From NCBI RefSeq assembly GCF_000150275.1, contig NW_002060944.1, positions 5,617,102 to 5,681,101 on the forward strand: a DNA stretch of 64,000 nucleotides. Reading direction: 5' to 3'. A model generated the notes under the pieces. That model did no database searches. It saw only the letters and a program-made list of their open reading frames with translations, and had not been told where the DNA came from. Each line of letters begins with the position of its first letter. Position 1 is the stretch's first letter. Source of the stretch: Trichoplax adhaerens (Eukaryota; Animalia; Placozoa). This document shows, piece by piece, positions 1 through 64,000 of this stretch. A program made the position numbers and the translations under genes.

Positions 1-3000
1 CTAAATGACATAACACCACTACATTTGGCCTCAAAGCATAACAGATATGCAGCTGTAAGAGCACTACTAATGTTTAATGCTGATATAGAAGCTAAAGATA
101 CAAATTCTAATACGGCAATGCATTATGCAGCAAGAGGTGGAAATGAGAAGATTTGTGAGGTAAAACCGGAAAATATTATCGGTATTCTACTCCGCCAGTT
201 TAAATAGTGTAGTCATTAGTAGCTATTGTCGGCGCTATGAACCCTTTTAGATCATTATGTAGAATACCACCGTTAAAAATTTACATCTACAGTTATATAG
301 CGATTCTTTACTAAAGTTACTAATGTAAATCAAGACACAAAACATGCATTACCTGAAATCTAAGATTTATCGCACTTACTATACCAACGACTAGGATATA
401 AAAGTTGAAGACGACAGCTTAATTTGGAATATTTAAAAAATTATAAAGTAAAATCAGTCGCAACAACTAGTTATTGATACATTTCTATTCTTATGGTTGC
501 TCTAAGGTTAATGAGAATAAAAGTGCTTTACACTAGAATATGATTTCGTAATCAGTTATGTAATATTATGATCTTATATAGAAGATGCCTAGTATATTAA
601 TATCCTAATATACGAATACTTATCATATACCGTTTAAGTACTGTATTGTATTACATTCATAATGTACGACATCATGACCACATATAGACGACATGCTATA
701 CATATAAAGACATTATCTCAATCCCATCTAAAACCTATAAATACCCTTGTACGCTAACTCGTTAGTCAGTTCCTACGTTCCTGCTATCTCAAATACCTTA
801 TCTATAACAACCATATCATTGTTAGCCTGTAACTTGTATCTCAATAAAATCCTTTATACTTCTATCATCGTCTACCTTAAAATACTTAACGCTACTTAAA
901 GAAGATATTATTACAAGTTACTCATAGCTGTTCATAATAACACCTTACTAAAAAATACGTGGCATTATTCCCTAAGAGTCTTAAATGTTCGATTTCAACA
1001 GATCTAAAAGATAACTATTTGCATAGTATTACTAGCAACTACCATTCCAAGTAGTAAAATAAAATACTCAAATAGTTCGATTTTGCTTATCATGCTTATC
1101 AATCATCATATAGGAATTACTCAACAAGCACCCATCCTTAATTGATAATGTAAATGCAGATGAAATGACACCTTTACATTTCGCTTGCATTGCCAATCAT
1201 GAAGCAATTTGTATCTGCCTGGTAAGATATAGAATCAACTATCCAAGTCAATAGACATTAGAGTAAATATTTTAAAAGAGGTAAGAAGATAATTCAATGC
1301 CATATCCAATCAACTATTATTATAGATTGAAAGAGGAGCAGATATCTTACGTAGAACTGCTGATGGCAGTTTGCCGATTCACTTGGCTGCTAGCAAAGGG
1401 AATACTACCCTGATGGAGTTATTGTTGAGCACTGGGGAGGCAAGATATGAAGGTCGTGAAAATCATATTATAGAATGCAATCATGATGGTGCCACCGTTT
1501 TACATCGAGCAACTCAATGTGGCCAAAAAGAGGTAGTTAAGGCTATTTTAGTCTATATCTCTTCTATGATTGTTAACTCTAACACGAAATTAGTTATACT
1601 TAAGACAGTAGCTTAGTGCGTATAGCTTGATATTTATAACTGAAAAGAAGCGATAGAAATAATTTTTGTAACAAGTACCGGAACCTAACTTGTTTCGAAT
1701 TATTAGTTTGTAGCTAAATGCCTCTACTTGGCAGTATGTATCAAGGATAGTCCTGGTAAACAAATACCTTATACACTTCAAAAAACTAGTCTATAGCTTA
1801 ATTAGCGTTCGTGATTGACAATGGCTGATAAGATATAAGAAGAAAACTCTTTGCAAACAAGTGCTTTAGGTGCTTTATAAAACATTAGCCTACAGCTTTG
1901 ATATATTTAATTGACACACAACAACACCAACATTCTTAAAACTAGAGTATCTTATGCTGTATAACTGGAAAAATTAGTCTATTACAGCCTAACATGTCAA
2001 TTGATAACAAACAGCAATCTTCTATGCGTAAAATATCAACATCTACTTTAAAAAAACTAGCTTGCTTTCAAAATTCTTACTCGACAAACGGTAAGAATAA
2101 CATTTACATGCGATAAGCAATAGGCATCTTCCTTGCACGCGAAATCCTTCGATACTTCCCAAATTATTCCATAGCATAACATTCGAATGGAATAATGAGC
2201 AATAATTATCATGTAAATTTCTTCAACTATCTAACTAATCCTGCTAAATTAACTTGATAGGCTGTCATTTTTGCCTTAAATGCCGGCGCCGATACTTCCT
2301 TAAGAGATGTAAGCCTATTTTTGTTGAATTCTTAAAGAAAAAGTATCTATATTATGAACTATCAAGTCAAATGCACTTGAATATCATGCAAGAATGCGAT
2401 AGAGTTAACGAGTTGCAGTGAAGCCCTAAATAAGCTTAAGACTAAGATTATGGAATAATGCAAAAATTGATAAATTTATACGCTAGGTTGTAAGACTGCA
2501 TAGGTGTCTAATTGTGGAAGATGTTTACCGTACGTCTTGTAGTAATTTTATTGAGATGCTTATATTATGATTCTGAGATAATATTAGATAGCGTTAATTA
2601 TGCTAGTACTGTGAGATTTGTATTGTGACGCTTTAATTAGAAGTGCAAATTATGAATTGATAGCGCGATAGTAAATAGATATGAACTTATAACTTAATTG
2701 GTAAGATATGATTGTGCTTGAAAGAAAATCATTGTGTAACTAATTATATGTAAATTGTGAATATTGCTGTGATAATTCATATAGTCCAGAGACAGTCTGA
2801 TTGCAGTTAGCTAGTCCTTGGTAGTTCTAAGACGAACCTAATCTTATGTAATAAAGTAAAGTTTACAAGGAACTGTAGTTCTTTATATTTTTGAGAAGAC
2901 ACTTTATCACACTAGCTTAACCAACCAATCTACATACGATAATAGTATTGTTCTATAAAGATTGTTAATACGCGCAGTCTCTTACTTTATATCATATAAC

Positions 3001-6000
3001 GATAACTCTTGAAATTTTTTTCTTTTCAATCTTCTAACAGAAAAATGGCTATACACCATTACATATTTTAGCTATTACTGGCAATTGTGAAATTTGTCAA
3101 ATCTTGATTGATAGAAGAGCTGCTGTTGATGCTCGTGACAACGAACAGCGGACGCCATTGCATCATGCTGCATCATTGAATCATTGCGACATAGGAGAAA
3201 TTTTAGTCAATGCTGTAAGACATTGACTTAATTTACTATACAGATATTTGATTATGTTAAAAAATAAAGTAATAAAGCAGCAATACTCTCTAGTCTTCAT
3301 AATTTAGAATGAAATTTGTGAGAGTTTGACTGTTATAATCTCTATTCAGATACCACGTTTCTACAAATAGCAAAATTTTTAATTAAACTCGCATAAGATA
3401 GTAAAAAATTGCCTTGTTCTTCACCTACAGTTAGCATTTACTTTATAATAGAAAAATATTTGACTATCTGGTAATCTCTACTTAATCATTTTTTCAATTA
3501 GGGCGCTAATATTGATGCCATAGATTCAAAGTGCAAAACACCTCTAATTTATGGAATCTCCAGAGGTCGTTCAGAAATAGTTCGATATTTGCTCCTGTCA
3601 GGTAGCAAAGTTGAAGGAGTTGATGCAAAAGGCAGAAATTGCCTACACTTAGCCGTAACAGGATCCTTTGAAGATTTTGAAGTGATTGATCGTCTGCTGA
3701 CGGTAAGATAATCCACTAAATCATAATAAAAACTTTCATCGTATTGACTTTATTCTGACCCTTAAGCGGAAATTTTATACGATTAATTTAAATTTACTCT
3801 TAGCTTTATGTTTAGAAAGAATCGAAGGAGATATTAAATGCTACTGATCATCAAGGAAGAACGCCCTTTCATTATGCTTGTCATAAGGGATGCTACAAGG
3901 TTCTAGAGAGTATTGATCTAAGTGTTGCCATTGCTATCGTGATTACTTATGCTTTTACATTTCGAGCTAATAAGGTAATTTATTATACTGGATCAGATTT
4001 TCGAGAAAATGCTCCAGTTTCAGCCCAATTTATACATCGCCGATGAAGATGGCAACAACTGCTTTCATGCAGCATGCTTGTAATTTCATAGTAAACTAGT
4101 AGTAGCACTTTACTACAACATTTTAGAAGGAATCCTAAGTCATTAACATTATCCCGAACTATTCATGAAATAATTTACAGCACGATATATAATTAATTTT
4201 TCGAAGTACTTAATTATGGTATACAGTACGCTGTATGCACTAACAAATAACAAGTTATTTGTTTTCGGAGATATTTATACCTATTGAACTACTATGAAGA
4301 TTGATCACAATGATGCTTTTATCTGATATTAACAGAGCTGGACAATATGAAATTATCAAAGCATTGATCTGCCACTCTCCCGGTCTACTATGCAGCGAAG
4401 GCGAACGTAATTACACTGCTTTACATATGGCCGTAGCTTACGGTTGTCCCTTTACGGTGGAAATTCTACTAGATCGAGGAGCTGATACTTATAGAAGGCA
4501 AGTATCCATAATCTGATCATCTTTTTCAGTTTTCGAATTATTTTGCTATTAAAATTCAATATAATGAGCCCGCAGTATGTATTATAAGCCTCCTATTTTA
4601 TCTGTTAATACTTATTTATGCATTTATTGGGGGATAAATATATAACTAGGGATTGCAGCTATTCTACGCCTCTAGATATCGCTTGTACGAAAGGTTTTTC
4701 TCATATTGTTGAAATTTTAATCAACTATGGTGTAGATATAAACTCCGTTAACAAAGCTGGGGTAATATTCGCTATATCCGTAATATTAAATTGATTGCAT
4801 GTATGATATCAAACCATTTAAAAGCCAATTCATATGGTACGATTGATATAATTTACTCGAAATCTAAAGTGCCGGTACACGCACTATCTTTTCAAGATGA
4901 TATTTTATCTAAATTACCTTAGATCATGCAATTATCTTAATTTTAACTGCCAGTAACATGCAAATTCTGATCAATATTAATCAAAAGATTTTGCATATAA
5001 TATAATTTTCCTCATGATAGGAATCAGGATTGCACGTAGCAGCTCAATACGGCCATACTGAAATTATAAAGCAACTTATAGATAGCGGTGGTGATCTATC
5101 ATTAGAAAATGTTAAGGGGAAGAATCCTTTAGAAGTGGCCATCCAATATTATCAACAAGATGTCGTTACTTTGATGGTAACCTCATTAAGGTATACGAAC
5201 ATTACTACTAAATAGGAAATACAATTTATTATGTATAACTATCGATATATTTAACAAACTTTATACTAGGACATTTCTATTCGCAACTACTTACAGTAAT
5301 TATTGACTATTATTAGATTGTGAACTTATGAATCAGTATAACTTTAGTAGATTACATTGAGCGGAGTATTATACTTAATAAGCACAAACAGTACAAGACT
5401 ATTTGTGATGTTTCGAAAGATTGAGTGCCTGTCATAATCGCAAGAAATTGCAAGAGAACAATTTCCAGAAATAGTGGTCTTTATTGCCGTTATTATGAGT
5501 AGTAGTGTAAGAGCGTGCATAAATGGGGGGGGGGAACTAGCCGAATAGATATAGTAAAGCAGAATGGATGAAACTTGCAAATTTACTGTTTAACTTGTAG
5601 AACTAACTAACAAACGAGATGCTATAGACACATACAGATAGGTTTTATATAGTGAGAACCAAGGCTGCAAGAAGTTATTTATAAATGCGAATGAGTAATA
5701 AAAATAACCTACTTCTAGGTTAGGATAGTTCTATAATACAATCCAACTAGAGTATAATTAGATTTCCACCGTGTAAATTGGTAAGTGTACAGTAGATCAT
5801 ACATTCGCTTATACGATGTTATGCTACAACACAGTGGAAATTAATCTTACTAAGAATAGGCTATAGCGTATATAGAAGCATACACTACACTTCTAGTCGC
5901 TTAAACTACGAATCTAACAATAATAGCATACTTGGATTACATTCCGAATTAAAAATTTTGATAACTAATCTGCTGAATGCTAATAGCAAGGATTAATTTC

Positions 6001-9000
6001 ATAACCGATTCATCCGAAATATTAACGCGAGCACAGATATAGTAGCTACGCGTTTGCAATATTTTCCTTATTAAATTGATAACAAAATCAATCTATAAAT
6101 CATTTACGTGTGTATCCAACTATCAGGGAAAAGGATCTCTTATTAAAAGTTGGAGAAGGAGACATAACAACTTTTCAATCTATCATTCTAGCGATGCCAG
6201 AAGTAGCCGAGGTTATATTTATTATATATAAAATTTTTACTAAAACTACGTCACTATATTATAATAGCGATAGCTGGTCAATATCATATTGAGATAATCT
6301 CCACTGAAATTAACTTTTAGCAATCTTTTCTGAATATATTTATGTATTGTATGACCTATTCAATTTTACTTCTCTGCAGAACATAATGGATAAATGTATC
6401 ACAAAGATCGCCTCATCAGATATCAAAAATAAAGAGAAAATTATGGTAAATTTCATAACTGATATGCATCTTAGTATAATTAGCCTGCAGCCAAATCAAA
6501 TGACATTTTAAGCTCTTAAATACTAAAGTTGTCATCAGATTATGCAGTATTTCGAGATGTATTAACCAAGAGTCAGATTTGGTAAAGCTCTGCAACAAAT
6601 CTTTGCATAATCGCTATATTTTTTGTTTTCAATGAAAATATTATCCTTCCAAACTTGAACAATTTATTTCTTTGTAGCCTAACTTCATGTTTGTCTGTAT
6701 TTTTGCCTTAAGGTCCAATATGACTGTACATTACTTGAGCCTGGTATTGAATTTGAATATTCCCATGGAGCTCCAAATGGAATCGGTAGCTTTAATGCTT
6801 TATTGGTGAATATGAAACTTTACGTCCTGTTTATCACTACAATTTTCAATTTTTATCTATAAATTCCTTTCAGTTGAATATATGTTATAGCAGTATTATA
6901 GTTACGGTACATGTAAGTTAGTTAGTTTGTATTTTTAGCAACATTTTAAGATAAATACCAATATCAGAAGCCAAATATTAACCCAAAATCTAATAAAACC
7001 ATCTGCATCTCCATATATGCCATCTACATTAGGTATAATATTAAATTTATATTATAAATTGCTTGCTATGTATTATATTCCGTCAAGCAAGTATTTCTAA
7101 TTAAAAGCGTTATAAACGGCTATCATCGAAGTATATATGAGTATACATACAATATTCTTACCCAGCAAGAGGTGGCTAGTAAAATAAAATCAAGTACCAT
7201 AACTCGTACTGAAAGCTGAACAATGACGTACACTGAAATATTGTGAAATAAACTCTCATTTGATTGTATTCCATACTTTGTAAATAGCCTAGTGAAACAT
7301 AAAGCTAAGGAACAATGCTACTGCACCTTTCTTAGTAGTTCAATAGTATTTTAGCACATTCAGTGACGTAAGTATAGAACTGAAAGAATGATCTGGCCAA
7401 GTAACAATCATTGCATTACTTCATACCAATATTAATAATTGTTGCACTAAGGATCTCATTCTCTTAGACCATAGCAAGATCAAGTCGTACTCACTTGTTG
7501 GAGCACCCTTTATGTAGTAAACTCCTGAATGCCAAATGGTAAATACGAAATAAATAATAAAACTGATTGCATATTAGTTTATGCAAGCGTTGTACTTTAT
7601 CGTATTATAATTGTTAATAAAATTTAAGATTTTATCATGTAATGTTTATTAGATTCATTCGTAAGATTTGTATTGCTACTTTTAATAGGAGAAATTATGG
7701 TCGATTTGTTTATTTTCTAAACCTGGTCATCTATATCGCCTTTGTTTCATGCTTAGTTATGTACGCAATTAATATAGAATTGTTCTATAAAAGCCAAACT
7801 GGAAACATAATAGTGTTCAAGGGACTGCAGCCACAATCAATTATTTCGAGTGTATCAAACTCATCATCTCCTACTATAACTATTCCATTTGGCGATGGTA
7901 CGAGTAATAATATGACGTCTTTGCATCATGTAAGTCCATAAGCCAGATATTCAGTTACACGTATAAGCTTTTCATTAGTTTAAAGCATCAGGAGTAGCTT
8001 TCTTGTAATTACGTAAAGTTTAGATACAGTATGCATTTAAAAATTAGAGAATAAAGTAAACTATTGACTTGTATTGGCATTCATACACATAGCCTAGAGG
8101 CTATCCGATTGAAATTATCGCAACATTGCCATAAGCTCGTCATTTTATTTTGTTAAAATCTAGAACGAAGTGTTTTTTATTGGATCTTTATTAATTCTCC
8201 GAATCCTTATTGCTATCTTTTCGACATTGAATATTATTCGAGAAATATTTCAATTAATTCGAGAAGTAAGACTGTATACTGTAGAGCCATCAACGTTAGG
8301 TTTTTTTAAAGCTGTAATTTTCGTATCATTCACTCAAGACTTTATCTATACTAATCTTAAACGATTTTATACTTATATTCTATTCTTAAAATAAGCGAAC
8401 AGGTTATCTTATGTCCTCTGAAAACTATTTTGAGTTAGCTCTACATGTTATGGTCATCATATTCATTACGAGTGGCAACACTAATACAACTGTATGGTCC
8501 ATTGGTAGCATTGCCATCCAGATGTCAATTCTCGAATTAGTCATGTTTCTAAGAAAGTAAATTAAGAGCCTTTTTTCTGGCAACATTTCGAGTATAAATT
8601 GTATTTGATATACCGGATTAGTATTATAACTCGTCAATAATGTGAAAATTCATTTACAAATGTAGTTAGAATTTAAAATAGTACCGTATTAGAATAAATC
8701 ATAAATTTCGGTATTTAATTATATCGGTAAATAGTGAATTGACATTTATCGCGTAATTGAAGTAGCAAATGTTCATTAATAGGCTACCAGTCATTGGAAA
8801 GTATGTGCTGATGATACGAGCTATGATTGAAACCATTTTAAAGGTATGCTCATATGCAATCGCAGCTAAGATAGCATCAATCATCGTAATATAATTTTTA
8901 TAATATTAATGTAGAACGGTTTAGTTATTTAGCGTTTTACGAATTGTCAATCTGAAATGTCCACAGCTCATCACTAAAGTATTAGCCATTTTCAATTAGG

Positions 9001-10498
9001 TACTCATTATTGTACTTATATTGGTGTTTGGCTTTGCTGTCAGCTTTAATATGCTATGTAATAATCAGGTTTGTATATTAGTTATGTAGGATTCCAATTT
9101 CAATATACAGACGTACGGTCTACTTGTATTGAATCAACCTTTGTCACCAATACCGCAATTATAATTAAAGTAATGATGTAAACGTCAGTATAATCTATAA
9201 TTTTTCTCTAAATAATCATTACTAATGCTCTAAGTTTCTAATAATACCAGGCAGCATTCTACAACTTGCCTCTATCGTTTATTAAAGTCATTGATATGAT
9301 GATCGGCGAGATCGACTATAACGATCTCTTCCTAGATGGCATCAAGCGCGGAATAATTGCTTTCCCAGCTGGCGTGGTGGCATTAATTCTACTAATGATT
9401 TTCATCTTGATGATGCCGATATTAATCATGAATTTGATGGTAGCACTATTCAAAATACTTTATATTAATGAACGCAATAAGTGAATTAGGATAATTTTCG
9501 TCTTATTTATGCACAGATTGGTTTAGCTGTAGGAGACATCGCAGAAATGGAAAAGCAAGCTTCACGACGTCGATTAGTAGATTTGGTTTATTTTTTTACC
9601 GGCATCGAAAAAAGTTTGCCCAAATATTTACGTAGAAGCTGTAAATTGATCAAGTTTGCTTGTACTGAAAAGGGAGATATAGAGGTATCATATAATCTTT
9701 CATTCTAGCAGTTACTAGCCTAGGCATAAAGTCATTCTGTTGATCTCTGACACTAATTTCTACATATACTGGTTGTTACGTTTTCCAAACTCTTCTACTT
9801 TGTAATAAGGAAGATTTGATAGAAATCTCCAGACGAGTCCAGTAGAGCTAGAGTATAGAACTAAACTTTGTTGTCCTTACTATACCGTTATACAGTCGAA
9901 CAAAGCATAACAGTTTACTAACGGCATATTGCAAATATCAATAAATGCGATAACATTCTTAAAAATAAAATAACAGCCGATAATTAATTCATGATAAATG
10001 ATAATATATCAGAAACGTATTCAGGCAACTATTTTACCTATAACTTCTTCTAGGAAGTTACATACTACAGATTTTATACCTAAGTGATTGTGTTACTGTA
10101 GTCAAACAGAATAAGTGAAAGTTGAAATGAGCTTATAATATAGAAACTATATTGACATGACTAACGAAAATCTTATTTCGTAACACTGGCACAGAAATTG
10201 CAATTATGGAATATTACAAATAACTTTTACTGTTACTTTACTCGTATAATCTAAATAGGTCAATAAATTAGATGCAAACGAAGTTAGGCAGCAAAAATAC
10301 TATGAAGATATTAAGGAACAGATAGGAAAAATCGAGCGTATACTATTACAGCAGCAATTAAGGTTTATTGAAAGCAACATAGATTATCGCATTAACTGTT
10401 ACACTCATATCTTTATATCAACTTCATTTTTTAAACATTGCAGGCTAGAATCTCTCGAATCTGAATTACATTCCGTAAAAGCATCTGAATCTCCATAA
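1..10498 (+). CDS. TRPA1-like: TRPA1-like ankyrin-repeat TRP cation channel, paralog 1 (multi-exon, 5' end outside the window)
   Basis: 24 hand-spliced exons stay in frame. Ankyrin exons include <1-159 (TPLHLASKHN), 1114-1221, 1326-1532, 3041-3214 and 5021-5190. Also present: pre-S1 exon 7468-7538 (LLEHPLCSKLLNAKW), pore exon 9251-9439 (DMMIGEIDY...MPILIMNLM), S6/TRP-like exon 9517-9684 (IGLAVGDIAEMEKQA) and last exon 10444-10498 ending KASESP-TAA. NLxIGLAVGDI is the TRPA S6 signature. Confidence 0.93.
559..915 (+). mobile_element. Solo LTR of an LTR retrotransposon (copy A) in an intron of paralog 1
   Basis: 357 bp, starts TGTAA and ends TTACA. Perfect 5-bp target-site duplication AGTTA (554-558 / 916-920). 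Internal TATAAATA at 736-743 and AATAAA at 843-848 are in LTR order. A near-identical inverted copy lies at 27734-28091. Confidence 0.9.
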
Positions 10499-11429
10499 TT
10501 AAATGAAGAAAACCATTTTAATCAGTATAAGCACTGACAGTTCTATCGTATATTAATCATAGTATGCTATGTTAGTATAGATATACCCATAGAAATTTAG
10601 AATTTGCTTCGTATCTAAGCATGCTTTAGAAAAATAATATGAATTACTTGCATTGCGTATGATTAAGGAATATAATTTAAATGTTATGCATGCTATGAGA
10701 ATTATTTATATAACAACCTGAATTCATATCAGCTACTTACAAAAGATATTGTATATCATGAAATTATCTAATTAATACGTAGAAAACAAATATTTCCTTT
10801 AACGATAATTTTTCTTTAATGTTTATGTATTGTTCCGTTAGGTGAACCAAGTAGTGTGTTCAATTTTCTCAGTACTTAGAGAAAATGGCTTATTTACAGT
10901 CTGATCCAACAGAATCAGTTGATTAGCGGGTTCTAGAGCAGTTAGCACAATTCTAGTATATCAATCATGATGGCAATTTTAAGATTCTTACGTGCAACAA
11001 GGTTGACTATATCTTACTCTATTCGATATTTATACCTCACAATAAAGTTAGAGTAGTCAAGATAAAAGTCTGCTTTATTATAGCTTATAAGAATATAGGT
11101 TCATATGAGCTAGATATAATAAAAAAATGGTACCTCGATATTTATAACGTCTCACCACCTGTAGGTATCGGATTTATATACTTGAGCAACCAGATAATCT
11201 GCTACCTGCTAACGACCATGATCATAACTCTCATTCTCAAGGGCACTAAAGTGATGGAAAGGATCTAAATTTTAATGTACATTTTCATGATTTTAACGAT
11301 TTAAAATTCAGGAAATATAATAAATTAATAAAAGCTCACTATGATCGCAGTTGATCATAAAAGCTGTGAATTTATCATTAGCTAGAAATAATTAAGACCA
11401 TATTGTCGTTATTATAAACATCTTTGTCA

Positions 11430-11446
11430 TCTACCATCTGCTACCT
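11430..11446 (+). promoter_or_regulatory. Conserved 17-bp upstream element TCTACCATCTGCTACCT (paralog 2)
   Basis: Identical 17-mer at 37581-37597 upstream of paralog 4, and a partial third copy ATCTGCTACCTG at 11197-11208. Contains the E-box CATCTG. Confidence 0.5.
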
Positions 11447-11528
11447 TCTGTGAGAAGGTAATTTTACTTCTCTATAGCAATATAATAATGGAAACAGCGT
11501 TTTTATCTTACAGTATTTAATAGCAGAA

Positions 11529-14500
11529 ATGGAACCCTATTCAAAAAATTCGGGAATGCTGCGATCTACATCATTATTAAATAAAACCAAAGCTCCTTCT
11601 TCCTACTATAGCCTACAAGTAAGATATGTTACATACTGCTTATAAAAGCTAGCTATCAAATAGTCATTTTTAATACATCATAAAAATACCTGTCAGCCAT
11701 TAGCTCGTCCACTATAGAAGAAATAAAGCTAAGTGTTTGCAATATCAGCCACTGTCAAACCTTATACGTTAAACATGTTAAATTTAGACACCTACAACCG
11801 GCGATCTGCTATTCTTACGGCATGGTATCCCTGATCAAACTATCACGTATTTAATAAATGAACTAAATTCGGATCAGCTATCCCTTTTACATTATGCAGC
11901 GAAAAACGACAATGTCGAGATTATAGAATCTTTAATTGGACGAGGAGCCGGCAAGTTTATTTTCTTAGACCGTACATCATGAAATATCATTATTATGTCA
12001 AACATTAACGTCAATTTATACATTCTTCTACTTTATTTACTGAACCTGTAAATCGAAAACCATCAAATTGACTAATTTATTTTATCGGATCAATTTTAGA
12101 TATTGATATAACTGGCTTAGACAATGCAACACCATTACATTTGGGCGCCAAGTACAATAAATTTTTGGCTGTTCAAACACTTCTAGGTTACGATGCTAAT
12201 GTTCAAGCTCAAGATATCAATTTGAATACTCCATTACATTATGCTGCTATGGCTGGTCACTTAAAAATATGTGAGGCAAGTATATTCAGCTGGTAGTATC
12301 GTCAATAAGGACTCTGCTTCACTCTGTAGATATTCATATACTATTACACAGTGTATAATTTAAACTACTTTTAATTAGTAAACGTTTCGATTTTAAATCC
12401 ATTCATATGAGTATTTACACATGAACGTCAATACTAGTACAAGTCCTTAATGAATAATTCATAGCAACTTTTAAATAAGTAACTATTTAATTAGTGATCG
12501 TTTCAATTTTGGAGCTTTTCATATGAGTAATTTACTCATTAAAGACTAAAAAACTTTGATGGCCAACTAACTTTTTACCAGCGGTAGTTTCAATTTTGAA
12601 GCTTTCCACGATAGTATTTACGCACTACGAACAATATTAGTATAAAGAATTGACGACTAATTCATAAGTATTTTTAATTATGAAGTTATTAGCAAAAAGC
12701 ATTGATGACTAATTCATAATTATTTTTAATTTGTGACTGTTTCAATTTTGAAAGCTTCCTCATAAGAGCATTTAAGTATTAAGGATAACATTTGCACTAA
12801 GTAGTGACAACTAATTCATAACCATTTACAATTAGTGATTATTTCAGTTTTGAGCATTTACACTTTAGGAGAATTATAGATGGCCAACTTATAATTGTTT
12901 TTAATCAGTGACCGTTTCAATTTTGAAGCTTTCCATGAGTGCATTTACATATTAAGGATATTATTTGTACAGAGCAGTAATGACATTACAGCTGTTTCAA
13001 AGCTATAGACTTAATTCATGATATGTACAAGTGATGACTACTTAAAAACCATACAGTATTCACTAGAATATAACCCCATTTAGTCTTACCAATCATAGAA
13101 CATGGCGTGCAACAACTTACCAGCTCAAGAGACATTATAACAAATTGGAAGCAAAAGTATATCGTAGCCAAACCTTAATATTTAACTAGAATTGTTGTCA
13201 TTACCTTACATTTAAAACTAAGTGTACAAGCTACAATCTTTATCATAAGCAAGAAAAGTATGATCTTACTTGCGTATTGACTATTGCTATATGTGCTTAC
13301 AGGCATTAATCAATAGACGACCGTTTATGTTGGACGAACAAAATAAAGATAAAATGACGCCCCTGCTTCTTGCCTGTCACTATGATAGAGATTGCATTTG
13401 CAAATATTTAGTACGTTGATTATTTTGTTCGATTATTTATGATAATTAAATGCCATACTGTCACCGATACGATGTATAGCTCGAAACCATTATATTTTGC
13501 TACCACAAATTCGAAGCATCAGTACTACTGACTGTCATTTATCCGACAGATCGATCGAGGTGCAGATATTACGGCAAGAACTACAGATGGCAGTTTACCT
13601 ATTCACATTGCAGCCAGTAAAGGCAACACAGATTTAATGGAATTCCTATTAACGAGCAGAGAGGACAAATTTATTAACGGCGAAGAACAAATCGCTAGTT
13701 GCAATTATAGCGGAGCCTCAGTTCTACATCGTGCAGTACAGTGCGGACAAGAAAAGGTATCATATACTAGTAAACTACTTTTACGATTAGCTGCTCAGTG
13801 GAGCATACCTAACTGCTACCTAGACCATATCTAGGTGTAACTGTAATGGTACGCTTAAAAGAGTTAGATTTAACTCGAGGGAATAAAATTAAATTTCACT
13901 ATTAATTAATGATGGATGGACGCATATTGCCACTGAAGATACTTTTGTATATTTTAGGCAATTAAATTCTGTTTAGACAAAGTTACGGATATTTCTATTC
14001 AAGACGTAAGTTACGCCTGTAAGATTATTATTTAACACATATCAGTAAGCAATTGTATACGATATTCAATGTATTTAATACATCCGACTATTTATTCCTC
14101 ATCCCTATTAAAAAAAGATCGATATATACTCATATCGGGTTATTCTGAACTGTAACTTTGAAATACATCCCCTACTGATTTCCTACATAGTAGCTGCTAT
14201 ATCTTCAGTACTTCTCTATGTTATAATAAATAATTCGTAAACTTAATTCATATAAGATCGACTAATATATTAATTAAAAATTTTAATCTAGTTATATATT
14301 GAAATGATTCCATAATTGTAGCATGTTCAATTATCCATATTTCGTTATTGTATAAAGTAATATTGAAAGAAGAAAAACTGAGTTAAATTAAACTACCAAT
14401 AATTGAAGTACAAAAAATAAACTAGGGGCAAAATAACAGTTTATAATAACTTTAGCAATAATCTTAGCAAAATTCCTAAACGAGTGACAAAATATAGGCA

Positions 14501-17500
14501 GAACTACTGGCTTAACCAACCAAACTATTAATTAATGAGATAACTGACGATTATCCTAGACTTTACACGTCTTTTTCTATCTTCAACTGCACTAAACTAA
14601 TGAACTACGCCAACTTCCATATGCTAGGCAGAGCAGTTGGTTGTATTGCACTATCCAGCTATCATTCTAAAGTATTCCAAATTAAACTAGCAATCAAACA
14701 CATACAATGAAGATAAATTGTGCCCTAGATTCCCGAAATTACTAAATTAATATAATCGTAGTTTAGTATAAAATTGTACATTTCTATAGTTTCTTTAAGA
14801 CAGAGAAACAATCTTACATTGGATCCAAGATCGGATATTCGGCTTCATACAGTATGAAATCATAAAATGACATAAACATCTACTGTAATTAATGATCAAA
14901 ATTAGCTGCATATATTTTCTATTACAATCTTTGAATTGCAACCTCACAATATCTCATTTTTAACAAGAATTTAAGCTAATGATTATCTTAAATTCTAACC
15001 CGAATAAAGCAGTCGGGTTATAATATACTAAGATACTAAGTAAAATCTACTGTTATAATGAGCCAAGTCATATTTTTTAAGCTAGAATACTTATTACGAT
15101 ATAAAAACTTGTCTAGCATAAATACAATACAAAAACTTGAAGGAGAATTCTAAAAATTGACCTTCATTACAGTACTCTATAATTTATTCTTCATCATATA
15201 TGTACAATATCGATTTCTACATTGATAATATATATGTATAGTATCATATTACAACAAAATAACGGCAGGAGTAGTAGTAAGTACAGTAGAAGGCTAATAT
15301 AAGCGTGAAAACGCTTTTATTTAGCTGAAGAGTGTGGTGTGGATGTGTGGCAAGTTAGCAAGATCATTCAACAGAAGAGAAAATAATATCAGAAATATAG
15401 CATACCAGCAATTTTGATTAACACTTTCACTCCAAATCTTATTTAATATTATAGTTCATATTTACTGTTCCTATTGATAGTGTAGGAGTAATTTTAAATA
15501 TGACCATAGAATTAATGCTATTCCATGAACTTTAAAATAAAAAGCACCATTACTTGAGACTATACTGGCAATAGTCGTTTCTGTCACTGTGAATTCATAC
15601 AAATTGTAATACTTTGCTGGCCAAGAATGAAGTATCTTTATTTTTCAATTTAGAAAAACGGATTAACTCCTTTGCATACAGCAGCCATTATTGGCGAAGA
15701 CGCTATATGTCAGATTCTTTTACAGAAAAAGCCTGCTGTTGATGCGCAGGATAATTACGATCGTACGCCATTACATTATGCTGCATCATTAAATCATTTG
15801 AAGATCGTTGACATGCTTCTTAGTGCTGTGAGTATTGTTCATTTATTACGATATTACATTCTCGTACATACATGTAGTGTAGAATGAAGAAATGATTTAC
15901 ATTACAGTTAACAGATAGATGAGTTATAAATATCGAAAATTGCCGAACCTAAGGTGTAAAGGTTACAAATGAAAATGCAATTTTCATTTAATGTAATTAT
16001 CCAAATTATCGTGATCTCTATATTAAATAATGAATTGGTAAGTTTTTTACTCACTTTTTGTCGTAATAATCGAAACTTCACTTTCCTGTAAACTACATTT
16101 ATACGCTCATATGTCTCAGCTACTCTTCAAATCTAGGTTAAAATAAGGCTATAATGTGGAATTTTCTACAGAGATACTAAAATTCTGTTTGGACATAAAT
16201 AATATTTACGTTATCATTAATCGCTGTATATTATCAAAATTTTCTATAGGCAACTTATTACAGTGCAAGTTAATATGTAGTATTTCTTTATATCATTACT
16301 TTGATATTTTTCCTTAGACTTGATTGCTATCATAATGCCATTCTACATATGAAAGTTTTTTTCGAAATGCTAGTACATCAACACCACGTCAGTATCGTAA
16401 TAATATTCTACTATAGAGATGTCAATGCTTATTAATTTTTAAGAAAGAAATCTGTACACATATTCATTCGGCGATTATGTCACACAGTAAAATTATGAAA
16501 TCTCTGCATTCATTGCCAATTATTGTATGAAAATAAGTATTGATAAATCGATATTCAAAGTTACATGGGATTTTTATGCCTTAATAGGGTGCGAACATCG
16601 ATGGGAGAGATTACAATCAATTAACACCTTTCCTATGTGCTGTTATTCTTAATCATTTTTCAACAGTCCAATTACTGATCGACCACAATTGTCAAGTTGA
16701 CGTCGTTGATAAGTCAGGCAAAAATTGCTATCATCTTGCCGTTATGTACGACCAAGATTTAAGTTTATTGAAATATATTCTAAGGGTAAATTTCATTATA
16801 ATTTAGGTGCTTACAAAATTATCTAAAAGTAAAATTGTATTAAAAGCTGATCAACTATTTTACTAGAATGTAGATCGTTCACTTATTAATGCTGTAGATG
16901 AGTATGAAAGAACAGCGACATTTTATGCTTGTAAAGCAGGAAAGACTAAGGTTATCTGTTCATTTCTAGTAATTAATTAAATAGCATCGAAATAATACAT
17001 CAAATCTTAATTCACATTTCGAATAAATGAATTAAAGCTATAAATAAATCACTGATAATGCATGCTTACGAGTTTATTCCAATAGAGTCAATCATTCATC
17101 AAGCAAAATGTTATAATTTTAATTCTAATTTAGAATTAGCTACTATTACATATTTAACTTTTATATTTTATTTTATTTTTGAGTTAGGTCTTGCAGTTAT
17201 TATTAGACTATGATCTAGATTTAAATGTCATTGATGAAGATGGCAATAACTGCTTACATTTTGCTTGCAAGTAAGTCCTATATCAAAGGAAACGGGATTG
17301 CACTTTTATTAAAATCATGTGGCTCATTTTAAATATATCACCTAGCAATAACTAATTATTTGAAAATATAGTCCATCTGTAATATAAACATTTTAACGAG
17401 TTATATATTTTATCTTACGAAGTAATTTGATTTGTGTTCTTAGTTTTGATCTCTAGATATTAAGTCATAACTATATGGTTAAGTCCGTAGCACAAACACT

Positions 17501-20500
17501 GAGCCAGGGATATATTTTATCATATGAAGTAATTTAAATAAAAAAATTGCAGTTGTGATCTCCAGATGTTAATTCAGCACTCGTTGTTTGTTAAAACTAC
17601 TCTTGTGAAAAAGTGTAGATAATATACTACCTACGGTAACTTACATCTTCAAAGTGATTAAATCCAGCTCCGAGTGTACATCGGATAGCACAACACGTAG
17701 CATACTTTTCATTGGTAGTTTTAAATATACATTAACAACACGGTCCAGCTATTCAATAAGGTGTCTAAATTAGCGACTAAACTTAGATACAACCCCACCT
17801 CAGCTACGTGTTCTTTTGAGCTCTTTATGTTCATACTACTAGATAAACAATGTCGCACTTTGATATTATAGTTACTAAGTTCAAAACAAGAAATGCTATG
17901 TTAAACTATAACCGCAAAGCCTGCATATATATTTCCAGTAACTAATCAAAAACTTTCAGAAGACGTTCATAATCGAAATACTGAATTTTTTGTCACTATA
18001 ATATCAAAATTCGAAAAGCACTTATGGCATTATTTATGTACACTACTTCAACCGTATCTATATGCAAGGGATTACTGCAATATTTAATGACTACCATATC
18101 ATAATATTTTTGTCTAGGGAAGAGTGTGTTGACACACTGAAGATTCTACTTCAGCATTCACCTCAATTACTATGCAGTGAGGGAGAAAATTGTAGTAGTC
18201 CATTACATATCGCCGTTGCCTATGGTTGCATCGATAATGCTGAATTTTTATTAGCACAAGGAGCTGATATCAATCGGAGGTGATTGATAACTTTTAGATA
18301 TCAATAAGAAAATTAACCAATTTTTATACCGTTATTTATGTAACAGTAAAAGAATAATAGTTTCTTGCTGATTTATGCGCAACGTTAGAGATTGCTGCTA
18401 TGAAGCACCATTAGATATTGCTTGCATAAAAGGCAATACTCAAGTCATTCAGATACTGATCGGTTACGGAGTTGCAGTTAATTCTATCAATCGATTGGAG
18501 GTAGCATATAAATTACGGATGTAATATTAAATTAACATTAACATACTTTGGCCTAGAAACTCTACTTCTTATGCGCTACATATTCCATAATTCTTGCTCT
18601 CTTACTTTTAAAAAGCTTCTAAATATTATCATGTAGGAAACAGCGCTTCATATAGCCGCTCATCATGGCCAAGCCGAGATAGTTAAATTACTAATGGATC
18701 ATGGAGCTGATGCCAAGATTGAAAACTGCTGTGGTAAAAATTGTTTGGAGGTAGCCATTGAAAATGGTCAAGTCGATGTAGCTATCGAAATTGCAATAAG
18801 GCCTTGGTAAAAAATAGAGCTGTAAAAGTAACTCTAAAATTCTAAACTCGTAGCGTAGTTATTTGCGAAGTTTTCCGATATTCGAAGTAGATTTTGTACG
18901 GTCTAAATTCAAACGATAATCAAATCGACTTCTGTTAAGTGTAATAGTTCTACTCAATATTACTGGAAGTTACTTCTACAAGTTCATAATATTTCTTTAT
19001 ATTAGATTACACTGAATGCTGTAATAAGTGGAAAATTTAGCTTACATACTAATTATTTCCGCTATATTTGAGCGTGGGTATGGCAAATTTTGTTAGTTAT
19101 TCATTATAAATTCCAAGCTACTTTAACATGAATACGTGAAAATCTGCAGTTAAAATACACATATAATCCATAGAAGACTATAATCATAGACTAAAATAAG
19201 ATATCATATTTATTATCACCTCCTAATTAGATTATCAGCATTAAAGCAGAAAAACCTAGCTCAGAGACTACGCTAATCATTTCCTTAACACAACTACTTA
19301 CACAGATGCTAAAATATTTATTATATATTCTTGAATATTGATTTATTTATAGTAATCATGATATGCTATTTAAAGTTGGAGATGATGGATCCACGATAAT
19401 GCAATCCATTGTAAAATGGAATTCTAAAGTTGCTTCGGTTAGTATTATTTATTTACCGTTACAAACATTCAGCATAGTTAAGAGCTAAAATGTGATTACT
19501 TTATTTGGTCATGGAGCTGAACCTAGCGAGCTTAATAACTTCTATTGCAGAAGAAGAAATATTTCTTTTATCAACACATTATAACAAATTCAAGAAATCT
19601 AGATTTATGATCGCTAATCATCTATAATTCCTTTTGTAAAGGCAATTATGGATACATATATAACGAAAACTCCACTAACAGAGAATCATAATTCAAATAT
19701 GGTTATGGTAAATTTTTTATAGCCGTAATAGAAAAAATTAGTACGATACCGTAAATATCCAAAAAGTGAGAAGTAAGAATCAGCATTGCAATAATTCTAA
19801 AATTTGAATAGTGCTCAATACAATATCTGTTAGAGTTATTATACTCACACATGTCCATTATAAAGATATTAAATATGATCACTTAAGTATAACATTGTGA
19901 TAAGAAATTTAAAATTGCTATTATTACTACAGGTAGAGTACGATTTCTCAATACTAGATCCAGGTATTGAGTTTGAAAAAAATCACAACCCTGCAGATGG
20001 AATCGGTAGTTTCAATGCTATAAAGGTAAAAAATTAGAGTATTGGAGTTTTTATGTTATAATTAGTTGCTGTCTTCTGTTGAATCTATATAGAAGTGATT
20101 AGATATAAATGTTAGCGTCCATATCTTATTATAAACAACGCGAAATGAAATTTAATATTTTAATTATGATTTAAATTTGTTTATTATAATAATAGATCAC
20201 TGATATACAGCTTGAATACAAGTGTAATACGTTATATGTTATTCTACTTTCTATTTCATTAGACAATTGCATCATCAGATAATATTAGCCTACTTGAACA
20301 TCCATTGTCTGTCAAATTATTAGATACAAAATGGTAAGATGATATTACTATAAATTAATTTAATGATTCCCTAAATTATCTGCTGCTCAATCCGTGCCCA
20401 TCAGATTAATTCCCGTACTTGTATCATCATCAGGTTAGAGTGCGGCCGCTACATCTACTCCGCTAACTTAGCTGTCTATACAATTTATGTTACGATCCTG

Positions 20501-23185
20501 GTCTTTTACATCCTTCAAATAGAAAGACTGAACCAAAGTACCGCACACAAGATTATATTCTTGGGATTTACAAGTATTTCATCAACTCAAACAACAACTA
20601 CTACAGCTTCTTCCTCCTGTAACTTTAGTCACACTGCCAACCAGCAACATAAAGTAAATTATGCGTTATTTTGAATTTTAATAGCTATAATATATTTAAT
20701 CTTATAGCAAATGCCTTTAAATATTATTAAATATATTGTACCTAAAGATACATCTAGTTTCAATCCTATCGAATCTTATTATGATGCAACGAATTGAAAT
20801 ACTCTTTATTTTTCAATGTATCCAGAACGGATTAGTATTTCACAAAGATATCCATTCACTAGTTGTATGGAAAGTCGTTATCTATATCTTCGCTATAATC
20901 AATATTTGCCGAGAGCTTTATCAACTATATCATGAGGTAATTTGCTAAGAATGGTTTTACCGTTTTGATAGCTTTAAGGGTTGTGACTGTATTGCCTTAA
21001 GCCGCTTATTTGATTGCTAGATATTAATTTGTCGATCTTATACTGATTTGCAATTACACCGTAACTAACGACCAAGAACGTTATAACTATTTTAATACTA
21101 TATTTTTTATTAGAGAATTCGATATCTTTTGTCATTTGAAAACTATCTGGAGTTATTTTTACACAGCGCCATTTTAGCATTTGTAGCTAATCCCGACTAC
21201 TCATTTAATACAATCTCTTGGGCTTTGGAAAGTTTAGTTATTCAAATATCATTTATAGATTTAATTTTGTTCTTAAGAAAGTAAGCCAGCTGACAAAACA
21301 AATTATTTTCGTACAAATCATTCAAAATAATCATTTTTACTGGAATAGAACGAATAATTGTTATACATTAATATTACCCCCTGACTCATTCATTAGGTTA
21401 CCAATTATAGGAAAATATGTGTTGATGATGCACCAAATGATTTGGACAGCAGCGAAGGTTTTCATTGATAAATAAAACGAATGAATATGATGGATTATCA
21501 ATCTATGTATAGTGCTCGTATACAGTCTGTGGCCTAATTAAAACCATATTATTCATTTAAAGGCCACAAACGCCTAATCTTATATTATAAACTGTACAAA
21601 TTGTATTCTTTCTTGGATATTCCTATATAATAGGTCATGGTAATCATTATCTTCCTGCTATTCGGATTTGCGATAAGTTTTTATACGCTCTGCTATCGCC
21701 AGGTCGGAAAATTAAAGATTTACGCTTAACTGACAAAAATAATAATTTTACTTATAGCCATTAGCTGATAATCAAATATTAAATAAAGATAAAAACATAA
21801 TTCAGCTTGCCCTTACTACCCAACAGTTATCATTGTAAGACTTGCAAACATTAAGAATTTTAAAACATTGAAAGATTGAACAGTTGCTATAGAATATCTA
21901 TTTATCAATATGCAATGATGCAGTATTATGAATATTATTAAAATGTTTTATTTATGTGTATTAAAATTTTAGATGTCTTTCTATTCCATGTCCCTATCAT
22001 TTGTCAAAGTAATTGACATGCTGGTCGGAGAACTGAACTATAGTAGTCTTTTGGAAGCCATTCGTAAAGGCAGCATCGCTTATCCTGATGCATATATGCT
22101 GCTTTTTCTAATAATTATCTTCATTTTCTTCATACCGATCATCATGATGAATCTACTGGTAACTTTTATGTAGCCTAGTTAAAATTGTAAAATAACGTTA
22201 CTATAGCCTAGTAAATACATATATTCTATCTAAATATTTTACATAACATTACTTGAGCAGTTATTATAGAACAAACATTGCACTTATGAAATATAGTGAT
22301 AGGATCTTCATCCATTCATCACTGTTATACCGTCTTTATTCCACTCTATCAGCCATTACTCACATTAAAAAAATTTATGTTCATAGAATAAACGTGGAAT
22401 ATTTTCGTTAGTTTGAACTGAATAAATTAACGATTATTAGTCAGTTTTAGCTACCTATTACTATTAGCTAAATACAAACTAGCTAACGGATATTCTTATC
22501 AAATTCACTATGTAGTCGCTTATTGAAATAGATCAAATAATGATTACTCTCTAATTGGATAACATAGATCGGCTTAGCCGTTGGCGATATAACTGAAATG
22601 GAAAAGGAAGCTAGTTTGCGGCGACTAGCTGATTTAGCTGATTTCTTTTATAATATTGATAGAGCTTTAATACCTCGCTTTCGTCACTATTATGCTATTA
22701 ATAAGATCAAGTGCAAAGAATTTGGCAATATTGTAAGTCATAATCATTCATATATTTAGCAGTAATTATGATCACTCAAAACAGTATATCATGATTGCTA
22801 AATTCTAGTGGTAGTCATAGGTTAGAATGTTTGAGATAGCAAATTACTGAAGATTTATCATCATCTTAAAAAATAATTATTCGGATGCTTGATAATGATC
22901 TCATTAACGCTAGAATATGCTTAGAAATGGCGCAAAAGAGCAAAAACAGGCTAAAATTATCAGTGATACAAAAGTAAATTCTGGGATGCAGACACAGTCT
23001 TTACGGTAATATTTCTCATGATACTTCTGGTTGATAATTTCAAGTAATATTTATTCAATCTTGCTATATTTTGTACAAACTTTTTATATTTTAGGCTTGA
23101 TGCATTGCAAGATAGATTGAGGCTTATGCAGTATAGTCTTGAGAAGGCTTTACATCAATCGCCAAATGAGTCTCCTTCGAAATAG
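11529..23185 (+). CDS. TRPA1-like: TRPA1-like channel, paralog 2 (~26 coding exons, ~1080 aa, 16 ankyrin repeats)
   Basis: First exon 11529-11618 (MEPYSKNSGMLRSTS...). 16 ankyrin motifs run from SLLHYAAKND to NCLEVAIENG, followed by LLEHPLSVKLLDTKW, filter DMLVGELNY (exon from 21973) and IGLAVGDITEMEK (exon from 22568). Ends NESPSK-TAG at 23185. All exons splice in frame. The start codon is the best guess. Confidence 0.93.
12370..12990. repeat. Degenerate intronic tandem repeat, ~6 units of roughly 80-150 bp
   Basis: Recurring core ttaattagtga.cgtttcaattttgaagctttcca...gagtatttac near 12371, 12487, 12588, 12740, 12831 and 12901. Absent from the matching intron of paralog 3. Confidence 0.75.
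17400..17577. repeat. Degenerate ~108-bp duplication in an intron of paralog 2
   Basis: tatattttatc.ta.gaagtaattt...agtt.tgatctc.agat.ttaa.tca occurs at ~17404 and ~17511. Confidence 0.5.
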
Positions 23186-25879
23186 CCGGTTTAAAGTTCG
23201 TAAAATCAATCATAGATCTCATTTAACTTGAAATTCATGGAATAAATCCTGTTCTTAGCTCAGGATCGAAATTAATCAGATACAGTAGATCGGATTTCAT
23301 TTGTCCTGAGCATAAGTTATTATCTTTCTCGAGCGAAATTTTGATTTCTAATAATTCATCAAATAAGAAGCAAACAATTATCTAGAAATAAACTAAATAC
23401 ATATTGTTTCGTTATGGTAATCATCATAATTCATGTGCACTATAACAATATTACGATCAGGATAATAACTCCTTGTAAAACAGGTAATTATCTAATTTAA
23501 TGCTATAAGAGATTTGCTTTTAAAATATTTCAATAATAATAATTAATTAACCCTAGCCAGATACAAAGACACCTTTGACATGATTTATGCACGACAGTAA
23601 TATATTGTTATGATAAAATTTCAATTAGTAGACAATTTGATGCAAATATTTATTTACCGCAATTATGTCCTGATTAGTAAAAATTTCATAAATAGTTAAA
23701 TTACTTCCGGTTGCAACAAGCGTTAATGTAAAATGTTAAAAAGTTAAACCTGATTTCATCATATCTACTTGTAATAAAGTGACTTCAAAATATTAAAGTG
23801 AGACTTAATACTTCTTGTAAAGCTTCAATTTTTGATTAGACTATTACGAACTGCAAAGACGATTGATTTAATTTCTAAACTGACCTTGAATATTTGATCC
23901 ATGCAGCAACCTTTCATAAGCTGTTTGAATAATTCATAAACTGATCATGGCAGCCAGAATATTGCAACCGAATGTCAATTTATAAACTGACTGGCAAGTT
24001 ATAAATTAAATACTGTCACGAAGCGATTTTTTCTTTAAAATGCTTATCTTATTTGCGTCAGATAACATACCTTTATCTATGGATAAATGCATAGTTTTAT
24101 AATATTGCCTACAAACTGATAACCAATGTTTCTGTAGGTTCAGTATAAATTGAATGAATTTCAATAAAGTTTGGGTTCATTTTGTCTAGAGAGAGACTAG
24201 AAGAGTTACCGTTTCTCCTAACGATAGGAGATCGTCCGGGAAGACATACCTGACAATAGACTCGTACAGTGTATAATTTCTCTATGATAATTCTATATTT
24301 CATCGCTACAAATTTCGATTTGCAATAGTTATAAACTATAATTGTCATCTAAATTAATATCGCCTAGTAAAGAATTCGTAATAGTACTTTAATAACATTG
24401 CAAAATATCGCAAATATCACGCAAGTAGCAAACACTGCCATCATTACACATGGTACGTTGATACTCTTCAGTAATTTAGTAACGTATAAAACTGCTAAAA
24501 CTAGATATTATTGAAGTTTACAACCGATGATTTTATCTTTTTCACACATTAGATCAAAACAGTTAGTTATGCGTATCGGAGTTCGCTAGTATCGCTAGTT
24601 TAATTAGAAGAATCAAGAAATTGAGTTCGCTAGCAATCACCTACTAAAATGAAAGTAGGATTGTAACTTTCGATCTTAGCCCAAATTTTATCTAAATAAT
24701 AAAATTGCATCACATATTTTTATTTAAGATGTATACTACCAAGGTTGGGTCATTATATGAATTTCACAGGGTAGAGATTCTATTTCAGCTCCCAATTTAA
24801 CAAACATGTTTATTCTATTTTAAGCTTCTTTCACTCGATCAGCAAATAATAATGCATTGTAAAGGCTGAGTCAAGATTTTTTAAAGATAATCAAATTAGT
24901 AGAAAGGGCGGTATTAATAAAATGAAGAACATTCCGTACAAATTTTCATGTCGGAATTTTAACCAAACTTGACACAACAATGCTGGTTGATCAACTAGTG
25001 TCAAAACAATTGTCATGTTCTCGTTATTTCAACTATGATGACAGTTTAAAGACAATACCAACTGATTAACCGTCGCCAAAACAATTAACGTATTCGTGTT
25101 ATTTTAAATGTAATGACAGTTTTAAGCTATTTATTGTTGTAGCTAAATAGGATCAATAATTATATTGATTAAAGCAATTATACTATAATCTTTTATTGAC
25201 CGCCGATTATGACTGTTGGTTTAGTCAATAATTTTCAATTTCGGAGTACATAAGAAGGAAGTTGTAAAATGCTTTTACTGTTTTCCTTCAATTATATTGA
25301 AATGATATAAACTGCAAAGTTTTAGTAATACTGCAATAAAGCATAGATTATAATTATCATTATATGTCATGAATCATTGTAAATGGTAAATGAGCATATG
25401 ATGTAGTTTAGAGGCGTAAGTTCTTGCTCGCATTTCATATCCCACTCAAAGATACTTCTGCCTTGCTGTCCCTATTAGTTTCGTATAGGAACATACAGTA
25501 TTTAGATAAACCAACCTAATTTCAAAAGAGAAGATTATCACGATGATCTAGAAATATACGCAGAATACAAAAGCCTCTTCATATTTATCAATAAAAGCCT
25601 TGTTTTAATTATTTGATAATGGTACAGTAGTAAACAAGACCATACTGCCATTATTAACAACATTTTCGTTGCCACCTCCCACGGAATTATGCGATAACTA
25701 TAATTCTTACCGCTTATGAACAGAAAAGAATTGATACGAGATTAATATGACGCTATTCCAATATCCATTCTATTAAAGTTAATACCTTACCTATTATTAC
25801 CATTTTGCAGATAGTAAAAGATTTATATATCATCCTGACACCAAAAAGAGGAATTTATTCCACGCCTAAAAATTCAAGA

Positions 25880-28800
25880 ATGCTGCGATCTACATCATTA
25901 CTAAATAATACTAAAGCTCCTTCGTCTTATTATACTCCACATGTAAGTTTTTACTGTAAAAGTATCCATTGATATAACCTATCGAACTTTTATTTGCAAA
26001 TTATACAATTATACACGCATAAAGTCAATTTAGCCTATTAACTATCCTGCAAAGTACAACTAAGATTATGTTACAAAAAGTGAAGATTTGATATATAGTA
26101 AACCATTGTCACGCATTTTATGTGGATTACAATCACTTTAGATACCTACAATTAACGATCAACCATTCTTACGACATGGAATACCTGAGCAAGTAGTCCC
26201 ACATCTGATGAATCAGCTAAGTTTAGATGAATTATCTCCTCTTCATTGTGCAGCTAAAAATGATGATGTAGAGATAATAGAATCTTTAATTGAACGTGAA
26301 GCCAGTAAGTTAACCTATTGGATAGTACGTTAATTTCAATATTGGAGTATGTGTCTTCAAGTAATCTTTGTTTTTACTTACTAAACTTGAAAATCCAAAT
26401 TATCAACTTAACTAATTCATTTTATTGAATTGATTTTTTAGATGTTAACATGCCTGGCTTAGATAATATGACACCATTGCATTTGGCTGCCAGACACAAT
26501 AAATTGTTAGCTGTTCAAGCGCTTCTCTCTCATGATGCTAATGCTCAAGCTCAAGACGTCAATTTGAACACTCCACTGCATTATGCTGCTAGAGCCGGTC
26601 ATCTAGAAATATGCGAGGCAAGTTAATCTAGTTAATGGTCAAAGCAATAGGAGAATTCTACTTTAGTCTCTGGATGGTTACATGTTAAGAACTGATTGCA
26701 ATTTACTATGGTTATTAATATGTGCCTAACTAATTTCAATCTCAACAGCTACGTATTTTACAACAGTCATTGTATCTAAACTGCAGCGTTAATTCTAAAT
26801 ATCTGATGATAGTGCTATCACTTTTAAGATCATTTGATCAATTTTATATTAATATGCAATAAAATTTTCAAAGCATTCGTCACGTAGCATCTTTTAAAAT
26901 ATTTCGATTAACATTGCAATTTAACCTTATCGGTCATAGACGATAATACAAGAGAATCTAACAGTTTTAAATTTTCACACCAAATTAAAAATAGATCTAT
27001 GGAGCATTCCTGAATATTTAGTTCGAAAATTTTGTCATAGTATTATAATTAGCCACTACGCAATAATCTACATAGTTCGTAAACGAGAAAATTTTTTACG
27101 GAAATATTAATTTTGCAGTATGTTTCACAGGCGTTAATCAATAGACGACCATTTATGATAGATGAGCAAAATAAAGATAAACTAACACCATTGCTTTTGG
27201 CCTGCAATTACGACAAAGATTCCATTTTCAAGTATTTAGTAAGTTGACCATTTAAAGTAACAACGTACTGGCCGGCATCGATTTCATCCACAAGCAGGAG
27301 GATTAATACATCTATTGCAATCGAAATATTTCGATGCCCGTTTTCCCAATTTTATTTTTATTTCACAGGTCGATAGAGGTGCTGATATCATGGTAAAAGC
27401 TGCAGATGGCAGTTTACCAATTCACATTGCAGCTAGTAAAGGCAAAACAGAATTAATGGAATACCTATTAACTAACGGAGAGGACAGATTTATCAAGCGT
27501 AAAGAACAAATCTCTAATTGTAATTATAGCGGAGCGTCAGTACTACATCGGGCAGTTGAAAGTGGTCAAGAGAAGGTACATCCATCACCCTGAATTTAAC
27601 CATATAATGGAGTACATTTTAATATGTATTGATATACTCGAAAGCATTAACAGTAAATTAACGTTGTAGGAAAAATTAGACTAAAAATAACCCTCCAATT
27701 TCATACCCTAAATTCCATACTAAAATTGATAGCTGTAATAATATCTTCTTTAAGTAGCGTTAAGTATTTTAAGGTAGACGATGATAGAAGGTATAAAGGA
27801 TTTTATTGAGATACAAGTTATAGGCTAACAATGATATGGTTGTTATAGATAAGGTATTTGAGATAGCAGGAACGTAGGAACTGACTAGCGAGTTAGCGTA
27901 CAAGGGTATTTATAGGTTTTAGATGAGATTGAGATAATGTCTTTATATGTATAGCATGTCGTCTGTACGTCGTCATGATGTCGTACATTATGAATGTAAT
28001 ACAATGCAGTACTTAAACGGTATGGGATAAGTATTCGTATATTAAGATATTACTATACTAGGCATCTTCTATATGAGATCATAATGTTACAATAGCTAAC
28101 AAATAATTCTTATCTAATTTATTTAGGCTACGATACTCTGCTTAGATATCAATCCTGATATTTCTGTTAGAGATGTAGGTATTGGCTGTCTGATAATGTA
28201 GCTTAATGCAAAATGTTAAATAGTTATCAAATGAAGTTCAACGTTATCTATAAATGTTATGATGTACATGCAATTCTTCACGTTCTCTTAAATAAACCAT
28301 CAAGTATTTTAAAATAAAGATATCGCTATCGAGATTAATTTCGTGATTAATGTTTCTATTGTGATAAGGTCTCATTTATCTAATTTTTGCGTAAAAACTG
28401 TTATTATTGTATATATTAGACAAATGGACTAACCCCGTTACATGCTGCAGCCATCAGTGGTGAAGATTCTATATGCAAAATTCTATTAGAGAGAAAGCCT
28501 ACCGTTGATATGCGAGATAATCATGATCGTACGCCATTATTTTATGCTGCATCGTTAAATCATTTGAGCATCATTGAAACCCTCATCGATGCTGTAAGTC
28601 TAATTCTTTTCATGAATATTATGATATTTGTAAAACAGAAACATATTGCAGTCAATAGCTAGGCTGAATTATAGATAATATAAAGAAGTTTGACCTAAGA
28701 CGTTTGAGGTACATAGCACAATCCTCATTTAGCATCGATATTGAAGAAATTATACCAATTATTAATTAATTAATAGCTCAATGAATTCATTCATGAACTA

Positions 28801-31800
28801 TATTTTAATAATCATTAAATTCATATTCCTGAATATTGCATTTAGTTTCGAGAAGTATATAGTGGCTTGCTTCCAAATTTAAATTACAGCAAAGCGATAA
28901 TGTGCAATATTCATATCTTTTGAAAATTTCTAAAATTTTATTAAGAAAAATAAATCCTTTTATGGCACGCTATCCTTAGTCTCCATAAAAGTGCACAAGT
29001 TTTAAATCATTTTACCTGTATCTCTAATATATAAGAGTTCAACATAGATAGCTTATTACAGTCTAATAGTATTTTCGGATGTGGTTGCTTCATTATTTTT
29101 TTGGAGTTTGATCGACATCCAGCGATTTCTATACGCGAAGAAAATTATTTTCGAAATTTACTAGTCGACTGTTATTTGTGATACATGCTTTTACGGTAGA
29201 AATAATCTACTTTTTTAGTAGTGTATACCTATTAATTTGCAAATGATTAAATCTGTATAGCATATGCATCCGCATTACAACGGGATATAAGAAATATTCT
29301 AAGATTACTGGAATATTCTCATAACGTTTAAAACTAAGAAAACCGATGTCCAAGTAAATACAATAAACTTTAAATTTTAATAGGGCGCAAATATTGACGA
29401 AAGTGATTGCAATCAATTAACACCTTTTCTATGTGCCATAATTCACAATCATTTATCAACAGTCCAGTTACTGATCGGCCGCAATTGCCAAGTTAACGTC
29501 GTCGATACGTCTGGCAGAAATTGTTATCATCTTGCTGTTATATATGATAAAGATTTACGTTTGCTAGAGTATTTCCTAGAGGTAAATTTCATGATAAATT
29601 AAACTTATTATAGATGCTGCCTAAAGTATCAACTGTTCAAAAATTAATTATATGCTAGAACGTGGATCATTCACTTACTAAAGCTGTGGATGAGCATCAG
29701 AGAACACCGATATTTTATGCTTGTAGAAGGGGAAAGGCTGAGGTTATCGATTTTTCAGTACCATATTAAATTAAGTAATAGTAATCATATATCAATTCTT
29801 AATTACTCTAAAGTATATTAAATAGTACTGGAGATAAATTGCGGATCATGCCAAATATTGCAACTAAATATATTTATTAATACTGAATTGAGCTAAGATT
29901 ATATAAAACTTAACATTTGTTTCTAATTTTTGCATCAGGTCTTGAAGTTATTACTGAACTATGATCCAGGCTTGAATACTATCGATGAAGATGGCAATAA
30001 CTGTTTACATTTTTCCTGCATGTAAGCCCTATATCAGTAATAAGATTAAATTTTGCTTCATTAAAAGCTACTATATAAGGTAAATATTAATATGTTATTT
30101 GACCATAATTAGTACTGGTACCTGTATTATAATGCAGAATTATTATATTTCGGTTTACAAGCATAACATCCGCTGGTATTTCTATCTCAAAGAAATAAAT
30201 TCCTATGCCTTCTAATTCATTTCTTAGTTGCTATTACAGCTACTATATACTGATTTATATCCCTAACATTACACGATTGACAGTATGCAATACAAAACCT
30301 ATTTTCTCGTTAAAATGCATCGTATTTATCTCTAAGCTTTTCAATCTAATTCTTCTAATTTATCGAATGCTCTCTCACAGTACTATAGAAATAGAGTTTA
30401 GAACAAAATCACTTCAAAGATTATATCTAATCATAAATTGCTAACGTTAACGGGTATCTAGTCATACTTGTAAGAAAGCTTTTACAGCAACTTATACGGG
30501 CTATGATACCATATTTGTTTTGAGTGAAGTAGCACTTGTAAATCAGTTAACATATCTTCACTAAGCTTAAATTTATGGTTCTTGTAGTTAACTGCCGTCA
30601 TCAATTTCCTTTACCATATAAAAGCAGTCCCATCATAATTCTCTTTATATAGGGAAGATTGTGTCGAAATTCTGACGATGTTACTTCAGCATTCACCTCA
30701 TTTACTGTGCAGCGAGGGAGAAAATTGCACTTCTCTATTACATATTGCCGTCATGAATAGCTGTCCTAATAATGCTCAATTATTACTAGAACAAGGAGCT
30801 GATATTAATCGAAGGTCGTTGATTTTAAACTACACTATCAATAATAATATTACCTGCTCTTAAATTTACTACCCGTGTAATGATTAAAAATAAAACCATT
30901 ACTCTTAATTTATATCATTAGAGATTGCTGTTACGAAACACCATTAGATATTGCTTGCATAAAAGGCAATACTCGAATTATTCAGATGTTAATCAATTAT
31001 GGAGCTGCAGTTAACTCTATCAATCAATTCGAGGTAGCATATAGAAAAACTTATATAATACTTATCGTAAATAACGTGTTGCAACGTACTCTGACCTAGT
31101 AGCTATTTCTAATATGGTATGCGATCTATAAATGCCACTTACTCTAAGGTATTTCTAAATACTAATATGTAGGAATCAGCTTTACATATAGCCGCTCACT
31201 ATGGTCGAGCCGAAATAGCCAATCTGTTAATGGATCACGGAGCAAATGCTAAGATTGAGAATTGTTATGGTAAAAACTGTTTGGAAGTAGCTATTGAAAA
31301 TGGTCAAGTGGACGTAGCTATTACAATTGCGATAAGGCCTTGGTAACTGATAGAATTACGATACTCAGTTGTAAGACTAAATTCATAGTCATTTTCTAGT
31401 TTTTCTTAAATTTATGGCAAATCTTATAAATATCTTTACAAATTTACTGTCGAGTTTTAAAAGATAGCAATATTATTTGCTGCTAAATGAAATAAACCTG
31501 CCTTGTCTTACTAGAAACCACTAGATAGATCACTTTTCTGCAGTTAATACAGCGTCAATTAAAACACTAAAATAAGCGTTTAGCCAAACTGTTAGCTATA
31601 TTTTCTATTTACCTTGTTGAATATGAATTACTACCATTGTTCCGTGATCAATACAGATTTTCTTTCAGAGTATAACTAAAATCCAAGATTCTTCAGCCAA
31701 TGCATTCATAGTTTTTTTAGATTGCAGTAATCAGTAAAAAAAGATAGATTTAAATTAGACTATGGTTGCTCAGAATTGAAAAGTTTTAATTGACAGACTA

Positions 31801-34800
31801 TATCAACTATTTACACGTAGATGTAATAACGTACATAATTTCGTAATAATTGTTAAATATTTTATAATTACGGTATTGTCTATAGCAATCATGATATGTT
31901 ACTTAAAGTTGGAGATGATAGAATAACAACAATGCAATCTATTGTGAAATGGAATTCCAAAGTTGCCTGGGTTAGTAAAATTTATATTTTTCATAAACAT
32001 ATGATACAGTTAATCAAAGAGTAAATAATACCATTTCGGCCGGTAACGAACTGAATTCAATAACTCGAGGACCTCTACCATAAATAAATGCTTCCTTTAT
32101 TAATCTATCACCGTAAGAATACTTAAAATTCAGACTTTCGATTAATAGTCTTGCACAATTATTTGTCATAGGCGATTATGGATAGCTATATAACGAAAAC
32201 TACATTGATAGGGAATCATAATATGAATATGGTAAGCTATTTATTATTGTATCGATACAAGTAGACATTCAGTACATTATCTCATGATTTAGCGCTCTTA
32301 TAAATTACTAGTAAATAACAAGAACCATTTGAGCATAGAATTATGAAATAACTGTCAATTTACAATTATTGCTATAGGTCAAATACGATTTCTCAATAAT
32401 AGATCCGGGCATTGAGTTTGAAAAAAATCATAACCCTGACAATGGGATTGGTAGTTTCAATGCCGTAAAGGTAAAAATTAGAACATGCTAGCATTCTATG
32501 CTACTGTCTGAAATATTTCGCCCTTAAATCCTTATTGAAGGTATTATAACGCATAAATATCGATACCTGTATCAATAAAGATATTCAGAATAAGATCTGG
32601 CTAACGATACAGTATCATATCTAAACATTTAAACTATATTTAACTTTATTGCTAATACAGGTATAAGTATCCAGCTTCATTTTTTTTCTTCACTAGACAA
32701 TTGCATCATCAAAAGATATTAGCTTACTTGAGCATCCATTGACGGCTAAATTTTTGGATACAAAATGGTAAGCTTACATTATTACGTGCGAATCAATGAA
32801 ACATGGACCTCTTGCTCTTCAACTTCAATCCTTATAGACAATCTTTCCCTCATTCAGGTCAAAGTATGGCCGCTATATTTATACTGCTAACTTGGCTGTC
32901 TACACGATTTTTATTCTCATTCTAATCATTTATATCCTCGAAGTAGAAAGGCTTTATCAACATTTAACAAGTAATATAGTCTTTTTAGGGTTTACACGCC
33001 CAACAGATCAACCAGCATCTTCTTCACTTCTTTTCTCAAATCAGACTGACAATGACCATCATAAGGTAAATTGTGACTTTAAATTTCCAGCTAATTACAT
33101 AAATCTTAGAAATCATCCTTAAACATTATCAAGCAGATAATTTGGGGATATTTAATATATTTAATCATGATGAATCCTACAATTGTATCATGAATTAAAG
33201 TATTTATCTCCAATATATCAAAGCCTGGCTTAAATTTTAGAAACATCTACAATTCGCTAAGCGTCATACGAGTGTTTATTGCAATTTTTTCCGCAATCAA
33301 TATCTGTCGTGAACTTTTCCAATTATATCATGAGGTAATTCGCCAAAATCATTTCATAATGTTAAGTAATAATACTTGAGTTGCCTTACGGCTCATACCT
33401 ACGGGAGGCAACTTAATATGTAATAATAAATGATTAGAGCTACCAGTCTAGAGATTCTTGTAAGTATTTTCCTTTCAAAATTACTTATAGAGAATTCGGT
33501 ACCTTTTATCGTGTGAAAACTATCTAGAGCTGATATTACATAGCGCCGTTTTAGCAATTATTAGCAACTCCAATCATTCAGATGGAACAGCTCTTTGGGC
33601 CCTAGGAGCCTTAACTATTCAGATATCGTTTATAGATTTAATAATGTTCTTACGAAAGTAAGTCAGCCAACAAGTTTTTTTCATATCAATCATTAGGAAT
33701 AATTATTTCATCTGAACAGATGAAAGAGTAATTATTACAATATCAATTAACCAAACACTCATTCCCTAGGTTACCAGTTGTAGGAAAATATGTGTTAATG
33801 ATACGGCTTGTGACTTGGACAGCAATGAAGGTTCATTAGCCAATGCAGTGAACGATATTTTTAAATTATTAATGATACCATACATGTAAAATTTATAAAC
33901 TAATAAATACTATAATATCTAGATCTTATCTTACATATTGAAAAATTGTACTCCTTCTTGGATAACCCCATATTTTTAGGTCCTTCTAATTATTTCTATT
34001 TTACTTTTGGGATTTGCAATCAGCTTCAATATGCTATGCCATCGCCAGGTTTGATAACTATAAATGATCACAGTCAAACAGTATGATGGTAACTCCATCA
34101 TAGTCATTAGCCGCTAATAAAAGACAAGCAATAAACCATAATTCAGCTGGCCATTGCGAGTCAATATTTATCTTTACAATTAATAAAAATTCTAAAATTT
34201 CATATAACATTGATAAATAAGATATTCACTGCACTACACAGTAAACGACATATATATATACCAATAAGTGATTATAAGAGGAGTAATATAAAGATACTTA
34301 CGCCTATATCAAATTCTAGATGTCTTTCTACACTATTTTCCTATCACTTTTCAAAGTCATTGATATGACTATTGGAGAACTGAACTATAGCGATCTTCTG
34401 GATGCTATCCGCAAAGGCAGAATCACTTATCCTGATGCTTATATGTTGGTTCTTCTTATAATTCTATTCATTTTCTTCATGCCAATCCTCATGATGAATC
34501 TTCTGGTAACACCTGCTTATGCCAATAGAAATTATGAAATAGCATAACCACAACCCTAGATATACATTTATTTTAGATATTACACTTAGAATAAGTATTT
34601 GAGTTTAATATAGTAGGATCTAGAATGCTCATTCGCCAGTCAATACTATAATCTAATTTAACTTTATAAATCGTTAATCACTGTATACTGCATAGTCTCT
34701 TGTATCAAATAAAAATTAGTATCAGCATGAAATCTGTATCATTAGTTTTAATGCAAACATTAATATTAAAAAATATTTTATTTTCTTTACATAAGTAGAA

Positions 34801-35484
34801 CAAACACTAGTTAGAAAACGTTTATTATCATTACTGAGAGGTCGCAATTTGAGATAAAATAAATAATGATGGTCTTTTCATTCGAAAAATTTAGATTGGT
34901 TTAGCTGTTGGTGATATAAATGAAATGGAAAAACAAGCTAGTTTACGTCGTCTGGCTGATTTAGCTGCCTTCTTTCATAATATAGAGAGAGGTGTTCCAA
35001 CCTATTTTCGCCAATATTGTGCTTTAGATAAGATAGAGTGCATAGAATCAAAAAACTATGTGAGTTATAAATATTATCTTAGGAATAACCTTTAAAAAAA
35101 TGACAAATACCAGTCTTTAGTCATTAATAAATATTTGATTGCTTATTATTTCCATATTTGTTAGTTATAAAGAATAATTTAACACTCTAAATGGTATCTC
35201 ATTTTTACCAGGATACCGTGAAAAATAGTACAAATAGAAACGAAGATCCTGATAATGTGCTTCAAATTAATCTAGAAATGCAGTCACAGGCTTTACGGTA
35301 ATCTTATAAACACGCATCATAGCAATAGTTGTTTATGTTCAATTAGATGAAAGTTTGATCCGATGATTTTTACGTGAACCTCTTTTTTAGGCTCGACGCT
35401 TTGCAAGATAGATTAAAGCTTGTTCATCATACTCTAGAGAAGGTTCTATATCAATCATCCGAGAAATTTCTTTCAAGTGACTAA
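25880..35484 (+). CDS. TRPA1-like: TRPA1-like channel, paralog 3 (closest relative of paralog 2)
   Basis: First exon MLRSTSLLNNTKAPSSYYTPH (25880-25942) matches paralog 2 exon 1. The frame is open upstream to an acceptor at 25810, so the start may lie further 5'. Same exon series, with LLEHPLTAKFLDTKW, filter DMTIGELNY (exon from 34320) and IGLAVGDINEMEK (from 34895). Ends KFLSSD-TAA at 35484. Confidence 0.93.
27734..28091 (-). mobile_element. Solo LTR (copy B), antisense in an intron of paralog 3
   Basis: 358 bp reverse complement of 559-915 (about 13 substitutions plus 1 indel by hand count, ~96%). TG..CA termini and a different perfect 5-bp TSD ATAGC (27729-27733 / 28092-28096), so this is an independent insertion. 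Confidence 0.9.
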
Positions 35485-37580
35485 TTTGGAATTCTATGAG
35501 TTAAACATAAATGCTATTAGACTTGAATCTGAAACAAGGCATTCAAAACTAAGCAAAGTCGAGGATGAATAAAATTACCAAGACTAGGTATCAAACATGT
35601 TGGCCATTCATCATTCATTTCGAGGAAAATATTGCCTGTTCCTTGGTACCGGTAGCTCATCGATTACTAAATCTTGTACCACTCAACAAAATAAACAAAC
35701 TATTCCATTTCGCTGTAGTGATTGCCATTCTTGAGATATTTTTTAACTCACATTGCAATCAGAGCAATGATTAATTCTGAAGTGGTATTTCTCCATTCCG
35801 ATACCAAAGAGATTTACATACTTTTGCTGTACGATTGTTACTGACTGATGATGATTTTTACCCTTAACAAGTTGAAGTATTGCCTCTTGAGGAAGTTTGC
35901 GCACTAAAGTCTAAATTCACTAACTTTCCTTTAGAAAGTCATTCGTTCTAATTACCCGGGTACTTAGCCTTTACTTTATATCTGCGGTTAGCAAATAGTC
36001 AGATCAAACATTACTGCAGCATACTTTTAAAATTAGTACAAACTTAATCAAGCCGTCAAAATCTGCCCAATTTTGTGTGGATAACTAAACTTAATGATAG
36101 TATAATATGCATAGAGATCAGCGATACCTCCATTAACCACATCGACTGTTATGAGTAATTACGCATGCTAGCGTAGAAAATTTTATACTAGCATGTACCG
36201 AAATATCCTACCTAAATTGATAACCGCAACGATTATATTGAATAACTGTAGAGATCACAAGATTAATTAATTATTTATGTCTCACTTATTATAATAGATA
36301 GCAATAAGTAAGGACATTAGTAGCCGTTTCCTTTTAATATGTTGTGGATGCCTATGAAAATATATTTATGCCATTGATAAGTTTATTTGATGGACAGATA
36401 GTTTACTAATATATATATATTAGATTATCTTAATTCATTATTATCTTTTAAATTTAAGCTCCAAAATAACCTGTAATAAAATAACAGTTATAGCTTGCAA
36501 AAAAGTTTAATTAGATTTGCATTATAGAATCTACTTCTTTGTAATATTTCTAATAGTGCTTATTCTTTAGATATGACCAAGGTATTTTTCTGAAATGTTA
36601 GAAATATCTGTCCACTCTTAGTACACATTTTGCATGCTTAACTATCTAAAATGTTTGAATTGAATAGTGTCTCATAATTCCATCATTATTCCATTTCTAT
36701 CAAATTGGATTAAATTTCTCTAAGTATAAAGGCATCGTTCTCTGGAAATGAATTATTGATACAATTAGACCACGAATTGTCATCTGGTTTTATTTTTTTA
36801 ATAGCATCACCGTAATACCGCCATCATAGAAGACACTATCTATCTTCATGGTAAACACAAAATACTTGCAATTCTCTAAAATAATGCATCAGCTTTAAGC
36901 TAGAATGATCAATGATTCTATTCTTGCATTCATTACGGTATCTGTAAATGCATAAAAGCCTCTCTAGTCGGATAATCACTTCATATATTGCAGTTACAAT
37001 TTATCGGTCCAAATTAAACACCATAGTTAGAAATGCACGTATGTCGTAGGTAGATAATTTAATTAAAGTGGAAGATTGCATTATCATTACCGTACGATCC
37101 TATTTTTATCTTATTTCGCTATGTTGGTTCCTAGATAGAGTAATTCACTTGTGATTAGAGATTCTATTCTGTTTCTGATATTTAATAGTTGGTCTCAATT
37201 TCATGAAAATCCTATATAATTAATTTTTTACGAAGAATAAACTAAAAATTATATGGCTGGATATACTGTATTCCGCTTGTAGTAGGCGAAACTTTAGTGA
37301 TATAGTTACTTCAAATAATAAATTTGTTTTTCACGTTTTGAAATAAGATTGAAGACGAAATTATTCGCATTAAGTCAATAATTCAATTAAAATAAAAGAT
37401 ACCCTTGGATTAACGATTACAATCTAGCCTTGATCCGATGTTTATCGTTACGATTAATTTCTACAAAGAACTATTTACTGTATTACGTAAAGGAATAAGT
37501 GATCTCCCGTAATCATATTAAGAATAACTTATTCAATGTCAACGAAGAAGTTTCCAACAGAAACAATCACTATTCTTTTT

Positions 37581-37597
37581 TCTACCATCTGCTACCT
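37581..37597 (+). promoter_or_regulatory. Conserved 17-bp upstream element TCTACCATCTGCTACCT (paralog 4)
   Basis: Identical to 11430-11446; about 250 bp upstream of the paralog 4 ATG. Confidence 0.5.
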
Positions 37598-37843
37598 GAT
37601 GTGTCATTACAAAAACATTATTACAAGAAATTAAGTTCTAATATAATGTACACCTCAAATGGTATTAGACACAGCTTTAGTAGTAAAATTGCACATTTGC
37701 TATTATAACTACAAGGAAGAGATATACCTGCAAGTATACGGGTGTAACCAAAAGCGTATGCTTCGCATTATTTAGATTAAACGATTAATTATTATAGACA
37801 TCCAAACGTACAGTAACACTTAGATACTCACAGAATTACCAAA

Positions 37844-40800
37844 ATGGAGTTAGAATCGATGCAGTTGACTTCTCCAATAATTATAACCAAACCTAGTAAA
37901 TCGAAAATTTCTATGATCAACCCAGGTTACAAGGTAAGCTTCAGATATGGCATATCTTCAATATCTTGCAATTTACATTTCCAGAACAATCGTCAAAATA
38001 CGCTTACGCTGTAACTTACTAATCTAACAGCTATTACAGTACTGTGGTGTCCAGTAGTCTCCCCTATATCGTACAGCATATTGAAGAGATGTATACAGTA
38101 TCCTAACTTTATTTTTACAGTTAAATTTTCTTGATAGGCTAGCAAGACAGGAAATAGCTCACCTTCTATTAAAATTGTGTATTGTTGTATAATGCTAATT
38201 CTAACCTCTAATGATGCTTGGCTACCCTAATATCTTTACCATAGTCTTTACTCATATAGCTACTGTAGTTGAAACTAATCTCATATTACCACTTTAGGAT
38301 GACGATGAAAATAACTCACTATCCTCACAACCATGCATATCTGACCAAGCAATAACTTATCTTATCAGTCGATTGGCTAAAAATCAGTTATCCCCTCTTC
38401 ACCGTGCAGCTAAAGAGGATAATGTAGAAATTATAATGTCTTTAATTACTTGTGGAGTAGGCGAGTTTGTAATGGACTAAATTTTTTATATTTCACTTTT
38501 ACTGTATTTTAAAAAATTAATTCTGTGTGTCGGAAATACGTGTAAAATAATATGGTATTGACTGATCTAGTGTTTGTACTTTCAGATGTTAATATTGCTG
38601 GAGAACACAATGTAACACCACTGCATATTGCAGCAAAATATAACCAGTTGGCAGCTGTACGAGTTTTAATAGCTTGTAATGCAGATGTCCAATCTGGTGA
38701 TATTAATTTAAATACACCGCTACATTATGCTGCCAAAGCTGGCCATCAGGATATCTGTAAGGTTAGTAGACTAGCAGTAGCACTATATTGCATAAGAATA
38801 CTTCATCACTTGGCCTATGCTTATTTTTTAATCACAAACATTAGAAATATTGAGTAAAGTAGAAACTTTAATATCTTAAAATTTTAAATTAATTGAGTAT
38901 AAGCTAAATTTTAATAGCTGATAAACTACGTATCTGAAAATTAACTTTGACTTAGTGTAAGAGGCAATTAAACTCAGAGTAGACTCCTGCAATACTTAAT
39001 AATATATGGAGAATATTTACCTCATTCAATTTTATACAACATAAGAAATCACGAACGATCAACAGGATATTTTTTTGTACATTGACAGGAGTTATTATAT
39101 GGTAATTAAAACTGATTAGTAACAGTACAAGTTCGTGCGGTTGTAGTTAAAGCTGATACTAGATTACATTCAATACAACAAATTATTCTGTAAATAAACA
39201 TTAAGTAGCACAAGTATCAAAAAATTACTTATCAAATGTCTATGTTTATGACTACTACTGTTTTATTAATTAGATATCCAACCACTAATTTTATACTTTA
39301 TTTACAATAGGCAGAGACTAGTCATACTTACCAAAATTTCGTAAACCCAGAGATTTCTTTTGCATTATTACTTTGATGCAAAGTTAGCTTTGAACAATAC
39401 AGTAATACCTCACTATTTTTTACTACAGGAACTGTTAAATAACCAGCCGTTTATGATCGACAATAAGAATAAGAAAGAAATGACAGCGTTGCATCTTGCC
39501 TGTATTCACAACAGAAATTTCGTCTGCTCCTATCTGGTATTCACGCCATTCTAAATACTTGTAGATTAATTGGCTAGTAAACCTATTTCCAACAGTTATA
39601 AAACTATAGCTAATGTATTGTTACTGCAGGTTGAAAAAGGTACTGATGTAACCACTAAAACTGAAGATGGTAGCATACCAATCCACATAGCCGCCAGTAG
39701 AGGCAATACAGAGCTAATGGAAATATTTCTTGACGCCGGAATGAAAAACTTGATAGCGCGCAATGATCACCTTAGCAGACGTAACTACGATGGGGCATCT
39801 ATTCTTCATCGAGCAGTTCAATGCGGACAGGAAAAGGTTATATCTAGCCCATGTAAAAATGATATCATAGCTATTGTTTACCAAAATAAAATCAAGCGAA
39901 CTAAATCTTTACAAGTAGATTTCTAAATAACACTCCAGCTAATCCTAATTAAATAAACTCTGATCAAATTTTACAACGGCTAATTTATTTTTTAGGTAGT
40001 CATGTTCTGCTTGAATGAAGGTGTCGAAACTAATGTTTGTGATGTAAGTAGCGCAGAATATACAAAGTATCACTAAGTTTAATATTGTACAATATCGTAG
40101 TTTTATTCTATCAAATTCTTACATTGCGAATAATTTTGAGTGGAACGTATAATTTTAATTCATATAACGCTATCAATGTCATGAAGTTATTGCTATCAAT
40201 ATTACTATCTACTTATAACTTAAACTTTGAAGATCTTCGACGATCACTAACTCATCGGCTGATAATTAATTATTATTGATGAAAAAAATCGCTATTCATG
40301 TATTACTACAACTACGTATTTATACTAATAGCAAACATTATACGTTGTAATAATGCCTAGAAAAATGGTCTGACTCCTTTACATATAGCAGCAATCAATG
40401 GAAATGATTCTATTAGTAGAATCTTACTGACGAAAAGATCTACAATCGATGCACGCGATAATTATGATCGCACACCGTTGCATCATGCCACTTCCCTAAA
40501 TCGATTAAATATTGCAGAAGTTCTTATTAATGCAGTATGTATATTATAAAACTATCCTATCAATAAAAAATATGTGCCTAAATTGCCAGAAATTCATCTA
40601 GCTTTGCTACTTCTCTAAGTCTCTGCTAGGGTATTAGCGATACTCATAATTCGATAGAAAATAGCTAATATTATCAAAATTAGAACTAATTTTATATACC
40701 TGAATCGTATAAATTTATTATTAAAATACATCGAAATTGATAAAATATTTCATAAACAAGCATCACTTAATAGTACGATAATTCTTCTTGTATTTTGTTA

Positions 40801-43800
40801 GGGCGCCGGCATTAATATTTCAGATAGCAAGCAAACAACTCCCTTACTTTATGCAATTGCAAATAACCATTTACAATCTGCTCAGCTCCTAATCAATCAC
40901 AACTGCAGTATCAAGGCTGTCGATCAATTCGGTCGAAATTGCCTTCACATAGCAGCTATTGGAAGTGATGATGACTTAAACTTACTAGAGTATTTACTCT
41001 CGGTAGGTAACCGAATTATACTTAGCGCTCATTAAATACCGAATATTTTATTGTGTTCGATAGCATAAAGAAACAGGATATTAGGAGAACTGAAATTTCT
41101 TTTTCTTCATACAGATACTAAATTCTACTTGACAGTTTAAATATGTACTATAGTACCGTTTTCTATTCTACTGCAATTGTCAGTTCATAACCATTAGCCT
41201 ATTCTTAGAATGAAAGTGATCAATTTGATCAAACAATACTTTATAACCTATCTGTTATTTTGGAGGTTTTGAATTATTTCACAATTAAGTTAGCTATTGG
41301 CTATCGATAAAGATAAAGTTCACTTTTATAGATAGATGGAGCTCCAGATATTAATTCTAGGGATAATTATGAACGAACGCCAATGCATTACCTTTGTAAC
41401 AGAGGGAATATAAAGGTTACAATTGCTATAACTTCCTTTCGAGGCGTAACCATTTACCAATTATCTTGCTAAGCTTATACTAAAAATTTATTCCTATCAG
41501 GGAGTGGAAGTATTATTAAATTATGAGCCAGATTTAAGAATATTAGATGAAGATGGTAATAACTGTTTGCATGTAGCTTGCAAGTAAGTTAGCTTAGAAA
41601 TTAGCTATAAAAGATCCATGAGTCATAATATTTCTTTCGTGTCCGTTACGTCTGTAGTTGTAAAATGTGTGGAGTAATGTGCAATACTGTTGTGGTACTG
41701 GTACACCTTGTAATATCACTTCATGATATTCATAGATAAAGTCGGGTACAACTTAAATAAAATCACTTCTTGTCTATTCGTTAAGGCATATTACTCGTCA
41801 CAGAGCAGTTCTTAACAGTGTCAATTATTTGTTTCCTTGATCAGAGTTACAGACACAGGTGAATGGGTAGATATTACTACTAGCTAGTAGATATATCATT
41901 CAGTACCTTTCTAATTGCTTACAATATATAAAAAATGCTATAAATTCTCCAGAACTTACAGATTCGGGTTTCAATTACTATCGATATTAGAAATATTCTA
42001 AGGTAGTTTATCATCATTCGTAACTTTGCACGCACGTACCTCAAGAGAGTATTGTACGCAGATAGATGGCGCTGTAAATATATTTTAATAATACAGATAC
42101 CTTTTCTTTAATTTTTTTCATTTTGCGCAATTTAAAGTATCGGTAATCATTTCCTGTTTAATTTACTTCCGAATTACTGTACACCTGTATTTAATCTTGC
42201 AAATGGTTATACTATTAACCTTGTTCTAGGCTAGGAGCCTTGGATATCGTTAAAGTCTTATTGAACGACTTTCCTCGTCTAATGTGTAGTGAAGGAGAAG
42301 GCAGCAGTAGTTCATTGCATATCGCTGTTTTAAATAACAACTTGCATGTCGCTAAGTTTCTAATAGAACGAGGAGCCGACATTAATCGAAGGTAAATTTA
42401 AAACTTCTATTATCTATGTTACTTACAGTTATTGGCAGCGTTTATGTACACTAGGATTCAAAGATATCTTACTTTGTGTAAAATAATATGAAACTATAAA
42501 CGTATCATTACCTGTATAACCTATTTTGAATATAAGGGATGGCAGCTATCGTACTCCATTAGATATCGCCTGCAGTAATGATTATATACAAATTGTTAAA
42601 ATGTTACTTAAATGCGATGCTTCCATTAATGATACCACCAATCAATGGGAGGTAAATATATTGCATGCATTATCCTTTGGCCTATTAGATAGCTATATGG
42701 GTTATTATTATTTTCCATAATTATCAACTGGATTAACGCATTCTATGGCTTTATCTATAATCAGGAATCAGCGTTGCATATAGCAGCACGATATGGCCAA
42801 GCTGATATTGCAAAGTTATTATTAGATCATGGAGCAGATGCGATGATAGAAAATAGTGATGCCAAGAATTGTTTAGAGATTGCAATTCAGCAGTGCCAAA
42901 AGGATGTAGCAATCGAAATTGCAACAAGTTCATAGTAAATCATAGTCTATTTCAATGCTTCAATTTTTTCGATATATTCACTTTAAAGTTATGTTGTATC
43001 ATTACAGAATAGCCAATGCTATAGAATAATACAAGCCTATAGTGAATATTTTTCGAGTGGTATTTGTATTAATTACTGGAATTTTAAACTATTTATAGTA
43101 GCCGAGAAATTTTGACCAAAGTAGGATCCGATAAAATAACAACGATGCAAAGCATAATTCAGTGGAACCCAGACGTTGCAGCTGTTAGTTGACTCGTATA
43201 ATTGTACTTCTTCATTTTGGGAGGCAGTTTAAAAAATTAAATTGTAATGTATGGACTGTATAAAGCTAGCAGGATATAGTGATTTTTTCCTATGTGTGGA
43301 GATAAGTTGCGTTGAGTTAGTTTATAATATTAAATTGCGATTTATAGATTAAATACGGCTAGCAGAGTACATTGATTTTTCCATTATTTGGAGATACGTA
43401 GCATTCTACGCTAAATTTTGCTTTGCAACTCTGGTGCTATTGCCTGAAATCATACAATACGATCACATTCACTCTTGTAAAATTATACCACCTTTATTAT
43501 TACATCATGTATTAAAGATATCTACTTCATTGATGTTATCTAGATCATCATGGATAAGTATATTACCAAGATTCCAATAAGTACCAGCGATTCTAAAAGT
43601 GTCATCTCAGTATGTTCTAAAATTTAATTGCAACATATAATCTGATATTATCAATAAGTGCTAAAGAAATAGAATTTTTAAAGCTTATTCTAAAATTAAC
43701 GCTAAATTTTGGTAATGCTGAAGATAGACTAACACTAGCGACGTGTACTTTGAATAACTTTTTAGTGTCAACTTAGTACTAGGGACAGCTAAAAGTTAGT

Positions 43801-46800
43801 TAGGCCCGACAGAGTTTTAGTGATAGTATACAAAACTGCTGCGTCTTAGCAAAATAGTTTAAAATAAGAAATCATTTAATAAAATCATGTAATTTTATGA
43901 AGGTAGAATACGATTTTACAATACTAGACCCAGGAATCGAGTTTGAGGATACTCACAACTTCCCGAATGGAACAGGTAGTTTCAACGCTCTTAAGGTACA
44001 GGAATAGCCTATCACCCTTTTATCATTGTTCGAAGCTATTTCTAGTTAATTTTAACTCCATAAAGCTTATATTATACAAAAAATATCAACTTTTATCATT
44101 GTTCAACTAAATTTTATCTCATAGACAATTGTATCTTCCAAACATAACCGTCTGCTAGAGCACCCACTACCTGCTAAACTTCTCGATACAAAATGGTAGA
44201 TCACTACTTCTTTCACAAATAATTATCAAAATACTTATTCAGAATTCAGTCATTCTTAAAAATGTCAAGTATCATTTTAACGTTTCCTAATTACAATATA
44301 GGTCCAGATTTGGTCGTCATGTTTATTGGAGCAACTTAGCCGTTTATATTTCCTTTGTCTTTGCATTTAGCGTCTATGTTATAGAAGTAACAAGATACAA
44401 GCAAAGCTTATTTCCAGAGGTTAAATTCATAGGCTTTGAAAGAAATAGTTCAGTAAGCACAGTTAAGCCATCTACAATTCCATCCACTGTCAATCATACT
44501 ACTCATAATCCAATCAACACCACAACGATTGATGTGGTAAGTTTAGTTCTAAGTCCTTTGTCGATTTGGCAGGCTTTGTAGCGTTTCTAAATCTACTGTA
44601 GAGTGATAAATTCTATTAGTCGACAGCTTTTCGGAGTATCTTCCATTGAATAATATTTACATTAATCCAGGTAAATAATCAATATTATAATTTTTTAACT
44701 CAGGTCTTACAAGAAAAGATACCATTGCTAATTTTCCTTCGAATGTGGATCGGTATATTTTCGGGAATCAACATATTACGAGAGATCTTTCAACTTTACC
44801 AAGAGGTAAAAGCTATATGATTGGAATTGTTTATGATTAAACTATTCAATTCTTAGAAGTATCAATTGAATTAATAAATAATTTTTAATTATAAGAGATA
44901 GAAGATGGAATTTAGAAAATATCAAATCTAATTTGTTTCACTTTACAGCGTCTTAATTATTATTTAAACCGAGAAAATTACGTGGAACTCGCATTGCACA
45001 TCATAGTCCTCCTATTTATTACCAATTCTAACCTTAATGGATATTTTTGGTGTATCGGAAGCTTAGCTATTCAACTCTCTTTCATGGATTTAGTTTTATT
45101 TTTAAGAAAGTAAGGATAAGAATAGAACGCTTACGAGTATGGTTAAACCAGCAGCTCTGTTAATCCGTTAGTCCTTCTCTTACAGAAATTATTTTTAAAC
45201 CAGTACGATATTCTTCTAGTAATTGTTGTAAATATTCATGATTATCATCTCTAGGCTTCCGTATATTGGGAAATATGTAGTTATGATGCGATCTGTAGCT
45301 ATTACTGCTTTAAAGGTATATGTATATATTGGTAGACATAAGTAAATGTTGATAAGCTACTGCAATATAAAATCTTTACTAGTTGCTCCACTCGGTTGTT
45401 CAAGATTTTTATTTACTCCGTTATTGCAGCTTTACTATTACAGTAAATTTAATACGCAATAGTAAATTTGAATTTTTTTGATCATTTCGATTAAAATTAT
45501 CGATAATCGATTTTTGATTTAGGTTACTATCATTGCTGTCATTCTGATGGTAGGGTTCGCTATTAGCTTTGGTATGCTTTGTAATCAACAGGTTAGTAAA
45601 TATTCTATTGACTGATATTTGGCATTAGCTTTACATACATGATGTACAGCACTATATTTGCTAAGGTTAATATGTAAAAATACTAAGATCAGAACTTTAC
45701 TCAAGACCAATTAGAACATCAAACAGATACAAGTATACCCTAGTGCCGTAATTCCTTATTGGAGATCAATCTGTTCAAAGCGTTTGCTTTTTTAAACTTT
45801 TACAAGTAGTCTTATATACTTTTCCAGCTATCACGATGATAACGAGAATTAATAATTAAGCCAACTCACCATATATTTGAAAATAACCGCCAAAATACAA
45901 TATAGCATTCTTACTGATTAATCAATTTGCCTTATAAAACTAGGATTGCATAAAAAATACCTAATGTTCTGTTATCGCGTTATTTCGAAATAAAAGCGAC
46001 AGTAGTAGGAAGATAATTATTTATTCATCAGTTATGATTGCATAGACTTTGCATTCTGATGACAAGATTTGTACTTTCTATGCAGATAATTTCAGACAAT
46101 CACAGATTGTCAGTTTATTCAATTTCTATTCGTATGTAACAGAGCTTGCATAAGTAAAATAGAAATACAATTAAAGAAGCCCATAAGCGAATTTCTAATA
46201 TTCACTTTATGTAGGCGGCTTTCCACACTTTCGGATTATCATTTACTAAAGTTGTCGATATGACGGTTGGAGAAATCGACTACGATACGTTATTATCCGG
46301 TATAAGTACTGGTGTCATAACTTATCCGAACAGCTACGTGCTAATTCTCGTTCTAATGGTCTTCATTTTCTTAATGCCTATCCTAATTATAAATTTAATG
46401 GTGAGTTATCAACACGAGCATAATTCTAAGATAAAAATAACGTTACTGTGTTATCGCAACATTCTTAGTTTCACTTATCAGAGTTATACAAATGCTACCT
46501 TTACATAGCGTGTACCACTCTGCGCGCATATACTTACGTGTAATTTACTATGTATTGCACATTATTTAATGACATTTTGGCCGTTAGCGTACATCAGGAA
46601 TAATATGATTTGAGTTAGTTACAAGTAGAAATCTTCATTATCCGATTTCATAGGTCGAAACTAGCCTATTATAGTCACTTAAATTATTGCAAATAATTAG
46701 TTACTAGCCATTCGAAATCTGTTATGATATTGTACTCTTTGAATCTGCGATTTTGCCTTGTATAGATTGGCTTAGCCGTTGACGACATTGCTGAAATAGA

Positions 46801-47337
46801 GAAGGCGGCTGCTCTTCAACGGTTAGCCGATTTAACCGAATTCTTCTATAATATCGAAAGAGCAGTACCTACCTACTTTCGGCGATTTTTTGCCTTAGAT
46901 AAAATCACTTGTATGGAAACTAAAAGAAACGGTGTAAGCAACACTGTCTCATAGTAAAATGATAGATTTAACATACTTAAATATCTATTACAACTACTCT
47001 TTAACCATAAAGTACCACTTTTACTGGTAATATATCAATCAGTGATGATCAGATTATGTATTGAATTTCTAGAATATGATTAAAGAGGATAAGAAGGATT
47101 TGATACAAGATCGCATTAATTTCATTCGAGACATAAATGACAAGCTGGAATCACAAGATTTAAAGTAATACTGTAGTACAACATAATAAATATTTTTATT
47201 AAATACCTATCTTGAAAACCATAATTCGTTCATACCTATATTTATGCTATTTCAGGTTAGAAAATCTGGATTTACAGTTTGATATCATTCAACAAAATCT
47301 TGAAAAACTACTTCATCAATCATCACGAAATGATTGA
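37844..47337 (+). CDS. TRPA1-like: TRPA1-like channel, paralog 4
   Basis: 30-codon first exon 37844-37933 (MELESMQLTSP...). Ankyrin exons span 38299-42934, followed by LLEHPLPAKLLDTKW, filter DMTVGEIDY and S6 IGLAVDDIAEIEK (exon from 46766). Ends QSSRND-TGA at 47337. In frame throughout. Confidence 0.93.
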
Positions 47338-48719
47338 AGGCCACTAATTGATTGATTTTTTCTAAGATTATTGTTTAATATATTAATAATATGCACTTTA
47401 ACATCACAAATTGGTTCTAAATGGATTATCTGTTTTCAGTAATTCCTGTGTCTTTATTTTTTCTTATTTCCTAACAATAACGAACAAAAATTACATTATT
47501 TATCACTATTACTTGCAATTATACGTATTATTATTATAATAAATGGCTTCATCATACGAATATACTTGATAGACTTGATATAATATTATTTATTACCTAT
47601 TTATTTATGCCATTCTGACATGTTACGAAATTATAAAACCATTCCATCAAGTGAATATATTCAAATAATTTAATTTATAGTTTTATTCAAATCTTTAATT
47701 CTTTGCACGTTTCCTTAAATGATACCCGATATGAATAATTCCATCATGTGAATATCTAATATTACGCGATGCTATACCTGCGTATAGCTCGTGACTGATT
47801 TCTAACTACGGTATGGTACGGTATAGTACTGAAGATGTAATTACTGCTGTATAAAACATAAACATATATAGCTGTATGTTATAATGTTATATATGTTTAT
47901 ACCGCAGATGCGCTGATATGTGTTTTGTAAGGTACTTTTCTGATATGAATACAAAGCATCAGTTGCGCTGACACTGTTAGTCTGCTACTGATAAAGATAG
48001 TTTTAGTTTAGTAGCAGCCTACTTGCTCAGCTCTTACATACTGCACAGTAAGCTAGACCACATACGATACTGTATGCTACATAAATCAGTTAACTTAATT
48101 ATTAAAGAGAGAAAAGTACGCACTATGCGCCTCTTGATATTGCACATTCACGTTACTACAGTTTCATTTATTGCTAGTAGACCCTCGCTCGTTACACTGC
48201 GCGTACTATACTTAATAGAAGATCATAAAATTAATTGAAAATTTACAGCGCTACGTAGACTGTAGTGCTGTACTGCATCTTTTAACTTACTGTAAGATTT
48301 CAAGAAATCAAGATTGAAATTTAATTTGATATATTTTTTTATGTCGTTATAAGTTATAATGATCGGAATACTGTACTCTAATAAATAAAAATAGTACGCG
48401 TATATGCAGTATCTTAATTATAATCAGATAGATTTGTATGTCCATACATATAATGTGCTCAGTCATCAACAGTATCCTACCATATTCTGTGCGAAATATA
48501 TCAAGCGAGCTTACTAGTGCCCAATCTAAATGATACGAACAGTACTAAAGGGATTGAAAGTTTTGAAACTAAATTAAAAGGTAATTCATGGCCCAAGTAT
48601 ACAGGTATAGCATTGTTTAGAAACAGTGTCGTGTTAAGCAGTATGTTGTACCTATAGTATCTTGTAATATATAGACTTCCTCTGGTAGTAATACGTACTG
48701 TAGTGTTCGATGGCAATGT

Positions 48720-49210
48720 CTTTCTTGGCTTGAATTAGTAGACAAGAGACGCTTTTCAATTAGCTAGTACTGTACTGTGCCATATACTGAGCAAATCACA
48801 TGCACAGTGAGCCATCATATTACACCATATATATTATGCAGTAACCGAGAACAGGTATAGTAATATCGAGTAGTCGATAGTAAGGTCTCCCTTGGCTTAA
48901 ATTAGTAGACAAGAGACGCTTATGGACCGTATACCGATGAAATGGCATGCACAATTCTAATTAGCGATCATACTACACCATATATATTATGCAGCAACCG
49001 AGAACAGGTGTAGTAATATCGAGTAGTCGATAGTAAGGTCTTCCTTGGCTTAAATTAGTAAACATGAGACGCTTATGGACCGTATACCGATGAAATGACA
49101 TGCACAATTCTAATTAGCGATCATACTACACCATATACATTATGCAGTAAGCGAAAACAGGTAAAGTAGTATCGAGTAGTCGATAGTAAGGCCTTCGTTA
49201 GCTTGAATCA
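48720..49210. repeat. 153-bp tandem repeat, ~3 copies, between paralogs 4 and 5
   Basis: The motif gagtagtcgatagtaagg starts at 48868, 49021 and 49174 (period 153). Units are highly similar, with a degenerate partial unit from ~48720. Confidence 0.9.
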
Positions 49211-50127
49211 ATTAGAAATAGTAGGAGTTTAAGCTTTAGCAAGTGTGTGAAAAGTGAACGTCCAATCGTCCATGACCAAATCAATTCAACATAAATTTCA
49301 ACGAATGACGTCATATGCTCCTATTGATTGACATTCAGTCCGTCATTCGTCTATACGGGTTATGGCTATTCTCTTCCTCTTCTAGCCTTCGGTACTATAG
49401 TGCCGCTACTATACAGTAAACTTAGATGGATTAACCTAGACTCTTATAAGACTAACATCTGTGTTGATATACGAGTTGATTATTGACTTGTTTGTTTTGT
49501 TTTCTAGCCTCAGTTGGCTTGGCTTCAGCCGCGTAATAATACAACAATACAATCCGCCAACTGCTTGATTTTCAAACGATTCACTCTACAGTGTTCGTGT
49601 ACACTGGCTTCAGCTACAGGAAGGATCGTGCTCATTTTAGTTGACTTGAACCATTCTAGGAAAGGGCTTGTTCGATCATTGCTACCTCTAGTATAGAGTC
49701 AGGAAGAAGATTGGCGAGAAAAATTGATGGTCTTGGAAAATAAATCTTCCATGTAAGTCATTAATAACGACATGTACACTGGTACAATGTACTTTAAATC
49801 AATTTTTCTTATGTTAGGTCCATGATTTAAATGAATTATCGCAATAGTAATATTTACTGAACCTTCATCTACCAGCACATACAATATCAAGTCATTTTAA
49901 TTGCAATAAAGGAAGTTGATTTTTTACATCGAAATTGGAAAACGAAGGTAAACATGCTGCTGTACAGTACTTCTGGCAGATATTTTACGAATATGGATCA
50001 TTCAATAAAAGTGTTTATCAATCCTATCGTGTAGATGCACTAGTGTTGATCATTAATAATATAGATTACAATACAGTAACGGTACAGTTTATATAAGTTA
50101 TGGCATCAGAAGGAATATCTTTTAGTA

Positions 50128-50395
50128 GTGCCTGGTAAGAAGTTACTTCATGGCATGGCATTGAATGTCATACTTAAACATCAGCTGGTGTTGATCCTAA
50201 TTGACTACAGCACACTACTATACAAATAACTGCAAGTTGTTAACCAGTATAAATTATCGTATAGTAAAACGAGCATCTTCTTAAGTAGCCTGTGGTAAGC
50301 AGTTACATCATGGCATATCGTTCAATAGAGTATTTTATTGAAGTCCAATTTCATACTTAACATGAACTGGTGTTGGTATTAATTGACTACCGTCA
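50128..50395. repeat. Degenerate direct duplication upstream of paralog 5
   Basis: gcctg(t)ggtaag.agttac.tcatggcat...tcatacttaa.cat.a.ctggtgttg.t..taattgactac occurs twice (~50130 and ~50288). Confidence 0.6.
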
Positions 50396-50738
50396 AAATA
50401 AAGCCGAGTTGTTGATCCATTCTGGCATAGTAAGGAGTTCATCTTGGTATATACGATATGCCATAAAATCAACTTTGATACTTTCATTGAATGTATGGTA
50501 ACTTGACTAGATGAAATAGACTTCAAGTCAATCTTAACTGACATTATTACAAGAAATGAGCGATATGAGCATTCTTCTTTTTATAGTCCTATCTTAACTC
50601 CCTTGTTGTTTATTAGATTGATGGTATATTTTGGCTTATTATGCTTAAGTTTAGGTTGATTAAGGAAAAGTGTCAATTGACTACCAAATTAAGTAGGAGA
50701 CATTCTTTTGTACAACCCAATTGGATTTAACTGACAAA

Positions 50739-53700
50739 ATGCGAGAAAATAGAAAATCAAGAATAACATCAGCGCGATTACCCAGTGTCCATGATATATT
50801 TTGGGTACGTATCTATGTTTCATTTCGATTTTTTAAAACTCCCTTGAGATAGAACTCATGATATCAGATAGTATTCTTCTTCATATCGAGTCTACATACT
50901 CTTCTTTCCACATCCTTGAAGCACCAGTAAGGCAGATAAATACAAGCAACTTTTATTCACCATCTAGATCCATTGCTTTTATTTCTGTATTGAAATCAAA
51001 ATTATTTGTGTGCGTCATGGTACAACTGTAATAGTTATTCGCACGTAAATGATAAAGGACAATAATTCACTTGGTCGAAATTAGACGGTAGAAACGATAG
51101 TATCAAATACGCACACAGCAGTATAAACGTTCTTGAAAAACATCCAAGACTTGTTTACCACTAGCATAAATCTCTAGTAAACGATACTGTAATAAGGGAC
51201 ATGAACTAAATATTCTAAGTAACCTGATTTTGATTTGTCCAACGATCGTATGAATTCAACTCGATTCATGTAGCAATCTGATATCCATAGAATCGCTGAT
51301 TTGTCACGAATTTTACAACGAGTATTGTAATACAGTACTTTGCTCTTCATCAACATAATTCATATCGCCAGTTCAAAATTGCTTAGTGAACTCACCGAGA
51401 AAGAATCATAGGTAGTATTTATTAACGCATCTGGTACATCTTTATTGATAATCTTTATCCTGAACAACGTTATAATATCTTAATTAAAAGCATGTATCAC
51501 AAATAGTACACGAAGTTAAATTCAATAGACAATGTATATATATGAACTAGACATAAAATAATTGCTACAATGTTACAAGCTACTTTGATATTTTTCTGAT
51601 TCAAAATTTTAGGCAGCCAAATCCGGAGATATTGAACTTATAGAAAAATGTTACAAATCCTCCAATATCAGCGAAATACAAGCAAACGATCGATTTGACC
51701 GAAGGGGATTCGCACCATTACATTACGCAGCACAACAAAATGAAACCGATATGATTCATTACCTATTGGAAAATAAAGCAGGTATCCGTCATGACGGTTA
51801 TTTCTACATTCTATCAATTCCAGCTATCAATATTATACAGTATTCCATAAATTTCTTCAATCAGCTACCGTTCTTGATCCCGCCGTTTAAATTATATTTT
51901 TTTCTCTAAAATCAAGACATGCACTCTTCTAATTAACCTCATGCAATGCCTGTATACGTATTTGCTCTAACACAGTGTTTATTCATTTTCATATTGTCTA
52001 GATGTCAATATTCGAGGTTATGATGATTTAACCCCTCTTCATGTTGCTGCTAAATATAATAGCCTAAGCGCTGTGCGCGTTTTGCTAGATAATGGTGCAG
52101 AAGCCGATGCAAGGGACATTGATGATAGCATACCATTACATGAAGCGGTCAAAATGGGTAATTTAAAAGTGTGCAAGGTTAGTTAAACTGGTATTTTTAA
52201 CTTACAGAAAAAATATGAATTTATCAATTTATATTCTTAGCAGTCTAAGTATCACCTACAATTATCTCTTATTATAATTATGAACAGGAATTTCTTAATC
52301 GCCAGCCATCTCTGATTAATGTAACCAATAAAGATTTACAAACTCCTCTACATATTGCTTGTTTAAGGGGAAAAATTGGTGTATGCCAGTTATTAGTTAA
52401 TAAAATTGTAAGTAAAATATTACTTAATTGCAAGAATCTAACTGAGCTAGATACTACTGACAATACAATGCGATCTATAGTGCTTTGCTTGAATCATTAA
52501 GATTAAGATATTTTACAATAAAATTGTTGATCAATTACGGTATTTATTCATTCATATATTGAAAACATAGTCGGTCGGTCTAAGATATTAATGCAATTTT
52601 GATCAGGTCAGTACTTCCAGCGAGTTATTGAAAACAGCAATTGATGGTTGCATGCCGATACATTACGCCGCAGAGCAAGGTAACGTACAAATCATCGAGA
52701 CTTTGCTCGATGCAGGTTCTGCACAGGGTATCAATTTCGATAAACAACTCCAAAGTACTGATAAAGAAGGTCGAACGGTCTTATATCGTGCAGTTCAAGG
52801 TGGTAAAAAATCAGTAAGTATTTTTGATATAATCGTCATATCGATAAGAAACTAGCAAGTTAAGACTAAGTTTCTGGCATAAATACAGTACTTTATATTG
52901 ATAATTCGTCAACCTTTCTCAAAATACCGAATTTTAGTCTGTATTAGCCTGCCTTGAACATGTGCAGGATATATCCGCTGTTAAGGTATGCATTTCATCG
53001 GTATTTTAAAACTGATCCATCTTTTGCTAATGAAATCTTCTACGTATAAACATCTTTTAACACCGATAAATAGATTTCTAAATTTGTAAAAACTTAAGTA
53101 ATTCTTCTGTATTATCTTAACGCAACAAATTATCCACAACATAGATGGATGGGATGACCGTTCTTCATGAGGCAGCATCTGGAGGCTTTGCTGATATTAC
53201 AGATATCTTACTCAAGCATGGAGTATCTATCAATGCTCAGGATGAGCTTGGAAAAACAGCTCTCCATGCTGCTTGTGGTTATGGTCATATCAAAGTGATA
53301 AAAGCCTTACTTGATGGGGTAAGCATAATCTCTGGCAATCAACTTACACTGAGTGCTCTTACAGCGGATAATTTTAGATACGCTTATATCGCAACTCTAT
53401 CCTATCTAAAATGAATATACACTCTTAAATATAGTGTATTGTTGTTACCCCTATTTAGAGGCTGAATTTGGAAGTTATATTGCTACAACTACTTTTACAA
53501 TCTGCCTCATGCGTTAATTGACGTTTACAGTAAAGGAAAGCATTAAATAATTCCTCCTAGCCATTTTGTTGTTCTTAAGACAACAAACAACTGCATTCTT
53601 AAATTTTACTACTGTATGAACACATACTTTTAAAAAATTAGCAGTGCATTAAGCTTGTAGCAACATTGGCTATGCCTTGCTACTAATTTAATATTTTCAC

Positions 53701-56700
53701 ATTATAATTATACTCTAACTCAAGAGTTATACATTTCTAATTACGAAAGTTTGAATGCCATGATAGCCGCTACGCAAAATTTGAGTAAAGGCCATTTAAT
53801 ATACCATAAAATGAACAGTTTTCACGATTGCGTGAAATTAATTACTAATTTTATGGAATTGTTATGGATTAATAATTGTAGCCACCATATCTAAGGGCTG
53901 CGATGATACATTATCTGATATTAGCGCTTAATAAGTACGGTACAGTGTATACTATATAGACGCCAGTACTGGTAAGTTGAGCTCTGTTATCATATTTTAA
54001 ATCCATTTAAACTTGTTTTACGCTTTTTTACTAACGTCCATTTCCATAAAGCAAATAAAAACATTTGCTTTTAGAATCAGTAAATCTCGTATGATTACTA
54101 TATCTAGTGGTATGCTAACGGTCTCAGCGGTAAAAGAATACCCCAAAATATATGCGTGTATATAATACGTATTATTTCAGCTATATCATTTTCGTTAAAA
54201 TTAACCGTGTTAATGCCATCCTAATCGTGCTGATCTTTCGTTCATATTTTTAATCATAGGGTGCTGACATGCGGCTAGCTGATAGTAGACGCAGAACACC
54301 ATTACTTTTTGCAATAGAAAACGGCCAACTTGATGTAATCAAATTTTTATTAAAGCAAATTCCAAAAGTTGACTGTGTCGATGTGCAAGATAAGAATGGC
54401 TTGCATATAGCTGCAAGTCATGGTTATATTAGAGTTTTAACATATTTGATCATGGTAAAGCGATTTATTTATAAAATACGATAGATAATACTCAAAGTGC
54501 AAGTTTATACGGACAATAATTAACCTAAATCAATTTATGTAATATAGAAAGGAGCCAGATCTCATGTTAACAACAAGGATGTCTTTGGGAGAACGCCAAT
54601 ACATTATGCTGCAGATGAAGGCTATACCCAAGTACCGCCATACGATACAATCTTTACATATATTTTAATTACAGTATTTGTAGGCATAGCCAATTTTAGT
54701 GAATCATTCCATTTTATCTTGAAATTTGACAGATTGTAGACATTCTCTTTAGTAATGGGGGAGACCTCAATTATTCCGACATTGATACCAACACACCTCT
54801 ACACCTAGCTTGCAAGTAAGCCATATTTGACATTAACCTAAATAGTTCGAACAGATATATACTCCTTTAGATGCTGTTAACACTATGATCCCTTAAATAG
54901 TATAATTTTTCTTTTGCGTTTTCTTAATTTACGAATTCTAATTAAAGAAAAGGCGAATTTTCCTGCGTTAAATTGATATGCGATAAGTCTCTGGCTCAGT
55001 TGAATATGTATGGAGAGCGTTCTCGTACTCCATTGCACTTGGCAACTATAAATAACCATGCAAATATCGTAGAATATCTTCTTCAACGTGGAGCTGATAT
55101 TAATAAAAGGTTTAATTGTGTCGCTTAAAGCAATTACGAAAATAAGAATTAGTAAATGTTAGCACATCACTTATTACATAATCGAAATTCAAAATATTTG
55201 TCAAATTTAACTAGATCCGCAAGATATTTTACGTTATATTCGTAATATAAGTTACTGTGTTGTAATGAGATCGTAGAAATGTGCAGCTCTATGTCCACCG
55301 ATCAATACTTTATTGAGTATTAATTGCGTAGCAATAGCTAGGTTATTGGGGAGGCCTATGTCCATTTTTGGCTTCTTACGTTGCAGAATAACAGCCTGTA
55401 AAATGTATCTATTTATGATTATAAGTTTTATTTCTACAGAGATGGTAGCTATTTTACCTCACTGGATATAGCCATCGATCGAGGATATATTGAAGTTGCC
55501 GAAGTTTTATTAAGTAACCGCGCTAATGTTAACTTAACAAACAGCAACCAGGTATTACTTTCAAGGCGGGTGTTCCATCTTGCAATCTAAAGCTAACAGC
55601 CACTGCGGTCCATTGAATGTCTATTTTACAGGATACGCCACTACACATTGCTGCTAGAAAAGGTGATATCAAAACCTTGGAATTACTGCTTCACAAAGGT
55701 GGAGAGATTTTCGCTCTCAATAAAGATAATATGACATGCCTTGATCTTGCCATTGATAACGCCAATAAAGATGTTGCACTGTTACTTGTGAACCAGAAAG
55801 GGTACTAGTATAGCTTAAAAATATTAATTTGTTATTTATTTTTAGTAAAGACTGTCTAAAAATTCAATTTCTAGATATGAACTATCATTATGAAGCTAAA
55901 ACGCATTTAGTTTTAGCTAAACCTTTTAAATATTTATGATTTTAAGATCTTGCTAGCATAAGTTAATTTCTTTCTTGTTGTCTTTATGTTGAATTTTTGA
56001 TTATAGAGCTAGAAGCATTTTGATGAGAACGGACTCTAAGGGATGGACTGTCATGCAACGTTTAGTTCAAAAGTTACCAGAAGTAGCAAAGGTAAATTGG
56101 ATAATTTATGACAGTATATTTTAGCACAATTCAATTTATACAGATTCTTTTCCGTTAGGCCATCATGGATCAGTGCGTAGAATATTCTGGTCGAGACCGA
56201 ATTGCATACGAATACAAAGTAAATATTTATTTTTTACTTGTTAAATTTTAGCTATCTATGAAAAAAACTTTCTTAACTATAGTTCACTAATTATATATCT
56301 TAAAATCTTTACAATAATTATAAGATGAAATGCGATTTTACATTTATTGATCCTGGACCAGACTTTGAGGAAAATCATACTATTGAAATTAGAAACAAAA
56401 TGGTTATTCCAAATCATAACGCACTACAAGTTTGTATTTTGATATTTATTCTAGACGCTAATGATTGTATTATTCATTATGATTATCACACTTTATGTAT
56501 TCTAACATTTCCTACAACAGACAATGAAAAGATTCAAACGGGGTGAATTATTAAATCATCAACTATCTAAGGTTCTCTTGGACAGTAAATGGTAATAGAA
56601 ATAACTTCTTAAATTGACCAGAAAAACTAGACGCTACACGTTTTACCAAAATTAAAGATATTATAAAATATCTATTTTTCCTACTCCTCAAGTCATTCCC

Positions 56701-59700
56701 TAATACAAGGAATATTAATATATGCTATTCATTAACATGCCTAACAGCTAATACGCTAGGCGATTAAGATTGTACTCAAGCTAACATTTATTAAGTAAAA
56801 GAATATAAACTTTCTTCTTATTAAGCTTATCAAAATCGCAAAGTCTGCCATTATATTAAAATATATCAAATAAATAAGTAACTAGGCATTTACTCCAAAC
56901 CTAAGCTTTCCTGCAATCCTATACTATTTTGTCATTATCGAATTATTTTATAATATTTTTCAAATACCACAGCTTTTTGAGCATACTTTTACTAATTTAA
57001 GTTGACAAATTTATAGTAGCTTATCTTTATTAACCTAAGATAATTTTTATTTTCCGACTAGGAGATCATTTGGGTCCTATTTTTATTATGCTAATTTGGC
57101 AATTTATATGATATTCCTTGCCTTATTATCGTACTTTGTTGTGGATGTTAGAAGTTCATCTTACAATAGTACCCTTGTACGTGCTTTTTACCCTAAAGTG
57201 GCACCCACTACCGATCCTCCAGTGCATGTAACTGAATGGAGTAATCCAATCACTACTATAAATACAACATGGCCCTCTATATTCACTACAGAAGTGACAG
57301 AAGATACGATCGACGAAGATGATATTATTGTAATCCCAATTAAATTTTATCTGTACAAATCAATTATAATGTTGGTATGAAACCGATATTATTTGCCACA
57401 TTAATTGCTTAATGTATCAATTTTAATCTTCAATAACAGAAAAAAAAGCCTATCAACTATGCTATTCAAATTTTAGTTATTATATTCGTCAGCGTTAATC
57501 TTAGTAAAGAAGCATATCAAGTTTTTCATAAGGTAAGCTAAATTTTATACCTGGAAAGATCTCTAAAAGGTGATGATGGTCTGCTACTCGTGCGATCCTT
57601 ATCTCAACATTCTGTTATATCATCTTTAAAATGCAGAGTATTTTTAATACTGTATATTAATTCGTGATTATGCAGCCAAAACTGGTTACCTTACCTTTAA
57701 CAGCAAGATATTTAGCATATCATAGTGATAAGCCAGGTGTTACTTTATGATTTATTCGTCAATTTACTCCATCATTGAAGATAGGATTTACTATTTAACG
57801 ATTATTTTTGACTAATTACAGGTCTTGCTAATTAAGATTTGAAATATCACATATAGCACGATACTATCCCAGTTTCCAATATATCATTTTCAACAAGCTA
57901 GCAGTCGATATGATTTCTAATACACGAATGGTAAATTCATCCAACTAGCTCACTAATGATACTAAGGCTTACACTTTTCTATCTTATGGTAATAACAGCA
58001 ACATATTATTAAAGCACCGATGCTGTTAGCCTATGAGTTCTTATCTTACAAGACTTGTCACGTGTTTACTCTTTGCATGCTAGAATATTTATAGTAATTA
58101 TCTTGACATACGATGCATAATCAATTACTGTTAGGATCAAACCCCTTAGAGCTTAGTTTCCCCTTAAAAACTTGGAATGAAATAAAGTGTATTAAACCAG
58201 CTCATGAGCTCTAGAGGAAGCATATATACAGCAGTAAGAAATATCTGGCTGTGAATTTTCTTTCAATGTCTTGCTTTGTGTAGAATATATATACCCGTCT
58301 ATTTGAATGAGAACTTACTAGGATGGAGTAATAATGCCGGCTTTTGAGCAGTTGTGATACTTAATTAATATGCTACAGTACTATAGTACTATCTGAATCA
58401 GCCAGATACTGAAAAAGAATTATCAACGTTAGTGACTCACTAAATTTTTTTTGTAATCAGTTACAATTTTTAAAGTACCAAGCATATTTCCCTTCTCATA
58501 AGGCTTCCTAAATAAGAATTTGATAATTTTGGAATCTCAACTATATATTAACAGATAATTATGATTATCATATAGTGTTAGCTTAGTGTTCTTTTTTCAA
58601 ATCAGTTATAAAGATGTGATTGTTATTGATTTAAAAATGTAATGACTCTTTCAGTTATCATTCAACTTTTTCGAAAACTATTTGTAGGGTCTTAGATATT
58701 TTCGATCAGGAACAAATTACATTGAGCTCTGCATGTACGGATTTTCCTTGTTTCTGATGATCCGGCCGGGCCGTTCACCGGATGCGATGCAATGGATTTG
58801 TGGCAGTTTAGCTATTTGGCTGGCTTGGGTTAATATCTTGCTATTCTTCGAAAGGTAACAAAACTAATCTATTTAATGACTGACTTACGTTAGATCGATT
58901 CTAAATGCTATCTCAGAGTACAATTTAATCATTACAATTATTAACAGTTAAATATTTTCAACTTAGGATATCATCTCTTGGCATTTATGTAATCATGTTG
59001 AAGACAGTACTATACACCTTTCTTAAGGTTAGAATTTTCACATAGTATTACTACACTTTTAGCGAAAGAATATCACGTGAGCTAATCAGAATGTACCAAT
59101 TTATAGGTGATGTTCATCGTTATAATTTTCATCGTTGCGTTTGCCTTTGTATTTATTATATTAGCAGAGAATGAGGTAAGCACTAGAGAGTATCCAATTA
59201 AATTAGCTACCCATTTTCACTTCTTTTAACATTCATATCTTGATGAAAATGGCTGAACGCCAGCATATACTTCATTCGTATAAGGATTAAATTAATTAAT
59301 TGATCTTGATGAAACAGCTGAACGCCAGCATATACTTCATTCGTATAAGGATTAAATTAATTAATTGATCTTGCTAGAAAGTATCAGTTTTTTAGCTACC
59401 TTTTATTATCATCGTATGGTCTAGTATACGCGGACATCAACAGCTGTGTAAATTAGAAGCTTTCAATGTACTATAACATCATAAATAAGCAAAATTACCA
59501 ATTCCTATCGGTCATAATTACTCTTAATCTAAAAGAATCTTACAGTTCTCTTTTTCGGTAGCTTTTGAATATGGTTCCAATATGCGTGGATCTAAAAGAA
59601 ATTTATCTTATTAATCTAACTAGCGATTAACATCTACACTAGATCAGACTAAGTCTTTCAGTGTCGCTAAAATTGCAGGTTACAGTAATTGATTACTTTA

Positions 59701-61668
59701 CTCAAAATTTTATCATTTATTTAGTCTTAAGAATATCTCCAATCGCAATAATAGTGTTGCAGTATATGTATTAATATGCATCTCTGACTAATGTACAAGT
59801 TTTAGTTCTGCTTAGTGCTATTCGGAAATACATTAGATGTCATATTTAGCATTACATCACTACGAAATATATATTCTTACTACCGTTAAAAGGAAAGTAA
59901 ATTGTTTCTTTTCGCTGCTTTTTCAATCATAGGACGTCTACGGTAGTTTTTCTCTATCTTGCATTAAAGTCCTCAATATGATGGTCGGCGAAATCGATTA
60001 CAACGATATTTTTGTTCCTGCGATTACTAACAAAACTATACCCTATCCTTACAATTATATGACAATGATTACTTTGATTGTCTTCATGTTTCTTATGCCT
60101 ATCCTGCTAACTAATTTAATGGTAAGTAAATAAAAACTGAATTATTTGAGCCGGACGTGATGTTCGTAGTATATTTCTAAAAACGTCCTTTTTCTATATT
60201 AGAGAAATCAATTTACCTTTCATGTAATAAATAATATGCTGTTTGCTATATGTACTTACTAGATCGGTTTAGCCATTGGAGACATTGATCAAATTCAAAA
60301 ATCTGCGAATTTAAGACGGTTAGCTAATCAAGTAGACTTCCTTGATGATCTTGAACGATCAATACCAGCATATTTAAGAAAGAAATTTCATAAATCCATG
60401 GCCATTAGATACATCAATTCTTTGCCATACAAGGTTTGTAGTAAGGATATCTTGCACTATATTCAATGATAAATAGCATCTTGTAAGGGAAGTAACTAGA
60501 ATTTTAGAAGTAAAAGATGAATAGCAATATGGTCCTCAGCTAAGGTTTATTTACTAATGATTTACTATTTAATATATTAATTTCTTGTTCTAGTTGTACT
60601 CTTTAATTTATGGTGATGTTACCGACAACAACGAAAGTAGTCTAGAACCAAACGACGAACAATTTAGAAAAATTTTTACAGAGTTGGATTCCCATCAGCA
60701 TCAGTAAGCCAATATAAGCTGTATATTGTAACAATATGTAACTTAAAGATTTTCCTATCAGTTATAATTAGGTTTAAAATCATTTCAAAAGTAAAACAAT
60801 TTGACTGATTACTATTGATTGATATAAAGACATTCGAATCTTATGATGAGTTGGATGTTTAATTTTTAACATTTGGTAATCATAATCTAGAAAAATCGAG
60901 TAGTTTACTGCTACAAAAGTTAAGGCTTCTGAGCATTTCTCAAAATGTATGATAAATGAATCAACTTCGAACCTGAATACTTCACAGTTAAACCACAACA
61001 ATATTAACCTGTATTAACTTCTTATCAATTCTATTTTTAGATTTTGATAGATTAATCATAATTATCGCTGTATACCTCATGTACTACAGTATTTTGATTT
61101 TACTTATTAGATAGAAGAGAAATTTCCATTTTATCAATTCTTTGCAAGCTATGATTAGCATTAGGATTATCGTATTGTTAATATACTTATTCTATAGTAC
61201 TTTAGCAACAATCCCATCAATTTCATCAGATAGAAGAGAAATTTCAATCTTCAATTTTTCCTCTATTCATATTTTTGTAGACAAGCTACGCAGAAGTTAA
61301 GGACACGATTGATTAATCATAACAGATATTATCACTGTATTCGATATAGACTATTTCAACAAACCATTTTAACAATTTTATCAGATAGTATTAGGCTTTT
61401 AATAATTTATTTTGCTCTAATTTACCGCTAGTTCGCGGAGCATAGTTATAAATAAGATGTAGAACAGCATACAACCGACTATAAAGGATGTACTATTTAC
61501 ATCATGCCATAACGTAACATCCTCAATTTATAACCTTAAAGATATTTTTCTGATTGCAGGATGAAAAATCTCTCGCTACAAGTAGATAAAGTGCTCAAAC
61601 TATTATCCGATAGAAAATGTGATAAAGAACATGATTCACTACTTGAGAGCTTGCAAACACCGATTTGA
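50739..61668 (+). CDS. TRPA1-like: TRPA1-like channel, paralog 5 (most divergent from 1-4, most like canonical TRPA1)
   Basis: Probable first exon 50739-50804 (MRENRKSR...HDIFW) splices to 51613 (AAKSGDIELIEK), giving an extra degenerate N-terminal ankyrin repeat; 16 further repeats follow. Also present: ELLNHQLSKVLLDSKW, S4 QWICGSLAIWLAWVNILLFFER, filter NMMVGEIDY and IGLAIGDIDQIQK. Last exon 61560-61668 ends LQTPI-TGA. The start is less certain. Confidence 0.92.
59237..59373. repeat. 66-bp tandem duplication in an intron of paralog 5
   Basis: atcttgatgaaa..gctgaacgccagcatatacttcattcgtataaggattaaattaattaattg occurs at 59237 and 59303, nearly identical. Confidence 0.9.
61030..61395. repeat. 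Degenerate repeat in the last intron of paralog 5
   Basis: agatagaagagaaatttc at ~61109 and ~61228; gattaatcata..attatc.ctgtat at ~61050 and ~61311. Confidence 0.55.
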
Positions 61669-62395
61669 GTACCCCAATGTGTGAATGTTGAATTTTAACG
61701 AACTTTTATTTTAGCAACTGTTACTAAACAGGAAGTTATATTCTGCCCCTTTTAAATAATTTAATACTAATCAGCGGTAATTAAAATTTGCTATACGTTT
61801 GGTATGATATTAGCTGGATATTATTAATCAACAGGTAAACATTTTCCTACCAATTCTAGTGTATAACTTATTTTAATCATCTAGCGTGTAGACGTTGGCG
61901 TAGGATGCGTTACTATCACTAGATATTCGTCAAGGTTTATATTAATAAGCTAAGAAGTAATTCGTAAAATTTAAAATATTATCTATAATACGTTAAAATT
62001 GTAGGCGTAGCCGTAAATTGTACTTTGATTATTCAGATAAAATTTTCTCTGCATAGATCCGAAAGTTATAATCGCTATCTTATTATCTATCTCAAATAAT
62101 CAGTTAATAAAAATACTGGCCATAAGTTAATTTACGACTGCATCACAAAAATAAAAGTCTGTAATGATGTCATCTAATTACAGTAGTTACCGGGTATGTG
62201 TTAGAGTAAAAACCCACACACTACAAACTCCTTCTATGTCTTCTTGCTGTAGTACTGGAGGATACAGTTAAGTTGTTTAGGTGAAATGGACCTGCTATAG
62301 AGCTATTTTAGGCATTCCTGCTATCCGATATAGTAAGTTTGGTGCAATTAAACATAATTAATTATTAGAAGCAGAATTCCAGCATCGCTGTAGTT

Positions 62396-62982
62396 TTAAA
62401 TTTTATTGAACAACGGTGGAAATCTAAGTCTAGACTTAATCAGAGATTTGAGCTGGACCTGTAATGATAGCAGTCAATGCCGAGCCTATAAATATTCTAG
62501 TTGTACTGTATCTTAAAGACTTCGTTCCATAGCTTCTCCAAGTTATAACAAGTGTGCTTGATTATAGCCAACAGTCTAGTACTGAAGATCTCGATCCTTT
62601 TCTATGCAGTGAAGACTTAGGCTACATTTTTAAAATAAGCACCTTATAAACTATAAATAATAAGTTACAGAATTAGTTTTGATATTTTCCACTACAGACC
62701 TCATAACTGAATCCATCTATGAGGAATTGTTTAGCCTGTCGGTATATAATATCTACAGCAGAGAATACTTAGTGCAAACAATTCTAGGCAATCTTTGAAC
62801 AAATATCTGATCTTACTTGCCTAATTTTAAGAGAGGTAATGACTGATTCATGCGTATAAAATAAAACTCACAGCTAAAAAGATCTATTACAGGGAATACC
62901 TGCTGTATATCACCTAACTACAATATTAGGTAGTCCTTAATTAAGGAAGTAATACTCGTTTTCGGACTTTAGTCACACTTGT
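62396..62982 (-). CDS. Putative 3' end of a minus-strand micro-exon gene (unidentified)
   Basis: AG/GT-bounded phase-0 segments 62982-62956, 62735-62700, 62556-62521 and 62458-62396 join to TSVTKVRKR-AKQFLIDGFSYE-HTCYNLEKLWNE-VQLKSLIKSRLRFPPLFNKI*. Found by eye, so subject to selection bias. Confidence 0.25.
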
Positions 62983-64000
62983 CTAATTTTATAGATGGCT
63001 TCGACAAAGATTAGTGCATCAAAATTTAATCTTGCGGCTGAATAGGTTAACTACTGCAGAGTATAGCATAGCTACGTATAAGCTAAAATAGCTTTTCGCC
63101 AGTTTTATTACACATTTAAATCCATACTTACAGAGTTACTACAGTAACAGTTATATCCAATTATAATTTCAAGGCTATCTTTCGTCAGACATAAACGAAG
63201 CGGATAGAATATTAGATCCTCCATTTTAAAATTAATGAGTTATAAGCAATGAAGTAAAGTATTTCAGATATTAATTTTTTTATTATAAAAGTAGAGTCAT
63301 CTATCAAAATTGCACCAAATATAAGATTAATAACAGATTGATTCTTAAAGCTATTGGGACTTTATCAGGTAAGCTATCTTTCTGAAGATCGTTTCTATGC
63401 CAATTAAATGCTCCAGAATTGTTCAATCTGGTTATTATCCTTGCAGAATAATATTTTATGCTATAAGATCGTATAAAAAATATTCAGTAATATTAAATCA
63501 CTCGACTATAAAATCAATGACTAATTAATCTGTTCTCCTGACTAATTGAATTTTATTGTGTACGGCACATTCTTTACCTCAATATCATTTTCATCTCAAT
63601 CTGATGTTATAAAAGTTATTGCAGCAAAACACTGTTACTATCCATATTCAAGTCGAAGACTATATTAATTTTATCGCCTGCTATCTTAATATTATAACAG
63701 CGGTTATAGTAGTTAATACTTAATTATTTTGGATCAGGTAATCCAATATTTTTATACATGCAACTAATGTATTCAATCGCTATGACGTCAGTCATAAAAT
63801 TTGTTCCATATGCTTCCAGTTTTTAACTATTTGATTATACTTTATAATATCAATGCTTCTGATCTTGATCTAGTATTTAGCTGATGCTTATATAGAAAGA
63901 AAAATAATAATTAATTCAATGAAACCATATTGTCAACCATTAAAATGTTTATGCGAATTGAAGAACAATTTATACCAAATACTTGTACCAATACCTACTA

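What the first reader, a model, noticed from the sequence alone, without database searches (positions are those of the whole stretch)
1..61668. Tandem array of at least five intact, strongly diverged TRPA1-like channel genes: a candidate sensory receptor repertoire
Seen: five co-oriented genes spaced ~12-14 kb apart with the same exon structure and intron phases. None has a frameshift or stop on hand splicing, although the proteins have diverged substantially and most introns no longer align. Paralogs 2 and 3 are the youngest pair (residual intron similarity, e.g. 12060-12099 vs 26395-26441); paralog 5 is the outlier. The window starts inside paralog 1, so the array may be larger. Known: mammals have one TRPA1, and TRP channels are tetramers. 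Inference: this is a lineage-specific, selection-maintained expansion that could tune different stimuli or form heterotetramers.
Basis: partly seen in the sequence, partly recalled or inferred. Interest (0 to 1): 0.85.

Follow-up and report, generated by a model that had tools for sequence, protein, structure and literature searches.

The report
Tandem TRPA channel genes in Trichoplax
The window holds five neighbouring, intact genes for TRPA-type sensory ion channels in the nerveless animal Trichoplax adhaerens. They belong to a row of at least twelve and a family of at least 26 that published TRP surveys of this species do not list, though what the channels sense is untested.

Summary

**Gene structure.** Five co-oriented genes lie 12-14 kb apart. 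Each has 26 exons of nearly identical length and phase, and each has an open spliced frame of 1,067-1,107 codons. G1 is complete at 1,079 aa once an unplaced 8.1-kb contig supplies its first exons.

**Array size.** A sixth member starts 176 bases past the window. The contig that completes G1 bridges a ~200-kb run of N upstream, joining this row to another row. The real cluster therefore has at least 12 genes.

**Splicing.** Four apparent frame breaks are GC-AG introns with GCAAGT donors. Spliced RNA contigs from two studies confirm both GC-AG introns of G2, along with nine G2 junctions.

**Family assignment.** The proteins belong to the TRPA family. The membrane part alone matches solved TRPA1 at E 1e-29 to 1e-35, against 1e-6 for TRPV3. 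They form a placozoan-only clade (100/98 support) outside vertebrate and insect TRPA1, and they lack the three electrophile-sensing cysteines.

**Selection.** The two young pairs give dN/dS of 0.22-0.37. Older pairs are saturated at silent sites yet still intact.

**Limits.** Sensory role and mixed-subunit channels are untested. Only G2 has RNA evidence.

**Prior work.** The scan found sister arrays earlier on other DNA of this genome (s1-756259, s1-778798). Database annotation of a sister strain already calls these genes "TRPA1".

The parts
1..10498 (+). G1, a TRPA-family channel gene. Exons 3 (last 159 nt) to 26 lie in the window, giving 990 codons and a stop. Exons 1-2 lie on unplaced contig C1157 and at C1413:5,413,040-5,413,725.
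   Evidence: Exons: 1-159, 1114-1221, 1326-1532, 2261-2308, 3041-3214, 3502-3702, 3816-3899, 3997-4079, 4336-4497, 4650-4761, 5021-5190, 6127-6211, 6380-6445, 6713-6805, 7468-7538, 7689-7929, 8164-8265, 8396-8556, 8783-8843, 9000-9068, 9251-9439, 9517-9684, 10259-10362, 10444-10498. The full length is 1,079 aa, starting at an ATG supplied by C1157.
11556..23185 (+). G2, a TRPA-family channel gene of 26 exons and 1,074 aa. Exons 1-13 encode ankyrin repeats, 14-17 the linker and pre-S1 region, 18-23 S1-S6 with the pore, 24 the gate and TRP-like helix, and 25-26 the C-terminal helix.
   Evidence: Exons: 11556-11618, 11788-11950, 12100-12275, 13303-13410, 13550-13756, 13958-14005, 15654-15827, 16588-16785, 16867-16950, 17188-17270, 18118-18279, 18389-18500, 18637-18806, 19353-19437, 19642-19707, 19933-20025 (alternative acceptor 19888), 20263-20333, 20434-20653, 20826-20936, 21114-21280, 21397-21457, 21634-21702, 21973-22158, 22568-22732, 22914-23005, 23095-23185. 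Spliced contigs confirm junctions E1-E2, E2-E3, E3-E4, E5-E6, E6-E7, E7-E8, E8-E9 and E10-E11, plus an E3-to-E5 variant. Pfam finds Ank repeats and Ion_trans.
25880..35484 (+). G3, a TRPA-family channel gene of 26 exons and 1,067 aa. It is the closest relative of G2 (69% aa identity).
   Evidence: Exons: 25880-25942, 26142-26304, 26442-26617, 27131-27238, 27369-27575, 28127-28174, 28420-28593, 29384-29581, 29659-29742, 29939-30021, 30653-30814, 30922-31033, 31173-31342, 31886-31970, 32172-32231, 32378-32470, 32697-32767, 32858-33065, 33224-33334, 33491-33657, 33770-33830, 33980-34048, 34320-34505, 34895-35059, 35212-35297, 35391-35484. The Trichoplax sp. H2 model P0001 covers 19 of these exons at 99-100% identity.
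37844..47337 (+). G4, a TRPA-family channel gene of 26 exons and 1,080 aa. Its first exon, 37844-37933, is inferred only.
   Evidence: Exons: 37844-37933 (best ATG-plus-donor candidate), 38298-38451, 38586-38761, 39429-39536, 39630-39836, 39996-40043, 40361-40534, 40802-41002, 41332-41415, 41501-41583, 42230-42391, 42537-42651, 42765-42934, 43099-43183, 43544-43609, 43903-43995, 44125-44195, 44302-44536, 44704-44805, 44949-45109, 45255-45315, 45523-45591, 46215-46400, 46766-46933, 47073-47164, 47256-47337. P0003, which is TRIADDRAFT_53538 [Trichoplax adhaerens], matches the last 11 exons 433/433.
50739..61668 (+). G5, a TRPA-family channel gene of 26 exons and 1,107 aa. It is the outlier in the window and groups with G6 and an upstream-row gene.
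   Evidence: Exons: 50739-50804, 51613-51781, 52002-52177, 52288-52407 (or -52395), 52607-52813, 52938-52985, 53145-53318, 54260-54454, 54548-54631, 54733-54815, 54948-55109, 55440-55551, 55632-55801, 56007-56091, 56159-56218, 56325-56429, 56521-56591, 57062-57329 (or -57293), 57440-57532, 58688-58854, 58967-59027, 59107-59175, 59933-60121, 60263-60433, 60594-60703, 61560-61668. The H2 protein P0268 matches 1105/1107.
11951..11952 (+). GC donor (GCAAGT) of G2 intron 2
   Evidence: It sits at the position homologous to the GT donors of the other paralogues. It is used in spliced contigs of runs X4 and X8, joint 11950>12100.
12276..12277 (+). GC donor (GCAAGT) of G2 intron 3
   Evidence: Sequence. 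A spliced contig of X4 joins 12275>13303, and a variant joins 12275>13550.
26618..26619 (+). GC donor (GCAAGT) of G3 intron 3, inferred by homology with G2
   Evidence: No RNA was laid on G3.
4498..4499 (+). GC donor (GCAAGT) of G1 intron 11, inferred
   Evidence: The upstream sister gene has GT at the same place.
20434..20653 (+). G2 exon 18, encoding S1 and the S1-S2 outer loop. This is the most variable membrane-region exon of the family. Its counterparts are G1 7689-7929, G3 32858-33065, G4 44302-44536 and G5 57062-57329.
   Evidence: Mean pairwise identity is 27% against 40-53% for most exons. The loops are 23-34% Ser, Thr or Asn and carry 1-3 N-x-S/T sites each.
22568..22732 (+). G2 exon 24, encoding the S6 gate motif IGLAVGD and the TRP-like helix. 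Its counterparts start at 9517, 34895, 46766 and 60263.
   Evidence: Alignment A2. The G3 exon matches only TRPA1 chains among solved structures. Columns are shown.

Best explanation
The window is part of one long head-to-tail cluster of TRPA-family cation channel genes in Trichoplax adhaerens. Five genes lie in the window and at least twelve in the cluster.

Each gene encodes a subunit of about 1,070-1,140 aa. It has roughly 16-17 N-terminal ankyrin repeats, a linker, six membrane helices with a pore loop, an S6 gate followed by a TRP-like helix, and a C-terminal helical tail.

Shown here:
- The genes are intact.
- They arose by repeated tandem duplication within placozoans.
- They are kept by purifying selection.
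- At least G2 is transcribed and correctly spliced.

Inferred:
- The subunits assemble as tetramers into Ca2+-regulated, non-selective cation channels that act as sensors.
- Differences between paralogues, concentrated in the outer S1-S2 loop and the two termini, give different gating or partner properties.
- They are not electrophile sensors of the mammalian or insect TRPA1 kind, because the reactive cysteines are missing.
For: Structure and intactness:
- All genes have 26 exons of matching length and phase and open spliced frames.
- The longest raw ORF in the window is only 118 aa.

Family:
- Pfam finds Ank repeats, and Ion_trans scores 38-52 bits against a cut-off of 25.
- The G2 C-terminal half matches TRPA1 chains at E 4e-53; NOMPC matches only through ankyrin repeats.
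- The G4 membrane part alone matches TRPA1 at 8.6e-35 to 8e-29; the next family, TRPV3, scores 1.6e-6.

Channel residues:
- The Ca2+ site residues (human E788, Q791, N805, E808), the pore motif GE(I/L)(D/N)Y and the gate motif IGLAVGD are kept.

Lineage-specific origin:
- A placozoan-only clade of 10 sequences has support 100/98. Inside it are ((G1, upstream gene),(G4,(G2,G3))) and (G6,(G5, upstream gene)).

Selection:
- G2-G3 has dN 0.185, dS 0.85 and dN/dS 0.22 (0.28 by YN00).
- G1 against its upstream neighbour has dN 0.118, dS 0.42 and dN/dS 0.28 (0.37 by YN00).
- All other pairs have dS above 2 or undefined, yet are still open.

Expression:
- Spliced contigs in runs X4 and X8, from two studies, confirm G2 exons 1-11, including two GC-AG introns.

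Organism:
- P0003 is TRIADDRAFT_53538 of T. adhaerens, on a contig of 9,739,543 bases. That is the length of this scaffold.
Against: - RNA was laid on only 6 kb of one gene. G1 and G3-G6 have no expression evidence here.
- The GC donors of G1 and G3 and the first exon of G4 are inferred.
- The junction between exons 11 and 12 of G2, where database models split the gene in two, was not covered by the laid stretch.
- No functional or localisation data exist.
- Only one basal arthropod TRPA (pyrexia) and no TRPV, TRPC or TRPM sequences were in the tree, and its backbone is unresolved.
- Pairwise dN/dS is an average. It cannot exclude relaxed constraint in one copy or positive selection at a few sites.
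Confidence: 0.82

Rival explanations
1. The genes are true TRPA1 orthologues and work as electrophile and irritant sensors like vertebrate and insect TRPA1. Gene number has simply multiplied.
For: Automatic annotation of Trichoplax sp. H2 names them 'TRPA1'. TRPA1 is the only close solved relative. The Ca2+ site, pore and gate motifs are shared.
Against: - All six proteins lack Cys at the columns of human C621, C641 and C665, whereas python TRPA1 has Cys at all three and the frog and insect TRPA1 rows at C621 and C665.
- In the tree they form their own clade with uncharacterised hemichordate, echinoderm and oyster sequences, apart from the vertebrate and insect TRPA1 groups.
Confidence: 0.08
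2. Several copies are decaying or silent duplicates. Only some members, such as G2, are working genes, and the intact frames of the rest are a leftover of recent duplication.
For: Only G2 has RNA evidence. Three genes depend on GC donors. Public gene models for G2, G3 and G4 are fragmentary.
Against: - Most pairs are saturated at silent sites (dS above 2), so the duplications are old, yet every frame of more than 1,000 codons is open in a genome whose raw ORFs rarely pass 100 aa.
- Both young pairs show dN/dS of 0.2-0.4.
- Both GC donors of G2 are used in RNA.
Confidence: 0.07
3. The ankyrin half and the channel half are separate genes, as in the deposited models: 'Ankyrin-3' plus 'TRPA1' for G2, and the membrane-only TRIADDRAFT_53538 for G4.
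For: Deposited models P0153 plus P0002 and P0003.
Against: - The split points fall inside introns that are conserved in phase in all paralogues.
- P0153 reads through a donor, and P0002 starts at an intronic ATG 14 nt before the conserved acceptor.
- Full-length single models exist for G5, G6 and other members (P0268, P0011, P0151, P0152).
- P0153 also uses a GT donor at 11972 that RNA contigs do not use.
Confidence: 0.03

Closest known systems
TRPA1 of vertebrates and insects (solved structures such as 3J9P, 6V9V, 7OR0, 7YKR)
   Same: - An N-terminal ankyrin array and a six-helix channel domain.
- The S2-S3 Ca2+ site, an acidic pore residue, the IGLAVGD gate and a TRP-like helix.
- The only close match among solved TRP channels.
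   Different: - No Cys at the three electrophile-sensing positions.
- Glu instead of Asp in the filter, as in many invertebrate sequences.
- A separate clade in the tree.
- About 25-28% overall identity.
[quoted passage not shown]
   Same: The nearest non-placozoan branches are unnamed 'TRPA1-like' proteins of a hemichordate, a sea urchin and an oyster, with support 90/97. These also lack the reactive cysteines.
   Different: Placozoans are not listed for this group in the text I could read. Membership rests on a weakly resolved backbone.
Tandem TRPA expansions in other invertebrates
   Same: - Adjacent TRPA genes 576-578 in the jellyfish Sanderia.
- A 3,636-aa fused triple model in the annelid Dimorphilus.
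- Lineage-specific TRPA1-like expansion reported in abalone and oysters (PMC12980990).
   Different: Here the animal has no neurons, and the family is large: at least 26 loci in a 106-Mb genome. The copies are old and strongly diverged.
Arthropod basal TRPA channels (pyrexia, painless, water witch)
   Same: Ankyrin-plus-channel architecture and the same TRP subfamily.
   Different: The one pyrexia sequence available does not group with the placozoan clade. Painless and water witch could not be fetched.
TRPN / NOMPC
   Same: A long ankyrin array in front of a TRP channel domain.
   Different: NOMPC (5VKQ) matches only through ankyrin repeats, and TRPN1 is a distant outgroup on a branch of 2.3-4.6. 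These proteins have about 17 repeats, not 29.

Membership tests
TRPA subfamily of TRP channels | Long N-terminal ankyrin repeat array (about 14-18 repeats) | tested here: met
   Ank-family hits occur on every exon tested from exons 2-13. Ank, Ank_2 and Ank_4 cover residues up to about 580 in P0268 and P0011.
TRPA subfamily of TRP channels | Six-helix ion transport domain with a pore loop | tested here: met
   PF00520 scores 37.9-52 bits against a cut-off of 25. The domain aligns to human TRPA1 residues 654-1015.
TRPA subfamily of TRP channels | Channel domain closer to TRPA than to any other TRP subfamily | tested here: met
   The membrane-only protein P0003 matches TRPA1 at E 8.6e-35 to 8e-29. 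The next family is TRPV3 at 1.6e-6.
TRPA subfamily of TRP channels | Falls within TRPA in a tree rooted with another subfamily | tested here: inconclusive
   With a TRPN1 outgroup, all sequences lie in the TRPA ingroup with support 100/100.
TRPA subfamily of TRP channels | C-terminal coiled coil that bundles the tetramer | not tested
   Heptad-like Leu/Gln-rich tails are visible in the models. No coiled-coil predictor or fold was run.
TRPA1 sensu stricto (electrophile sensor) | Reactive cysteines at human C621, C641 and C665 | tested here: not met
   All six proteins have Thr or Ser, Val, and Asp or Glu at these columns. Python TRPA1 has Cys at all three; the frog and insect TRPA1 rows have Cys at C621 and C665. 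Human numbering comes from the PDB alignment and from my memory of the literature.
TRPA1 sensu stricto (electrophile sensor) | Groups with vertebrate and insect TRPA1 in a tree | tested here: not met
   The placozoan clade (100/98) groups with other 'TRPA1-like' sequences (90/97), not with the vertebrate or insect TRPA1 groups. Deeper nodes are unresolved.
TRPA1 sensu stricto (electrophile sensor) | S2-S3 Ca2+ site (E788, Q791, N805, E808) | tested here: met
   The site is kept in G1-G5. G6 has Glu at the Q791 column.
Arthropod basal TRPA (pyrexia, painless, water witch) | Groups with these genes in a tree | tested here: inconclusive
   Only Camponotus pyrexia (P0068) was available. It sits elsewhere on a long branch.
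Diversifying chemoreceptor-like repertoire | dN/dS at or above 1 in a sensing domain | tested here: not met
   Domain values are 0.11-0.56 in the two unsaturated pairs. Only very short exons exceed 0.8, which is noise. Site models were not run.

The most novel reading that the evidence does not exclude
In an animal without neurons, a family of at least 26 (perhaps about 45) diverged TRPA channels serves as a main sensory receptor repertoire. Different paralogues, or mixed tetramers, would be expressed in different cell types and tuned to different thermal, chemical or mechanical cues through their variable outer S1-S2 loops and termini. This would be a channel-based counterpart of the chemoreceptor gene families of animals with nervous systems.
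Probability: 0.3. Interest if true: 0.75.

Novelty: new member of a known kind. Interest (0 to 1): 0.55.

Why it matters
Trichoplax shows thermotaxis and chemotaxis without neurons, and its sensors are unknown. A thermotaxis paper (PMC10498350) lists the TRP homologues reported for T. adhaerens as TRPM, TRPML, TRPP and TRPV only. The reference annotation breaks these TRPA genes into 'uncharacterized' fragments.

Corrected full-length models have several uses:
- They give candidate sensors that can be tested directly.
- They allow proper mapping of the published single-cell atlases.
- They show that large TRPA expansions are not tied to nervous systems.
- They show that GC-AG introns caused the mis-annotation.

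Tried and rejected
**How spliced models were searched.** Searches used single exons by reference or database protein ids. The joined models were used only in local scripts for alignment, dN/dS and trees.

**Dead ends and negative results:**
- The S5-pore exon alone found nothing among solved structures.
- A homologue search restricted to the membrane region of P0011 returned only 5 proteins, so painless and water witch could not be obtained.
- A search with P0003, hoping for transcript-derived fragments of G4, gave only database models.
- The 15 kb upstream of the window reads N. So does everything sampled back to 5,417,096. I cannot tell a real assembly gap from withheld sequence, but contig C1157 bridges it.
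- Runs X5 and X7 gave unspliced contigs that also lie in introns, meaning DNA or pre-mRNA, and say nothing about splicing.
- The first parallel run of my aligner timed out.
- The careful tree with the mixture model was killed, by the sandbox's memory or time limit. It was replaced by LG+G4.
- The apparent frameshifts seen were rejected as real. They came from GC donors, from a duplicated segment in the reference P0151, or from aligning variable loops.
- RFX X-box motifs are not enriched: 14 one-mismatch sites against 18 expected, and none perfect.
- There are no Rfam families or tRNAs.
- Intergenic ORFs have no Pfam domain.


Full report
**What is there**

The window is AT-rich (about 31% GC) and has no long raw ORF; the longest is 118 aa. 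I translated all six frames and compared every stop-free stretch with every other. This gave five + strand series of about 25 short coding blocks in the same order.

I wrote a protein-to-genome aligner that allows introns in all three phases, frameshifts and stops. I trained splice-site weights on 76 introns; the consensus is AG|GTAAGT ... TAG|G. I then aligned database proteins and the paralogues' own products to each unit.

The resulting models are:

| Gene | Window coordinates | Length |
|---|---|---|
| G1 | 1-10498 | 990 aa in the window |
| G2 | 11556-23185 | 1,074 aa |
| G3 | 25880-35484 | 1,067 aa |
| G4 | 37844-47337 | 1,080 aa |
| G5 | 50739-61668 | 1,107 aa |

Every complete gene has 26 exons. 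Exon lengths are almost the same from gene to gene: 176, 108, 207, 48, 174, about 198, 84, 83, 162, 112, 170, 85 and so on. Phases are identical.

**The apparent frame breaks are GC-AG introns**

With GT-only donors, the aligner needed a frameshift at the end of exon 3 in G2 and G3 and at the end of exon 11 in G1. At exactly the positions where the other paralogues have GT donors, these genes read GCAAGT. The same is true of G2 exon 2. Once GC donors are allowed, the frameshifts go.

The remaining frameshifts in individual alignments had two causes. Some came from a duplicated segment in the reference protein P0151. Others were compensating shifts in a variable loop, where an existing database protein matches in one frame.

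**RNA evidence**

I laid contigs of four public runs on 11450-17449. Two runs from different studies (X4, X8) hold spliced contigs. They join:
- 11618>11788
- 11950>12100 (GC donor, seen in both runs)
- 12275>13303 (GC donor)
- 13756>13958
- 14005>15654
- 15827>16588
- 16785>16867

A loose end after 17270 continues with the first bases of exon 11. One contig joins 12275>13550 and so skips the 108-nt exon 4 in frame.

G2 is therefore transcribed and spliced as modelled over exons 1-11. The deposited H2 model, which uses a GT at 11972 and skips exon 4 and part of exon 5, is wrong here. Runs X5 and X7 gave only unspliced pieces.

**Organism and public annotation**

Exons match proteins of Trichoplax sp. 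H2 at 99-100%. P0003, identical to the G4 C-terminal exons, is 'uncharacterized protein TRIADDRAFT_53538 [Trichoplax adhaerens]'. It sits on a contig of 9,739,543 bases, the exact length of this scaffold. The genome has 105.6 Mb in 1,414 contigs. I take the organism to be T. adhaerens.

The public models are fragmentary:
- G2 is split into 'Ankyrin-3' (P0153) and 'TRPA1' (P0002).
- G3 is an 808-aa piece.
- G4 is a 433-aa membrane-only piece.
- G5 (P0268) is essentially full length.
- G6 (P0011) is full length apart from a shortened exon 18.

**The array is larger than the window**

Downstream, G6 lies at window coordinates 64176-75890. It has 26 exons and 1,138 aa, and is 43% identical to G5.

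Upstream, everything from C1413:5,417,096 to the window start reads N. The unplaced contig C1157 (8,106 bp), reverse-complemented, bridges this run:
- It is 100% identical to window 1-899.
- It is 95% identical to C1413:5,412,561-5,413,842.
- It carries exons 1 and 2 and the missing 17 nt of exon 3 of G1.

G1 is therefore complete at 1,079 aa with an ATG start. Its first two exons lie on the far side of the N-run, 1.2 kb behind another intact 26-exon gene at 5,400,729-5,411,795. That gene has the same exon lengths, is 78% identical in protein, and is G1's closest relative.

In Trichoplax sp. H2, proteins of both rows are on one 177-kb contig. The two rows are therefore one cluster of at least 12 co-oriented genes.

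**Family size**

Profiles of two different exons each find 36 places in the genome. These are the S5-pore exon and the post-S6 exon. Of the 36, 26 are strong with both profiles (E of 1e-8 or less for the post-S6 exon, 1.1e-9 or less for the S5-pore exon). Most of the 26 lie in rows on this scaffold, at 0.56-0.65, 1.46-1.50, 5.36-5.41 and 5.62-5.69 Mb. Weaker rows lie on C1410 and elsewhere. The tool states that these are lower bounds.

**What the proteins are**

- **Domains.** Exons 1-13 encode ankyrin repeats. The C-terminal third is an ion transport domain above Pfam's threshold.
- **Solved structures.** The G2 C-terminal half matches only TRPA1 through its channel domain (E 4e-53), and NOMPC matches only through ankyrin repeats. 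The membrane-only G4 fragment matches TRPA1 at 1e-29 to 1e-35, and the next family, TRPV3, at 1.6e-6.
- **Conserved residues.** The S2-S3 Ca2+ site, an acidic pore residue in GE(I/L)(D/N)Y, the IGLAVGD gate and the TRP-like helix are kept.
- **Missing residues.** The three cysteines that make TRPA1 an electrophile sensor are absent from all six proteins.

**Tree**

I built a tree of 53 sequences over the linker-to-TRP-helix region, rooted with TRPN1. I ran it twice: a quick mixture model, and a careful LG+G4 run.

- G1-G6 and four other Trichoplax proteins form a clade with support 100/98.
- Its internal order is ((G1, upstream gene),(G4,(G2,G3))) and (G6,(G5, upstream gene)).
- Its sister (90/97) is a small set of uncharacterised hemichordate, sea urchin and oyster proteins.
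- The vertebrate and insect TRPA1 groups lie elsewhere, and the backbone is unresolved.
- Other Trichoplax TRPA proteins (P0172, P0183, P0201) fall outside this clade, so placozoans have several TRPA lineages.

I left out of the tree all ankyrin-only hits and most of the 120 listed homologues, keeping a spread of phyla.

**Selection**

| Pair | dN | dS | dN/dS (NG86) | dN/dS (YN00) | Range by domain |
|---|---|---|---|---|---|
| G2-G3 | 0.185 | 0.85 | 0.22 | 0.28 | 0.19-0.36 |
| G1 and upstream neighbour | 0.118 | 0.42 | 0.28 | 0.37 | 0.11-0.56 |

All other pairs are saturated at silent sites. Their protein identities are:
- 46-51% among G1-G4 other than the G2-G3 pair
- 43% for G5-G6
- 31-36% between the two groups

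The most divergent parts are:
- exon 18-19, encoding S1 and the outer S1-S2 loop, which is rich in Ser, Thr and Asn and carries 1-3 N-x-S/T sites
- the tail exons 25-26
- exons 1-2

No domain reaches dN/dS of 1.

Introns no longer align, apart from faint G2-G3 traces and a shared mobile element.

**How it most likely works**

Shown: old and recent tandem duplications produced many intact, constrained genes with all the core channel motifs of TRPA1.

Inferred from what is established for TRPA1: four subunits form a Ca2+-regulated, non-selective cation channel. The ankyrin array and the linker couple stimuli to the gate.

Because the reactive cysteines are absent, covalent electrophile sensing through the known site is unlikely. 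The stimuli are unknown. Whether paralogues mix in one tetramer is also unknown, and I make no claim on it.

**What is known already**

- Database annotation of the H2 strain names these genes TRPA1.
- A placozoan single-cell study includes many placozoan genes in an orthogroup with Drosophila TrpA1.
- A thermotaxis paper lists the TRP homologues reported for T. adhaerens as TRPM, TRPML, TRPP and TRPV only (PMC10498350).
- A recent review describes TRPA1-like channels for cnidarians, ecdysozoans and lophotrochozoans (PMC11526382).
- Four full-text searches found no paper describing a placozoan TRPA expansion.
- Tandem TRPA expansions as such are known in other invertebrates (PMC12980990).
- Earlier notes of this scan reported sister arrays of this genome, named the species and estimated 40-50 genes. 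I checked the species and a lower bound on the number myself.

**Verdict**

This is a real, well-preserved and partly expressed piece of a large placozoan-specific TRPA gene cluster. It is a new member of a known kind, not a new kind. Its interest lies in the animal and in correcting the record. The sensory interpretation is still open.

Noticed in passing
window 590-930 (G1 intron 3) and 27660-28050 (G3 intron 5, opposite strand): A short interspersed element of about 326 bp has at least 40 copies in the genome at 97-98% identity, so it was recently active. It is the only strong intron-to-intron match between paralogues.
   Followed up: partly
window 14640-15060 (G2 intron 6): An older repeat family of about 420 bp has at least 44 copies at 73-85% identity. 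RNA-run contigs pile up here at depth 120-260, which reflects the repeat and not G2.
   Followed up: partly
window 12275>13550 (G2): One spliced contig in run X4 skips the 108-nt exon 4 in frame, removing 36 residues, about one ankyrin repeat. This is either a possible alternative isoform or an assembly variant.
   Followed up: no
G000:C1413:5,417,096-5,617,101 and contig C1157 (L010): About 200 kb of N lies directly upstream of the window. The unplaced 8.1-kb contig C1157 matches both flanks, leaving only about 60 bases between them. The N-run therefore splits gene G1 and is probably not real distance. I cannot tell a gap from withheld sequence.
   Followed up: partly
window 48810-49208 and 59237-59373; L004 (window coordinates about 82386-83074): There is a 153-bp tandem repeat (2.6 copies) in the slightly GC-richer G4-G5 spacer, and a 65-bp repeat (2.1 copies) in a G5 intron. 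A tandem array with a period of about 190 bp lies downstream of G6.
   Followed up: no
window 19888-19932, 52396-52407, 57294-57329 and 61542-61559: In-frame alternative splice sites exist where my homology-based boundary and the deposited H2 models differ: G2 exon 16, and G5 exons 4, 18 and 26. Either choice keeps the frame, and RNA is needed to decide.
   Followed up: no
P0146, P0156, P0272 (Sanderia malayensis) and P0004 (Dimorphilus gyrociliatus): Consecutively numbered jellyfish genes 576-578 are near-identical TRPA-like proteins. A 3,636-aa annelid protein holds three pore-exon matches and is probably three tandem genes fused by annotation.
   Followed up: no
G000:C1410:6,780,015-6,841,913: Five weak pore-exon matches (E 1e-5 to 6e-5) are spaced 13-19 kb apart on one strand. 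This looks like another, more distant row of TRPA-like genes.
   Followed up: no
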